In this document: in pieces, positions 1 to 36,436 of the stretch
How positions within the stretch are numbered: position 1 is the first letter of the stretch
Layout: every line of letters begins with the position of its first letter
NCBI GenBank assembly: GCA_016183125.1
Contig: JACPFG010000063.1
Location: 1 to 36,436 of the forward strand
Direction: 5' to 3'
Length of the DNA stretch: 36,436 nt
Source: Deltaproteobacteria bacterium
GTDB lineage: Bacteria; UBA10199; GCA-002796325; JACPFF01
Made by a program: the position numbers and the translations under genes
Notes under the pieces: model-generated
Databases searched by the model: none
Told to the model about the DNA's origin: nothing
The model's input: only the letters and a program-made list of their open reading frames with translations

Positions 1-1
1 C

Positions 2-190
2 ATGCGGGAACACGTGCTCGCAGTCTTGAGGCACCCTGATACAATGGAAACGAAGCCCGATGGGATCAAGGTTGCGCAGGGCAGCTTCGATAAACAGCAT
101 GTATTGCGCGTTGTTTTTAGACGAGATGGTGGCGGGATTAAAGTGATTACCTTTCATCCCGGTGATCGGGGGCGTTATGAAAAGAAATAA
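2..190 (+). CDS. DUF4258-like (RelE-superfamily) putative toxin, probably 5'-truncated by the window edge
   Basis: Short basic ORF with the pattern VL..PD...LRVVF......KVITF; overlaps the start of a DUF2283-like gene. Confidence 0.6.
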   Translation: MREHVLAVLRHPDTMETKPDGIKVAQGSFDKQHVLRVVFRRDGGGIKVITFHPGDRGRYEKK

Positions 191-392
191 GGTGAAGATT
201 ACATATGATCGAGACGCGGATGTCCTGGCATTTAACGTGGGTGGAGGTAAACTCGACCACGCCGAGGAGATGTGGCCCTTTATTGTCCATTTTAGCAAGG
301 CAAAAAAACCCATTTATCTCGAGATCGTCGACGCGAGCAAAATGATTCCGCAGATCGTTGGCGCTGCGGTGCATACCAAGGCGGCGGCATAA
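177..392 (+). CDS. DUF2283-family putative antitoxin
   Basis: ATG at 177; KITYDRDADVLAF...IVHFSK..KPIYLEI.DASK matches the DUF2283 pattern as I recall it. Confidence 0.75.
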   Translation: MKRNKVKITYDRDADVLAFNVGGGKLDHAEEMWPFIVHFSKAKKPIYLEIVDASKMIPQIVGAAVHTKAAA

Positions 393-470
393 CTCCTCAC
401 CCCCGGCGCCACCACGCAGGACATCATCGCGTGGCTAAAAGGTCCCCTGAGGGAGGGGGATTTTAAGTGA
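393..470 (+). pseudogene. Orphan gene 3' end resembling the C-terminus of a cobalamin-binding (methylmalonyl-CoA mutase small subunit-like) protein
   Basis: Reads LLTPGATTQDIIAWLKGPLREGDFK* with no start codon; resembles the (L/I)FTPG..T..I..(W/F/Y) end of B12-binding domains. Confidence 0.55.
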
Positions 471-872
471 TTACGGTTTTCCGGGTGGCTGGAAGAGGCG
501 GAGGTCCGAGTGGGCGCGGATATCCTGAAAGATGCCGTCGGCGCTCCAAAGGGGGACTCGTTCCGAAATCGCGTGCATTGCGATGAGGCAATCCATTGTG
601 GTGATTGTCACTCCCTTCTGCCGCATGCGAAGATACAGTTTCGGCGCTTCGGTCCAGAGGCGGTTAGGGAGGGGGAGCACGGGAATCGGGGCGAGCAACT
701 GGGCAATCGCTTCCTGATGTTTACTGTTGAGAGCGCCCTGAAGCAATTCGGTCAGGATAAGCGGGTTAATGCTCGCGTCGTTGGACTCGATGAGCGAAAT
801 CAGCGCCTCGTTGATCGCGGGGACACCGCCCCGCCAGCCGGCGATCCAGATGCTCGAATCAATCAAGGGCAC
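471..872 (-). CDS. vapC: PIN-domain toxin (VapC family)
   Basis: LIDSSIWI, ILTELLQG, TMDCLIA and LWSAD give the four conserved acidic PIN positions; 133 aa. Confidence 0.9.
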   Translation of the reverse strand: MPLIDSSIWIAGWRGGVPAINEALISLIESNDASINPLILTELLQGALNSKHQEAIAQLLAPIPVLPLPNRLWTEAPKLYLRMRQKGVTITTMDCLIAMHAISERVPLWSADGIFQDIRAHSDLRLFQPPGKP

Positions 873-1065
873 GGTTTTTTCTCATTCGGCGGACGTTAGG
901 ATTCCACGCGGGAAACCGGCCAAAACTCTTGATGAGTTTCACCCGCTTCCGTTGCAGGAGGAATTGCTCGAGCGCGCTGCGAATAGCCCCGCTGAGCGTT
1001 GCGGCCCCCGTCTCCCGCCGCACCTGCCGAATCAGAGTGTCCGCAATTTGGATCGAGGTCCGCAT
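859..1065 (-). CDS. vapB: VapB-type antitoxin (ribbon-helix-helix-like)
   Basis: MRTSIQIADTLI...TLSGAIRSALEQF; lies upstream of and overlaps vapC; ATG 1065 preferred over TTG 1074. Confidence 0.8.
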   Translation of the reverse strand: MRTSIQIADTLIRQVRRETGAATLSGAIRSALEQFLLQRKRVKLIKSFGRFPAWNPNVRRMRKNRALD

Positions 1066-1073
1066 GATATGCA

Positions 1074-1103
1074 ATAATAGATAAATTTGTAATATAATGT
1101 CAA
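1074..1103 (-). promoter_or_regulatory. Sigma70-like promoter of vapBC
   Basis: TTGACA (1103-1098), 18 nt, TATTAT (1079-1074), then 8 nt to the ATG. Confidence 0.6.
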
Positions 1104-1116
1104 GCGATACTTCATA

Positions 1117-2897
1117 TCACGCCGGGACGTTTTCCACGGCGCGGATGATGGCGGCGTCCACGCCGTATTTCTCAAGGAAGGCGCGGCGTTCGGTTTTCAT
1201 CTTCGCAACCCAGCCACGATATTGCTCCGCGCGGCCATTGGCCTCGAAAAACCGGCGGGGCTCCAGGATCTCCGCCGGGACCTTGGCAAGCAGGGCCTTA
1301 TTTTCCGTGGCGTTCACGTCCACGATCTCGTAGCCGAAGTCCGGGTCCCGTTTCCAGACGACGCGCCCGCCGAGTTCGCGCGCCCGCCGAGCAGGGCCTC
1401 CAGCATGGCTGACGAGTGGGCGATCTTCACCTTCAGCGCCTTCCCAGCCTCCACATCCCGCTGATCGCCCGCGATATAACCGGTATTCATCAGCCACATC
1501 GTGCAGTGTTTCATCGTGGCGGCCAGTTCGTTAAACCGTTTGGCCTGTAAGGCATGGCTGCGTGGAAAGAAGGGCTGCGTAAACGGCGAGCGGGTTTTTC
1601 CACGTTCCTTCCCGGCCGCGCCCGTCTTCGATGTCTCGCCGAGCATGAAATAACCCGCCGCTTGGGCGGGGGAGGTGAACCGGACAATCCCCGGCGTTGC
1701 GGCCTCCGGTCCCTCATCGCGATTGAGCGTCCCCATCGAGCCGATCGGCGGCAACTCTCTCGTTAAGTCCGCGGCGTCACGAATGGCCGAGAGCGGAATG
1801 ATTGATCGCCCGTTCTGCGTCCATACGACAAAGTCCCAGCCATCCCTCGGCGTCCCGCCCGCATCCACGATCTCTTCGAGTCGGACTTTACCAGCGGCAT
1901 ACGCCTCGACGTTCTCCTTTGACGCGCCAGTCAGGCAGAGCGTTTCTTTCCATTTAGCGACCTCGGCCGGCGTGAGCGTCGTCTTGCCAAAGTCATACGT
2001 CCCGTCGGAATTCACGAAGACATTCTCCACCCACGCGCTCGGATGGATCGTCCCGTCGTAGATCACCGGCTCGGTCTGCTCTGTGAGGCCGAACGTCTTG
2101 GCAAAGCAGCCGTTCTCGGTGACGGAATACCGCCCGCCCGGCCAGAGCGTAATCATATCGTCCTGGACCGGATGAGTGAGTTCCCCTTGTTTGCTAAACG
2201 TCGTCGTCGTCTTTCCCGTCCCCGAAAGTCCCATGATCGCCATCGTCTCGCGCTTCGCGCTGATCTGGACTACCTTCGCGCCGGCATGGAGGACGAGGCC
2301 ATTGCGCTGATAGAGATAATCGCAGAGCATCCGCAGGACGCCTTTTTTACTCTCGCCAAAATAATCGGGACCGAGAATGTAGGTCGTCCAATTTTGGAGA
2401 TCGACGAGGATTGCCTGCCGCCCCGGCATCCCCTCGGCAGGGCAATCGGGTGTGAAAATAATCCGGAATGTCGGTGCAAACGGCTTGGCAAGCTGCTCTT
2501 TCGATTCGACCGCTGCGCGGGGAAAGCTCAAGACCTGCTGCATCCCGGCGATGTTCGCCCCCTCGCATGAATAGATCCACTCGACGCCGACCGCCTCCTT
2601 GCCAAGCCCGTAGTAGCCCTCTATGGCGACTGCCTCGCCCTGGGCCTCGAGGTATTTTTTCTGGATTGCGATCAACGCCGCCGCCTTGGCCGGGTCCATC
2701 ACCTTGCCGGAGTAGCTGCCGGCCTCGGATTCCGGGGCGAGGCAATAGGTGTACTGGGCCATCCGCGCCTTGTTCCGCGAGATCTTGTTGAGATTGCCAT
2801 ATTTCGTTTCCATCACCGCCGGCGTGTGTTTCAGCGCCAGCGCGCGGAGTTCCTTCTGCGAGGGGTTGCGAATCATTCGAAGGTTGGAGGTTTTCAT
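1117..2897 (-). pseudogene. pckA: Phosphoenolpyruvate carboxykinase (ATP), frameshifted near the 3' end
   Basis: YFGESKKG, LHAGAK, GLSGTGKTT, QDD and ENGCFAKT motifs; AAGGA RBS before ATG 2897; a 17-bp duplication-type insertion at 1362-1391 moves the C-terminal ~80 aa (VVWKRDPDFGYEI...) into another frame. Confidence 0.85.
1362..1391. repeat. 13-bp direct repeat CGCGCCCGCCGAG x2 separated by TTCG
   Basis: Copies at 1362-1374 and 1379-1391; removing 17 bp restores the pckA frame. Confidence 0.9.
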
Positions 2898-3000
2898 CGT
2901 AATTGTCCTTTCCACGGCGAGGAAATAGCATTCCAAACACCAGGCGCAATGATTAAAAAAATCTTGCGCGAAGCAGGTCCCTCGGCTACAGCACGCCCCA

Positions 3001-4206
3001 AGGGGACGGAAAGTCGGCATCGTTGGCGCGGCGATTACGCCGTGTAAGAGCCACTGGGTGGAGCGGACGTACTACGGCCTCTCCCAGATGGCCGTGCGCG
3101 ATTGCCTGCGCGATGCGGCGATAGGAATCAAGGACGTGGATGCCGTCGTCTACGGGATCTATAACGACATCTTCGAGATGGCCGCCATCCCGGAACACCC
3201 GCTCCAAGGGATCATCGGGATGACGAACAAGCCCGGCATTCGCGTCACAAACGGCGGCGCAACAGGTGCTTATGCCATGCACTGCGCGTATGCGTGGGTG
3301 GCGAGCGGCCTCTACGACACGGTGATGGTCTTGGGCGTCGAGCGGGCAACCGACTGCTTCGACTTCGAGTCGATGACCGAGACACCGGAAGTGATCAAGA
3401 CGATCGGTTGGTCGGGCGATACCTTCTTCGAGCGGGAGCTCGGCTGGACGGCGTCGGACAGCTATGCCGAGGTGGTCCTCGCCTACATGGACGATCATCC
3501 GGAGGATCTCAAACCCGAAATATCCGCCAAGATCAGCGAGATTCTCTGCCAACAGGCGAAGCACAATCCGTTCGCCCAGCGCCGCGACGAGGTGGTCACC
3601 GCCGAGATGGCGATGAACTCCCGGTACGTTGTCTATCCCTTTAAACTCCTCGAGATGTGCGTCTATTCGGAAGGTGCCGGGGCACTGATCTTTGCCTCGG
3701 AGGAGAAGGCCAAGGCCATTGCGCGGAACAACGGCAAGGCCCCCATCTGGATCGCGGGTGTGGGTGCCAGCAATGAGCATAGCGTCGCCGGGCCGGATTA
3801 CACGCGCCACAAGTATATGGGACGGATCTGGTCGGATCATATCGCGGCTGAGAAGGCCTACGCAATGGCCGGGATCACAAAGCCGGTGCAAGAGATCCAG
3901 GTCGTGGAGCTGCACGACGCGTTTATCAAGCAATTACAGATCACGATGGGGGAGATGGGATTCGTCCCGATCGGGCGGACCGATGCCCTCGTGGAAGAGG
4001 GGATCATGACGCCGGGCGGGAAGGTGCTCGTGAATCCATCGGGGGGACTCACGTTCGGCGGACATTTTGTTGGCGGGTCGAACATCTTTTCGACCTGGAG
4101 CGCGCGGCGCGAGATGCTCGAGCGTGGATTTGCGCGCGGGTTGATCCACGGGACCGGCTCAACGGTATCCCAGTACGGCGTGGTGTTTGTTTTGGAGCGG
4201 AGCTAA
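3001..4206 (+). CDS. Thiolase-family (SCP-x-like) protein; start codon anomalous
   Basis: Family-typical N-terminus RKVGIVGAAITP lies upstream of the called GTG 3058; AKHNPFAQ, ELHDAF and VNPSGGL..GGH motifs; codon 3001 is AGG where ATG is expected. Confidence 0.85.
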   Translation, partial: RGRKVGIVGAAITPCKSHWVERTYYGLSQMAVRDCLRDAAIGIKDVDAVVYGIYNDIFEMAAIPEHPLQGIIGMTNKPGIRVTNGGATGAYAMHCAYAWVASGLYDTVMVLGVERATDCFDFESMTETPEVIKTIGWSGDTFFERELGWTASDSYAEVVLAYMDDHPEDLKPEISAKISEILCQQAKHNPFAQRRDEVVTAEMAMNSRYVVYPFKLLEMCVYSEGAGALIFASEEKAKAIARNNGKAPIWIAGVGASNEHSVAGPDYTRHKYMGRIWSDHIAAEKAYAMAGITKPVQEIQVVELHDAFIKQLQITMGEMGFVPIGRTDALVEEGIMTPGGKVLVNPSGGLTFGGHFVGGSNIFSTWSARREMLERGFARGLIHGTGSTVSQYGVVFVLERS

Positions 4207-4208
4207 CT

Positions 4209-5207
4209 ATGGCAGGGGAGAAGGTTCAAAAAGTGATTCCGGAGCATATGATTCCGCCGGTGGCCTCGGAGATCGTCGAGCGGGGGGGCGAGCGCTACCT
4301 CCAATCGAACGAGGCGATGTTTACATTTTACAAGCGGACGAAGGGGGAGTTCTCGAAATATTTTCTGGGCCTGCGCGATGAGATGAAAATCTGGGGTGTG
4401 CGCTGCCCCAAATGCGGGATCGTCCGCGTCCCGCCGTTTCAGCTCATGTGCCCCGATTGCGACTTTTGCGACCTCAAATGGGTGGAGATGCCGCACACCG
4501 GCGTGATGAACTCCACGCCGCCGATCACGTATTTTGCCCACTCGCTCTTTCAGTCGTGGGTCCCGTTCGGGCGGGGTCGGGTCGTCCTGGAGGGCGCCGG
4601 CACCGCGCTCCCGGTACATGTCTTTACGACGAAGGGCGTGCTCACCCCGTTTATCTTCAAGAAAGGGACGCCGGTGAAGGTGGTGTTCCGCACCGAACGG
4701 TTCGGCAAACCGACCGACATTTTCGCCGTGCCGCTCGCCGAGTTGAGCGAGGCGCAAAAAAAGAAATCACCATTGATGGAAACCGACCTCGATTTTTCCG
4801 CTCCGGTCGAGCCGAAGGTTGGCGCGGCGACAGGAGCGGCAAAAGCGAGCTATGCAAAGGCGCTCGATCTGCTGAAGGAACTGGCGGTCGGCGTGACAAA
4901 GAGCCCCCGCGCGCAGCACAACCTCGCCGGTTGGACCCGCCGGATTGCCGTTCGGACAAGCAGCGGCGATTTCGGCCTTGTCATAGCCGAGGGCCGGCTG
5001 TCCGTAACGGATAAGACGCCGACCGGCACACCGGACCTCGTCATGGTCGCCGACGATCCGCAACTCTTCGTGGACTGGCTCACGTTCAAAGAGGCCCTCA
5101 CCAACGCCATCATCGCCGGCAAACTTTGGATCAGCCTGAACCGCGAATTCACCACCATCTTCAAACTCGACCGCCTCCCCCGCTCCGTCGCACGGGATCG
5201 GGGATAG
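4209..5207 (+). CDS. DUF35 (Zn-ribbon + OB-fold) protein fused to a C-terminal SCP2-like domain
   Basis: CPKC...PP...CPDC Zn-ribbon; C-terminal PDLVM....AII.GKL.I pattern; directly follows the thiolase, the usual DUF35 partner. Confidence 0.8.
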   Translation: MAGEKVQKVIPEHMIPPVASEIVERGGERYLQSNEAMFTFYKRTKGEFSKYFLGLRDEMKIWGVRCPKCGIVRVPPFQLMCPDCDFCDLKWVEMPHTGVMNSTPPITYFAHSLFQSWVPFGRGRVVLEGAGTALPVHVFTTKGVLTPFIFKKGTPVKVVFRTERFGKPTDIFAVPLAELSEAQKKKSPLMETDLDFSAPVEPKVGAATGAAKASYAKALDLLKELAVGVTKSPRAQHNLAGWTRRIAVRTSSGDFGLVIAEGRLSVTDKTPTGTPDLVMVADDPQLFVDWLTFKEALTNAIIAGKLWISLNREFTTIFKLDRLPRSVARDRG

Positions 5208-5266
5208 TGCCCGCTGTTTCTTTTCAGTTGTTTGCCAACGCTTTTCTATGGTAGAAAATACGCGGT

Positions 5267-5677
5267 ATGGTTGGTGGAGCGCTGAAAAAGGCGACACAGC
5301 AATGGATCCGTCATAGCGAAGCGGATTTCGGTACCGCACAGTTTTTATTGCGGGCACGGAAATATCTGTATGTCGGGTTCATGTGTCAGCAGGCCGTGGA
5401 AAAACTGCTGAAGGCGGTCATTTGTCAGGAAATGGACGTGACACCGCCGCGCACGCATAACCTGATTGCATTGGGCGATTTGATTGATGCGCGCATGAAC
5501 GACCACCAACGGGGCATCATGACGGCGTTAACCGAGTATTACCTGAATAATCGGTATCCGGAGGTGAAGGTCGCGCTTGCCAGACGATTGACGGGCCCGG
5601 TGGCGCGCCAGGTCCTGCAGGGCACGGAGGCAATCATCCAATGGCTGCGCGAGCAATACCGGATACCGAGCAGGTGA
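5267..5677 (+). CDS. HEPN-domain protein (HEPN/MNT TA pair)
   Basis: FMCQQAVEKLLKA, PPRTHNL and YLNNRYP motifs. Confidence 0.9.
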   Translation: MVGGALKKATQQWIRHSEADFGTAQFLLRARKYLYVGFMCQQAVEKLLKAVICQEMDVTPPRTHNLIALGDLIDARMNDHQRGIMTALTEYYLNNRYPEVKVALARRLTGPVARQVLQGTEAIIQWLREQYRIPSR

Positions 5678-6003
5678 TCCGCACATTTGTGCGGCGCCTC
5701 AATCGCGTCTTCCCACTGGAGGCGGTGTTCCTTTACGGGAGCCACGCGCGAGGGTGGCAGGATGCATGGAGCGACATCGACCTGGCGGTTGTGTCCAGGC
5801 GCTTTGACCGGGCTTCCCGTGCAACGTGGGAAGCGGTTCGTCGTATTGCTCACGCGATCTCGCCCATATTGGATGCCCGTCCCTTCGGTGCCCGGGAATT
5901 TGCGCGTTACGAGCGCGGCGATTTTGTCCACGAGATTCACCGGACCGGCAAACAGATCTACCGTAACGGTCGTTTTGCGGTCGCTGGGGCGCGCGGATAT
6001 TGA
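5641..6003 (+). CDS. Minimal nucleotidyltransferase (MNT) antitoxin
   Basis: LYGSHARG...SDIDLAVVS signature; overlaps the HEPN gene end. Confidence 0.9.
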   Translation: MAARAIPDTEQVIRTFVRRLNRVFPLEAVFLYGSHARGWQDAWSDIDLAVVSRRFDRASRATWEAVRRIAHAISPILDARPFGAREFARYERGDFVHEIHRTGKQIYRNGRFAVAGARGY

Positions 6004-6059
6004 CCACGATCTTCGTGCTCGACCGGCTGCCTCGTTCTGTTGCGCGTGATCGGAAGTAG
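6003..6059 (+). repeat. Diverged duplicate of the last 57 bp of the DUF35-SCP2 gene (5151-5207)
   Basis: TTIFVLDRLPRSVARDRK* versus TTIFKLDRLPRSVARDRG*; 42/57 nt and 16/18 aa identical. Confidence 0.95.
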
Positions 6060-6069
6060 GGGTAAACAT

Positions 6070-6864
6070 ATGCCAAAGGTTCAGACAACGACGGGGATCA
6101 ACATCTACTATGAGCAGGAGGGCGCGGGGAAGGACGTGATCTGCATTGCGGGCCTGTCGGCGGACCATACAACATGGTCTCCGGTCCTTCCCCAACTGGC
6201 CTCGTAGTGCCGCATGTTGATTTTTGATAACCGAGGCGTAGGCCAGACAGAGGCCCCTCCAACACCCAATACGATTCGGGTGATGGCCGATGACACCATC
6301 GCTCTTATGGATGCCTTGGACATTGAGCGGACCACTCTCGTAGGGCATTCAATGGGCGGAGCCATTGCGCTGCAGATGTCTCTGATTGCACCCGATCGGA
6401 TATCGCAAACGGTCATTTGCGCGTCCGCCGCCAGGCTACCGTATCCATCCGTCGCCGTCATAAAGGTTGCCGTAAAATATCGAGAGATGGACCTCGATCC
6501 AACACTCATTTTCGAGACGACCTTTCCGTGGATTTACGGCGAGGCATTTTTACGAGACGAAGCCAGGGTGAGAACTCAGATGGATCAATTACTACAAAAC
6601 CCATATCCACAGTCGCTCGACCATTTTCGCGGGCAAGTGGCTGCATGCGAGTCGTTCGATTTGGAGCGAGCGATCAGCGAAGTCAGAACGGATACGCTCG
6701 TGGTTGCAGGCAATGAAGATGTCCTTACGCCGCTTCGATGCTCGGAATATCTCCATCAGAACATTGCTGGTTCCCGGTTGGTCGTGATGAACAACTGCGG
6801 ACATATGATCCAACACGAACAGCCTTCAAAACTGGCCGAGACCATTCTCACCTTTCTCCACTAA
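6070..6864 (+). pseudogene. Alpha/beta hydrolase (PcaD/enol-lactonase-like fold) with an in-frame TAG
   Basis: ATG 6070 gives MPKVQTTTGINIYYEQEGAG...; TAG at 6205-6207; then DNRGVG, GHSMGG, GNEDVLTP and CGH motifs in the same frame. Confidence 0.85.
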
Positions 6865-6910
6865 AGAGGGGGGGGGGGGGCAGCTAAAACTTCTTGTGTT
6901 TACCATCATG

Positions 6911-6936
6911 AGTGCTGTATGCTGTAATACAGCACT
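6911..6936. promoter_or_regulatory. Perfect 10-bp inverted repeat, probable antitoxin operator
   Basis: AGTGCTGTAT-N6-ATACAGCACT just upstream of the GGAGGA RBS of the antitoxin gene. Confidence 0.6.
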
Positions 6937-6949
6937 ATGGAGGACGGAA

Positions 6950-7192
6950 ATGGCCCATCGCACCCAGTTGTATCTCGACGACAGCCAGTATCAATTCGTG
7001 AAGGACCTGGCGCGGGCGGAGCGGAAATCGATCGCCCAGCTCTTCCGCGAATGGATTGAAGAGCGCCGGCATTTGCGCGCACAAAAACGCTACGAGAAGG
7101 ACCCATTTTGGCAAATGCGCGGCATTGGAGCAAGCGGACGATCGGATATTGCCAAGCATTTTGACGATTACCTCTACGGGGACAAACGATAA
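6950..7192 (+). CDS. CopG/RHH-type antitoxin
   Basis: MAHRTQLYLDD...KSIAQLFRE...G...SG.SDIA..FDDYLYG, a pattern typical of antitoxins upstream of PIN genes; good RBS. Confidence 0.8.
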   Translation: MAHRTQLYLDDSQYQFVKDLARAERKSIAQLFREWIEERRHLRAQKRYEKDPFWQMRGIGASGRSDIAKHFDDYLYGDKR

Positions 7193-7538
7193 CCGTGCAG
7201 CAAGTTTTCCTCTTGAACGATATCTTCGAGCGGAACAACCGTTGCTGTTGACGACCCATCTCATCTTTGCCGAAGCGAATTCCCTGATTACAAAACGGTT
7301 GGGCAAATCCGTAGGGGAGCGCACGGGGGACCTGTTGCAGCGCAGCGATTTTGTGCAGTTGGTCTTTCTTGACGAGGTTGTCCATCGTGAGGCATGGAAT
7401 CTGTACAAAAAATATCGGGACAAAGACTTTGACTACATTGATGCCACGAGCTTCGTTTTTTGCAAACGCCGCGGGATCCGCGAGGTCCTCACCTTTGACC
7501 GCCACTTCGCCCAAATGGGTTTTCGGATCGTGCCCTAG
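7188..7538 (+). pseudogene. vapC: PIN-domain toxin missing its start codon and N-terminal ~25 aa
   Basis: TTHLIFAE, DYIDATSF and TFDRHFAQMGF present; no start and no first D-T-S strand. Confidence 0.8.
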
Positions 7539-7577
7539 CACCTGGTACCTGGCACCGAATGATAATGCGGTGTAATG

Positions 7578-8723
7578 TCATTCGTGGATGGCGAGCAGGG
7601 ACGGCAGGGTTTTGAGACATTCCTCGAAGGGGATCACCTGGATCCCTTCCATCTCCATCCGCCGGTCGCCGCCGTAGATGCAATAGGTTCGTGCCGAGGG
7701 ATAGTCAGCGCGAAAGGCTTTGAGACCGCGCAACGCATCTGAGCCGACGCGGGCAGTGCGCTTGACTTCGAAGGCGTGGATTCCTTTCGGGCCATAAGCG
7801 ACGAAGTCAACTTCCAGTCCGGTCGCGGTCCGCCAATAGAAGAGGTCATAATCCAGCCCCTCGTCTGCATTCACGGCCTTCAGTTCCTGATAGAGGAGCG
7901 TTTCATAGGCCGCGCCTTCTGCCTCTTCCGGCCGGTCGAGCGGGCCCATCGGGCGCAGCGTGCGATAGATCCCCACATCAAAAAAGTAAAACTTGGGATG
8001 GGCTGCCATCCGCCGCTTGGCGCGTTTGGTGAAGGCCGGAAGGCGCTCCGCCAGCAGCAGGTCCTCTAGAATAACGAAATATTGTTCGACGACTTTGCGC
8101 TCGACCGCACACTCCCTTGCCACTCCGGCAATACTCAGGATGGCCCCTTGGGAAAAACTCGCCGATTCTAAAAAGCGGGTAAAGGCCGCCAGATTTCTGG
8201 TCAGGCCCTCCTGCTGGACCTCCTCTTTCAGATACGTCTGGACATACGATTCGAGATATCGCTTCGGATCGGCCTCCGTGTAGGCGCACGGCAACTGGCC
8301 AAACCGGAGGGAATGTTCTAGTCGAAAATCGTTGCTCAACTCCCGGGCCGTCAAGGGATGCATCATCAACGTCAGGGCCCGCCCCGCCAGCAAGTTGACC
8401 CCCTTGCGCCGCAATTTTCGGGCGTTCGACCCCGTCAGAACAAATTTGTAGCGACGAGTTTCGATCAGCCGATGCACCTCGTTCAGGAGTTCCGGTACTT
8501 TTTGGACCTCATCGAGAATAATCCAGTCGCTAAACCCCTGCGGCACCAGCTGCTCCAATCGGCCGGGGTGAGCCAGCAAGTCATTAAATGTCTCCGCGGC
8601 GAGTAAGTCCACGTAGACGGCCCGAGGAAAGGCAGAGCGAACCCAGCTGGTCTTCCCAGTTCCTCTCGGCCCAAAGAGGAAAAAACTCTTATTTTGCGGG
8701 TAGTTAATAATTCTGGAATACAT
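7578..8723 (-). CDS. AAA+ ATPase (AAA_14 + DUF4143 type) with C-terminal PD-(D/E)XK-like domain
   Basis: GPRGTGKT, ILDEVQK, LTGS, PKFYFFDVG and EVDFV....AFEVK motifs. Confidence 0.9.
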   Translation of the reverse strand: MYSRIINYPQNKSFFLFGPRGTGKTSWVRSAFPRAVYVDLLAAETFNDLLAHPGRLEQLVPQGFSDWIILDEVQKVPELLNEVHRLIETRRYKFVLTGSNARKLRRKGVNLLAGRALTLMMHPLTARELSNDFRLEHSLRFGQLPCAYTEADPKRYLESYVQTYLKEEVQQEGLTRNLAAFTRFLESASFSQGAILSIAGVARECAVERKVVEQYFVILEDLLLAERLPAFTKRAKRRMAAHPKFYFFDVGIYRTLRPMGPLDRPEEAEGAAYETLLYQELKAVNADEGLDYDLFYWRTATGLEVDFVAYGPKGIHAFEVKRTARVGSDALRGLKAFRADYPSARTYCIYGGDRRMEMEGIQVIPFEECLKTLPSLLAIHE

Positions 8724-8757
8724 AACTCCATTTTACATAGTAATATGGAGTTATCAA
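8722..8757 (-). promoter_or_regulatory. Promoter of the AAA+ gene overlapped by a perfect 10-bp inverted repeat
   Basis: TTGATA-16-TAAAAT-6-ATG; ATAACTCCAT (8722-8731) and ATGGAGTTAT (8745-8754). Confidence 0.55.
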
Positions 8758-8823
8758 CTCCAAAATACATAACCATCCCAAACCGGTTGCAAAACGATGA
8801 GGCGTCGGTTAGGTTCCCCGGCC

Positions 8824-9912
8824 ATGGCGGGCGACAATAAAAACACACGGGTAGCGGTGGCGATGAGCGGGGGGGTGGATAGCTCGGTGGCTGCCGTCTT
8901 GCTCAAAGAGGCCGGCTACGACGTGATCGGGATCACGATGGCCCTCTGGAGTTGTCACAAGGGTGAGACCGCCAGGAAGAAGACATGTTGCTCGCTCACC
9001 GATGTCCAGGATGCCAGGGCGGTGTGCGAGCGGATCGGGATTCCGCATGTGGTGGCAGATTACCGTACGGAGTTTCGGGAGAAGGTGATCGATCATTTTG
9101 TGTCTGAGTATAAACAGGCTAGGACGCCGATCCCGTGTATCGGGTGCAACCAGTATTTTAAGTTCGAGCGTCTCTGGCAGACCGCACACGAGGAGTATGG
9201 CGCGGAGTTTATTGCCACTGGTCATTACGCGCGGATTGCGGATAATGGGAGCAGAAGCCTTCTTAAGGGAAGGGACACCCACAAAGACCAGTCCTATTTT
9301 TTATTCGTCATGACGCCGGAACAGTTGCGCCACAGCCTCTTTCCGGTCGGCGGGTTGACAAAAGCGGAGGTGCGGGAAATTGCTGCCCGGCACGGCTTGG
9401 CGACGGCCGAGAAAATAGAGAGCCAGGAGATCTGTTTTGTCCCGGATAACGATTACGCAGGATTTATCGAGGATTATTACCCGGAAGCGGTGGGGGCGCC
9501 CGGGGCGTTTGTCGATCAGGATGGGAGCGTTATCGGTCGTCACCGCGGTACGCACGCCTATACGATAGGCCAGCGCAGAGGATTAGGCGTGGCGGTGGGC
9601 GAGCGGCAGTATGTCACGGCCATCGATCCCGTGAACGGCCAGGTGAAGCTTGGGCGCGAGGAAGAGCTCTATCGCGCCGGGCTGACGGCAACTGGAATGA
9701 ACTGGATCGTCGATCTCCCTCGAGAATTTGCCGCGAACGCAAAAATCAGGTATAAGCACGTTCCGGCGCCGTGCCAGGTGCGTATCTTGGACGACGGGGC
9801 GACACTCGTGGACTTCACTGAGCCGCAGCGGGCGATCACGCCTGGCCAGGCGGTGGTCTTCTACGATGGAGACACGGTGCTTGGTGGTGGGTGGATTGAG
9901 CGGGCAGTGTAA
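8824..9912 (+). CDS. mnmA: tRNA 2-thiouridine(34) synthase
   Basis: AMSGGVDSS, TPIPCIGCN, ATGHY, KDQSYFL, ESQEICF, TIGQRRGL and ITPGQAVVFY motifs. Confidence 0.97.
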   Translation: MAGDNKNTRVAVAMSGGVDSSVAAVLLKEAGYDVIGITMALWSCHKGETARKKTCCSLTDVQDARAVCERIGIPHVVADYRTEFREKVIDHFVSEYKQARTPIPCIGCNQYFKFERLWQTAHEEYGAEFIATGHYARIADNGSRSLLKGRDTHKDQSYFLFVMTPEQLRHSLFPVGGLTKAEVREIAARHGLATAEKIESQEICFVPDNDYAGFIEDYYPEAVGAPGAFVDQDGSVIGRHRGTHAYTIGQRRGLGVAVGERQYVTAIDPVNGQVKLGREEELYRAGLTATGMNWIVDLPREFAANAKIRYKHVPAPCQVRILDDGATLVDFTEPQRAITPGQAVVFYDGDTVLGGGWIERAV

Positions 9913-9913
9913 A

Positions 9914-10654
9914 ATGGATATTACACGGGAAGAGAAACAGGAATTGAAGCGATTGGAGAAGGCGCTTGGCTATACCTTCCGCCGGCGCGTTCATTTGAAG
10001 CGAGCGCTCACGCACCGTTCGTATGCAAACGAGATGCGACTAAAACCAACCGAGCATAATGAGCGTTATGAATACCTGGGGGACGCGGTTCTTGAACTGG
10101 CGGTGAGTCATCTCCTGATGGATCAATATCCAGATCATCCCGAAGGCGAGCTCTCTAAATTACGAGCTGCGCTGGTCAACGAGGCGCAGTTGGCAGATCT
10201 AGCTCGGGAGGTGCAGCTGGGCATTTATCTATATCTGGGTAAGGGGGAGGAGCAGACCGGCGGGAGGGAGAAGCCATCCCTGTTGGCGGATGCGTTCGAG
10301 GCCGTTTTAGGGGCGATCTATATCGATCGCGGTTTTAAGAAATGCTTCGACGTTGTTAAGCATAAATTTCATAATATATTTCAGAATGTTAGACGAGGAG
10401 AATTCATCCAAGACTTTAAGACAAAACTACAGGAAGAGTCGCAGCAGCGTTTTCGTACGGTGCCGCGATATCGCCTGGTGAAGGAATCGGGCCCCGATCA
10501 CAGCAAGACCTTCGAGGTAAATCTCTACATCGAGGAGCGCCTGTTAGGGGCCGGCCGCGGCCCGAGTAAGAAGGCGGCCGAGCAGGATGCCGCGCGTCAG
10601 GCGCTGGAAAAGATTGCGGGTTCGCCGGCTGCCGAGCGCCAGTATAATCTATGA
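9914..10654 (+). CDS. rnc: Ribonuclease III
   Basis: ALTHRS, NERYEYLGDAVL, ADAFEAVLGAIY and a C-terminal dsRBD (DFKTKLQE...GPSKKAAEQ). Confidence 0.97.
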   Translation: MDITREEKQELKRLEKALGYTFRRRVHLKRALTHRSYANEMRLKPTEHNERYEYLGDAVLELAVSHLLMDQYPDHPEGELSKLRAALVNEAQLADLAREVQLGIYLYLGKGEEQTGGREKPSLLADAFEAVLGAIYIDRGFKKCFDVVKHKFHNIFQNVRRGEFIQDFKTKLQEESQQRFRTVPRYRLVKESGPDHSKTFEVNLYIEERLLGAGRGPSKKAAEQDAARQALEKIAGSPAAERQYNL

Positions 10655-11532
10655 CGTTTCGGTGTGGCTACGTAGCCCTAATCGGTCGGCCCAATGTCGG
10701 CAAATCGACGCTGATAAACAGACTGGTAGGCGAATCGCTCGCGATCGTTACGCCAAAACCGCAGACTACGCGACAGAGGATCGTAGGCATTGTTCAGCGC
10801 CCCGAATCCCAGCTGATTTTTGTCGACACGCCCGGATTTCATGAATCCGCAAAATTACTCAATCGGGTCATGCTGAAGCAGGTGGATCAGGCCCTGGCCG
10901 ATGCGGATGCGGTCTGTCTTCTGCTGGAACCGCGCGCTTCCATCGACCCGATCGACCGCGAACTTTGGATGCGTATAGCCGGAGACTTACGCGCGACTCT
11001 ATTTGCTGTTATCAACAAGATGGACCTGGTGCCGCTCGCTAAAGTTGCACGGTTGTTGACGGCGCTGCGTCAGGAGCTGGGGCGAGAGCCGATGACCCTC
11101 TCAGCACTCAATGGGACAGGCGTCGAGGGTCTTATGCAGTCCTGCGAGGCCGTGTTACCAGAGGGCCCGGCGCTCTATCCAACCGATCAATATACCGAAC
11201 ACCCGACGCGGTTTCTCGCCGCGGAGATGATTCGGGAACAGCTGATTGTCTCTCTTGGCGAAGAGCTCCCCTATGCGACGGCCGTGGAGATCGAGGCGTT
11301 CGAGGAGAAAGAAAAACTCACGCGGATCCGCGCCCTGGTGATCGTGGAGAAAGACTCCCAGAAGGGGATCGTGATCGGGCAGGGGGGGCGCACGCTCAAA
11401 AAGATCGGCACGCGCGCCCGCGCAAAAATCGAGACCCTCGTCGGGACGAAGGTCTATCTCGAACTGTTTGTGCGTGTGGAAGCCGGGTGGACGAAGGATC
11501 CTACGGCGCTTCGGCGGCTGGGCTATGGATGA
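10651..11532 (+). CDS. era: GTPase Era
   Basis: [27 protein letters not shown] and QKGIVIG motifs; ATGA overlap with rnc. Confidence 0.97.
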
Positions 11533-14500
11533 GGAGTGTGCACCCGCCCGCGTCAGCGGGTGACATGACCGCATCGGCAGCGCTTAATCCCTGGCCGATC
11601 GCCGGCGTGAGGAGTGTAAAGCCGGCTTCGAGGAGGTCGGTATCGCCATCGGCGTTCGAGACGACGACATCCCAAACGCCCAGTTCCTTTTCTTTGCCAA
11701 GATAGATTTCCATCTGGATCGTGTTCGGATCCACAACAGTAATCGCCCCGCTGACCGCCCGCATGTAATCGTCGCCCTTCGTGAATCGCACATCTGTGAT
11801 ATCCTCCAGTTGTTCCCCAGTGATCGTGAACGTGATCGTCTGGCCGGGATAGCCGGTGGCCGGGGCAATCTGGGTGATTACCGGCGGCGGATTTGCCACT
11901 ACCGGCAACACCGGCTCCACGGGATGTTGGCCGGGAATAGAGGAGGACGGGCCCATGACAAGCCGATGGATGTCGAGATCACACGGATCACCCAGCCCGT
12001 CGCCGTCCGTGTCGGTCTGCTGCGGGTTATAGACGGTCGAGCAGGTATCTTCCCAGTCGCGGAAGGCGTCATTATCATCGTCCACATCGCAGGCGTCTCC
12101 CAGGCCATCGCCATCGGTGTCCTCGTGGCTGACGAACAGGCGATCGGCTGGCCATTGAGCAAGGGGATGTCTTCTAATACCTTAAACCCACAGTAGGCAT
12201 TGAGTGTGGCCGGATTGATGCAAATCGGGTAGCGAGTCTTTTCGATGACCATCCCATCCTCACAAAATTGCGTCGGGACGGGTGAACCGCACTGGGCATC
12301 TTGCCAGCAATCCACGTAGAATTGCGCTAGACTCGAAGGAAGTTCAAGCCCGACATCTTTGTTGAGTGCCGTGACTTCCCACCAGCAATCCTCATGCTTA
12401 TTGAGGGCGTTGCCCGGGGGGAGGGTGTATTTCGTCGAGTATTCTGTTGGTGAAATCGGGCCAATCGTTTTCGTGAAGACGAGGTTATTGATATTATTCT
12501 GATAAATCTTCATCTGATATTCAATATCGAGATTGGTCGTCACATTGATCCACTCAAACGTCGGTGTCGTCGTTTTCGTAATCCCCGAATTGGGATTGCC
12601 CTCGACCTTCTTCGGCTTCACAATCTTCGGCGGATTTGCCACGACATTGATGGTCAGATGCTTGGTGGCATTATTCAACGTGCCGGGGACGACGAATTCC
12701 AGATTGTACGTACCGATGTTCTTCTGAGTGGTTTGCCACGCATAGTCGCATTTGATATCGGACCCTGGAGCCGGCGCGCATCCCTTGGATTCCCAACCCT
12801 TCGGTGCTCCATTGACCGTCGGCGATAGCGCGGGATCATTATCGTTGGCATAAAGCAAGACCTCCAATTGATCGCCAGCCGGCACGTTGATTGTTTTACA
12901 AGTCCAAGGCTGAGAATTGCTGGTGTCGCACGTGAGGTCATTGATGGTCGGCACCTGATTGCCAATGGCAAATGGGGTCTCCGACTTCCATAGCGCAACC
13001 GTGCCACCCGTCTTGCACGTGATCTTGCCGGGAAGGACGCACTGGTTATCGTCCCCAAAAATTTTGCAGGGCTCCCACCACTGACAATTCTTGGAACAGT
13101 CGTACCAGAGCTTCGAGACGAAAGTGAGGGGTTTGTTCTGTGGGGTTCCTTCCGGGATTGCCCAATAGAATGTGGCGGTTTTCGCCTGGGACGGTTCGAC
13201 GGTCAGCTTGACCGGCTGCAGATCACAGAACCCCCCATCGGCTTCCATGACCGTTGCCCCGACGTAAATATCTTTAAATATTCCCCCGCTGATATTTTCA
13301 ATGCCCACGCCATAATAATTCCGGACCTTGACCTTGAATTGCACCTGCTCGGGCCCGCTAGTAGTTTGGACACTTTCAATACCGGCCAACGGATGAATCC
13401 AATCGCCAATCGTTTCGTCCGCGTCGCCTATGCAGGCAACAGCTTTTCCATTTAAGAGGCCGCATTTCCCATCGAAGGTCTCATCCCAGTCAGGGTTGGC
13501 GAGCCACTCCAGCAAGTCGTCAGCCGTGGGGTCATTCACCAAAACCAATCCACCCATTCCGAGGAGTAGCTTACACATGTCGTCATTGATTCCGATTGGA
13601 TCACAAGCGGCTTTGCGGACGAAAAAGGCGATCTCCTTATCGAGGTTGGCCGCTTGAAGAATCAACGCCGGCGGCGTCAAGTTGTAAAGCAAGTCCACCC
13701 CAGAGTAAAAAGCGAATTTCAAGAGATCCCCATCCGACTGATCCCAGCCGCGAAAGAGCGCAAACCCAAGGTCAATGAGTGGAAGCTTGGTCCCCATGAT
13801 GGTAACGGTTGGTTGCAGGTATTTTTTTATTAAGGCTGCCGCTTTTCCGGCTTCGTTGACCTTTGCCTCGGCAATCCATACATCCTGCTCCGCGATCATG
13901 TAGACGCCATTGCCCGAGTTGATAGTTTTTGCTTGAACTCCCGGCTTCAGGGCGTAGCTCACTTCTTTGAAGTGTTCGCCGAGCATCGCGATGAACGATA
14001 AGCCCGTGTTAATAGATGGCAGGGCCGATAGAGCCGCGTCGGCGTTCTCCAGTTCATAGGTGAGAAGGGCAGCGGCGCTTTCTTCAACATAATTGGCAAA
14101 GAAGTACTGATTTACCAACTGGTTGGCGATCAATGCCGGCGCGAACGCCTCCTGGAATAGGGGGACCGAGATCAGGACCAAGTCGTCCGGTTGGATCGCC
14201 GAGTAATCCTGCGCACACGTGCCGCCCTGACAAGTGAGTTCGGCAGCGCACACGTTTCCACATTTGCCGCAATTGTTTTCGTCACCCATCAGGTCGAACG
14301 TTTCATCGCTCTGTCCATCACAGTCGTCGTCCGCCCCGTTACAAGATTCAGAGGTCGGTCCGCTGATGCTCGCGCATACGCCCCATTGACGTGCAGACAA
14401 CGCTGCAAGAGCCGGAGTTTACCCAGTCCCCACCCGAGCAGACCTGCTTGTGCTGTCCCGCTCCGTCTGGGCCGCAGGAGATGGATCGTGCATCGGAGAC

Positions 14501-15436
14501 GCCGTCACAATCATCGTCCATCCCGTTACAGGTTTCCGACGGCGGACTGGGGCAATACTGGACGCAGAGATTATGATCGCCGCAGCCGTCAAGCGGGTAG
14601 TAGGGACAACTTATATTCGCGTGAACATTCAGGTTCCAATCGTCGCAATCAGCTCCGTTCTCATAGCAATAGCCGTCACCATCATTATCAGTGCATGTGG
14701 AGCCGCAAACCCCTCCACTGCAGCTTTCACCTTGTCCGCACGGGGTGATGTTGGAATAATTACAATTCGCATCCCGGTATTGCTTCGTTTTTCCATCCAG
14801 GCACACCCATTCTTCATTGCAGCCCGCGATTACTTGGAAAACAAAATCGTTCGCGGAGTCGTTGCCTCCTTTTGCGATCCAGGTCGGTTTGACATCCGAC
14901 GGAGCATGTTCCCACAGGAGTCCAGGGTCATTTATGGTTTTCTGATACCCCTTGTAATACACTTTGACCCAATATTTTTGATTCGTCTCAAACGGTGTTG
15001 CATTTGCCGTCTTGAGCGGGACAGGAACCCAATCAAACTTTCCTATGATATTATCGTAGGCACAATAATTGAAATCCAGCGCGTAGGCTCTTTCTTCGTT
15101 GATCTGGTCGTCTGAAGTGTTACTGTAAATCTTCACATCCATTTTCTCAGTAGGAGAAAGACAAAAGGACGAGGAGGGGACTTGCAGCTTTAGGAGCACT
15201 TTGCTGATAGTTGGTGATGGATATTTCGGTTCGAACTGTTGATAGGCGTATTTATGGCCGCTATCATCATAATAGAATCCGTACGCACTCCCCCCTGTCA
15301 GTTGCTCCGCGCTGACAGTTTCGACCGCGAATACTTGTGCAGGGGTGAGGAAAGGTAGAACCGCCAACGCCGCGCCGAGGACACCTCCTCGCCAAGAGGA
15401 GGGGACACCGACCGCCGCTGGGCCGGGGCGAGGCAT
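11501..15436 (-). pseudogene. Large secreted Cys-rich protein (~1300 aa) split by two frameshifts; CNGxDDDCDG repeats, TSP3-like repeats, IPT/TIG-like domain
   Basis: Signal-peptide-like N-terminus (..ALAVLPFLTPAQVFA); three overlapping ORFs join at ~14390 and ~12130; CNGMDDDCDG/CNGADDDCDG, NNCGKCGNVC and DTDGDGLGD(A/P)CD motifs. Confidence 0.75.
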
Positions 15437-15532
15437 ATGGGGTCCGAATACTCCTGGCGCGGGCCGTGTCAAGCCCCATTTTCAGCTACTCTGCAGGGGC
15501 AATAACACTTTGAAGAGATGGAGGTGAGGGGT

Positions 15533-15547
15533 ATCTTCCCGCTTGAC
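15533..15547 (+). promoter_or_regulatory. 15-bp motif ATCTTCCCGCTTGAC, copy 1, upstream of the Rhs gene
   Basis: Exact second copy at 25298-25312; both are preceded by AGGGG and end in a TTGAC -35-like element. Confidence 0.6.
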
Positions 15548-15620
15548 ACGCCGCGGTGTCTACTAATAGTCACCACCGTAGACCTACATTTACAGCACAC
15601 GGTGTCCTAAGGGGGCCCAT

Positions 15621-18600
15621 ACGAAACGATTCGCACCAGTTATCCTCACGCTCCTCCTCGCAGCGATTGGGTGTGGGGAGGATGAGGTGCCCCGACTCGA
15701 ACCATCCGGGAATCCCGCTGCGTCTTCGCAGACGACCGATGTAGCGAAAAATACTCCCTCACCGTCACTAGATGTCTACGTGGACGATATCGACTCGGGG
15801 TTTTCAAAGTACGGCACCAGCAATTGGACGGAGGCCTGGACTGGTTGGCCCACCCCCGGTGGGCATATGTGGTACACCTGGAATACTCTTAAATATGTGG
15901 AAAACTCCGCGATGTGGATGCCAAATCTTCAGTGTTCTGGAAAATACGAGATTCAGGCCTATATTCCGAGTGAAAACGCCAAGACGTCTAAAGCAAAGTA
16001 CGAGATTAAGTCTGACGTCGGTTGGAGCAACTCAATTATTTCGCAACTAGCCAACCCTGGGAAATGGGTTGCTCTCGGCGGCAGCGGCACCACCTATTCA
16101 TTCACGAAGGGGGCCAGCGATCGGTATGTGAAATTAACGGACGTAACAGGCGAAATCAGTTCCAAAGGCCTATTTTACCGTATCGCCTTCGATGCAATCA
16201 AGTGGATCTACAAAGAAAAACTCTCCAACATGGGTTTTACCCTAACTGCGCCTAATAGCGGAACCGCCTGGTCCAAGGATGACACGTGTTTGTCGGTAAA
16301 ATGGTCCACGCAAGGGGATGTGCCTGGCGGTGTACGCATTCATTTGTACAAAGGCGGGACGAGCCCGTCGCAATTCGTCAAATCTCTCATTGGAAGCACA
16401 CCCAATAACGGCTCGGCATGTGTAGATGCCTCTGCGTTAAAGGACCAACCACTGGCGAGCGATTACGTGATTGGCATCTCCAATAATTTCCCCTATTGCG
16501 ACGGCTATGTATGGGCCTTTTCCAATTCTTTTAAGATCGCCGCGCCAGATCTTACGGGGTATCAGTTGCCAGGCTGGGGCGGCAAGTTGGTTGGCTCTGG
16601 CGTGTCCGGAACGAATAGTAACAGCGCGCTTTATACGTGTAAGGTTGCCTATTTCGATGTGGGCATCAAGAACGAGGGAAATGGCGACAACAAGAAAACG
16701 ATTTCAAATCGTCTACTGATAGACGGGATTAATTACGGCACCTGGACCGAGAGTCCGCTGAGCGCCGGATCGTATACCTCCGAAATCGACATGCCTGTCT
16801 CCGGCATCACTGCCGGAACGCACACGGTAAAAGTGGAAATTGATTACCCTAACAATATCCCGGAGAGTGATGAGAGCGATAACGCTGTGTCCGGTTCCTT
16901 TGCCTGGCAGCCATGTAATAATCCAAGCGTTATAATTACCTCGCCTGCGAATGGAAGCAGTACAACCTCCTCGTCTGTCACCGTATCCGGGACGTGCAAC
17001 GATTCCGATGGTGATTTAAAAACCTATATTGTCACGGTCAATGGAACGAGCTTGCCGCCAGGAAATATTAGTGGGGGGAGCGCCGCATTCGCGAAAACCG
17101 TCTCCCTGAATGTCGGATCGAATAAAATTGAGGCCACATGTACCGATCAACAGGGATTGGTCAGCAATGTGGCTATGATTACCGTGACCCGAACACAACT
17201 TGGGGGCATCGCCGGAACGGTGACGAGCACAAAAGGTGGCGCCATTGCCGTGGCCTCCGTCACGGCCAATGGGCCGGTTGGCGTGACAACGTCCACAGCC
17301 AGCGACGGCAGTTATTCCTTTACCGGGCTTCAACCAGGGACATATACGGTGACGGCTTCGTCCGCCGGTTATTACAGCACGTCCCAGTCAGTGAATGTGC
17401 AGACGAATACCACAGCAATTGCAAATTTTTCACTGGTGCCTGTCCCCAAACCGATCCTTTCGGTTGCACCAACCGCGGTTAGCGTCACGATGCCCTCCGG
17501 ATCGTTGAACGGGACACAGCAGGTCATTATCCAGAACAACGGAGACGCAAACCTCCAGTATTGGTTAGTTGTCCCGCCCCCATCGTGGCTCACGATTAAG
17601 CGCAATGGCGGGGCGCTTGTGAGTACTTCCGTGTCGCCGCCGTTGGCGCCCGGAGCAAAAGACACGCTCACGTTTTACTTTAACAGCAATCAGGTCTCAT
17701 CAAATCAGGCCGCCCTCCTAGTGGTCGGTTCCAACGATACGGCCAAAGGGGACACGGGGATTGATGTCACGATGACGATCAAGGCGTCCTCGCCGCCGCC
17801 GCCCCAGTACCCGGCGCCTAGCACGCCGACGTTCACCCCGACGTTCAGCGGGTCCTGCACGCTCATTAATGCCTGCGCCAAGGACCCCGTGAATACCGCC
17901 ACGGGGAATTATACCTATAGCCATACCGATCTGAATATCCGGTCCCGCGGGCCATCGCTCCTCTTTGCGCGGACATACAACTCGTTTGATCCGACGATCG
18001 GGCCGTTGGGACTTGGCTGGACGCACAGCTTCCACGTCTATGCGCTGGAATATACCAAAGACGATGGATCGCCCGGCGATGTCTATATCCGCTGGGGCAC
18101 CGGTAGAACGGATTGGTACCAGCGCAATGCCGATGGGACATACACTCCGGCGCCCGGCCTCTTCGACGCGTTTGTCAAAAACGGCGATGGCTCCTTCACG
18201 CTGGTCGAAAAGAATAAGACGGTCTGGAATTTCCAGGGGAGCGGGCGTCTGGCAAGTGTTGCCGACCGGCATGGGAACGCCATGACGCTTACATATGAAG
18301 ACGCGGAGCCGAAGCGCCTCGTGGCGGCGACGAATGCGCTCGGTGAGCAGTTGATCTTCTCGTATCAATCGGGCGATCCGCTCAAACTCGCCGACGTTTG
18401 GGATGTCCAAGGCAACCGGAAGATCCTCTTTACGTATGAGGGGGACCGGCTTACAACCGTCACGGATGCTAACGGCAATCCATTTACATTCGAGTACGAC
18501 GCAGCCGACCGATTGACCAAAATCATCGAGCGGGATGGCAAGCCGCTCGTCACGAACGCCTACAGCGCGAACGACCCGACCGACCGCCGTGTCCTCACAC

Positions 18601-21600
18601 AGCAAGATGGCTTAGGGAACACGACCGCGTTTTCATACGATACGCCCACTCCGTGGGAGACGACCGTCACCGATCCGGCGACTGAGGAGTTTCCGGGCGG
18701 CCGCAAGCATATCTATTCGTACGACGCCCTCTACCGGCTGCGCCGACACACCGCGCCGAGCGGCATGGACATAGTGACGTACGACTATAACGACAACCAC
18801 CAGCGCACGAAGATGACCGATGCCAACGGGAAGGTGACGCTTTGGGAGTACGACCCGCGCGGGAACCTGACGAAGATCACCGAGGCCGAAGGTGCACCCG
18901 AAGAGGTTGTCACGACCTGGACCTACTACCCTGGCACCGACCTGGTGGATCTCCATGTGACTCCGCTCGGTCTGACACTCAAGCACTATTACGAAGGCGA
19001 CGATCTCACGAAGGTGGAGGGGACAGGCCCCGATATCGAGCCGTTTGCGGTGGAATATACGTATCTCCCGACCGGCGAGGTGGCGACCGTGAAGGATCCG
19101 ATGCAGTATGTGACCACGTTCGATTATAATGGGAAGGGGGAGCTAGAGCAGATCGTATCGCCGCCGACAACAGCGAGCCCTGGTGGGGAGATCGCAAGTT
19201 TCGGGTACGATTCCAGTCATCGGCCTACGAGCGTTGCCGACCCGTATCTCCAATCGCTCGGCAAGGCCGCGCTCTACACCTACGACAAGAACGATCGCAT
19301 CACGAAGACCACCGACGGTCTGACGCGGGAGACGACCATCACGCCGGACAAACGGGACCTGGTGGAAAAGATCGCTGCGCCGAACGGCATCGTCACATAC
19401 GCCTACGACGACGCCGGGCGGTTGGTCAGCGTCACAACACCCACTGGGACCGTGACGTATGGTTACAATGCGAGCCACGAGCGAACGAGTGCCACCTCGC
19501 CGGGAAATCACACGACGACCTATTCTTACGATCCTTTGGGGTACCTGGCCAAGGTTACCGATCCGACGAACCGATCGCTCACACTCGATGCCGATCCGAT
19601 GGGTGCGCTCAAATCCTTGGCGAACTCACTCAATCACACGGTGGGCGTGGCGCCGGACCTCCTGGGACGAGCTAAGGAGATCACCGATCCGGTCGGGCGA
19701 AAGATCGAACTCCAATATAACGACGCCGGCCAGGTGACCAGTCGCGCGGGGCTCTTCGACCCGGCGAACCCTGCGACCAAGGTGACGACAACGACCGTGT
19801 ACGATGTGCTGGGCCGATTGCGGAAAATTACTACGCCGGCGAACGGGGAGATGGCGGCGCAATATAATCTTAATGCCGACATCATCGGCATCACGAATCC
19901 CAATGGCCATACCACGTCGTGGGTGCAAGGTCCGCTTGGGCGGCCGGAGGCGGAGCGGTTCGATGGAGTGACAAAGCGGACGTTCGGGTATTATCCGGGC
20001 GGACGGATCAAGACCGCGACGAATGCCAAGAGCGAGACGACCACTTTCCTCTATGATGAGGCCGCACGACTGAAAGAGATCCAATATGCGGATGGGGCCA
20101 AACGGACGATCGCCTTCAAGGGACAGACCGATCGAGTGGAAGCCATTACCCTCGTTGAGACGGACGGCACGACACGGAGCCGGAGCTTCACGTATGATTC
20201 GGCAGGCCGAGTCGCGACCGCCACCGATCCGTGGGGCAATACTATCAGCTACACGTATTGGCCGGATGGCCAGGTAAAGACGATCACGTATCCGGGGAAC
20301 AAGACGGTCAGTTACGCATACGACGACGCGGGGCGCCTTGCCACAGTGACGGACTGGCTGACACCGCCGGGGGTAACGACATACGGCTACGACACAGCGG
20401 GGAGGCTCGACACGATCACGTATCCGAACGGGGCGACGGCTGTCTATGCGTATGAAAATGACGGACGGGTGAAGAGTATCGCACACCGAAAGGCCGATGG
20501 GACGATCCTTGCGTCACAGACCGTTGGCTACGATGGACGCGCGCACGTGAAGGCCATCGAGTTGGTGCCGGAGCCGACCGCAGCGCTTGAAGGCAAAGAG
20601 CTCGACTACACGCCGAACGCGGAAGACCAATATGCGCAGATCGGTGGCCTCAACCTCGAGTACGATCCGGTGGGGCGGCTCACCACACCGTTCGTTGATG
20701 GCGGCCCCGGGATGGCATACACCTTCGACGTCAGGGACCATCTGGCGCAGGCGACGACAACCGGCGGTACGGTGAGTTATATCTCCGGCCCGGAGGGGGA
20801 GCGAATCGAGCAATCGGCTGGGGGCGCGACGACGCGGTATGTCGTGGACACGACAAGCAGGCTCTCGTCTGTTGTGGCGGAATTGGACGGCGCGAATACG
20901 CCGACCGCTTACTATATCTACGGCGTCGGATTGCTCGCGAGGATTCCAGCAAACGGCCAGAACGCAAGATATTACCATCAGGATGCGCAGCAAAATATCG
21001 CGGCGCTTACGGATGCGAGCGGCAATGTCACAGACAGTTACTTCTATCATCCGTTCGGACAGGTGTTGACCCAGACCGGCAGCACGCCGAACCCGTACCG
21101 GTTTGCCGGCGCGCTCGGTGTGGAGAATGATCCTACCGGCCTCTATTACATGCGCGCGCGCTACTATGATCCGGCCCAGGGGCGGTTCATCAGCAAGGAT
21201 CCGATTGGGATGGCGGGGGGGATGAATCTGTATGGTTATGTCGGGAATAATCCGCTCCGTGCGGCAGATCCCCTTGGCCTCTTCTCCTGGAAGACCTTTG
21301 GCACCGGATTGCTCGAACTTGGGAAGGCGGCCCTGAGTGTTGTTGAGACCGTCGGCAATGCCTTCCTAGCAGGAGGGTCGCTGGCCATTTTCCAGCCGGA
21401 AGGAACTGCCGCCCTTGGGCTTGCTGCCGTCGGCAACCTGGACGATGCCTTCGTTAACACTACGAATAGTTTTAATAACATCGTTGGGGCATTTTCAGAT
21501 AAACCGGCTGAAAAATTGATTACGCAAGGACCTTATAGAGAATTTCTCCAGGCAACCCTTGGGAGTACAAAGCTCTTAGATGTCCCTCAGGAGGCAGCGG

Positions 21601-21929
21601 ACGTTGCGTCATTTCTCTACGAGACTCCACAGCTCATTAAAGAAACACCTAAAATTATCGAAAAAATCGGGAAGGCAAGCAAGATTTACAAAAACGCCAA
21701 GTCGGTTGGAGGTGGGTCTGCGTCAGGAAAATATATACTGAAGAAGGGGACTGGGCTCGTTTCTGAATATTTAGATGTGCTCAACGATGCGACGGAAATA
21801 ATTTCCGGTGAGGACATATTGGAACATGCGGAAGATTGGATGATGTCACCGCAGCCGCAAGACACGACGATGATGTTGCAAGGATCGTATTTTAATTTAC
21901 AGACTACGACGGCTCCGACATCAAAATGA
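15621..21929 (+). CDS. Rhs/YD-repeat lipoprotein with N-terminal golvesin-like, CARDB, Ig-like and carboxypeptidase-regulatory-like domains, DUF6531, Rhs core and ~215-aa C-terminal domain
   Basis: Frame extends upstream of GTG 15687 to (ACG)KRFAPVILTLLLAAIG-C lipobox; ESDESDN, DPVNTATGN, many YD repeats and YYMRARYYDP..GRFISKDP...NNPLRAADPLGL core. Confidence 0.9.
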   Translation, partial: TKRFAPVILTLLLAAIGCGEDEVPRLEPSGNPAASSQTTDVAKNTPSPSLDVYVDDIDSGFSKYGTSNWTEAWTGWPTPGGHMWYTWNTLKYVENSAMWMPNLQCSGKYEIQAYIPSENAKTSKAKYEIKSDVGWSNSIISQLANPGKWVALGGSGTTYSFTKGASDRYVKLTDVTGEISSKGLFYRIAFDAIKWIYKEKLSNMGFTLTAPNSGTAWSKDDTCLSVKWSTQGDVPGGVRIHLYKGGTSPSQFVKSLIGSTPNNGSACVDASALKDQPLASDYVIGISNNFPYCDGYVWAFSNSFKIAAPDLTGYQLPGWGGKLVGSGVSGTNSNSALYTCKVAYFDVGIKNEGNGDNKKTISNRLLIDGINYGTWTESPLSAGSYTSEIDMPVSGITAGTHTVKVEIDYPNNIPESDESDNAVSGSFAWQPCNNPSVIITSPANGSSTTSSSVTVSGTCNDSDGDLKTYIVTVNGTSLPPGNISGGSAAFAKTVSLNVGSNKIEATCTDQQGLVSNVAMITVTRTQLGGIAGTVTSTKGGAIAVASVTANGPVGVTTSTASDGSYSFTGLQPGTYTVTASSAGYYSTSQSVNVQTNTTAIANFSLVPVPKPILSVAPTAVSVTMPSGSLNGTQQVIIQNNGDANLQYWLVVPPPSWLTIKRNGGALVSTSVSPPLAPGAKDTLTFYFNSNQVSSNQAALLVVGSNDTAKGDTGIDVTMTIKASSPPPPQYPAPSTPTFTPTFSGSCTLINACAKDPVNTATGNYTYSHTDLNIRSRGPSLLFARTYNSFDPTIGPLGLGWTHSFHVYALEYTKDDGSPGDVYIRWGTGRTDWYQRNADGTYTPAPGLFDAFVKNGDGSFTLVEKNKTVWNFQGSGRLASVADRHGNAMTLTYEDAEPKRLVAATNALGEQLIFSYQSGDPLKLADVWDVQGNRKILFTYEGDRLTTVTDANGNPFTFEYDAADRLTKIIERDGKPLVTNAYSANDPTDRRVLTQQDGLGNTTAFSYDTPTPWETTVTDPATEEFPGGRKHIYSYDALYRLRRHTAPSGMDIVTYDYNDNHQRTKMTDANGKVTLWEYDPRGNLTKITEAEGAPEEVVTTWTYYPGTDLVDLHVTPLGLTLKHYYEGDDLTKVEGTGPDIEPFAVEYTYLPTGEVATVKDPMQYVTTFDYNGKGELEQIVSPPTTASPGGEIASFGYDSSHRPTSVADPYLQSLGKAALYTYDKNDRITKTTDGLTRETTITPDKRDLVEKIAAPNGIVTYAYDDAGRLVSVTTPTGTVTYGYNASHERTSATSPGNHTTTYSYDPLGYLAKVTDPTNRSLTLDADPMGALKSLANSLNHTVGVAPDLLGRAKEITDPVGRKIELQYNDAGQVTSRAGLFDPANPATKVTTTTVYDVLGRLRKITTPANGEMAAQYNLNADIIGITNPNGHTTSWVQGPLGRPEAERFDGVTKRTFGYYPGGRIKTATNAKSETTTFLYDEAARLKEIQYADGAKRTIAFKGQTDRVEAITLVETDGTTRSRSFTYDSAGRVATATDPWGNTISYTYWPDGQVKTITYPGNKTVSYAYDDAGRLATVTDWLTPPGVTTYGYDTAGRLDTITYPNGATAVYAYENDGRVKSIAHRKADGTILASQTVGYDGRAHVKAIELVPEPTAALEGKELDYTPNAEDQYAQIGGLNLEYDPVGRLTTPFVDGGPGMAYTFDVRDHLAQATTTGGTVSYISGPEGERIEQSAGGATTRYVVDTTSRLSSVVAELDGANTPTAYYIYGVGLLARIPANGQNARYYHQDAQQNIAALTDASGNVTDSYFYHPFGQVLTQTGSTPNPYRFAGALGVENDPTGLYYMRARYYDPAQGRFISKDPIGMAGGMNLYGYVGNNPLRAADPLGLFSWKTFGTGLLELGKAALSVVETVGNAFLAGGSLAIFQPEGTAALGLAAVGNLDDAFVNTTNSFNNIVGAFSDKPAEKLITQGPYREFLQATLGSTKLLDVPQEAADVASFLYETPQLIKETPKIIEKIGKASKIYKNAKSVGGGSASGKYILKKGTGLVSEYLDVLNDATEIISGEDILEHAEDWMMSPQPQDTTMMLQGSYFNLQTTTAPTSK

Positions 21930-24577
21930 AACGAATGTGGCAGACAATTTGCGTAACATTCATCGGCCTAAGTATCGGCATTTCGAGCGTGATTGCCTCG
22001 CCGATCATCTTCACCTACGACACCACGGGACGGCTGCAGTCCTTCAGCCTCCCATCAGGTTCGTCGGCTACCTTCACCTACGACGCGAACGGAAATCGCC
22101 TGCATGAGAGCGTGAAGCCACCGCCGGATATAACCGCGCCAACCGTTGCCGGCACAAGTATCCCGGATGGCGCGACTGCGGTCCCGATCAACGCGCCGAT
22201 CACGGTCACCTTCAGCGAGCCGATGGACGCGGCGACGATCACGACGAGTTCGTTCCAGGTGGCGGATGGGACCGGGCCGATCGCGGGGACGGTGAGCTAC
22301 GCAAACAGTACCGCGACGTTCACGGCGACCGCGCCGCTGAATTATTTCACCGACTATACGGCCACGGTGACCACCGATGTAAAAGATGCCGCGGGGAATC
22401 CCTTGGCTGCGCCGGTGAGCTGGAGCTTTAGGACGATCGTGCCGCCGGTGATCGGTGCGGCCGGTGGCGGCGGGCATACGGTTACAATCGGGACCGATGG
22501 ATCGGTCTGGACGTGGGGCTACAACTCGCACGGACAATTGGGGAGCGGATCGCTCGTCGACCTAAACGCGCCGGCGCGAGTGAATGGCGTGACCGGGAGC
22601 GCGACCGCCGTGGCCGGCGGAGACTCCCATACCGTGGCCGTGGCCGGCGGTGTGGTCTGGAGTTGGGGACGGAATACCGTGGGGCAACTGGGTGACGGAA
22701 CGACAACTGACCGAAATGTCCCTGTCCAGATCGGTGGATTGCCGCCGGTGACAGCCGTGGCCGCGGGTGTCCTTCACGCCGTCGCGTTGACGACGCCGGC
22801 GGCGGGCGGCGAGGTCTATGCCTGGGGAAGCAATACGCTCGGCCAAGTCGGCGATGGGACGACAATGCAACAGACAAGTCCGGTGAAGGTCCCAGGCATC
22901 GCCGGCGCCACGGTCATCAGCAGTCGGGGAAATCACACGCTTGCCTTGAGCGGTGCCGATGGCACCGTCTGGACTTGGGGGTTCAATGGTTGGGGACAAC
23001 TGGGCGATGGCACCACGACGACGAGTACAACACCGAAGCAGGTGCAAGGCCTCACCGGCGTAGACGCCATTGCCGCCGGGTTCGGGCATTCGCTAGCAAA
23101 GGTGAACGGCACCGTCTACGCGTGGGGACTGAATGCCAATGGACAACTGGGCGATGGGACGACGAACAATCAGTCGGCGCCTCAGGCGGTCGCGGCGCTG
23201 GCAGGAATTGATATCGTCGCCATCGCGGCAGGGGCGAACTTTAGCCTCGCCCTTGATGCCAATGGCGCCGTGTACGCCTGGGGCCTGAACAGCAGCGGGC
23301 AGTTGGGCGATGGGACATTCACAGATCAGTTGAATCCGAAGACAATCGGGACGTTCACGGGAGCGGTCGGAATCGCCGCCGGGGGAAGCCACACCATGGT
23401 CTGGAAGGCCGATGGAACGATGTCCTCATGGGGCTACAATTTCTACGGTCAGGTTGGGAATGGCTCGGCAACGTATGTCGCATACACGCCGACACCTGTT
23501 TTGACGAACGTACAAGCGGTATCCAACGGCGGGAAACACACGCTCGCGTTGCTGGCCGATGGCACGGTGCGGGCCTGGGGATCAAATAGCAACGGGCAAT
23601 TGGGCGATGGGACGACAACGAATCGGGATGCGCCGGTGGCGGTGCCCGGACTCACCAACGTCACCGATATCGCCGCGGGAAGCCGGTTCTCCGTCGCGGT
23701 CGAAAACAACGACACCGTCCGGGTCTGGGGGATCAACAGCTCGAAGGAATTGGGATTGGGCGCCGCGAGTGCCGATGTCCTGCAACCGACGCCATTGCCG
23801 GGGCTCAGCGGCGTGACGGCCGTTGCGGCGGGTGATTTTAGCACGGCGGCGATCGTGGGTGCGACTAACGACGTATGGACCTGGGGCTCCAACAGCAACG
23901 GCCAGTTGGGGAACGGGAGCTATGCGAATCCAGGCGTCCCCGCGGCGGTGCCCGGCCTGACAGGTGCAACAACCATTACCGGTGGCGGACGTCATTTCCT
24001 TACCTTGAAGAGTGACAAAACGATTGTGGCCTGGGGACGGAATGCAGATGGCGAACTGGGCGACGGAACGAAAGTCGAGCGGACGGCGCCTGTGACGGTT
24101 GCCGGACTCACGGACGTGATCGCGATCGGGGCGGGGCATAGGCACTCACTCGCGGTGACCGCCGATGGAACGGCGTTCGCCTGGGGGCTTAATTCCAGCG
24201 GGCAACTCGGCGACGGGACATTCGCGCAACACTCGGCGCCCGCGCCGATATCGAATCTCGTAAATGTCGCAGCCGTCGCGGGCGGGGCATCTCATTCGCT
24301 GGCGCGGCTATTGGATGGCTCTGTTCAGGCCTGGGGATTCAACCTCCTCGGCCAACTTGGCGACGGCACGGCGGTTACGACCGGAAAGAATTTGCCGGTT
24401 CAGGCGGTGGGTCTTGCCGGCATCGAGTTTGTGGACGCCGGTACCGGCTCATCCTCCTATGCCCTCGACCTCGCCACCGGCACGCTCTATGAGTGGGGCT
24501 GGAACGGCGCCACCGCCTTCGTAGATGGCACGATCCCATGGGTACTCGTGCCCACCGCCGTCCTGTGGCCGGAGTAA
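21926..24577 (+). CDS. Secreted protein: YD repeat + SbsA/Big_5-like Ig domain + RCC1/BLIP-II repeats (about two propellers)
   Basis: Signal peptide; YDTTGRL...YDANGNR; ITVTFSEPMD...VKDAAGNPL; about 13-14 W(T/A)WG.N..GQLGDGT-type repeats; ATGA overlap with the Rhs stop. Confidence 0.9.
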   Translation: MKRMWQTICVTFIGLSIGISSVIASPIIFTYDTTGRLQSFSLPSGSSATFTYDANGNRLHESVKPPPDITAPTVAGTSIPDGATAVPINAPITVTFSEPMDAATITTSSFQVADGTGPIAGTVSYANSTATFTATAPLNYFTDYTATVTTDVKDAAGNPLAAPVSWSFRTIVPPVIGAAGGGGHTVTIGTDGSVWTWGYNSHGQLGSGSLVDLNAPARVNGVTGSATAVAGGDSHTVAVAGGVVWSWGRNTVGQLGDGTTTDRNVPVQIGGLPPVTAVAAGVLHAVALTTPAAGGEVYAWGSNTLGQVGDGTTMQQTSPVKVPGIAGATVISSRGNHTLALSGADGTVWTWGFNGWGQLGDGTTTTSTTPKQVQGLTGVDAIAAGFGHSLAKVNGTVYAWGLNANGQLGDGTTNNQSAPQAVAALAGIDIVAIAAGANFSLALDANGAVYAWGLNSSGQLGDGTFTDQLNPKTIGTFTGAVGIAAGGSHTMVWKADGTMSSWGYNFYGQVGNGSATYVAYTPTPVLTNVQAVSNGGKHTLALLADGTVRAWGSNSNGQLGDGTTTNRDAPVAVPGLTNVTDIAAGSRFSVAVENNDTVRVWGINSSKELGLGAASADVLQPTPLPGLSGVTAVAAGDFSTAAIVGATNDVWTWGSNSNGQLGNGSYANPGVPAAVPGLTGATTITGGGRHFLTLKSDKTIVAWGRNADGELGDGTKVERTAPVTVAGLTDVIAIGAGHRHSLAVTADGTAFAWGLNSSGQLGDGTFAQHSAPAPISNLVNVAAVAGGASHSLARLLDGSVQAWGFNLLGQLGDGTAVTTGKNLPVQAVGLAGIEFVDAGTGSSSYALDLATGTLYEWGWNGATAFVDGTIPWVLVPTAVLWPE

Positions 24578-24590
24578 GAGAGGGTAGGCA

Positions 24591-24618
24591 GTGAAAGGTA
24601 CCAGAGGGGATATGCGGC
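24591..24618 (+). repeat. 28-bp direct repeat, left copy (orphan RBS + ATG)
   Basis: GTGAAAGGTACCAGAGGGGATATGCGGC; 26/28 identical to 25339-25366. Confidence 0.95.
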
Positions 24619-24625
24619 TGAGCAA

Positions 24626-24910
24626 TCACCTCAGGGTAATATCCACTCGCTTTCCCACCACTGAGGCAAATTTGATCAGGGTGTCCAGGCCGATGTTGGC
24701 CTCCGGGTCACTGATAATCCGCTCTACCTGGGATTTGCTGGTCCCCATGAGGCTGGCTACTTTCCTGATCGATAGGTGCGACCTGGTCATAGCGGTCTTG
24801 AGACGATCCGCCAGCCGTAATCGTTCCTTTTCTTTTTTGAAATGGACCGCAAACATCGGGTCCTTGAGGTCCCTTTCCAAATCTTTGTGAAAATCGCCGC
24901 TCGTTCTCAT
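24626..24910 (-). CDS. XRE-family HTH antitoxin (HigA-like)
   Basis: L.DP.FA..F...LSIRKVASLMGTSKSQVERI...N..LDTL.K; lies downstream of the RelE-like gene. Confidence 0.85.
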   Translation of the reverse strand: MRTSGDFHKDLERDLKDPMFAVHFKKEKERLRLADRLKTAMTRSHLSIRKVASLMGTSKSQVERIISDPEANIGLDTLIKFASVVGKRVDITLR

Positions 24911-24923
24911 AAAATCCCCCCCT

Positions 24924-25241
24924 TTATTCGCTCATCCGATTATAAGCCGTATCAATCTCCCGTTGAGGCGTTTTGTCCGACTTTTTCCGGAAGCCGTGCA
25001 GCAACACGACCTTCCCTTCATGGTAACAATAGAAAACCCGATGCGCCCCCGCTCTCAATTCAAACAACCCTGGATATCCTCCCATCTTCTTGGCGTGAGG
25101 CTCGTTCAAAACAACCTTCTCCGAGAGATGGGCAATCAGGGCCTTCACCTTCGCCCTCTCTTTGTCAGAAAGGGTTTCAATATAAGTCCTGACCGGTTGA
25201 TCGCCACGAGCAGTCTCATAGTAGGTAACCGGGATACTCAC
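24924..25241 (-). CDS. RelE/ParE-superfamily toxin (HigB/Gp49-like)
   Basis: YYETARG..PV..YI, EPHAKKM, LFELR, RVFY and LLHGFRKKSDKTP..EI..A motifs. Confidence 0.9.
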   Translation of the reverse strand: MSIPVTYYETARGDQPVRTYIETLSDKERAKVKALIAHLSEKVVLNEPHAKKMGGYPGLFELRAGAHRVFYCYHEGKVVLLHGFRKKSDKTPQREIDTAYNRMSE

Positions 25242-25249
25242 CGGAAAGA

Positions 25250-25278
25250 AGCGTACCTATATATGGGGGCAAAGTCAA
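25250..25278 (-). promoter_or_regulatory. Sigma70-like promoter of the HigBA-like module
   Basis: TTGACT-17-TACGCT, then 8 nt to GTG 25241. Confidence 0.6.
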
Positions 25279-25297
25279 TGAAGAATCAAGCCAGGGG

Positions 25298-25312
25298 ATC
25301 TTCCCGCTTGAC
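25298..25312 (+). promoter_or_regulatory. 15-bp motif ATCTTCCCGCTTGAC, copy 2, upstream of the S8 giant gene
   Basis: Identical to 15533-15547. Confidence 0.6.
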
Positions 25313-25338
25313 CTCGGTTGTTCTTGGTTCTAAAGACC

Positions 25339-25366
25339 GTGAAGGGTCCCAGAGGGGATATGCGGC
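25339..25366 (+). repeat. 28-bp direct repeat, right copy (functional RBS + ATG of the S8 gene)
   Basis: GTGAAGGGTCCCAGAGGGGATATGCGGC; ATG at 25360. Confidence 0.95.
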
Positions 25367-28300
25367 GACGGCGGCAAATGGTGCGATGGGTCGGTGGAGT
25401 GGGGCTGGCGGGCTTGCTTGCCACCGGCTGCGGGACGAATGCCCCCGATTCCGCATCAGGGCCGGATGAGCCGCTTGCCCTGACACCAAATAGCGCGCTG
25501 CAGGAGCTTGTTCCCACCGAGCCGGAGTTGCTTGAAGCGATCCAAACATCCCCCACGCCGCGCACTATCACCTTTTCCGTCCCGCTCGATCCCCGCCAAC
25601 CGGCCGCCGGCCCGCGCGATCAGCAACAGGAGCGGGCGTATCGTCTGAAGCGGCCGTATCGGACGACGGAGGTCCTGGTGGGCCGACCGAGCGACGCGCT
25701 TCCATTCGAGCGAGTGGCCGTCCCGATCGGAACGGATGTCGCAAACGCGCTTGCCAGCCTCGGCGCCGAGCCGAATTATCTTACATTCCTTGCCGGGGAG
25801 CCGACGAACGATCCGTATTTTTCCTGGCAGTGGGCGCTGGCGAAGATCGCCGCGCCGGAGGCGTGGGAGCTTTTCCCGGCGAGCGCGCCCGTGCGCGTGG
25901 CGGTGCTGGATACCGGCGTTGACGCGGCCCATCCCGACCTCTTCGGTCGCGTTCTCCCCGGATATAATGCGATCAATAATACGGAGAATGCCGACGACGA
26001 CCACGGCCACGGGACGATGGTGGCGGGGGTCATCGGCGCGGGCGGCAACAACGGCTTGGGGATTGCTGGGGTAGCGCCGCAGGTGGAGATCCTGCCGATC
26101 AAGGTGATCGCCCAGTCGGGCGAGGGGTCGTATGCCGACCTGATCGCGGGGATCTACTACGCGATCGAACATGGCGCCGACGTGATCAACATCAGCGCGG
26201 GGGCGTATGCCCCCTCGAACCTCCTGCACGACGCGCTGACCGCAGCCGAGGTCGCGGGGATCGTCGTGGTCGCGGCGGCGGGGAACGATGCGACCGATAC
26301 CCCGATGTATCCGGCGGCATATCCGGAGGCGATGGCGGTGACGGCGACAGACGCAACCGATGCCATCTGGCCGGAGAGCAATTACGGGACGCACGTGGAC
26401 CTGGCCGCGCCCGGCGCAAACATCATGAGCACGATGTCAGGTGGCGGGTATGCCTTTGCCGACGGGACGAGCCTCGCCACCGCGCATGTGGCCGGGGCGG
26501 CGGCGTTACTATTATCCCACGCCGCGGCACAGACGGGAGCGGATGTCGTGTCCCGGTTGTTATCGAGTGCGATCGATCTCGGCGCGAAGGGGAAAGATGC
26601 CGCCTATGGGGAAGGGCGGCTGACACTGATCCCGCCAACGGTGGGAAAACCGGTCGCGGATGCCGGCGAGCTACCCGCAGGCGATGCGGAAGAGATCGGC
26701 CAGGGTCCTATCACGGTCCAATATAATGTGGAGATCCATCAGGACATCGCCTCTGCCGCACTCCTCTTTCTCAAAAAGAAACTCGAAGAAAAGGCAATTA
26801 CGCAGGAGATGTATGATGAGTTTGCTGAGTATAAATTTTGGATCCGGGATGGGGCCCGCGCCGAGGACAAGGCGGTATTGATTGGAAAGTTTGCCGAAAA
26901 GGTGATCGATTTTCTGTTTGGGGAAGGCGCGCCGTGGCATGATCCCAAAAATGGCAAGGGGCTCGATCCACTTGCGTGGGGAGACATTGCCTACGAGGAT
27001 GTCAATTGCCGCTGGTTTAGGCATTTTTATCGGCCCATCGACAAGCAGGGATTTCTTTCCCCTCCTGCTTTCGTCGAGTGGTGCGGTGAACTAGATAAAA
27101 GCATGGTAGGCAAGGAACACATAGAGTTTCCCAACGCGTATGAATGGGGAGGGAAGGCAAATGCTCAAAACAGCTTCGATTGGGAAGATGCCAAGGTGCA
27201 TTACCACTCGCCCGACACGACTCAAAAATATCCTGGCCTGATCGAACAGAACGGTGGATTTTTTTTCAAGCTGCAACCATTAAAGCTCCAACGAGCTTAC
27301 TATGCCCTCGGCCATGTCCTCCATCTCCTTATGGATACCTCCGTGCCGGAGCATACACACATCGAGGCCCATGCCGAGGTGAACCCCGGCGGGTACGAAC
27401 ACTATATGAAGAAGCAAGGCACGGGCGGCGTTATGAGCCGACTCAATACCGGCTTGTTGCTCAAGCCACTAAATGAATACCCGACGCTGGAAAAATATTT
27501 TCACGAGATGGCCACGTATAGCTTTAACCGCAATCTTTTTCAGGGGAATTTGACGGGAGACGAGGCCTCTGGCGAACTGTCTCAGATGTTCCCTTCGTTG
27601 CACAAAACTCTCGCAGGGTGGTGGGTCATTGCCGGTTGGGATGATACAACAAACTTCTTTTGCAATCCGAGCTCTCTTTGCGACCTTTGGTGGAGCGGGC
27701 AGGGAGATGGGGATGGGGACGATGTCGACTTCGACGATGACTGGTGGGAGGAGACGGAGTTTAAAGACAGTCCGGCGCCGCCCGGGTTTTATTACATCGA
27801 AAAGAGCAACGAGGTTTGCCCCAAGATGTATCACAATACCCCGAAACCGGGGAATAACGGAGATATGGTCAGCGGAAAGTGCAAGGATAAGACGCTTGCC
27901 GCGATGATGGCGGACGACATTATTCCGATGGTCATCCAGTACACGGCCTCGGCGATGCGGTTGTTCTGGCACGAGACGCATGCGGACCTGAAAATCGTTC
28001 CCTTCTCGGTGAACGTGCTGCAAACCGCAGTGCCGGCTAAGGGGAGCAATGTCGCTAATTATCAATTGAAGTTCACGATCCGGAACGACGGTGGGGCCGA
28101 TTCCGGCAATGTGTTCGCCGGTTTTCGGCCACCCGGCAGTCTCCTCGAATTCGGCACAACGATGCTTCCGTCGATCCCCCCCGGCGGAGAGGCGCCCGTG
28201 AAGATTGCACTCAACGGAATCGCCTTGCCCCTCTGTGCTCCCTGTGCCGCGGGGACGATCGTTGCGCATTACGTTCACGGTTCGGAAACGCAAGCGGTGG

Positions 28301-29868
28301 CAACGCATGCGATTTACGGCGGCGACATCAAACTCCCGAAGACGCCGGGCGGGGTAGATTTCTCGAAAGTGGATCTGACCGGATTGTCCGTTGATCCGGC
28401 GACCGGCGCGATCGATTTCGTCCTGAAGGGGACGCCCGCGGGCGAGGGCGAGGCTAGCGTAGATGCCTCCGCGCTCCAGGAAAAACTCAAGGCAACGTTC
28501 CTCACTGCGCTCACTATTCCAAACTGGAAGCAGTTTATCTCGCTCGATCTTCTCCCCGATGGAAATGGGGGGTTTGTCGGCAAGGCGCGCACCGAACCGC
28601 CGTTTGAACAGACCGCACTTGCGAACACGATGTGGACGGCGGACGTGGCGATGAAGCTCGAACTCTTTTCCGCGCAGCATCAGAAGCCCAATCTGGACAA
28701 GTGGGTAAGCCTCGTCCAGGGGAGCCCCTATTGGCCGCAGATCTCGGCGGCCGGTTTTAACGCATCTCCCACGTATGTGGCGCGGGGGACGATCGTCCCC
28801 GGTCTATCTTCCCCGCTCCAAGCGACGATCGATCAGGCCTTTCTCGATCAGGCCCCCCTTGCGGTGGACATCGGCTGGAGCCAGCAGCCGTCGATTAACT
28901 TAAGCCCGTATAATTTCAGCCAGCCGGTTGTGGAGAATTTCCAGTCCCTCGTAACTGAGTGGAAGGGTTTTTTTGAGGCGGGGATGAAAGACCTCGCCGC
29001 GGTGGTGCTCCAAAAGATGAGCGCCGGCGATCCTGCCTATGGGGACCTCGCAGCGCTCTATCCCGCGGTGTTGTTGGCGCAGTGGTACAAGACGCTACCT
29101 AAGGGAAGTCTCCCATATGCCGACATCATCAACAAGGAGGCGCTGGCAGATCTCGACCTCGTTGTGCCCTTTAATCAATCATACTGGGATGGGCAGGCGG
29201 CGCAACCGCTTGGGTCGACAAATGTGAGTTGGTTTAATGGAGAGACCTGGATCTTCAATTACTGGGGCGGGGCGGAATTTTTCGTAGGATTCAACGGTAA
29301 GACCGAATCGCTCGGCCAGGCGGAAGAGACGCTATTAACAACCGTAACCGGCGGGGAGGCCGTGCAGCAGGGGGACACCTGGTATTTTTCCGGCGGGTCC
29401 GCAAGCCAGGACCAGCCGGATCTGGCCGGGATGATGAGTGTGACGACCGCGCTGGTCGTGGCCACGAAAAATGCCATAATTGCACTCACGATCACGAACG
29501 CGAGCAACATCGCCGCTGGCCCCGTCGCGTACAAGATCCTCGACCAGGTAACGAATGGGGGCGCGCCGATCACGCTCGCCGTGGCGGAAGGGAACTTGCC
29601 GGGAGTCGGCGGATGGGACGGGGTGAGCGTGGAGATCCCGTGGAGCGTGCCGGATCTCGTCGGCCTCCATCAGCTCTCCCTTGCGATCGATCCGGCGAAT
29701 GCCATCGCGGAGAATAATGAATCGAACAATATGTTTCAGACGATGGTGGCAGTCATCTCCCCGCTGCCGAAGGTTGCGATCCTTGCCCCCTCCGGCGGCA
29801 CGCTCCCGAAGGGAGAGGCGATTCTCTTTAGCGGTTCGGCCACGACCTCCCGCCCGGCCAACATCTGA
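25360..29868 (+). CDS. Giant lipoprotein, N-terminal part: S8 subtilase + Zn-dependent PLC/P1-nuclease-like domain + unknown domain + CARDB
   Basis: MRRRR..LAGLLATG-C lipobox; triad motifs VLDTG, HGTMVAG, GTSLA and oxyanion AAGND; LGHVLHLLMD..VPEH; frame breaks at ~29844. Confidence 0.85.
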   Translation: MRRRRQMVRWVGGVGLAGLLATGCGTNAPDSASGPDEPLALTPNSALQELVPTEPELLEAIQTSPTPRTITFSVPLDPRQPAAGPRDQQQERAYRLKRPYRTTEVLVGRPSDALPFERVAVPIGTDVANALASLGAEPNYLTFLAGEPTNDPYFSWQWALAKIAAPEAWELFPASAPVRVAVLDTGVDAAHPDLFGRVLPGYNAINNTENADDDHGHGTMVAGVIGAGGNNGLGIAGVAPQVEILPIKVIAQSGEGSYADLIAGIYYAIEHGADVINISAGAYAPSNLLHDALTAAEVAGIVVVAAAGNDATDTPMYPAAYPEAMAVTATDATDAIWPESNYGTHVDLAAPGANIMSTMSGGGYAFADGTSLATAHVAGAAALLLSHAAAQTGADVVSRLLSSAIDLGAKGKDAAYGEGRLTLIPPTVGKPVADAGELPAGDAEEIGQGPITVQYNVEIHQDIASAALLFLKKKLEEKAITQEMYDEFAEYKFWIRDGARAEDKAVLIGKFAEKVIDFLFGEGAPWHDPKNGKGLDPLAWGDIAYEDVNCRWFRHFYRPIDKQGFLSPPAFVEWCGELDKSMVGKEHIEFPNAYEWGGKANAQNSFDWEDAKVHYHSPDTTQKYPGLIEQNGGFFFKLQPLKLQRAYYALGHVLHLLMDTSVPEHTHIEAHAEVNPGGYEHYMKKQGTGGVMSRLNTGLLLKPLNEYPTLEKYFHEMATYSFNRNLFQGNLTGDEASGELSQMFPSLHKTLAGWWVIAGWDDTTNFFCNPSSLCDLWWSGQGDGDGDDVDFDDDWWEETEFKDSPAPPGFYYIEKSNEVCPKMYHNTPKPGNNGDMVSGKCKDKTLAAMMADDIIPMVIQYTASAMRLFWHETHADLKIVPFSVNVLQTAVPAKGSNVANYQLKFTIRNDGGADSGNVFAGFRPPGSLLEFGTTMLPSIPPGGEAPVKIALNGIALPLCAPCAAGTIVAHYVHGSETQAVATHAIYGGDIKLPKTPGGVDFSKVDLTGLSVDPATGAIDFVLKGTPAGEGEASVDASALQEKLKATFLTALTIPNWKQFISLDLLPDGNGGFVGKARTEPPFEQTALANTMWTADVAMKLELFSAQHQKPNLDKWVSLVQGSPYWPQISAAGFNASPTYVARGTIVPGLSSPLQATIDQAFLDQAPLAVDIGWSQQPSINLSPYNFSQPVVENFQSLVTEWKGFFEAGMKDLAAVVLQKMSAGDPAYGDLAALYPAVLLAQWYKTLPKGSLPYADIINKEALADLDLVVPFNQSYWDGQAAQPLGSTNVSWFNGETWIFNYWGGAEFFVGFNGKTESLGQAEETLLTTVTGGEAVQQGDTWYFSGGSASQDQPDLAGMMSVTTALVVATKNAIIALTITNASNIAAGPVAYKILDQVTNGGAPITLAVAEGNLPGVGGWDGVSVEIPWSVPDLVGLHQLSLAIDPANAIAENNESNNMFQTMVAVISPLPKVAILAPSGGTLPKGEAILFSGSATTSRPANI

Positions 29869-32800
29869 TCACGTTGAAGGCAACGGACACCGAAGGTGCT
29901 ACGGCCGCCGCCACGCGCACGGTGACGATCGCGACCCCCGGCGTCCCGGCCGTGGCGATCTTGGCCCCCGTCGGTGGCGCGGTCCTCTCCACGGCGGTGC
30001 CGATCGCATTTCTGGGCGAGGCGAGCGACTCCGCCGACGGCCCCTTGACCGGTTCGAGTCTCGCGTGGGTATCAAGCAAAGATGGGGCACTGGGGACGGG
30101 CACAAGTCTGACGACAACATTGAGCGAAGCAAGCCACACAATCACGCTGACGGCGGTGAATAGCCTGGGCGCGAAACAATCGGCGACCGTTACGGTCAAC
30201 GTGCAAATCGGCACGCCGAGTTTGGCTATAGTGGAACCGGAGGATGGGGCGACCGGTTCCGACGCGCAGCCGATGGCGCTCAAAGCCACGGCGACCGATG
30301 GGCAAGACGGCGACCTCACCGCGAAGATCGAGTGGTATTCCGATATCGCGGGATGGCTGGGGAAGGGCGGCGCGGTGGCCGCGACACTCTCCCCGGGGGC
30401 ACAGACGATTACGGCGAAGGTGACCGATAGCAACGGATTGTCGGCATCGGCCACGCGGACCGTGACGATCACGGCCACACCGCCGGCGGTGACGATCACG
30501 GCGCCGGCAAATGGCACAACCGCCGATTTTCAGTCATCCGTCACATTCACCGGGAGTGCCGCAGATCCGACCGATGGCCAACTCTCGGCGGAAAAGCTCG
30601 CTTGGTCTTCCAATCTCAACGGGTTCCTCGGCTTCGGCGCAACGCTTACCACCGCCGCGCTCAATCCCGGCATCCATGTGATCACGTTGACCGGCACGGA
30701 CAGTGATGGAGCTGCAGCGAGCGCCGCAATCAGCCTCATCGTCGACAACGGCCAGCCGATCGTGACGATCACGACACCCGCACCAAACGCCACCTTCGTG
30801 GCGGGACAACCGGTGCAGCTTGCCGGATCGGCGACCGACACACAGGATGGCGCGCTCACGGAAGCGGCGCTTCAGTGGTCGTCAAGTCTGAACGGCGCGC
30901 TCGGCACAGGGGAGGCCGTAACGGTCCAAAACCTCTCGCCCGGCGCCCACACGATTACACTCACGGCGACCGACACCGATGGATGGGAGACGAGCGCAGC
31001 GGTCCCGATCACGATCATTCTGCCCAAGGCCCCGGCGGTGGCGATTATTTCCCCGAGTCCCGGCAAGGAGTTCCTGCATGGCGATCCGATCACGTTCCAG
31101 GGGAGCGCGAACGATCCGGAGGATGGCGCGCTGGGGACAGGGCAGGTCGAATGGAGATCGAGTCTTGATGGGTTGCTTGGAGACACGCTGCAATTTACAG
31201 CCGAGTTTTTCAGTATTGGCACGCACGTCGTCACGTTCAAGGCCAAAGATAGCCAAGGCATGGAAGGGACGGCGACGGTCACGCTGGTGGTCATGCCAAA
31301 ACCGCCGAGTGTAACGATCCTCACGCCGAAACCGGGACAGAATATCGTGAGCCAGGCGGTGTGTACCCCCCTTAATGGCGAGGCCACTGACGAGCTGGAC
31401 CTGATCCTGCCGGATGAGGCCTTCGAATGGCGATCGAATCTCGTGCCGGAACCACTGGGATTAGGGAAGAGCATTTGCAAAGACCTCTCGGCCGGCACAC
31501 ATGAGATTACGCTTACGGTAACCGATAGCAACGGGGCGCAGGGCTTGGCCTCGGCCAAGCTCATCGTGGTGGCCCCGGATAACAAACTGCTCACAACGTT
31601 TGCGGATGGGAAGACCAGCGCGATATTCTCACTTGAGCCGCAAACACCGGTCATTGCCTACGTCACACTCCCGAAAGAGGCCCAGGTCACGCTGGCGCAG
31701 GTTGAGATCGCCGGCTCCATCAGTATTCAATGGCAGTTCATGGGAGAGGAGGCGGTGGGAGGGGATGTTATTGATGTGGGATACCACAGCATGCCGACAT
31801 TTGCCGATATTGATGGCGACGGGGACCAGGATCTCTTTATCGGATTCAATGCCGGCGGTGGCGGCGCTGGCGGAATATATTTCTATCGAAACGATGGCAC
31901 ACCAGCACAGCATCAGTGGACGTTTGTGACAGATAACTTTGGCGGATTCGCCAAAGATAATAGCATGACCAATTTTGCTCCAGACTTTATGGACGTCGAT
32001 AAGGACGGCGATCCGGATGTTGTCATCGGTTGGCAAGATGTCATATCACCAGAAACATATGCTGGCCATATCGACTTTTATCGAAATATTGGAACCGCCG
32101 CGGAGTCTCAATGGGCCCTTGAAAATGTATTTGCGGATGGCATCACTGGTTTGATGAACTATCCGAGACCTGCGCTTTCCGATATCGATGCCGATGGCGA
32201 CGTGGATCTTTTTTCCGGGGCATATAACCCGGAGATGAGCTTTTACAAGAATGATGGCGGCGTGTGGACTTTTATCACGCAGTATTATCCCGGTGTTTCG
32301 TGCCAATATGCGGGGGCTTTTTCGCCTACATTTGTCGACATCGACCAAGACGGCGATGATGACTTATTCGACGGCAGCGACAAGTTAGAGGAAAACGGAT
32401 TTAACCAGCTAATCTACTATCGAAACGTTGGCTCACCACAACAAGATGTTTTGACATGCATTCCATTCACATTGCCTGGGTGGAATGAGAATGTTTTTCT
32501 GCCAGCCCCGACCTTTACCGACATTGATGCCGATGGTGACCAAGACCTCTTCGTCGGCAACTATGAGGGCGGGGTCCGTTTTTGGCAGAACCCTGGACCG
32601 CAGTATCCTTTCGATCCCAGTTTTGACGTGGGCGGGGATAATCAATACGAGTGGTCGCATTCGGGCAACTACTCAGGGAAGGAAACCACTGCCGATTTTT
32701 CGACGGTGCTGAATACATATATGGCCTCAGCCCCGGCAGATCCTAATGGGCTTGTCCAAGTGCCGTTCGTCGTGACCTCTAACTCCGCCGGGATCCTGGA

Positions 32801-35800
32801 GCTTACGAACCTCAATATCCAGTATCAGGTCACCGACACCGAGCCACCGACGATCCTCGGTGTGGGAGTGAACGACCCCCAATGCTTCGTCCCGCCCGGC
32901 GGCGATTGTGGCGTTGGCCATGACAAAGCGGGGGTCGTGATTGCCGCTAAAGTTTCCGACAACGACGACATCGCCGGCGTGACGGCCACTATCGGGGACG
33001 GGCCACCGATGACCTTCACCGAAACGGGACCGGACTGGTACGAATCCCCTGGTTTTAAGGCACCGGGCCTGCCCGGGCCCTATCTTATAGCAGTCACGGT
33101 AACGGATACGAACGGACTGAGCGCGAGCGGCAACCTCTTGCTCCATGTGCAAACAACCGGGCCCGAACTTGCCATTGACCAAGACTTGGAGCTCTCTCCT
33201 GCAGTGCCGCTCGATCTGCAACCGGCAGCGATCACGGCCATGGTGCATAATTATGGGGGCCAGAAGGCCTCATTTTGGATTGAGTTTCGCCTCAACGGGG
33301 AGTTTTACGATGAAAAAGCTATGAGCCTGGAAGAGGGGGAAACAGGGAAGAAGGTCACTTTCTCCGGCTGGGTTGCTTCCGTGGGGGTCAACACGGCAAC
33401 GATTGAGCTCGATCCTGAGAAGTTGGTTCCCGAACAGAAGGTGAATAATAAGGCAACGATCACGTTTACCGTCGCCGACGGGACGCCGCCGGTGATCGGG
33501 GGCGTTGTGTTTGGACCGGCGTGGGAGGGCCCGATCCCGATCACCGTCGCGGCCTCTGACAACGACGATATCGCCTCTGTCGTCGCAAGCGTTGCCGGAA
33601 AGACGGTTCCCTGCACGTATCAACCGGCGCAGCAGAACTATCAGGGGGTCCTGGAGATGAACGTCGGGAATTATCTCGTGGATGTCGTCGCCACGGATTC
33701 TTCCGGGCTTTCCTCTCATCAACAAGTCCCGCTGGTGGTCAAGCCGCAGAAGGCCGATCTGGCCGTGGGACCGGCGGACCTCACCGTGACGCCGGCCAAT
33801 CCTCAGGCGGGGGAAGCGGCTATCATCTGCATGACCTTGCGCAATGTGGGGACTCAGCATGTGCCATTTGCCACGGGGACACTCCTGATCGATAGTGCGA
33901 CAGTTTATTCGTTTACCTTAAGTCTTGATGGCGGTGCGGCGTTACCTCCCCAGTGTTACTCGTGGAAGGGGAGCTATGAGCCCCATACACTCAAATTTAT
34001 CGCGGATCCGAATCAAGAGGTGGAGGAACTGGACGAAGGAAACAACCAGACCGAGCGAAGTGTCTCTGTCGTCAACCAGGTCCCACCGCAGATCACCGCC
34101 CTGACGATTGCATCGCCGGTGACCCAAGGTGTCCCCGCCACGGTTGAGGCCGGCGTGACGAGTACTGTGCCGCTCGCTTCCGTGACTGCGACCACGCCTT
34201 CCGGTACCGTTCCGCTCATCTGTGTCGACGGCCTCTGCAAGGGCCAAGTCGTCTATCCTCAGCCCGGCGCATCGTTCGTGACCGTGACGGCCACCGACGA
34301 GAGCGGCCTGAAACAATCCAAAGAGCAGCCGGTGACCGTCCTGGCGAACCTGCCCGATCTGAGCGTCCAGCAGGTGAAGGTCATGGAGGTCCAGGTGATC
34401 GATGGCTCGCCGGCGGCGATCGTAACGACGGTGCGCAATCTCGGCACCGCGAGCGCGGAGCCGATCAATGTGACCTTCCGCGTGGACGGGAAGACAAAGG
34501 GGGAGACGACGTTGCCGGGTCTCAATGGCGAGGCGGTCGTGCAATTTCAGTGGTCCGCGCAGTACGGCCCGCATACCGCCGAGATCGCCGTCGATCCCGC
34601 CAATGCGCTGATCGAGGCCGACGAGGGGAACAACAGTTACCAGTGGTCGATACATGTGATCGACCAGACCCCGCCGGTTATTGAGATCGTGGAGGCGCCG
34701 AAATCGATTCCGGTCGGAACGCCGCTGCCGGTGAGTGTTGCGGCGTGGGATAACGTAGCGCTGGCTTCGGTCACCGCTCAGCTCGGTGAGGCGAGCGGGC
34801 AACTCGGCTATAACGCGTCGAGCAAACGCTATGAGGGGAGCGTGCCGACGCCCGTGACAGGCTTGCTGCCGCTCACGATCAGCGCGAAAGACACCTCCGG
34901 GCTTGCCGCCACGTATTCCGTGGGCGTGACCGTCGCGGAAGACACCCCCGACGTCGCGGTCGCGGCGATGGCCGTAATTCCGGCGGTCGTGCCGGAGGAC
35001 GCGCCGCTTCCGATTGCCTTCAGCGTGCAGAACTTCGGTGGCATCGCCGTCACGACCAAGATTCACCTCGTCGTGGATGGAGCGGTCGCGCAGGCACAGC
35101 CGGTTTCCCTCGGTGCGAACGCCGCTGTTCCGCAGGAGATGACGATCACCCCGGCGTATGGAGAGCATGTCGCCAAAATCATTGCCGATCCCGATGGGAC
35201 GCTCGCCGAACCGAACGAGGCGAATAATCAACTGATGTTCACATTCTTTGCGGCCGATCTCACGCCCCCCACACCGCCGGCGCTTGCCGTTGCGCCTGTC
35301 GGATGGAGCGAAGTGACGACCTTTACCGTAACGTGGGGAGCGGCAACCGACAAGCACGGGATTGCCGAGTATCAATACCGGCTCGATCAGAATCCGTGGC
35401 AGTCGGTAGGGAATACCACTACCTGGACCGCCGGGCCCGTGAGCGAAGGGGAGCACACTATCGCCGTCCGGGCGATCGATTCGCATGGCAACGTGAGCGA
35501 ACCGGGATATGCGGCAATCAAATCCGACGTCAGCCCGCCGCCGGCGCCGCTGCTGGAAGAGACGCACTGCGGGACGATATGGACGACGCACGATTCGCCG
35601 CAACTCACCTGGGCGACGCCGCCCGATCCGGGGAGCGGGGTGGCGCGCTACCGGCTCGCGATCGACGGCGTCGAGACCATCCTCGGCAACGTGAATATGT
35701 ATCACCCGACACTTGAATCCGGCATCCACACGTTCCGGTTGCGGGCGGTGGACCTCCTCGAACATGCCGGCCCCTGGTCGAACACGATCACGGTGAGGAT

Positions 35801-36436
35801 CGACACGGCCCCGCCGCGCGCGCCCGCGATTCTCTCGCCCACGCACCCGGACGCGGAACCGTCGCCGAACAATCGGCCGCTGTGCCTCCTCACCGCCCAT
35901 CCCGACACCTCCGGTGTCGTCGGATATTCCTATCTATTTGACCAACTGCCGACGACCACGCCTGGGCCGTACGATCTCTGGCGATCGGCCGACGTAAGCG
36001 GCACGACGGAGATCGCGATCACGGCTATGCCGACGATGACCGGCGAGATGCTTCCGGTGGCGGATGGGGCATGGTATCTCCACGCGGTCGCCAAAGATGC
36101 CGTGGGGCTGGTCAGCCCAATGGCCGCCCATTACGAAATCCAGATCGACACGGTCCCGGCCCTCACGCGGTTCGATATTGATGGCGATGGGCAGGGGGAT
36201 GCCGTGATCCACCAAGACGGCAAAGGGCTTTACCGCCAGCGGTTGGCCGATCCGGCCGATCCCGCACCGCTCCTGCTCAAGGGTCTCGTTCCGGCCTTCG
36301 TGAATGGAGACGTCATCGACATGGCCCGCCGGGTGACCGGGTGGCCGGCAACGCTCTGGCTCTGGGACAACGCCATACAGACGCTGACAAGCTATCAACC
36401 GACACTCAACACCGTCGGCGCGGGGAAGCTCCTTGC
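29844..36436 (+). CDS. Giant lipoprotein, C-terminal continuation in a shifted frame (~2200 codons, runs off the window): tandem PKD/Ig-like repeats, FG-GAP/VCBS repeats, several CARDB domains, Fn3-like domains
   Basis: Not in the ORF track because no stop is reached; hand translation of sampled segments gives DLPPGQHLITLKATD, D.EDG.L...W.S..DG.LG.G repeats, PTFADIDGDGDQDLFIG and DP...V.E.DE.NN. Confidence 0.85.

Follow-up and report, generated by a model that had tools for sequence, protein, structure and literature searches.

Prophages and genomic islands residing in the 3′ end of a gene or tRNA gene, such as phage 21 and e14 in icd, carry a replacement for the end that they displace; they encode their own integrase, possess a defined identical core and span tens of kilobases. 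Integron arrays, CALINs and the pdif modules of Acinetobacter are built from compact cassettes, many of which lack a promoter and many of which encode toxin–antitoxin (TA) pairs, and the minimal mobile elements of Neisseria are integrase-less islets exchanged via homologous recombination in conserved flanking genes. Homology-facilitated illegitimate recombination is known from laboratory crosses, usually with deletions, and is said to have been described in transformable bacteria by de Vries and Wackernagel in 2002 and by Prudhomme et al. in 2002. The closest known case to the loci analysed here is the "insertion with long target duplication" of restriction-modification units, for which PMC2853133 and PMC3874152 form the literature basis. 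In the former, Furuta, Abe and Kobayashi (2010) describe restriction-modification units that are free of transposase and integrase genes and lie between unique direct repeats whose length, tens to hundreds of bases, varies by locus; according to the legend of Figure 3 in PMC2853133, some of these repeats overlap with a gene's 3′ end, and DNA breakage by the restriction-modification system is the cause suggested in that paper.

We analysed a 36,436-nucleotide stretch of DNA from a Deltaproteobacteria bacterium (hereafter, the window), together with the genome to which it belongs, a metagenome bin of 142 contigs that is 88% complete. A preliminary description of the window had proposed that integrase-less TA cassettes spread by riding on a homologous gene end, leaving the displaced copy of that end at their last stop codon. 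The architecture, its recurrence, its bias towards certain families and the substitution pattern between the copies are established below; the proposed interpretation is partly supported, and the pattern extends wider than had been recognized.

Cassettes beside duplicated gene ends in the window

We confirm that a HEPN/MNT pair is bracketed by two copies of one gene end: the working one, which belongs to gene X (4209-5207, plus strand), the partner of a thiolase gene (3058-4206), and an orphan. On the same strand, a leader (5208-5266) extends from the target's stop codon to the start of the HEPN toxin gene (5267-5677; Pfam PF05168, 74.9 bits), which overlaps the gene for the MNT (minimal nucleotidyltransferase) antitoxin (5641-6003; Pfam Polbeta and NTP_transf_2, PADLOC PDC-S09; stop codon TGA at 6001-6003). 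The last base of this stop codon is the first base of the orphan (6003-6059, plus strand), and the ATG (6070) of an alpha/beta hydrolase gene follows 10 nt past it. The working end (5151-5207) reads TTIFKLDRLPRSVARDRG and the orphan TTIFVLDRLPRSVARDRK, each with its own stop codon TAG; 16 of 18 residues and 40 of 57 bases are identical, the longest identical run being 8 nt. The stop-anchored BLOSUM62 score of the pair is 55; among about 2.06 million comparisons in a random control, a score of 50 was never reached and a score of 40 once. The whole protein of gene X has no match in Pfam or NCBIfam, and its residues 41-190 resemble proteins of relatives. All 55 metagenome homologues with a readable end terminate in ...FKLDR..., which identifies 6003-6059 as an end of the gene X family. 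No resemblance was found between the leader and the sequence 3′ of the orphan's stop. Both joints are spanned with 0 differences by Logan contigs from four runs of one groundwater study, which may be the source samples, and the orphan is spanned by contigs in 3 runs.

The first cassette is cut by the contig start. It comprises the 3′ part of a putative DUF4258-like toxin gene (2-190, plus strand) and, as its final gene, a DUF2283 antitoxin-like gene (162-392, plus strand; Pfam PF10049, 28.1 bits); the genome contains 3 DUF2283 genes in total. The 62-residue fragment encoded by 2-190 has no Pfam match and was assigned to its putative family by eye, as it looks like the ORFs that precede DUF2283 in C12 (DUF4258) and C68. 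The DUF2283 gene is followed directly by the orphan C-terminus of a B12-binding mutase small-subunit-type gene (393-470, plus strand), reading LLTPGATTQDIIAWLKGPLREGDFK and then a stop codon. Among 92 other genomes of the phylum, 46 encode a B12-binding-domain protein of about 145 residues whose C-terminus is weakly matched by the peptide encoded by 393-467 (cut-off E ≤ 1, best E = 0.0019), and ...F(T/L)PG..T..I..W(V/L/I)... stands at the end of this protein in 7 of 7 loci fetched. The likeness may start a few codons upstream of 393, within the end of the DUF2283 gene. No second copy of 393-470 was found in the 88%-complete assembly, its partner being unseen because the contig begins within the cassette. 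The joint is spanned with 0 differences by Logan contigs of the same groundwater study. In run X2, one contig leads from position 436 back to position 1, which hints weakly at an upstream copy.

At the third locus, a HigBA pair lies between two gene starts, so that the duplicated part, which had been taken for a gene terminus, is a ribosome-binding site with its ATG. The orphan copy (24586-24618, plus strand; ATG at 24612) ends 7 nt from the higA stop codon (24626-24628) and is followed by minus-strand genes for a HigA-like HTH antitoxin (24626-24910; Pfam HTH_3) and a HigB-like (Gp49) toxin (24924-25241; Pfam PF05973, 70.6 bits). The working copy (25334-25366, plus strand; ATG at 25360) starts a 1516-residue ORF, a putative lipoprotein with subtilase motifs, as judged from a signal and motifs read by eye. 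Positions 24591-24618 and 25339-25366 share 26 of 28 bases, and the match, the sole one of its kind genome-wide (E = 7.6e-5), can be extended to 33 nt.

Pfam confirms DUF2283, HEPN, Polbeta/NTP_transf_2, Gp49 and HTH_3 among the TA genes of the window, in which the toxin and antitoxin genes are small, matching and adjacent or overlapping (HEPN/MNT, HigBA and the putative DUF4258/DUF2283 pair), as in type II/VII modules, with predicted activity. No flanking repeat accompanies the window's two other TA pairs, VapBC (471-1074) and an antitoxin-like ORF with a PIN gene (6896-7538).

Recurrence in the genome and family bias

The architecture recurs far beyond chance, as the preliminary description had expected. 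A stop-anchored scan of the genome yielded 15 pairs scoring at least 50 downstream of long ORFs, and none in the random control, while nucleotide self-comparison with one filter gave 218 direct versus 14 inverted repeats, most of the direct ones being intragenic. TA genes were present in 12 of 20 repeat-bounded loci chosen for Pfam analysis, making up 15 cassettes, and TA cassettes with both copies visible number 17, two of them in the window. With a cut-off score of at least 18 and 400 random intervals as the baseline, flanking repeats were detected at 2 of 3 DUF2283, 3 of 5 HEPN and 4 of 7 HepT loci (one doubtful), and at 9 of 15 non-PIN TA loci versus 39 of the 400 random intervals (p = 5e-6). 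However, the pattern is neither general for TA pairs nor specific to them: VapBC, the commonest TA type in the genome, has flanking repeats at just 2 of 33 (PIN) loci, and the same direct-repeat architecture surrounds a PDC-S01-type candidate defence ATPase, an alpha/beta hydrolase, several ORFs without a family match and a REP-like repeat. Elsewhere in the phylum, strong flanking repeats bound 10 of 29 HEPN loci, and in other phyla 3 of 11; 16 of 400 random intervals reach that score.

Repeat lengths vary between loci from 19 to 151 nt, several being shorter than 30 nt (C106, 21; C48, 19; the third window locus, 28), and inserts measure 0.1-1.8 kb, with more than 25 inserts of 0.5-1.7 kb containing cargo alone. 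Of the genome's 14 protein-end pairs, 13 have a repeat that stops 0-3 nt from the stop codon of the target, and the last cassette ORF ends at or inside the repeat in L109, L117, L098, L106 and the first two window loci. The proposal that the orphan sits at the final stop codon of the module does not hold for pairs convergent with the target gene (C17, C28, L093, L103 and L106), distances ranging from −24 to about +100 nt. Cassettes of the DUF4258/DUF2283 type begin 4 nt past the target's stop without a promoter; many cassettes have their own leader or promoter region or are oriented opposite to the target gene.

Several loci are arrays. C91 holds four differing versions of one aldolase end, and in G011 one gene end is present three times; G026 has the outer cassette in common with G011, with a different HEPN/MNT pair adjoining the gene, and in G052 and G053 unrelated HEPN/MNT cassettes lie beside the working end of one target gene. 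Orphans inside arrays retain an open frame and a homologously placed stop (C91 T1 and T2; L093 copy B over 34 codons). The REP-like repeat occurs behind tRNA-Met and tRNA-Pro genes and, as copy C134, between two tRNA-like 3′ parts where no tRNA gene is called; at all three sites, the repeat covers the 3′ part, starting at about the anticodon loop.

Divergence between the two copies

The 92 differences between repeat copies are distributed 11:14:67 over the codon positions, and the codons with differences comprise 56 synonymous versus 20 non-synonymous cases. The third-position share of 73%, obtained in part with an amino-acid scan that prefers synonymous pairs (ascertainment), exceeds the approximately 46% that plain duplication followed by decay predicts in our own rough model; therefore, a recombination step must be added to duplication. 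The nucleotide-level subset of repeats gave 8:8:36 (p = 6e-4 versus the decay model). Other repeats are identical or nearly so (C141, 30/30; C106, 21/21; C93, 34/34; L093, 91/92; L103, 42/43), and in C14 (5/5), C70 (8/9) and C59 an identical block is followed by one recoded at nearly every codon. The copies often differ as orthologous coding ends do, a pattern that fits DNA of a diverged lineage riding on gene-end homology, in line with the preliminary description. Its corollary, that the working copy is imported and the orphan is the displaced native end, is not borne out: a codon-usage test for native versus imported copies gave 28 versus 28, and the orphan of a metallopeptidase gene is a decaying same-lineage copy, since it keeps the lineage-specific tail RSEE and has the conserved GLLGG broken.

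Search for mobility machinery, empty sites and donors

As described previously, the cassettes contain neither a recombinase nor terminal inverted repeats: Pfam detected no transposase or integrase among 118 ORFs of 20 loci, and 27 of 28 inserts scored at most 10 for terminal inverted repeats (95th percentile of the null, 9). Hairpins were not found at cassette ends, nor was the envisaged junction motif common to the loci, the repeats being unrelated from locus to locus. In the 88%-complete assembly, the tyrosine recombinases found are only XerC and XerD, and no serine recombinase was found; three RAYT-like genes lie elsewhere in the genome. No reverse transcriptase was found in the assembly, and integron integrase models score far below the cut-off. 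Homologues of ComEC and DprA are present, as they are in non-competent control genomes. No empty site was found, no relative being near enough at the DNA level, and none of 58 metagenome loci with gene X homologues (46-81% identity) has a second copy of the end. Donor sequences were not found either, the nearest HEPN relatives being at most 43% identical.

Relation to described systems

As in the published accounts of long target duplication, the cassettes are small addiction-type units without transposase or integrase, and direct repeats longer than about 30 bp, the length used there, were found, differing by locus, with several below 30 nt; some likewise overlap with a gene's 3′ end. Unlike in those accounts, the cargo consists of TA pairs, a candidate defence ATPase and a non-coding repeat instead of restriction-modification genes, the repeats are often orthologue-like in divergence, several cassettes form arrays parted by copies of one gene end, and the joints cluster at stop codons. 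The DNA-breakage cause is inapplicable to toxins that are RNases.

With prophages and islands in 3′ ends, the loci share a complete gene on one side and a displaced 3′ fragment on the other, and the replacement end of such elements can likewise vary at synonymous sites; however, we found no integrase and no common core, and the inserts are of 0.1-1.8 kb. An identical core common to both flanks is absent from the HEPN/MNT locus of the window, although some loci have identical blocks. Homology-facilitated illegitimate recombination can similarly trap foreign DNA by a conserved gene through a homologous anchor and an illegitimate joint, without a mobile-element enzyme, but predicts neither the stop-codon-trimmed ends nor the arrays. 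A repeated unit between cassettes, with new cassettes beside a fixed end, recalls integrons, CALINs and pdif modules, whereas the unit here is a copy of the end of the neighbouring gene rather than an attC or Xer site, and IntI was not found. Minimal mobile elements of Neisseria lack the duplicated gene end. DNA transposons and MITEs fit poorly, given inverted repeats at chance level and a repeat length that is not fixed (19-151 nt).

Origin of the cassettes

We give a probability of roughly 0.5 to the reading that these are small, integrase-less selfish cassettes that insert at gene ends with target duplication and then undergo homologous exchange with diverged relatives. Their cargo is mostly TA pairs, plus the candidate defence ATPase and the REP-like non-coding repeat. 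A cassette would enter at the end of a host gene with a long, variable target duplication of 19 to about 150 nt, the type of event described for restriction-modification units, so that a whole copy of the gene end or start remains with the gene and the orphan copy lands beyond the cassette. The substitution pattern suggests a later exchange with diverged relatives through homologous recombination, in which the gene end would provide the homology and either the flanks or the entire repeat-cassette-repeat unit would be swapped. The proposed exchange would explain both the orthologue-like differences between copies and the piling up of cassettes behind one gene; the duplication itself is deduced rather than seen, as no empty site was found. 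On this reading, the footprint marks how selfish gene pairs that encode no recombinase may enter genomes. Against it, divergence such as that in the HEPN/MNT locus (17 of 57 bases) is hard to square with RecA-type exchange, the position of repeat ends near the target's stop and of last-ORF ends at or inside the repeat is left unexplained, the commonest TA type, VapBC, has no footprint, and the precedent concerns restriction-modification cargo with DNA breakage proposed, whereas the TA toxins here include RNases.

The route originally proposed, one-step import on a donor gene end, we regard as unlikely, though the strongest competitor. Diverged donor DNA already bearing the cassette behind an orthologous gene would enter through a homologous crossover in the gene and an illegitimate micro-homology joint at the far end of the cassette, or a circle of cassette plus one gene end would integrate by a single Campbell-type crossover; in both cases the gene would carry an imported working end, its native end would be displaced and persist as the orphan, and the two would have differed from the outset. 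Orthologue-like copy differences, array-internal orphans with frame and stop preserved, unrelated HEPN/MNT cassettes adjoining the working end of one target gene (G011/G026; G052/G053) and the ComEC and DprA homologues all agree with import, and stop codons common to cassette and repeat could be micro-homology joints. Yet codon usage shows no polarity, the metallopeptidase orphan is a decaying copy of the same lineage, identical repeats at several loci require no donor, anchoring at about 70% identity (HEPN/MNT locus) is unlikely, ends trimmed to the last stop codon are not predicted by a random illegitimate joint, and the competence homologues also occur in non-competent genomes; moreover, the first placement behind the donor's gene stays unexplained. 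Site-specific recombination in trans, acting on integrase-less (CIME-like) satellites or on trimmed relics of integrase-bearing islands whose attachment sites include the 3′ end of the gene, as in islands within tRNA genes, appears improbable. It would account for the attL-element-attR layout with a replacement 3′ end, tandem accretion at one site and the REP-like repeat at tRNA-Met, tRNA-Pro and the tRNA-like C134, but XerC and XerD are the only candidates in the 88%-complete assembly, repeat sequence and length differ at each locus with no common core or boundary motif, independent trimming is unlikely to have left more than 25 inserts with cargo alone, and the footprint occurs at 13 of 40 HEPN loci of other genomes. 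Still less credible is an RNA or single-strand intermediate with ends set by translation or hairpins, be it mRNA cut at stops and copied back or DNA handled by RAYT-like HUH enzymes: both joints tend towards stop codons, the DUF4258/DUF2283 cassettes are promoter-less and start 4 nt after the target stop, and three RAYT-like genes accompany a REP-like repeat family with the identical type of footprint, but no reverse transcriptase was found in the assembly, many cassettes are oriented against the target gene or come with a leader or promoter region, and cassette ends lack hairpins and inverted repeats. Nor is target duplication known from HUH/IS200-type transposition.

Chance similarity or a strain join made by the assembler already appears untenable. 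In its favour, the genome is a metagenome bin in 142 contigs, and the window contains a frameshifted PEPCK gene and a hydrolase gene with an in-frame stop. However, random controls are empty, contigs assembled separately from 3 to 4 runs span the joints with 0 differences, which speaks against the strain-chimeric joins named in the preliminary description as a possible refutation, and the footprint is present at 13 loci of other assemblies, some of them from other phyla.

Duplicated gene ends beside toxin-antitoxin cassettes in the window

The window is a complete contig (C101) of a metagenome bin of 1.77 Mb in 142 contigs, 88% complete, and the runs containing it are groundwater metagenomes from one study. 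Pfam assigns five toxin-antitoxin (TA)-like pairs to it: a 5'-cut ORF with DUF2283 (2-392, forward strand), VapB/VapC (471-1074, reverse), HEPN/MNT (5267-6003, forward), an antitoxin-like ORF with a PIN protein (6896-7538, forward) and a Gp49-type HigB with an HTH_3 antitoxin (24626-25241, reverse); gene positions were read off ORF lists, and the coordinates of short genes are approximate. At the HEPN/MNT pair, the arrangement is as the preliminary description had it: the last 18 codons and the stop of the upstream ORF at 4209-5207 (hereafter gene X) are found again at 6003-6059, beyond the cassette. The two copies agree in 16 of 18 residues (40 of 57 bases), and their similarity is delimited by the stop codon to the right and the MNT stop to the left. 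The third case, read as another orphan gene terminus (24591-24618), holds as a direct repeat on the forward strand (28-33 nt, 26/28 identical) with its orphan copy 7 nt past the higA stop, the repeated content being the ribosome-binding site and ATG of the next gene. No flanking repeat was present at the two VapBC-type pairs of the window or at its DUF4143 ATPase gene (7578-8723). The window joints are spanned by independently assembled contigs.

The orphan beside the DUF2283 pair (393-470) is, judging from its sequence, predicted to be the C-terminal end of the small subunit of a B12-binding mutase: its peptide matches the end of an ORF of approximately 145 residues in 46 of the 92 other genomes of the phylum, which often adjoins a thiolase cluster, a cluster present in the window too. 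By eye, the similarity seems to extend into the final codons of the DUF2283 gene. No working copy was found in the assembly, and the source gene did not emerge from the synteny of the PEPCK neighborhood in the two same-family genomes. One contig of run X2, among the groundwater metagenomes covering the window, joins 436 back to 1 (side 40, likeness threshold 90), which is only a hint.

Recurrence across the genome and dependence on TA family

In a stop-anchored scan of the studied genome, the last 14 residues of each long ORF were compared with stop-anchored peptides 150-5000 nt downstream, yielding 15 pairs with scores of at least 50 and 21 with at least 40; a random control of approximately 2.06 million comparisons gave 0 and 1, respectively. 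Further pairs came from nucleotide self-comparison. A Pfam run on 118 ORFs from 20 hand-picked repeat-bounded loci identified TA genes in 12, other genes in 2 and no match in 6. The TA cargo comprises three consecutive cassettes on contig C91 (RHH/PIN, MNT/HepT and MNT/HepT), DUF4258/DUF2283 (C12), DUF2283 (C68), HTH_3 (C17), HicA (C28), PemK (C22), MNT/HEPN (C141), BrnT/CopG (C136, both under the curated cut-offs), HEPN with MarR-MNT plus HTH_17/Doc (C3), RHH/PIN (C106), Phd/ParE (C48, ParE under the cut-off) and BrnT/BrnA (C30). The HicB-like partner of HicA (C28:994-1241, reverse) is split over two reading frames, 46 and 47 residues long, without a Pfam match in either. Non-TA cargo consists of an alpha/beta hydrolase (Pfam) at one repeat-bounded locus and a DUF4143 ATPase (C136:25581-26729), assigned to the PADLOC candidate PDC-S01 and flanked by a duplicated metallopeptidase gene end, the window copy of the ATPase having no repeat. 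Both DUF4143/AAA_14 ATPases, that of the window being on the reverse strand, match this candidate defense system, and on C136 a hairpin is repeated on either side of the metallopeptidase orphan.

The genome-wide enrichment anticipated by the preliminary description was recovered in part: against a random control, flanking repeats were enriched at non-PIN loci (p 5e-6), with no enrichment seen at PIN loci. Scores of at least 18 were reached at 2 of 33 PIN, 2 of 3 DUF2283, 3 of 5 HEPN and 4 of 7 HepT loci (that on C18, beside a repeat protein, being doubtful), loci sharing a contig being non-independent in these counts, and at 39 of 400 random 360-nt intervals, 16 of which reached 29. The footprint is nearly absent at VapBC loci.

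HEPN loci of other genomes and position of the joints

Of the 93 genomes of the phylum, 23 besides the studied one contain HEPN relatives, which are at most 40% identical. Among 29 HEPN loci fetched from the phylum, 10 are bordered by strong repeats that measure 30-151 nt and stand 760-1810 nt from each other; strong repeats also border 3 of 11 loci from other phyla. This recurrence excludes an artefact of a single bin. The MNT gene ends at or within the repeat at four loci (L109, L117, L098 and L106), 6-16 nt from it at three (L100, L102 and L093) and 31-102 nt from it at others; both joints cluster at stop codons. Where the pair is convergent with its target (C17, C28, L093, L103 and L106), the orphan lies on the 5' side of the pair. 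The congeneric genomes G011 (locus L093) and G026 (L103) have an outer TA cassette in common, with 74% nucleotide identity and the same target gene, and carry unrelated HEPN/MNT cassettes in the gene-adjacent slot, a difference suggesting cassette turnover at the working end.

Empty sites, donors and excised forms were sought at several levels. A DNA search with the HEPN/MNT region over 40 relatives gave no match besides the genome itself; in 10 of the same relatives the gene X protein was matched, restricted to residues 41-190. A metagenome scan returned 58 gene X loci (46-81% identity); no second copy of the gene end occurs at any of them, and all are too distant for use as empty sites. In the congeneric genome G055, a search did not recover the L094 region. 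For the presence and absence of HEPN-MNT or other TA pairs, PMC2701414 names Thermus thermophilus HB8 versus HB27 and Deinococcus radiodurans versus D. geothermalis. Among the contigs of four runs from one study, there was none omitting a cassette and none with a circle joint for the HEPN/MNT cassette, which does not imply absence. No close relative of the window HEPN was found, identity being at most 40% in the phylum and 43% elsewhere, so that no donor can be named.

Recombination enzymes and a REP-like repeat

XerC and XerD are the only tyrosine recombinases found in the assembly, and no serine recombinase, reverse transcriptase or Ku was found in its 88% of the genome. Homologues of ComEC and DprA are present, both of which occur in non-competent control genomes too. 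The inserts have no terminal inverted repeats, and inspection of 19 loci by eye revealed no common motif at the repeat boundaries. The transposase search, covering the Y1_Tnp family, identified three genes resembling REP-associated tyrosine transposases (RAYT; C96:1339-2298, C46:6747-7613 and C91:2243-2857), which score 75, 65 and 40 bits, all below the equivalog cut-off of 80. Two of the three lie on contigs also bearing repeat-bounded inserts.

A repeat of approximately 75-125 nt with two or three hairpins and 14 matches (C59, C70, two each on C77, C27 and C130, C134, C14, C87, C96, C62 and C127) stands directly behind protein and tRNA genes; because of the three RAYT-like genes, it is probably a REP-type element. 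It has the duplicated-end footprint behind two protein genes, rpoD (C59) and one on C70, and at its positions behind tRNA genes the 3' part of the tRNA is duplicated. Its 29-nt core, 90-97% conserved, is found in 21 of the 92 other phylum genomes, and no Rfam family corresponds to it. At C130:4767-5022, a unit composed of the tRNA-Pro 3' part and the repeat forms a 109-nt tandem duplication with 98% identity.

Divergence between copies and possible routes of insertion

The 92 differences in 12 pairs of the studied genome are distributed 11:14:67 over codon positions (8:8:36 in the subset of pairs also detected at the nucleotide level); 56 of the codons concerned are synonymous and 20 non-synonymous. 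Were the copies duplicated and the orphan then left to decay, our rough model would predict approximately 46% third-position differences and 57% non-synonymous codons, from which the observed spectrum departs (p approximately 6e-4 or lower). At C14, C70 and C59, an identical block is followed by recoding of nearly every codon (5 of 5 at C14, including AGT versus TCG, and 8 of 9 at C70), and the four aldolase ends of C91 and the middle copy in G011 have open frames, homologous stops and orthologue-like differences. We rejected gene conversion between the copies, as well as selection favoring diverged repeats, since neither predicts a synonymous bias in the orphan. A serious rival is the route of the preliminary description, one-step import of the cassette on a donor gene end, the orphan being the displaced native end. 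Codon usage is evenly split as to which copy is foreign (28 versus 28). Several further repeats are identical, and the metallopeptidase orphan beside the ATPase insert keeps a lineage-specific tail and has its conserved glycines broken, which identifies it as an in-place duplicate undergoing decay. Recoded copies and identical or decaying ones together require duplication in place as well as contributions from diverged lineages.

We favor a two-step route: a cassette would insert with long target duplication, be retained through its addictive cargo and selection against gene-breaking events, and later be exchanged with relatives via gene-end homology. Housekeeping gene ends might act as integrase-free capture platforms, a possibility to which we assign a probability of roughly one in four, with TA or defense cassettes traveling bounded by two copies of the target end, which would serve as built-in homology arms, host recombination installing the unit wherever an orthologous gene exists, and repetition producing integron-like arrays. 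If so, the stop-codon joints would reflect a defined cassette form, not chance. The closest described case (PMC2853133 and PMC3874152) is that of restriction-modification units inserting with long, variable target duplication. No such route for TA pairs was found in the literature, including the available parts of PMC3874152, PMC2654758, PMC2853133, PMC2701414 and PMC4978471, and by title none of the 18 papers using the term since 2011 deals with TA cassettes; TA cases might stand in the supplementary figures or tables of PMC2853133, which lay outside this check. The footprint links TA mobility to the unexplained long target duplication of restriction-modification units, suggesting that addiction-type genes have one host-driven entry route in common, and bears on the old open question of how chromosomal TA and small defense genes move outside plasmids, phages and transposons. 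It is a countable signature, searchable in any genome collection: a gene end present twice, its copies often differing as orthologues do and at times arranged in arrays. In annotation, short orphan gene ends beside TA pairs would be expected by-products rather than errors.

Other features of the window

The PEPCK gene (1117-3020, reverse strand) consists of two overlapping frames, 1314-3020 and 1117-1497, and in relatives is a single ORF of approximately 593-598 residues; from the reading frames, the split resembles a frameshift close to the C-terminus, and the run contigs contain no indel there. The alpha/beta hydrolase gene immediately 3' of the gene X orphan (6070-6864) has an in-frame TAG at 6205-6207 separating same-frame halves (ORFs 6040-6207 and 6214-6864), which may represent a pseudogene, readthrough or an error. 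Contigs of runs X2 and X4 have 61 additional letters between 15510 and 15511, and those of X2 and X3 lack a single base at both 7923 and 7926, within the ATPase gene; these differences are likely strain variants. In the region 15687-36434 lie four very large ORFs (2080, 883, 1516 and 2186 residues), the second with RCC1-like repeats and the third with subtilase motifs and a lipoprotein signal, as recognized by eye.

Follow-up and report, generated by a model that had tools for sequence, protein, structure and literature searches.

Phage 21, like prophage e14, targets the icd gene of Escherichia coli, where icdC, a C-terminal pseudogene, is found. When an integrase acts at a tRNA gene, the part of the gene that begins at the anticodon loop and reaches its 3' end is duplicated, and CIME-type elements represent the tandem accretion of integrase-less remnants. 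Nobusato is said to have described, in 2000, an 'insertion with long target duplication' for complexes of restriction-modification (RM) genes. In a study of e14 at icd/icdC, excision of the prophage is reported to alter several synonymous sites (PMC13626634). Furuta, Abe and Kobayashi (2010; PMC2853133) describe RM gene complexes that were inserted with direct repeats longer than 30 bp and without mobility genes, and propose for them a virus-like cycle of insertion, amplification and release; the duplicated-tRNA signature of integration is described there as well. For toxin-antitoxin (TA) systems, Belot et al. (2026; PMC13617665) present TA 'islets' without mobile-element genes, whose spread is ascribed to homologous recombination at the core genes that flank them, and the entry of chromosomal TA pairs without visible mobile-element genes is held there to be still poorly characterised.

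Here we report a TA-type cassette located between two diverged copies of the 3' end of a metabolic gene. The window, i.e. the whole stretch of DNA analysed, comprises 36,436 nucleotides of contig JACPFG010000063.1 from a metagenome-assembled genome (MAG) of a Deltaproteobacteria bacterium. The features of the locus are as follows.

3058..4206, + strand: thiolase-like gene (Pfam Thiolase_C_1, 1.7e-15; Thiolase_N, 2.9e-06)
4209..5207, + strand: intact gene for a 332-aa fusion of DUF35 (zf-ChsH2) and SCP2, which hosts the insertion
5151..5207, + strand: copy A, the working last 18 codons and TAG of the DUF35/SCP2 gene, reading TTIFKLDRLPRSVARDRG and then stop
5208..5266, + strand: spacer of 59 nt before HEPN, with one sigma-70-like match at 5232-5259 (TTGCCA-16-GAAAAT)
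5267..5677, + strand: HEPN-domain gene, 136 aa, putative toxin (PF05168, E 7.6e-21)
5641..6003, + strand: MNT (minimal nucleotidyltransferase) gene, 120 aa, putative antitoxin (Polbeta, PF18765, 1e-09; NTP_transf_2, PF01909, 1.4e-07)
5999..6003, + strand: right-hand junction, with the end of the insert and the MNT stop followed by the start of the orphan copy; the likeness to the region upstream of A starts here
6003..6059, + strand: copy B, the orphan last 18 codons and TAG, reading TTIFVLDRLPRSVARDRK and then stop
6070..6864, + strand: alpha/beta-hydrolase gene (Abhydrolase_1, 3.3e-28 when read through with X)

Copies A and B are identical at 42 of 57 nucleotides and at 16 of 18 amino acids, and TAG terminates each of them. 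Recomputation reproduced these values from the first-pass annotation, as well as the nine synonymous third-position changes it had noticed. The 15 differing nucleotides are made up of nine single synonymous third-position changes, at codon 2 and at eight consecutive codons (R-L-P-R-S-V-A-R), and of two codons altered at all three positions (from A to B, AAA to GTG, hence K to V, and GGA to AAG, hence G to K). The two copies form the top direct-repeat family within positions 3000-8000 (5147-5201 versus 5999-6053, 76% over 55 nt). Their likeness may extend 4 nt further to the left (ATT), and on the right side it ends at the stop codon, which is expected if each copy carries the downstream DNA of its own lineage. 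Matching at 39 or more of 54 positions by chance has a probability of ~1e-12 per offset and ~9e-9 over 8000 offsets. When 15 random substitutions were placed in the 54 coding nucleotides, two or fewer amino acid changes were obtained in 0 of 200,000 trials starting from A and in 1 of 200,000 starting from B. Because random substitutions almost never leave so few amino acid changes, the substitution pattern upholds the proposal that A and B each evolved as coding sequence. Comparing both copies with orthologues, as had been recommended, showed that the C-terminal motif of the family, FKLDRLPRS, which is present in 75 of 75 homologue tails, is carried by both A and B, and that 'VARDR' is common to A and B and occurs in none of the 75 tails. 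Copy B has V at the position that is K in all 75 homologues, suggesting either that B is slightly decayed or that it never was a good allele. It sits in no long frame, the open frame there being 30 codons.

By Pfam, only HEPN and MNT are found between A and B (insert of 795 nt); the two frames overlap by 37 nt and have the domains of a HEPN-MNT pair. As first described, the final base of the MNT stop codon (TGA, 6001-6003) is at the same time the first base of copy B. MNT has 14 residues beyond alignment position 106, compared to 1-10 residues in 10 homologues, and its frame may run on to a stop created at the junction. The sigma-70-like match in the spacer serves as a lead only, promoter-like sites within 5000-7100 numbering 2 against 1.4 expected. 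Among the window genes from 1314 to 9912, no integrase or other site-specific recombinase was detected by Pfam. Regarding the neighbours, the thiolase-like gene is a conserved partner: it lies directly upstream of the DUF35/SCP2 gene here, and 20 of the 21 genome loci with a homologue have the same order, the remaining one being a 1.7-kb contig. The DUF35/SCP2 gene is single-copy in its own genome, and the Pfam matches of its protein fall below the curated cut-off (zf-ChsH2, 0.0012; SCP2, 0.0055). The hydrolase ATG is 10 nt past copy B, and the gene has an in-frame TAG at 6205-6207 (codon 46), which the contigs of X1-X4 (discussed below) confirm with 0 differences. As TAG closes both the DUF35/SCP2 gene and copy B, it is read as a stop here, and the hydrolase gene is probably a pseudogene.

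The same arrangement recurs at 12 other genes. A whole-MAG scan revealed 13 genes, mostly housekeeping, at each of which an insert separates the working 3' end from an orphan one. Eight of the inserts are TA cassettes or a DUF4143 ATPase and five are hairpin repeats of 85-139 nt (contents: HEPN/MNT, HicA, MazF, PIN+MNT+HepT, DUF4258/DUF2283, an Xre-type gene, BrnT/CopG, DUF4143 ATPase and hairpin repeats); these inserts are selfish or accessory units. Over the loci, the repeats are 74-93% identical and a stop codon always marks their end. When the 13 loci are pooled (227 codons), the differing codons comprise 74 synonymous and 23 nonsynonymous ones, against a null expectation of 78.8 +/- 4.2 nonsynonymous, and none of 20,000 simulations gave a value as low as 23. 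A scan on nucleotides alone recovered 10 of the 13 loci, and a control scan of the DNA upstream of genes gave no case with the orphan-end signature. At C59, C17, C14 and the second tyrS orphan, identity is complete over the left 21-44 nt and the differences are confined to the part nearest the stop, as a crossover inside the repeat would leave them; at C27 the whole flanking repeat is identical (23/23). The spacing from orphan to next gene at the other loci is +7, +21, +31 or +37 nt, with a TAATG overlap at purC, where a 78-aa frame overlaps the stop of the orphan, and with convergent gene ends at +1 and +3. Serial insertion at a single site occurs in this genome at tyrS and tRNA-Gln, and the tyrS loci (+/-1.5 kb) of 29 relatives have 0 orphan ends. 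No integrase is present in any annotated insert, and only two PF00589 (Phage_integrase) genes, Xer-like recombinases on C71 and C9, were found in the 88%-complete genome, which also has three homologues of Y1 transposases.

A copy of the hairpin repeat is absent from the HEPN/MNT insert of the window. Besides lying between gene ends and their orphans, this repeat is also flanked by duplicated 3' parts of tRNAs, namely tRNA-Gln, three times, in its own genome (with identical flanking repeats, 19/19 and 29/29), and, in two Troglogloeales MAGs, tRNA-Met (50/50 nt) and tRNA-Gly (52/54 nt). A search of the surroundings of the hairpin repeats brought up no integrase. Rfam returned 0 matches in the window and in five hairpin-element loci, and 51 hairpin-motif loci of other genomes (376 kb) contained no clear protein-gene orphan. 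The flanking repeat at C134 was considered as a tRNA end and dropped, since ARAGORN shows no tRNA at the site.

Our preferred explanation, to which we assign a probability of about 0.68, is that an 852-bp block (5151-6002) was acquired, with A being foreign and joined into the resident gene, and B being the resident terminus pushed behind the cassette. The block would consist of the foreign last 18 codons, the spacer, HEPN and MNT, and would have been joined into the resident DUF35/SCP2 gene ~57 nt before its stop, such that the incoming terminus A completes the gene and the resident terminus B is displaced behind the cassette, still against the hydrolase gene. Such an outcome would follow from one reciprocal crossover in which a donor molecule having a homologous end beside the cassette recombined with the 3' end of the gene. 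Prophage e14 at icd/icdC shares this topology, as does the 'insertion with long target duplication' of RM genes. In the window pair, no identical stretch of A and B exceeds 8 nt, compared to 21-44 identical nt at the left edge at other loci. Identity over 8 nt is insufficient for ordinary RecA recombination, and because no longer run exists, a crossover within the A/B repeat would need another enzyme. One candidate would be a tyrosine integrase that was supplied in trans or has meanwhile disappeared; a small circle, or a one-sided homologous join combined with a microhomology join, would be recombinase-free alternatives. As a likely consequence, the hydrolase gene was uncoupled from the upstream gene and now has a nonsense codon. 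The substitution pattern, the C-terminal motif in both copies and the 12 further loci all side with the original suggestion that foreign DNA replaced the terminus, as opposed to decay of a local duplicate.

Searches for relatives yielded 79 homologous DUF35/SCP2 loci with 46-81% amino acid identity (21 in genome contigs at 57-76%, and 58 in metagenome contigs, the best at 81%), whereas 60 relatives searched with the DUF35/SCP2 protein gave only 12 weak DUF35-only matches at 29-33% identity. Genomes with DUF35 directly followed by the hydrolase, which the first-pass annotation had suggested looking for, did not turn up: no HEPN or hydrolase gene accompanies the DUF35/SCP2 homologues in the genome- or metagenome-contig loci, and one locus (L015) has one weak MNT-like match (33% identity), on the opposite strand and at a distance of 3.6 kb. 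MNT and hydrolase queries against genome contigs returned distant relatives only (best 40%, ~31-33% at full length), and a degenerate C-terminal pattern for LDRLPRSVARDR had 0 matches there. DUF35/SCP2, HEPN and MNT are singletons at 90% identity among ~15 billion proteins, a collection from which the thiolase sequence is absent. The recombination breakpoint anticipated within the DUF35/SCP2 gene did not appear either, as a sliding nearest-neighbour scan showed no switch (a scan of low power with the best homologue at 81%); L035 is the nearest or near-nearest homologue along the whole gene. A close relative with an empty or a donor arrangement was not found in any collection searched. Since donor-type and empty-site genomes are missing from these collections, we infer the foreignness of one terminus, the crossover topology and the direction, with A rather than B as the import, i.e. 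A as a surrogate terminus brought in with the insert and B as the displaced resident one. The position of B directly against the next gene favours B as the resident.

An unlikely alternative is the mirror image, in which A is resident with HEPN/MNT already behind it and the DNA from B rightwards was imported. The import would then comprise the orphan end, the hydrolase and perhaps VapBC and the ATPase, attached by an illegitimate join behind MNT, and its donor would be a lineage in which the DUF35/SCP2 gene is directly followed by the hydrolase. Codon usage appears to make A a slightly better fit to the genome, in that A uses the commoner codons of the genome at the nine synonymous positions (sum of ln ratios +3.59); over the 13 pooled loci there is no trend, with the A codon commoner at 34 positions and the B codon at 40. 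Composition also gives this alternative some support, GC3 being lower in B and in the right-hand genes (hydrolase 0.61, RHH 0.62, PIN 0.60) than in the DUF35/SCP2 gene (0.78) and in the long frames of the genome (~0.69). But the thiolase and DUF35/SCP2 genes have an unusually high GC3 themselves (0.80 and 0.78), so that composition singles out neither side. Synteny of the stretch left of mnmA, which is absent in all three relatives examined, is likewise in keeping with an import. Against it, the donor fragment would have to begin inside the last 57 nt of a homologue and its left join would lack any homology guide, and at other loci the orphan is often followed directly by a core gene in tight coupling (e.g., the TAATG frame at purC), which would then have to be foreign too. 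The T-ending codons of B had earlier been taken to hint at serial insertions linked to the hydrolase gene. T occurs at 6 of 18 third positions in B, compared to a share of 0.11 in the DUF35/SCP2 gene (P 0.010), 0.18 in the genome (P 0.089) and 0.20 in the hydrolase (P 0.13). This hint could not be sustained at this site, as the T-ending share of B, although unusual for the DUF35/SCP2 gene, is not so for the genome or the hydrolase, and the next 8 kb downstream contain no additional DUF35 end.

We consider it distinctly unlikely that a true long target-site duplication took place, with A and B initially equal and A later replaced by an allele of a diverged lineage through homologous recombination. 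RM complexes provide precedents, with repeats above 30 bp and without mobility genes (PMC2853133), and the repeats at C27 and tRNA-Gln are still identical in this genome. Such a history requires, however, two events per locus at a dozen loci, and it predicts an A that is diverged at the left and B-like at the right, whereas the opposite is seen at C59, C17, C14 and the second tyrS orphan. Moreover, a donor that replaces A up to the stop must match the DNA right of the stop as well, and so must carry the cassette, whereby this history collapses into the acquisition of a foreign block described above.

It is very improbable that, without any foreign DNA, a local tandem duplication produced the orphan, which then decayed neutrally. 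The two fully changed codons of B, one of them at the invariant K, do resemble decay, and a decayed orphan exists at the BrnT cassette. On the other hand, random placement of substitutions retained 16 of 18 residues at most once in 200,000 trials, the pooled simulations never came down to the 23 nonsynonymous codons observed, and the position of HEPN/MNT between the copies would be left unexplained. The orphan at the BrnT cassette, on the minus strand of C136, is visibly decayed, with one synonymous and six nonsynonymous codons and an internal stop.

The arrangement is not an assembly chimera, since contigs assembled independently from three other samples traverse the MNT-B junction without mismatch. 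The junction check covers the DUF35/SCP2 locus, and X2-X4 are samples other than the possible source of the MAG. Logan contigs cross the MNT-B junction with 0 differences in X1 (5953-6705), X2 (5194-6401) and X3 (5852-6233), the X2 contig (record 13) spanning from the tail of A through B, and the join between A and the cassette is reproduced with 0 differences by an X1 contig (3964-5975). Among the listed contigs, which drop rare variants, none joins ~5151 to 6003 as an empty site would, and no RNA data set is listed with the stretch of the window. It is scarcely credible that the MAG concatenates locus versions from two strains: although the MAG has 142 contigs and 2.45% contamination, no single listed contig holds the complete span of both copies, and the first 18 letters of X2 record 13 mismatch the window, A and B share no word above 8 nt, making a false join by a de Bruijn graph impossible, and the contigs of X1-X3 reproduce both the A-cassette and the cassette-B-hydrolase joins exactly.

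The working and orphan termini differ in the way that alleles of two species do, suggesting that the cassette arrived together with a piece of a core gene from another lineage. This provides a searchable signature, a stop-anchored orphan gene end with mostly synonymous differences, which could be used for detecting such events in any genome and for estimating their age, and it connects TA cassettes with a small hairpin element whose behaviour at tRNA genes is alike in several phyla. Annotators are thereby warned that a short orphan gene end following a TA pair is a scar rather than a gene; the gene next to such a scar, here the hydrolase, may also be severed from its operon. More tentatively, and with the odds against it, TA cassettes and cross-phylum hairpin elements of ~100 nt may move between diverged lineages without a recombinase of their own, with a 30-90-nt copy of a core gene's (or tRNA's) 3' end serving as a portable address. 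In a new host, recombination of the same gene with a small circle or an att-like donor would restore the gene through the imported terminus and orphan the resident one, and junctions too tight for other insertions would become accessible. If so, recoded orphan termini would be a general and datable footprint of 'islet' TA invasion of streamlined genomes.

We found no paper in open-access full texts on TA cassettes flanked by recoded core-gene 3' ends. As in integration at tRNA genes, the hairpin repeat here is also flanked by duplicated 3' parts of tRNAs; unlike tRNA-gene and CIME-type elements, the pieces are only ~85-140 nt long and no integrase was found nearby. The likeness to TA islets, as PMC13617665 describes them, lies in tiny islands, a TA pair alone beside core genes and behaviour as a selfish unit. 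The islet model there involves clean insertions, whereas the orphan core-gene terminus seen here is an extra mark that would be absent after a clean double crossover; in the main text of that paper, 'direct repeat' and 'scar' both have 0 occurrences. With the RM insertions our locus shares a small addiction-type unit without a mobility gene, and direct repeats that match the target; the insert is below 20 kb and its flanking direct repeats, at 57 nt, exceed 30 bp, as in long target duplication. Differences lie in the cargo, which is RM systems there (the word 'toxin' occurs 0 times in PMC2853133) versus TA pairs, an ATPase and hairpin repeats here, and in the repeats, which there are near-identical (44/46 and 47/47) and read as the recipient's own target duplicated (PMC2853133). 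In this genome they are 74-93% identical, with mostly synonymous differences, and always end at a stop codon, and the window pair, at 42/57 nt with coding-type divergence, is far from near-identical. Stop-anchored, mostly synonymous divergence of this kind implies that one copy was brought in. A further parallel is with prophage e14 at icd, where integration also occurs in the 3' end of a metabolic gene, a replacement terminus keeps the gene intact, and the original terminus lies orphaned on the element's far side, with mainly synonymous differences between the two (PMC13626634). Unlike e14, a prophage of 15 kb that has a site-specific recombination system of its own, the insert here is 795 bp with HEPN and MNT only, and no recombinase was detected among the window genes from 1314 to 9912; yet, as at icd, the 332-aa frame is kept intact through the surrogate terminus A, with the orphan B at the far end.

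Genes between PEPCK and mnmA were called from Pfam, and the hydrolase also from its translation.

1314-3020, minus strand: PEPCK gene (Pfam)
3058-4206, plus strand: thiolase-like gene (Pfam)
4209-5207, plus strand: zf-ChsH2/DUF35 and SCP2 fusion (Pfam, both matches below cut-off)
5267-5677, plus strand: HEPN gene (Pfam)
5641-6003, plus strand: MNT gene (Pfam)
6003-6059, plus strand: copy B, the orphan gene end (comparison of copies A and B)
6070-6864, plus strand: alpha/beta hydrolase (Pfam and translation), beginning 10 nt behind copy B; codon 46 (6205-6207) is an in-frame TAG
6896-7192, plus strand: RHH gene, VapB-like (Pfam; longest frame)
7188-7538, plus strand: PIN gene, VapC-like (Pfam, applied to the longer frame 7056-7538)
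7578-8723, minus strand: AAA_14/DUF4143 ATPase (Pfam)
8797-9912, plus strand: mnmA (Pfam)

Synteny to the right of mnmA is kept in all three relatives examined, and to its left in none. Copy A (5151-5207), which reads TTIFKLDRLPRSVARDRG and a stop codon, closes the 332-aa DUF35/SCP2 gene, whereas copy B (6003-6059), TTIFVLDRLPRSVARDRK and a stop codon, lies inside an open frame of just 30 codons, and its first nucleotide is the last base of the TGA closing the MNT frame. The two agree at 42/57 nt and 16/18 residues; of the differing codons, nine carry one synonymous change at the third position, eight of these nine standing in a row, and two are altered at all three bases. The copies, their likeness and the start of B are as the first-pass annotation had described them. 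The pair is the top-ranked direct repeat within 3000-8000, with likeness reaching 4 nt further left and ending on the right at the stop codon, and the chance of so good a match is about 9e-9 across 8 kb. When 15 substitutions were placed at random positions in simulation, 16 or more of the 18 residues were kept in at most 1 of 200,000 trials.

The arrangement was found in four sequencing runs of one groundwater study, X1 being possibly the source sample and X2-X4 different samples, and the contigs built independently from them match the stretch with 0 differences. One X1 contig (3964-5975) takes in A, HEPN and the greater part of MNT, and another (5953-6705) the MNT end, B and the hydrolase; an X2 contig (5194-6401), whose first 18 letters mismatch the window, leads from the tail of A across B, an X3 contig (5852-6233) covers the MNT-B-hydrolase join, and X4 gave pieces across A and across B. 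None of the listed contigs of the four runs spans A and B in full. The longest word common to A and B is 8 nt, so that a false join of the two by a graph assembler is impossible. Further right, one X1 contig over 7213-10000 has 136 extra left-hand letters unlike the window and an X3 alignment splits at the same point, which suggests a population variant or a join within the RHH/PIN pair at 7212/7213.

The thiolase and DUF35/SCP2 pair was found at 79 loci in very diverse MAGs, with 46-81% amino acid identity. FKLDRLPRS is present in 75 of 75 complete homologue C-termini, and thus A and B are both genuine ends of this family, as the suggested comparison with orthologues bears out, although B has V for the otherwise invariant K. 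'VARDR' is exclusive to A and B among the compared C-termini, and a degenerate pattern of their common C-terminus had no match in the genome contigs. Two other proposed checks came back empty: no homologous locus has the DUF35 gene directly before the hydrolase, and a sliding nearest-neighbour scan, a weak test with the closest homologue at 81%, revealed no breakpoint in the DUF35/SCP2 gene. Neither HEPN nor hydrolase lies beside any homologue in these loci (L015 has a weak MNT-like match of 33% identity, 3.6 kb off and on the opposite strand), and no donor or empty-site arrangement was found among them or in the collections searched. The cassette and the hydrolase have distant relatives only in a search with one genome per species, and in a collection of about 15 billion proteins, clustered at 90% identity, the DUF35/SCP2, HEPN and MNT proteins each form a cluster of their own. 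Compared with their counterparts in a MAG labelled Pseudomonadota, the window thiolase has 92% identity and the adjacent DUF35/SCP2 protein only 76% (window 3058-5207). GC3 is about 0.8 in these two genes vs about 0.69 for the genome, and the pair was not found in 60 relatives; it may itself have been acquired.

Across the MAG, 88% complete with 1.77 Mb in 142 contigs, we searched at most 8 kb downstream of each of 4364 open frames for a stop-anchored repeat of its last 18 codons. With one plain 83-nt tandem repeat and one tandem-paralogue pair set aside, 13 loci were left: the window and 12 others, read from the MAG assembly (contigs C59, C17, C28, C136, C91, C70, C12, C68, C16, C1, C22 and C14). 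The host genes are mostly housekeeping by Pfam.

Host genes and what lies between working end and orphan
DUF35/SCP2 (window): HEPN and MNT
H+-pyrophosphatase: HicA
ETF-QO: MazF
DeoC aldolase: PIN, MNT and HepT
119-aa gene without Pfam match: DUF4258 and DUF2283
tyrS: DUF2283
Ppx/GppA: Xre-type gene
Zn-peptidase: DUF4143 ATPase
rpoD, purC, AhpC peroxiredoxin, ferritin-like gene, dksA: GC-rich hairpin repeats of 85-139 nt, with 4-19 BLAST matches in the genome

Pooled over the 13 loci, 227 codons hold 119 nucleotide differences, the differing codons being 74 synonymous vs 23 nonsynonymous in a scan that selects on amino acid identity. A repeat scan on nucleotides alone (at least 36/54 nt) recovered 10 of the 13 orphans and added a decayed one with a BrnT/CopG cassette (1 synonymous vs 6 nonsynonymous codons); the same scan of DNA upstream of genes, as a control, gave no case with this signature. 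The cassettes are not mutual copies, paralogues being at most 44% identical. AAA_14/DUF4143 ATPase genes abound in this genome (window 7578-8723, C136:25581-26729, C132:6879-8246): tblastn with the window copy gave matches of 24-41% identity on 9 further contigs, and at least one lies between a gene end and its orphan, as the toxin-antitoxin cassettes do.

The likeness of each pair starts sharply 33-90 nt before the stop codon and in every case breaks off there; four pairs are identical over their left 21-44 nt, with differences confined to the part beside the stop. The orphan directly adjoins its neighbour: it ends 7-37 nt ahead of that gene's start, overlaps it (TAATG) or, where the neighbour is convergent, touches its end. 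This position points to the orphan as the putative resident terminus, kept in its native context, and retention of both the host gene and the neighbour's front signals suggests how such insertions survive in a dense genome.

Serial insertion does occur in this genome, at tyrS and tRNA-Gln. The tyrS array (C68:12976-17455, minus strand) consists of the working end, the DUF2283 cassette, orphan 1, a 1197-aa TPR gene, orphan 2, which is identical to the working end over 44 nt and then diverged, and a DUF4258 and MqsA-like pair. At the DUF35 site itself serial insertion, at which the T-ending codons of B had been taken to hint, is unsupported: no further copy of the DUF35 end lies within 8 kb downstream, and the T-ending codons (6 of 18), while unlike the usage of the DUF35 gene (P 0.010), are set apart neither from the genome (P 0.089) nor from the hydrolase (P 0.13). 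The hydrolase is probably a pseudogene, given its in-frame TAG, present in every covering contig of all four runs, and a neighbouring gene that uses TAG as its stop; the nonsense codon would fit a hydrolase severed from a former upstream partner. Just 3' of its stop lies a run of 13 G (6868-6880), whose length may be uncertain because the listed contigs break at about 6706-6868.

The right end of the hairpin element (…GCCCCTGTAATA) occurs 8 times, 4 of them with an orphan gene end 2-6 nt behind. At tRNA-Gln (C96:4235-4570; L198:736-1070), the tRNA 3' end stands three times in tandem with two hairpin elements between, the copies behind them being identical over 19 and 29 nt. The 24-nt end motif GGGGCGACGnnAGCCCCTGTAATA was found in 51 stretches (L200-L250) from MAGs labelled Nitrospirota, Deltaproteobacteria, Syntrophorhabdus, Troglogloeales and others; it is unusual for a small repeat to be common to several phyla. 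A duplicated tRNA 3' half flanks it in 2 of 48 evaluable occurrences, both in Troglogloeales MAGs (L243:5584-5739, tRNA-Met, 50/50 nt; L238:958-1185, tRNA-Gly, 52/54 nt), and 376 kb around the motif in other genomes held no clear protein-gene orphans. The tyrS loci of 29 relatives had no orphan ends, and 136 loci of other genomes (1.0 Mb) gave two look-alikes, L100 and L113, both from MNT-query loci; with so few, this genome is unusually rich in such scars. L100:3714-4372 (Pirellulales MAG) shows the same architecture in another phylum: the end of an 862-aa gene and its orphan (47/51 nt) enclose an MNT-containing cassette of about 600 nt.

Most likely, the cassette brought its own version of the gene terminus and displaced the resident one, an outcome that would equal a single crossover joining the 3' end of the gene to a donor with a homologous end next to cargo. 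Terminus replacement by foreign DNA, the main interpretation of the first-pass annotation, is supported by the A/B pattern and its recurrence. Either of two routes may have led to it: recombinase-free insertion, or an integrase that acted in trans or has long been lost. The tRNA 3'-end duplications favour the latter, a copy stretching from anticodon loop to 3' end being the classical mark of integrase-type integration, in the account of PMC2853133. No annotated insert encodes an integrase, and the genome has just two genes of the Phage_integrase family and three homologues of Y1 transposase, none of them near the inserts; such compact integrase-free inserts and the 8-nt maximum A/B identity sit uneasily with either route.

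Among known systems, e14 at icd/icdC, described in PMC13626634 with an integrase and synonymous differences, is alike in form, but the window insert is without any integrase. Restriction-modification gene complexes are also alike in form: they lack mobility genes, insert with a long duplication of the target, and in the proposal of Furuta et al. (PMC2853133) pass through an insert-amplify-release cycle. The window repeats differ from theirs in having diverged as alleles of two lineages would. For toxin-antitoxin islets, a recent study whose main text makes no mention of flanking repeats proposes that homologous recombination at the core genes on either side spreads them (PMC13617665). The window case is a new form of the known surrogate-terminus and long-duplication insertions; that it recurs within one genome, and is linked to a hairpin element found across phyla, adds to its interest.

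Follow-up and report, generated by a model that had tools for sequence, protein, structure and literature searches.

A higBA-like toxin-antitoxin (TA) cassette at the start of a subtilase (S8) peptidase gene probably represents an insertion with long target duplication, brought about by homology-anchored recombination with DNA of a relative; from the comparative analysis set out below, we put the probability of this reading at roughly 60%. Few prokaryotic genes are as mobile as those of type II TA modules, although the modules themselves mostly lack any mobility function. The window, that is, the whole stretch of 36,436 nucleotides that was analysed, comes from a metagenome bin of 142 contigs (1.77 Mb, 88% complete). 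A self-contained higB-higA cassette would have been horizontally acquired and would now lie antisense inside a row of Rhs, RCC1, and S8 genes, with start-proximal S8 sequence present on either side. The features concerned are collected in Table 1.

Table 1. Features of the cassette, its neighbourhood, and comparable loci (positions in the window)
Feature	Position	Strand	Remarks
Rhs-repeat giant surface protein gene, first of row	15687..21929	+	RHS_repeat E 1.2e-73
RCC1-repeat protein gene, upstream neighbour of insertion	21926..24577	+	RCC1 E 6.5e-137, WD40_RLD E 1.3e-155
Left repeat copy, orphan RBS + ATG-CGG-C	24586..24618		ATG at 24612
Putative inserted segment between repeat copies, 715 nt	24619..25333	-	GC 0.506
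higA-like antitoxin gene, 94 aa	24626..24910	-	Xre-type HTH; HTH_3 27.3 bits, cut-off 23
higB-like toxin gene, 105 aa, GTG start	24924..25241	-	Gp49 PF05973 E 1.2e-19
Candidate cassette promoter	25250..25278	-	recognized by eye; alike in alignment of six cassettes
Stretch from cassette core to right repeat, 55 nt	25279..25333		no homology in 8 related cassettes
Right repeat copy, working RBS + ATG of S8	25334..25366		ATG at 25360
S8 (subtilase) peptidase gene	25360..29868	+	C-terminal CARDB domain; Peptidase_S8 E 2.5e-51, CARDB E 4e-10
HEPN/MNT case, working copy	5147..5207	+	3' end + stop of gene 4209-5207
HEPN/MNT case, cargo pair	5267..6003	+	HEPN 5267-5677, MNT nucleotidyltransferase 5641-6003
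HEPN/MNT case, orphan copy of gene end	5999..6059	+	TAG kept
Repeat-flanked cassettes in the same genome			C17, C141, C12, C109, C93, C91, C132, C22, C106, C81
Repeat-flanked cassettes, further			C68 (two loci), C136 (two loci), window 5147/5999

The initial annotation had described two 28-bp direct repeats, and their positions and identity were reproduced: the copies at 24591-24618 and 25339-25366 agree at 26 of 28 positions, start 748 nt apart, and contain an exact 18-mer, CCAGAGGGGATATGCGGC (24601-24618 and 25349-25366). The likeness was found to run 5 nt further to the left, giving 33 nt with 29 identities. The repeat does carry the ribosome-binding site and ATG of the S8 gene, so that the right copy starts a frame of 1502 codons (N-terminus MRRRRQ, then a hydrophobic stretch and a cysteine), and the left copy holds the corresponding orphan signals, its 28-mer beginning 13 nt past the RCC1 stop (TAA, 24575-24577). 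Collapsing the two copies leaves a spacer of 34 nt between RCC1 and S8 in a tightly packed plus-strand row, in which the end of the Rhs gene overlaps the ATG of the RCC1 gene by 4 nt; the seamless operon that had been proposed can indeed be reconstructed in this way. A chance match between the copies is excluded. With up to three mismatches, the 18-mer occurs twice in the window versus 0.03 occurrences expected, none of 100 shuffles reached two, and the two flanks, aligned locally, scored 23 versus 8.1 ± 1.1 in 200 shuffles (maximum 13.5). Were the repeat a common leader or regulatory motif, it would likewise be uninformative on insertion, and the genome-wide search that had been suggested disposes of that explanation to the point of near impossibility: at up to six mismatches, the 28-mer and the 33-mer have two copies only throughout the 1.77-Mb assembly. 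When two mismatches are allowed, the 18-mer gains one extra match, on contig C141, which uses both of them.

The segment between the copies contains complete higB and higA genes together with their promoter-like stretch, and no other mobile element. Its GC content, given in Table 1, compares with 0.632 for the RCC1 gene and 0.665 for the 5' part of the S8 gene. The assignment as a HigBA-like module was supported: the toxin gene comes first (25241-24924), followed on the same strand and after a 13-nt gap by the antitoxin gene (24910-24626); the toxin scores 70.6 bits against PF05973 (Gp49/HigB-like; cut-off 23.9) and matches a solved HigB structure (PDB 6af3, E 5.5e-8). The upstream position of the toxin gene, a toxin of Gp49/RelE type, and a palindrome inside the candidate promoter are shared with the HigBA family, as is, apparently, an Xre-type helix-turn-helix antitoxin. 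The antitoxin passes HTH_3 but, at 17.1 bits, stays far under the cut-off of the HigA equivalog TIGR02607 (47.7), and the toxin matches none of the NCBIfam models. The candidate promoter consists of a -35 box TTGACT (25278-25273), a 17-nt spacer that harbors an imperfect palindrome, and a -10 box TACGCT (25255-25250). Matching at 8 of 12 positions, it stays under the threshold of a simple promoter scan, which between 24400 and 25500 returned no terminator and just one promoter-like site, an unrelated one. From what is known of the family, the module would function in the ordinary manner once installed, HigB acting as a predicted ribosome-dependent mRNA nuclease and HigA as a predicted helix-turn-helix repressor and antidote binding the promoter palindrome. 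The acquired unit would comprise everything between the cassette's -35 box and a point shortly after the higA stop, plus a tail of 55 nt; compared with the eight related cassettes, this 55-nt stretch is found in this genome only, and it may be either donor flank or cassette tail.

An integrase-borne element was considered and rejected: the segment holds higB and higA only, a domain search detected no integrase in or beside its 715 nt, and a search of the whole genome for tyrosine recombinases (PF00589) gave two matches only, each of about 300 aa and both on other contigs. The same two observations weigh against an integrase acting in trans at an att-like 18-nt core, with the element bringing an imperfect copy of the adjoining arm. 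An exact core with a one-sided imperfect arm does resemble attL and attR, and the prophages e14 and phage 21 are known to integrate into a protein gene, icd, and to carry a replacement end for it; as in the loci discussed below, the terminus of the gene is then duplicated, with copies that differ mainly at silent sites. These prophages, however, encode an integrase and use one fixed site, whereas here an integrase is absent and many different sites are occupied, and the repeats at the other loci have no common core, each being its own local gene end. Site-specific integration is accordingly considered highly improbable. An insertion sequence or transposon was also rejected, in agreement with the earlier view that the repeat is too long and too imperfect for the target duplication of an insertion sequence: neither inverted repeats bracketing the segment nor, in a domain search, a transposase gene within it were found, and the repeat measures 28-33 nt and is imperfect. 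IS1634-type elements—a Mycoplasma transposon cited in PMC2853133, on the evidence of the available text of that paper—are alike in having variable and unusually long flanking direct repeats, but they bear a transposase and defined ends, neither of which the segment possesses.

Comparison with other genomes bears on the origin of the cassette. Of 92 other genomes of the class, 8 contain its core, from the -35 box to the higA stop (24624-25278), with 65-80% identity at the DNA level. These 8 are spread over four families, and the core is missing from all nine genomes of this genome's own order; this distribution indicates horizontal transfer, as judged from sequence. Homology to the other genomes stops at 25278 and the flanks are not shared, which, together with the GC content (0.51 versus 0.63-0.67 in the flanks), bears out the earlier impression that the module looks inserted. 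Flanking repeats at related higBA loci were significant in none of the five examined (from five of the eight related genomes), no relatives of HigB were found in viral contigs, and no plasmid or phage matched the DNA of the segment.

The search for an empty allele in relatives and reads, which had been recommended, was carried out and none was found; as a consequence, the cassette can be described as looking inserted, while the insertion itself remains an inference. In 40 relatives, DNA searches matched the cassette core and never the flanks, and searches with the S8 protein gave domain-level matches only. The N-terminal 447 aa of the S8 protein matched three loci at 37-38% identity in metagenome contigs and seven at 25-47% in genome contigs, none of them orthologues. 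Orthologues of the S8 and RCC1 genes were absent from the 40 relatives and the public contig collections alike, and no donor allele was seen in either. In four groundwater runs, all belonging to one study, the contigs contain the filled form only, with no joint skipping the 748 bp, it being understood that uncovered parts prove nothing; the lone joint listed, from 24861 to 26025, occurs in one contig with 22 letters on its shorter side and falls below the limit of trust. The first run (X1) contains a 3115-nt Logan contig that is identical to the window throughout 23800-26145; as X1 is possibly the source sample, this contig is not independent support. The left junction is bridged in each of the other three runs (X2, X3, and X4) and the right junction in X4. 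These contigs speak against an assembly chimera, in which junctions from two co-existing strains, carrying the cassette at slightly different places, would have been threaded together. Since the genome is a metagenome bin, related strains could yield allele-like differences between copies; nevertheless, more than 12 loci of like architecture would each need that coincidence, and we attach only a very small probability to this explanation.

These further loci came from a genome-wide scan for direct repeats 300-3000 bp apart. It returned 140 pairs, the bulk of them internal to repeat proteins; where the interval is GC-poor, it is a small cassette flanked by a duplicated terminus of the neighbouring gene. 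At least 12 other small cassettes are flanked in this way by duplications of 21-158 nt, their cargo including HEPN/MNT, HepT/MNT, BrnT/CopG, DUF4258/MqsA-like, DUF2283, and AAA_14-DUF4143. Most of the repeats are two-copy and locus-specific. The parallel that had been drawn with the HEPN/MNT case in the window is a true one: the last ~60 nt of the gene upstream of this pair (HEPN E 7.6e-21; MNT partner Polbeta/NTP_transf_2 E 1e-9) recur past both cargo genes. No orthologue of that upstream gene, on which an empty-site test could be based, was found in 20 relatives. Flanking repeats scoring at least 18 occur at 14 of 67 testable PIN, DUF4143, MNT, and Gp49 loci, compared with 7 among 150 positions chosen at random (Fisher p 4e-4), MNT alone contributing 8 of 16 and PIN 2 of 32; the majority of TA loci in this genome are without such repeats. 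On contig C91, three cassettes lie between four copies (r1-r4) of one gene end, the outermost of which is 21% diverged, nearly all at silent sites. A dispersed element of about 65 nt, without a match to any Rfam family and absent from the window, was observed at some cassette borders elsewhere.

How the repeat copies differ bears on the mechanism. In seven coding repeat pairs, codon position 3 holds 35 of 56 differences, and 29 of the 47 codon changes leave the amino acid unaltered; simulation of a drifting orphan gave 11.3 ± 3.0 synonymous codons, and none of 5000 runs reached 29. The gene-end copies of the HEPN/MNT case differ at 16 sites over 60 nt; codon position 3 accounts for 12 of these, and 9 of 12 changed codons are synonymous. 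With r1-r4 of C91 added, position 3 accounts for 50 of 75 differences (binomial p 0.0026 versus an expectation of 50%), and because of this excess the orphan copies look like the ends of diverged alleles, not like decayed target-site duplications. The main rival is a fresh long target duplication, in which a staggered double-strand break or a replication template switch would have let the cassette in and the fill-in copied about 33 nt, the copies being identical at first and drifting later by 2-4 bases. The binomial expectation above represents the most generous version of this model, and within C91 r1-r4 the differing sites, 15 of 30 at position 3 against 4 of 60 at positions 1 and 2, likewise argue against it, as does the failure to find Ku in the 88%-complete genome. 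In its favour, the repeats at C141 (30/30), C93 (34/34), and C106 (21/21) are exact, as expected if young, and the data from the HigBA repeat alone do not separate it from the allele model. That repeat is almost wholly non-coding, making the codon-position test inapplicable to it. Its four differences are confined to the initial 15 positions of the 33 (hypergeometric p 0.033), a pattern that fresh duplication with an evolving working copy would give, by our own estimate, about 15% of the time. Fresh duplication is moreover the mechanism assumed for restriction-modification systems in the available text of PMC2853133. On balance, we regard it as unlikely, while still a serious competitor.

Under homology-anchored recombination, the host would have taken up DNA of a related strain that already held the cassette before its own S8 gene, a step proposed by analogy with the sister loci. 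RecA of the host would recombine the incoming DNA through homology at and beyond the S8 start, and its non-homologous end would join just behind the resident copy of the S8-start stretch, making the right copy the imported allele and the left copy the resident one. About 33 nt that include the ribosome-binding site of S8, its ATG, and a further four bases would thereby come to flank both ends of the insert; S8 would keep its start signal in the right copy, and an orphan start would be left 13 nt past the RCC1 stop. No transposase, terminal inverted repeat, or integrase would be involved. The presence of ComEC, DprA, and RecA, genes for DNA uptake and recombination, in the genome supports this reading. 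Two processes that depend on host RecA are known from laboratory crosses, and with each of them the anchor sequence may end up flanking the insert at both ends: homology-facilitated illegitimate recombination, which combines one homologous anchor with one non-homologous join, and insertion-duplication (Campbell-type) integration, a single crossover of a circle. Laboratory anchors are usually longer than 33 nt, and an exact core of 18 nt is short for RecA-mediated exchange. No account of either process delivering TA cassettes in nature emerged from the literature searched, the single paper that combined the two topics being, it seems, a simulation study.

Insertion with long target duplication was reportedly described by Nobusato et al. 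2000 for restriction-modification gene complexes. According to the available text of Furuta, Abe and Kobayashi 2010 (PMC2853133), such insertions of restriction-modification systems occur mostly in naturally competent species, and cases were defined by a complete system in a unit of less than 20 kb without another mobile element, a direct duplication of more than 30 bp that is unique in the genome, and a related genome with an uninterrupted, single-copy target. Set against this definition, as far as that text gives it, the segment of 715 nt with both genes and a promoter-like stretch qualifies as a unit, and the repeat is unique in the genome with 33 nt (29/33) or 28 nt (26/28), which places it at the lower edge of the length range. 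An empty RCC1-S8 junction was found in none of the 40 relatives, the contigs, or the four runs, a matter of missing rather than contrary data. The two kinds of insertion, the former as portrayed there, have in common a small addiction-type unit of deviating GC content, the absence of a mobility gene, and bracketing direct repeats that are unique in the genome and measure tens to hundreds of bp. They differ in that the repeats of restriction-modification systems overlap the end of a neighbouring gene whereas the HigBA repeat covers a gene start, and in their cargo, a restriction-modification system versus a type II TA pair. Nor does the double-strand-break model, in the form given there, predict the allele-like copies seen at the sister loci. 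The available text of a review (PMC3874152) ascribes this mode of insertion to restriction-modification systems only, and TA cassettes with long duplicated targets did not come up in a literature search that covered few subscription journals.

The locus links TA cassettes to this unexplained form of target duplication. Together with its sister loci it offers a readable footprint, a duplicated neighbour terminus whose copies differ as alleles do, and this footprint suggests that the cassettes are carried by host recombination with relatives' DNA. A bolder generalization, which we consider less likely than not, is that gene termini in this groundwater lineage serve as enzyme-free docking sites for TA pairs and small selfish cassettes. 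Cassettes would then travel between related genomes with a short piece of a neighbouring gene and be installed by the uptake and RecA machinery of the host; every acquisition would push the old gene end outward as an orphan, and arrays would grow beside the gene. C91 would be such an array, and the HigBA insertion at the S8 start would be the 5'-end form of this process. If so, the long target duplications of restriction-modification systems would be footprints of the same route and not of staggered breaks. Growth of the proposed arrays would resemble that of integron arrays beside attI. Gene cassettes of chromosomal integrons often carry TA pairs and resemble the present ones in being promoter-poor or minimal, 0.5-1 kb long, and sometimes arrayed with a repeated separator, as at C91; in contrast, no integron integrase lies beside the cassettes here, the separator duplicates the end of a host gene, and inspection by eye revealed no attC-like imperfect palindrome at the borders of 17 repeat-flanked cassettes. 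An antisense cassette inside an operon may alter the expression of downstream genes, and orphan gene ends and start signals can mislead gene callers; the left repeat copy opens a frame of 99 codons (24591-24890), without a Pfam match, that runs antisense to higA.

The plus-strand genes form a tightly packed row whose sole wide gap, between the RCC1-repeat and S8 peptidase genes, contains two minus-strand genes. Their order, toxin followed by antitoxin, is that of HigBA, and the module itself is, judging by its predicted products, an ordinary HigBA-like pair; the higA-like protein falls far under the HigA equivalog cut-off, though it passes that of HTH_3. At its start the S8 product reads MRRRRQ, after which come a hydrophobic stretch and a Cys; by eye, this resembles a secreted lipoprotein. 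In the middle of the S8 gene (26600-28000) the GC content falls to about 0.50 from 0.665 in the 5′ part; this segment, perhaps a domain with a separate origin, lacks a Pfam match, as does a 403-codon antisense frame (27469-28680).

Flanking the module, 748 bp apart, are two 28-mers (24591-24618 and 25339-25366) that agree at 26 of 28 positions and have an exact 18-mer in common, all as described in the initial annotation; the similarity continues 5 nt leftward to give 33 nt at 29/33. Such a match greatly exceeds chance expectation: local alignment gives a score of 23 (200 shuffles: 8.1 ± 1.1, maximum 13.5), and two matches to the 18-mer occurred in 0 of 100 window shuffles. The left copy starts 13 nt past the RCC1 stop; the frame opened by its ATG (24612) is just 99 codons long, runs antisense to higA and has no family match, while the right copy provides the RBS and ATG of the S8 gene; the view of the left copy as an orphan start is borne out. 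Deleting one copy together with the intervening 715 nt leaves a 34-nt RCC1-S8 spacer, which agrees with the tight Rhs-RCC1-S8 row predicted for the collapsed repeats. Since no third copy of the 28- or 33-mer was found in the entire assembly at up to 6 mismatches, the repeat does not behave as a leader motif common to many genes. The assembly is a metagenome-derived bin (1.77 Mb, 142 contigs, 88% complete), of which the window is one whole contig of 36,436 bp, and the window sequence is present in groundwater metagenome runs. Overall, the data support the proposed insertion of a HigBA-like module at the S8 start with duplication of the start signal; to horizontal insertion with duplication as such we assign a probability of about 0.85.

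By composition and distribution, the cassette appears to be foreign. Its GC content, 0.506, is below those of RCC1 (0.632) and the 5′ part of S8 (0.665). When the 92 other genomes of the class were searched at the DNA level, the stretch 24624-25278 turned up in eight, from four families, with 65-80% identity, and in none of the nine genomes of the window's order; the flanking genes gave no DNA match. In an alignment of six cassette copies, homology begins 2 nt past the higA stop, and its far end coincides precisely with a conserved TTGAC(T/A) box, separated by a 17-nt spacer with an imperfect palindrome from a TAC(G/A)CT box (by eye). These elements read as a putative promoter and operator of the cassette; a simple promoter scan did not return this pair of boxes. 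As the homology is bounded by the promoter-like box and the higA stop, what the copies have in common would amount to a minimal unit of expression. Between this core and the right repeat lie 55 nt (25279-25333) that were found in this genome alone, and a search of viral contigs, plasmids and phages for a carrier of the cassette found none.

A genome scan for direct repeats 300-3000 bp apart returned 140 pairs, mostly within repeat proteins (TPR, RCC1). Pairs with an interior GC-poorer than the flanks enclose small accessory cassettes, the repeat in every case being the terminus of a neighboring host gene; in five cases it ends 0-2 nt past that gene's stop codon. Most of these repeats are locus-specific and two-copy; on contig C91, one gene end is present in four copies with three cassettes between them. 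The parallel drawn earlier to the HEPN/MNT module of the window holds, its repeat being a duplicated gene end.

Features of the RCC1-S8 region and repeat-bracketed cassettes (positions without a contig refer to the window; C-numbers are contigs of the same genome, L-numbers loci)
Feature	Position	Strand	Repeat	Host terminus, cargo or remark
Rhs-repeat gene	15687-21929	+		gene row
RCC1-repeat gene	21926-24577	+		4-nt overlap with Rhs gene
higA-like gene	24626-24910	-		Xre-type HTH protein; above HTH_3 cut-off
higB-like gene	24924-25241	-		Gp49/HigB-like PF05973, E 1.2e-19; solved HigB 6af3, E 5.5e-8
S8 peptidase gene	ATG 25360, end 29868	+		gene row
Giant CARDB/FG-GAP gene	start 29874	+		gene row, after S8
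Window, HEPN/MNT	5147-5207 / 5999-6059		~60 nt	3′ end of gene 4209-5207; HEPN+MNT
C141			30/30	TolB 3′ end; MNT+HEPN
C17			54/59	Ppx/GppA 3′ end; HTH_3 protein
C136, first locus			58/66	Zn-peptidase 3′ end; AAA_14-DUF4143
C136, second locus			51/59	aldehyde dehydrogenase 3′ end; BrnT/CopG
C132			143/158	ketoacyl-synthase 3′ end; AAA_14-DUF4143 + two ORFs
C12			47/52	DUF2283
C68, two loci				DUF4258/MqsA-like; DUF2283
C93			34/34	a hydrolase
C109			34/36	unknown cargo
C22 (L088)	2509-5473		37 nt	RCC1 paralogue 3′ end; DUF4423+VWA; insert 2.9 kb, HicB-like gene after it
C106			21/21	PIN
C81			48 nt	DUF4143
C91 array (L041, 8937-12780)	8611-8699, 9435-9486, 10437-10490, 11189-11279 (within 7651-11279)		four copies	3′ end of gene 7651-8706; PIN, MNT+HepT, MNT+HepT
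~65-nt element, examples	C3 25693, 26965, 28634; C30 1741, 3157; C132 5691; C68 16957; C74 6153			dispersed

Accessory modules are very abundant, with five in the window (471-872, 5267-6003, 6896-7538, 7578-8723 and 24626-25241) and 36 PIN, 17 DUF4143, 16 MNT-type nucleotidyltransferase, 5 HEPN and 2 Gp49 matches in the 1.77-Mb genome. Counted at a score of at least 18, flanking repeats occur at 14 of 67 testable loci of four families, compared with 7 of 150 random positions (Fisher p 4e-4). By family, the counts are 2/32 for PIN (p 0.49), 3/17 for DUF4143, 1/2 for Gp49 and 8/16 for MNT (p 5e-6), the last including a false match among RCC1 repeats and a locus delimited by a dispersed 35-mer. 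Among 28 relatives, 3 of 29 HEPN loci carry such repeats, of 36, 61 and 92 nt. These loci belong to three other genera of the class (L056 in G037, 34/36; L070 in G020, 57/61; L084 in G011, 91/92), and the repeat of L084 is clearly the duplicated 3′ end of the adjoining gene.

The two copies could have been identical at first and then drifted, or could be diverged alleles. A decaying target-site duplication predicts that differences fall equally often at each codon position of the working gene. In seven coding pairs, position 3 holds 35 of 56 differences, and the 47 changed codons include 29 synonymous ones; simulating a drifting orphan gave 11.3 ± 3.0 of these, with 29 reached in 0 of 5000 runs. 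Under a fairer null, in which the working copy evolves too, position 3 can hold no more than about half of the differences, and the excess has p 0.041 against 50% and 0.006 against 45%. Adding the C91 r1-r4 comparison raises the count to 50/75 (p 0.0026 and 1.3e-4, respectively): here, 19 of the 90 nt distinguish the outermost copy from the working one, and they occupy 15 of the 30 third positions and 4 of the 60 first and second positions. Orphan copies also retain an in-register stop codon (TAG/TAG, TAA/TAA and, on C22, TAA/TGA). Both copies thus appear to have been shaped as coding sequence, and at the coding loci one of them must, on this codon evidence, derive from another allele of the gene concerned, diverged but functional. 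Apart from ATG-CGG-C, the HigBA repeat has no coding sequence, which makes the codon test inapplicable. Its four differences are confined to nt 1-15 of the 33 (hypergeometric p 0.033), and the copies agree in RBS and ATG. This pattern fits two working alleles; however, a constrained working copy following a fresh duplication would, by our own estimate, also yield it about 15% of the time. Given this ambiguity, the allele route is assigned to the HigBA locus by analogy, with odds that are even or slightly better.

Arrival of an allele-type segment from a related strain would be the simplest account of the sister loci, all from one metagenome bin, from which the mechanism is extrapolated. The cassette would carry a piece of the neighboring gene and be installed through that homology, either by a single homologous exchange and a single non-homologous join or as a circle integrated by a single crossover. 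Both variants would leave the resident terminus behind; at the HigBA locus, the right copy would have been imported with the cassette and the left one would be resident. ComEC, DprA and RecA are encoded in the genome, Ku was not found in its 88%-complete sequence, tyrosine recombinase matches number only two (~300 aa), and the cassette borders have neither inverted repeats nor a common motif. The empty allele whose search the initial annotation had suggested was found neither in relatives nor in contigs of four groundwater runs from one study (X1-X4). No S8/RCC1 orthologues were found in 40 relatives; metagenome contigs gave three loci at 37-38% identity and genome contigs seven at 25-47%, none of them orthologous. 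The contigs of X1-X4 contain the filled form only: a 3115-nt contig of X1, possibly the source sample, spans 23800-26145 without a difference, and the left junction is bridged in X2, X3 and X4 and the right one in X4. None skips the 748 bp, which does not imply absence, as contigs drop rare variants. Likewise, no donor allele or intermediate was observed.

Parallels exist in prophages that bring a replacement gene end and in laboratory insertion-duplication. The HigBA architecture is that of the ‘insertion with long target duplication’ of restriction-modification gene complexes. According to the available text of the original description, these duplications measure 46-423 bp, are unique in the genome, in some cases overlap the 3′ end of a gene and come mainly from naturally competent species; a double-strand break made by the restriction enzyme is proposed there, the mechanism being given as unknown (PMC2853133). 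A later review, in the part available, ascribes this mode to restriction-modification systems only (PMC3874152). A literature search, mostly outside subscription journals, found no report of it for toxin-antitoxin cassettes. Toxins of the HigB kind do not cut DNA, so a cargo-made break cannot explain the toxin-antitoxin cases, and the allele-like differences would also point elsewhere. The rearrangement type is known and unexplained; the novelty is the setting of the HigBA pair and the genome-wide pattern.

Two repeats from the scan, that of C114 and a 35-mer on C3, were set aside as members of dispersed families. The former, about 115 nt long (C114 1729-1853), recurs at more than 30 further places with 92-100% identity, is often contig-terminal and probably breaks the assembly. 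A dispersed element of about 65 nt, present at about 20 places in the genome and at none in the window, has no Rfam match and often borders small cassettes; it comprises GCTAAC, a TTGAT...TCAAT hairpin, CCCCTGG and then the palindrome CTTGSCAAG or a CCGGCAGGCCATGCCGG hairpin with a T-run. Downstream of HEPN/MNT in the window, an alpha/beta hydrolase gene (6070-6864) has a lone in-frame TAG (6205-6207), which could mark a pseudogene, a read-through codon or a sequencing error.
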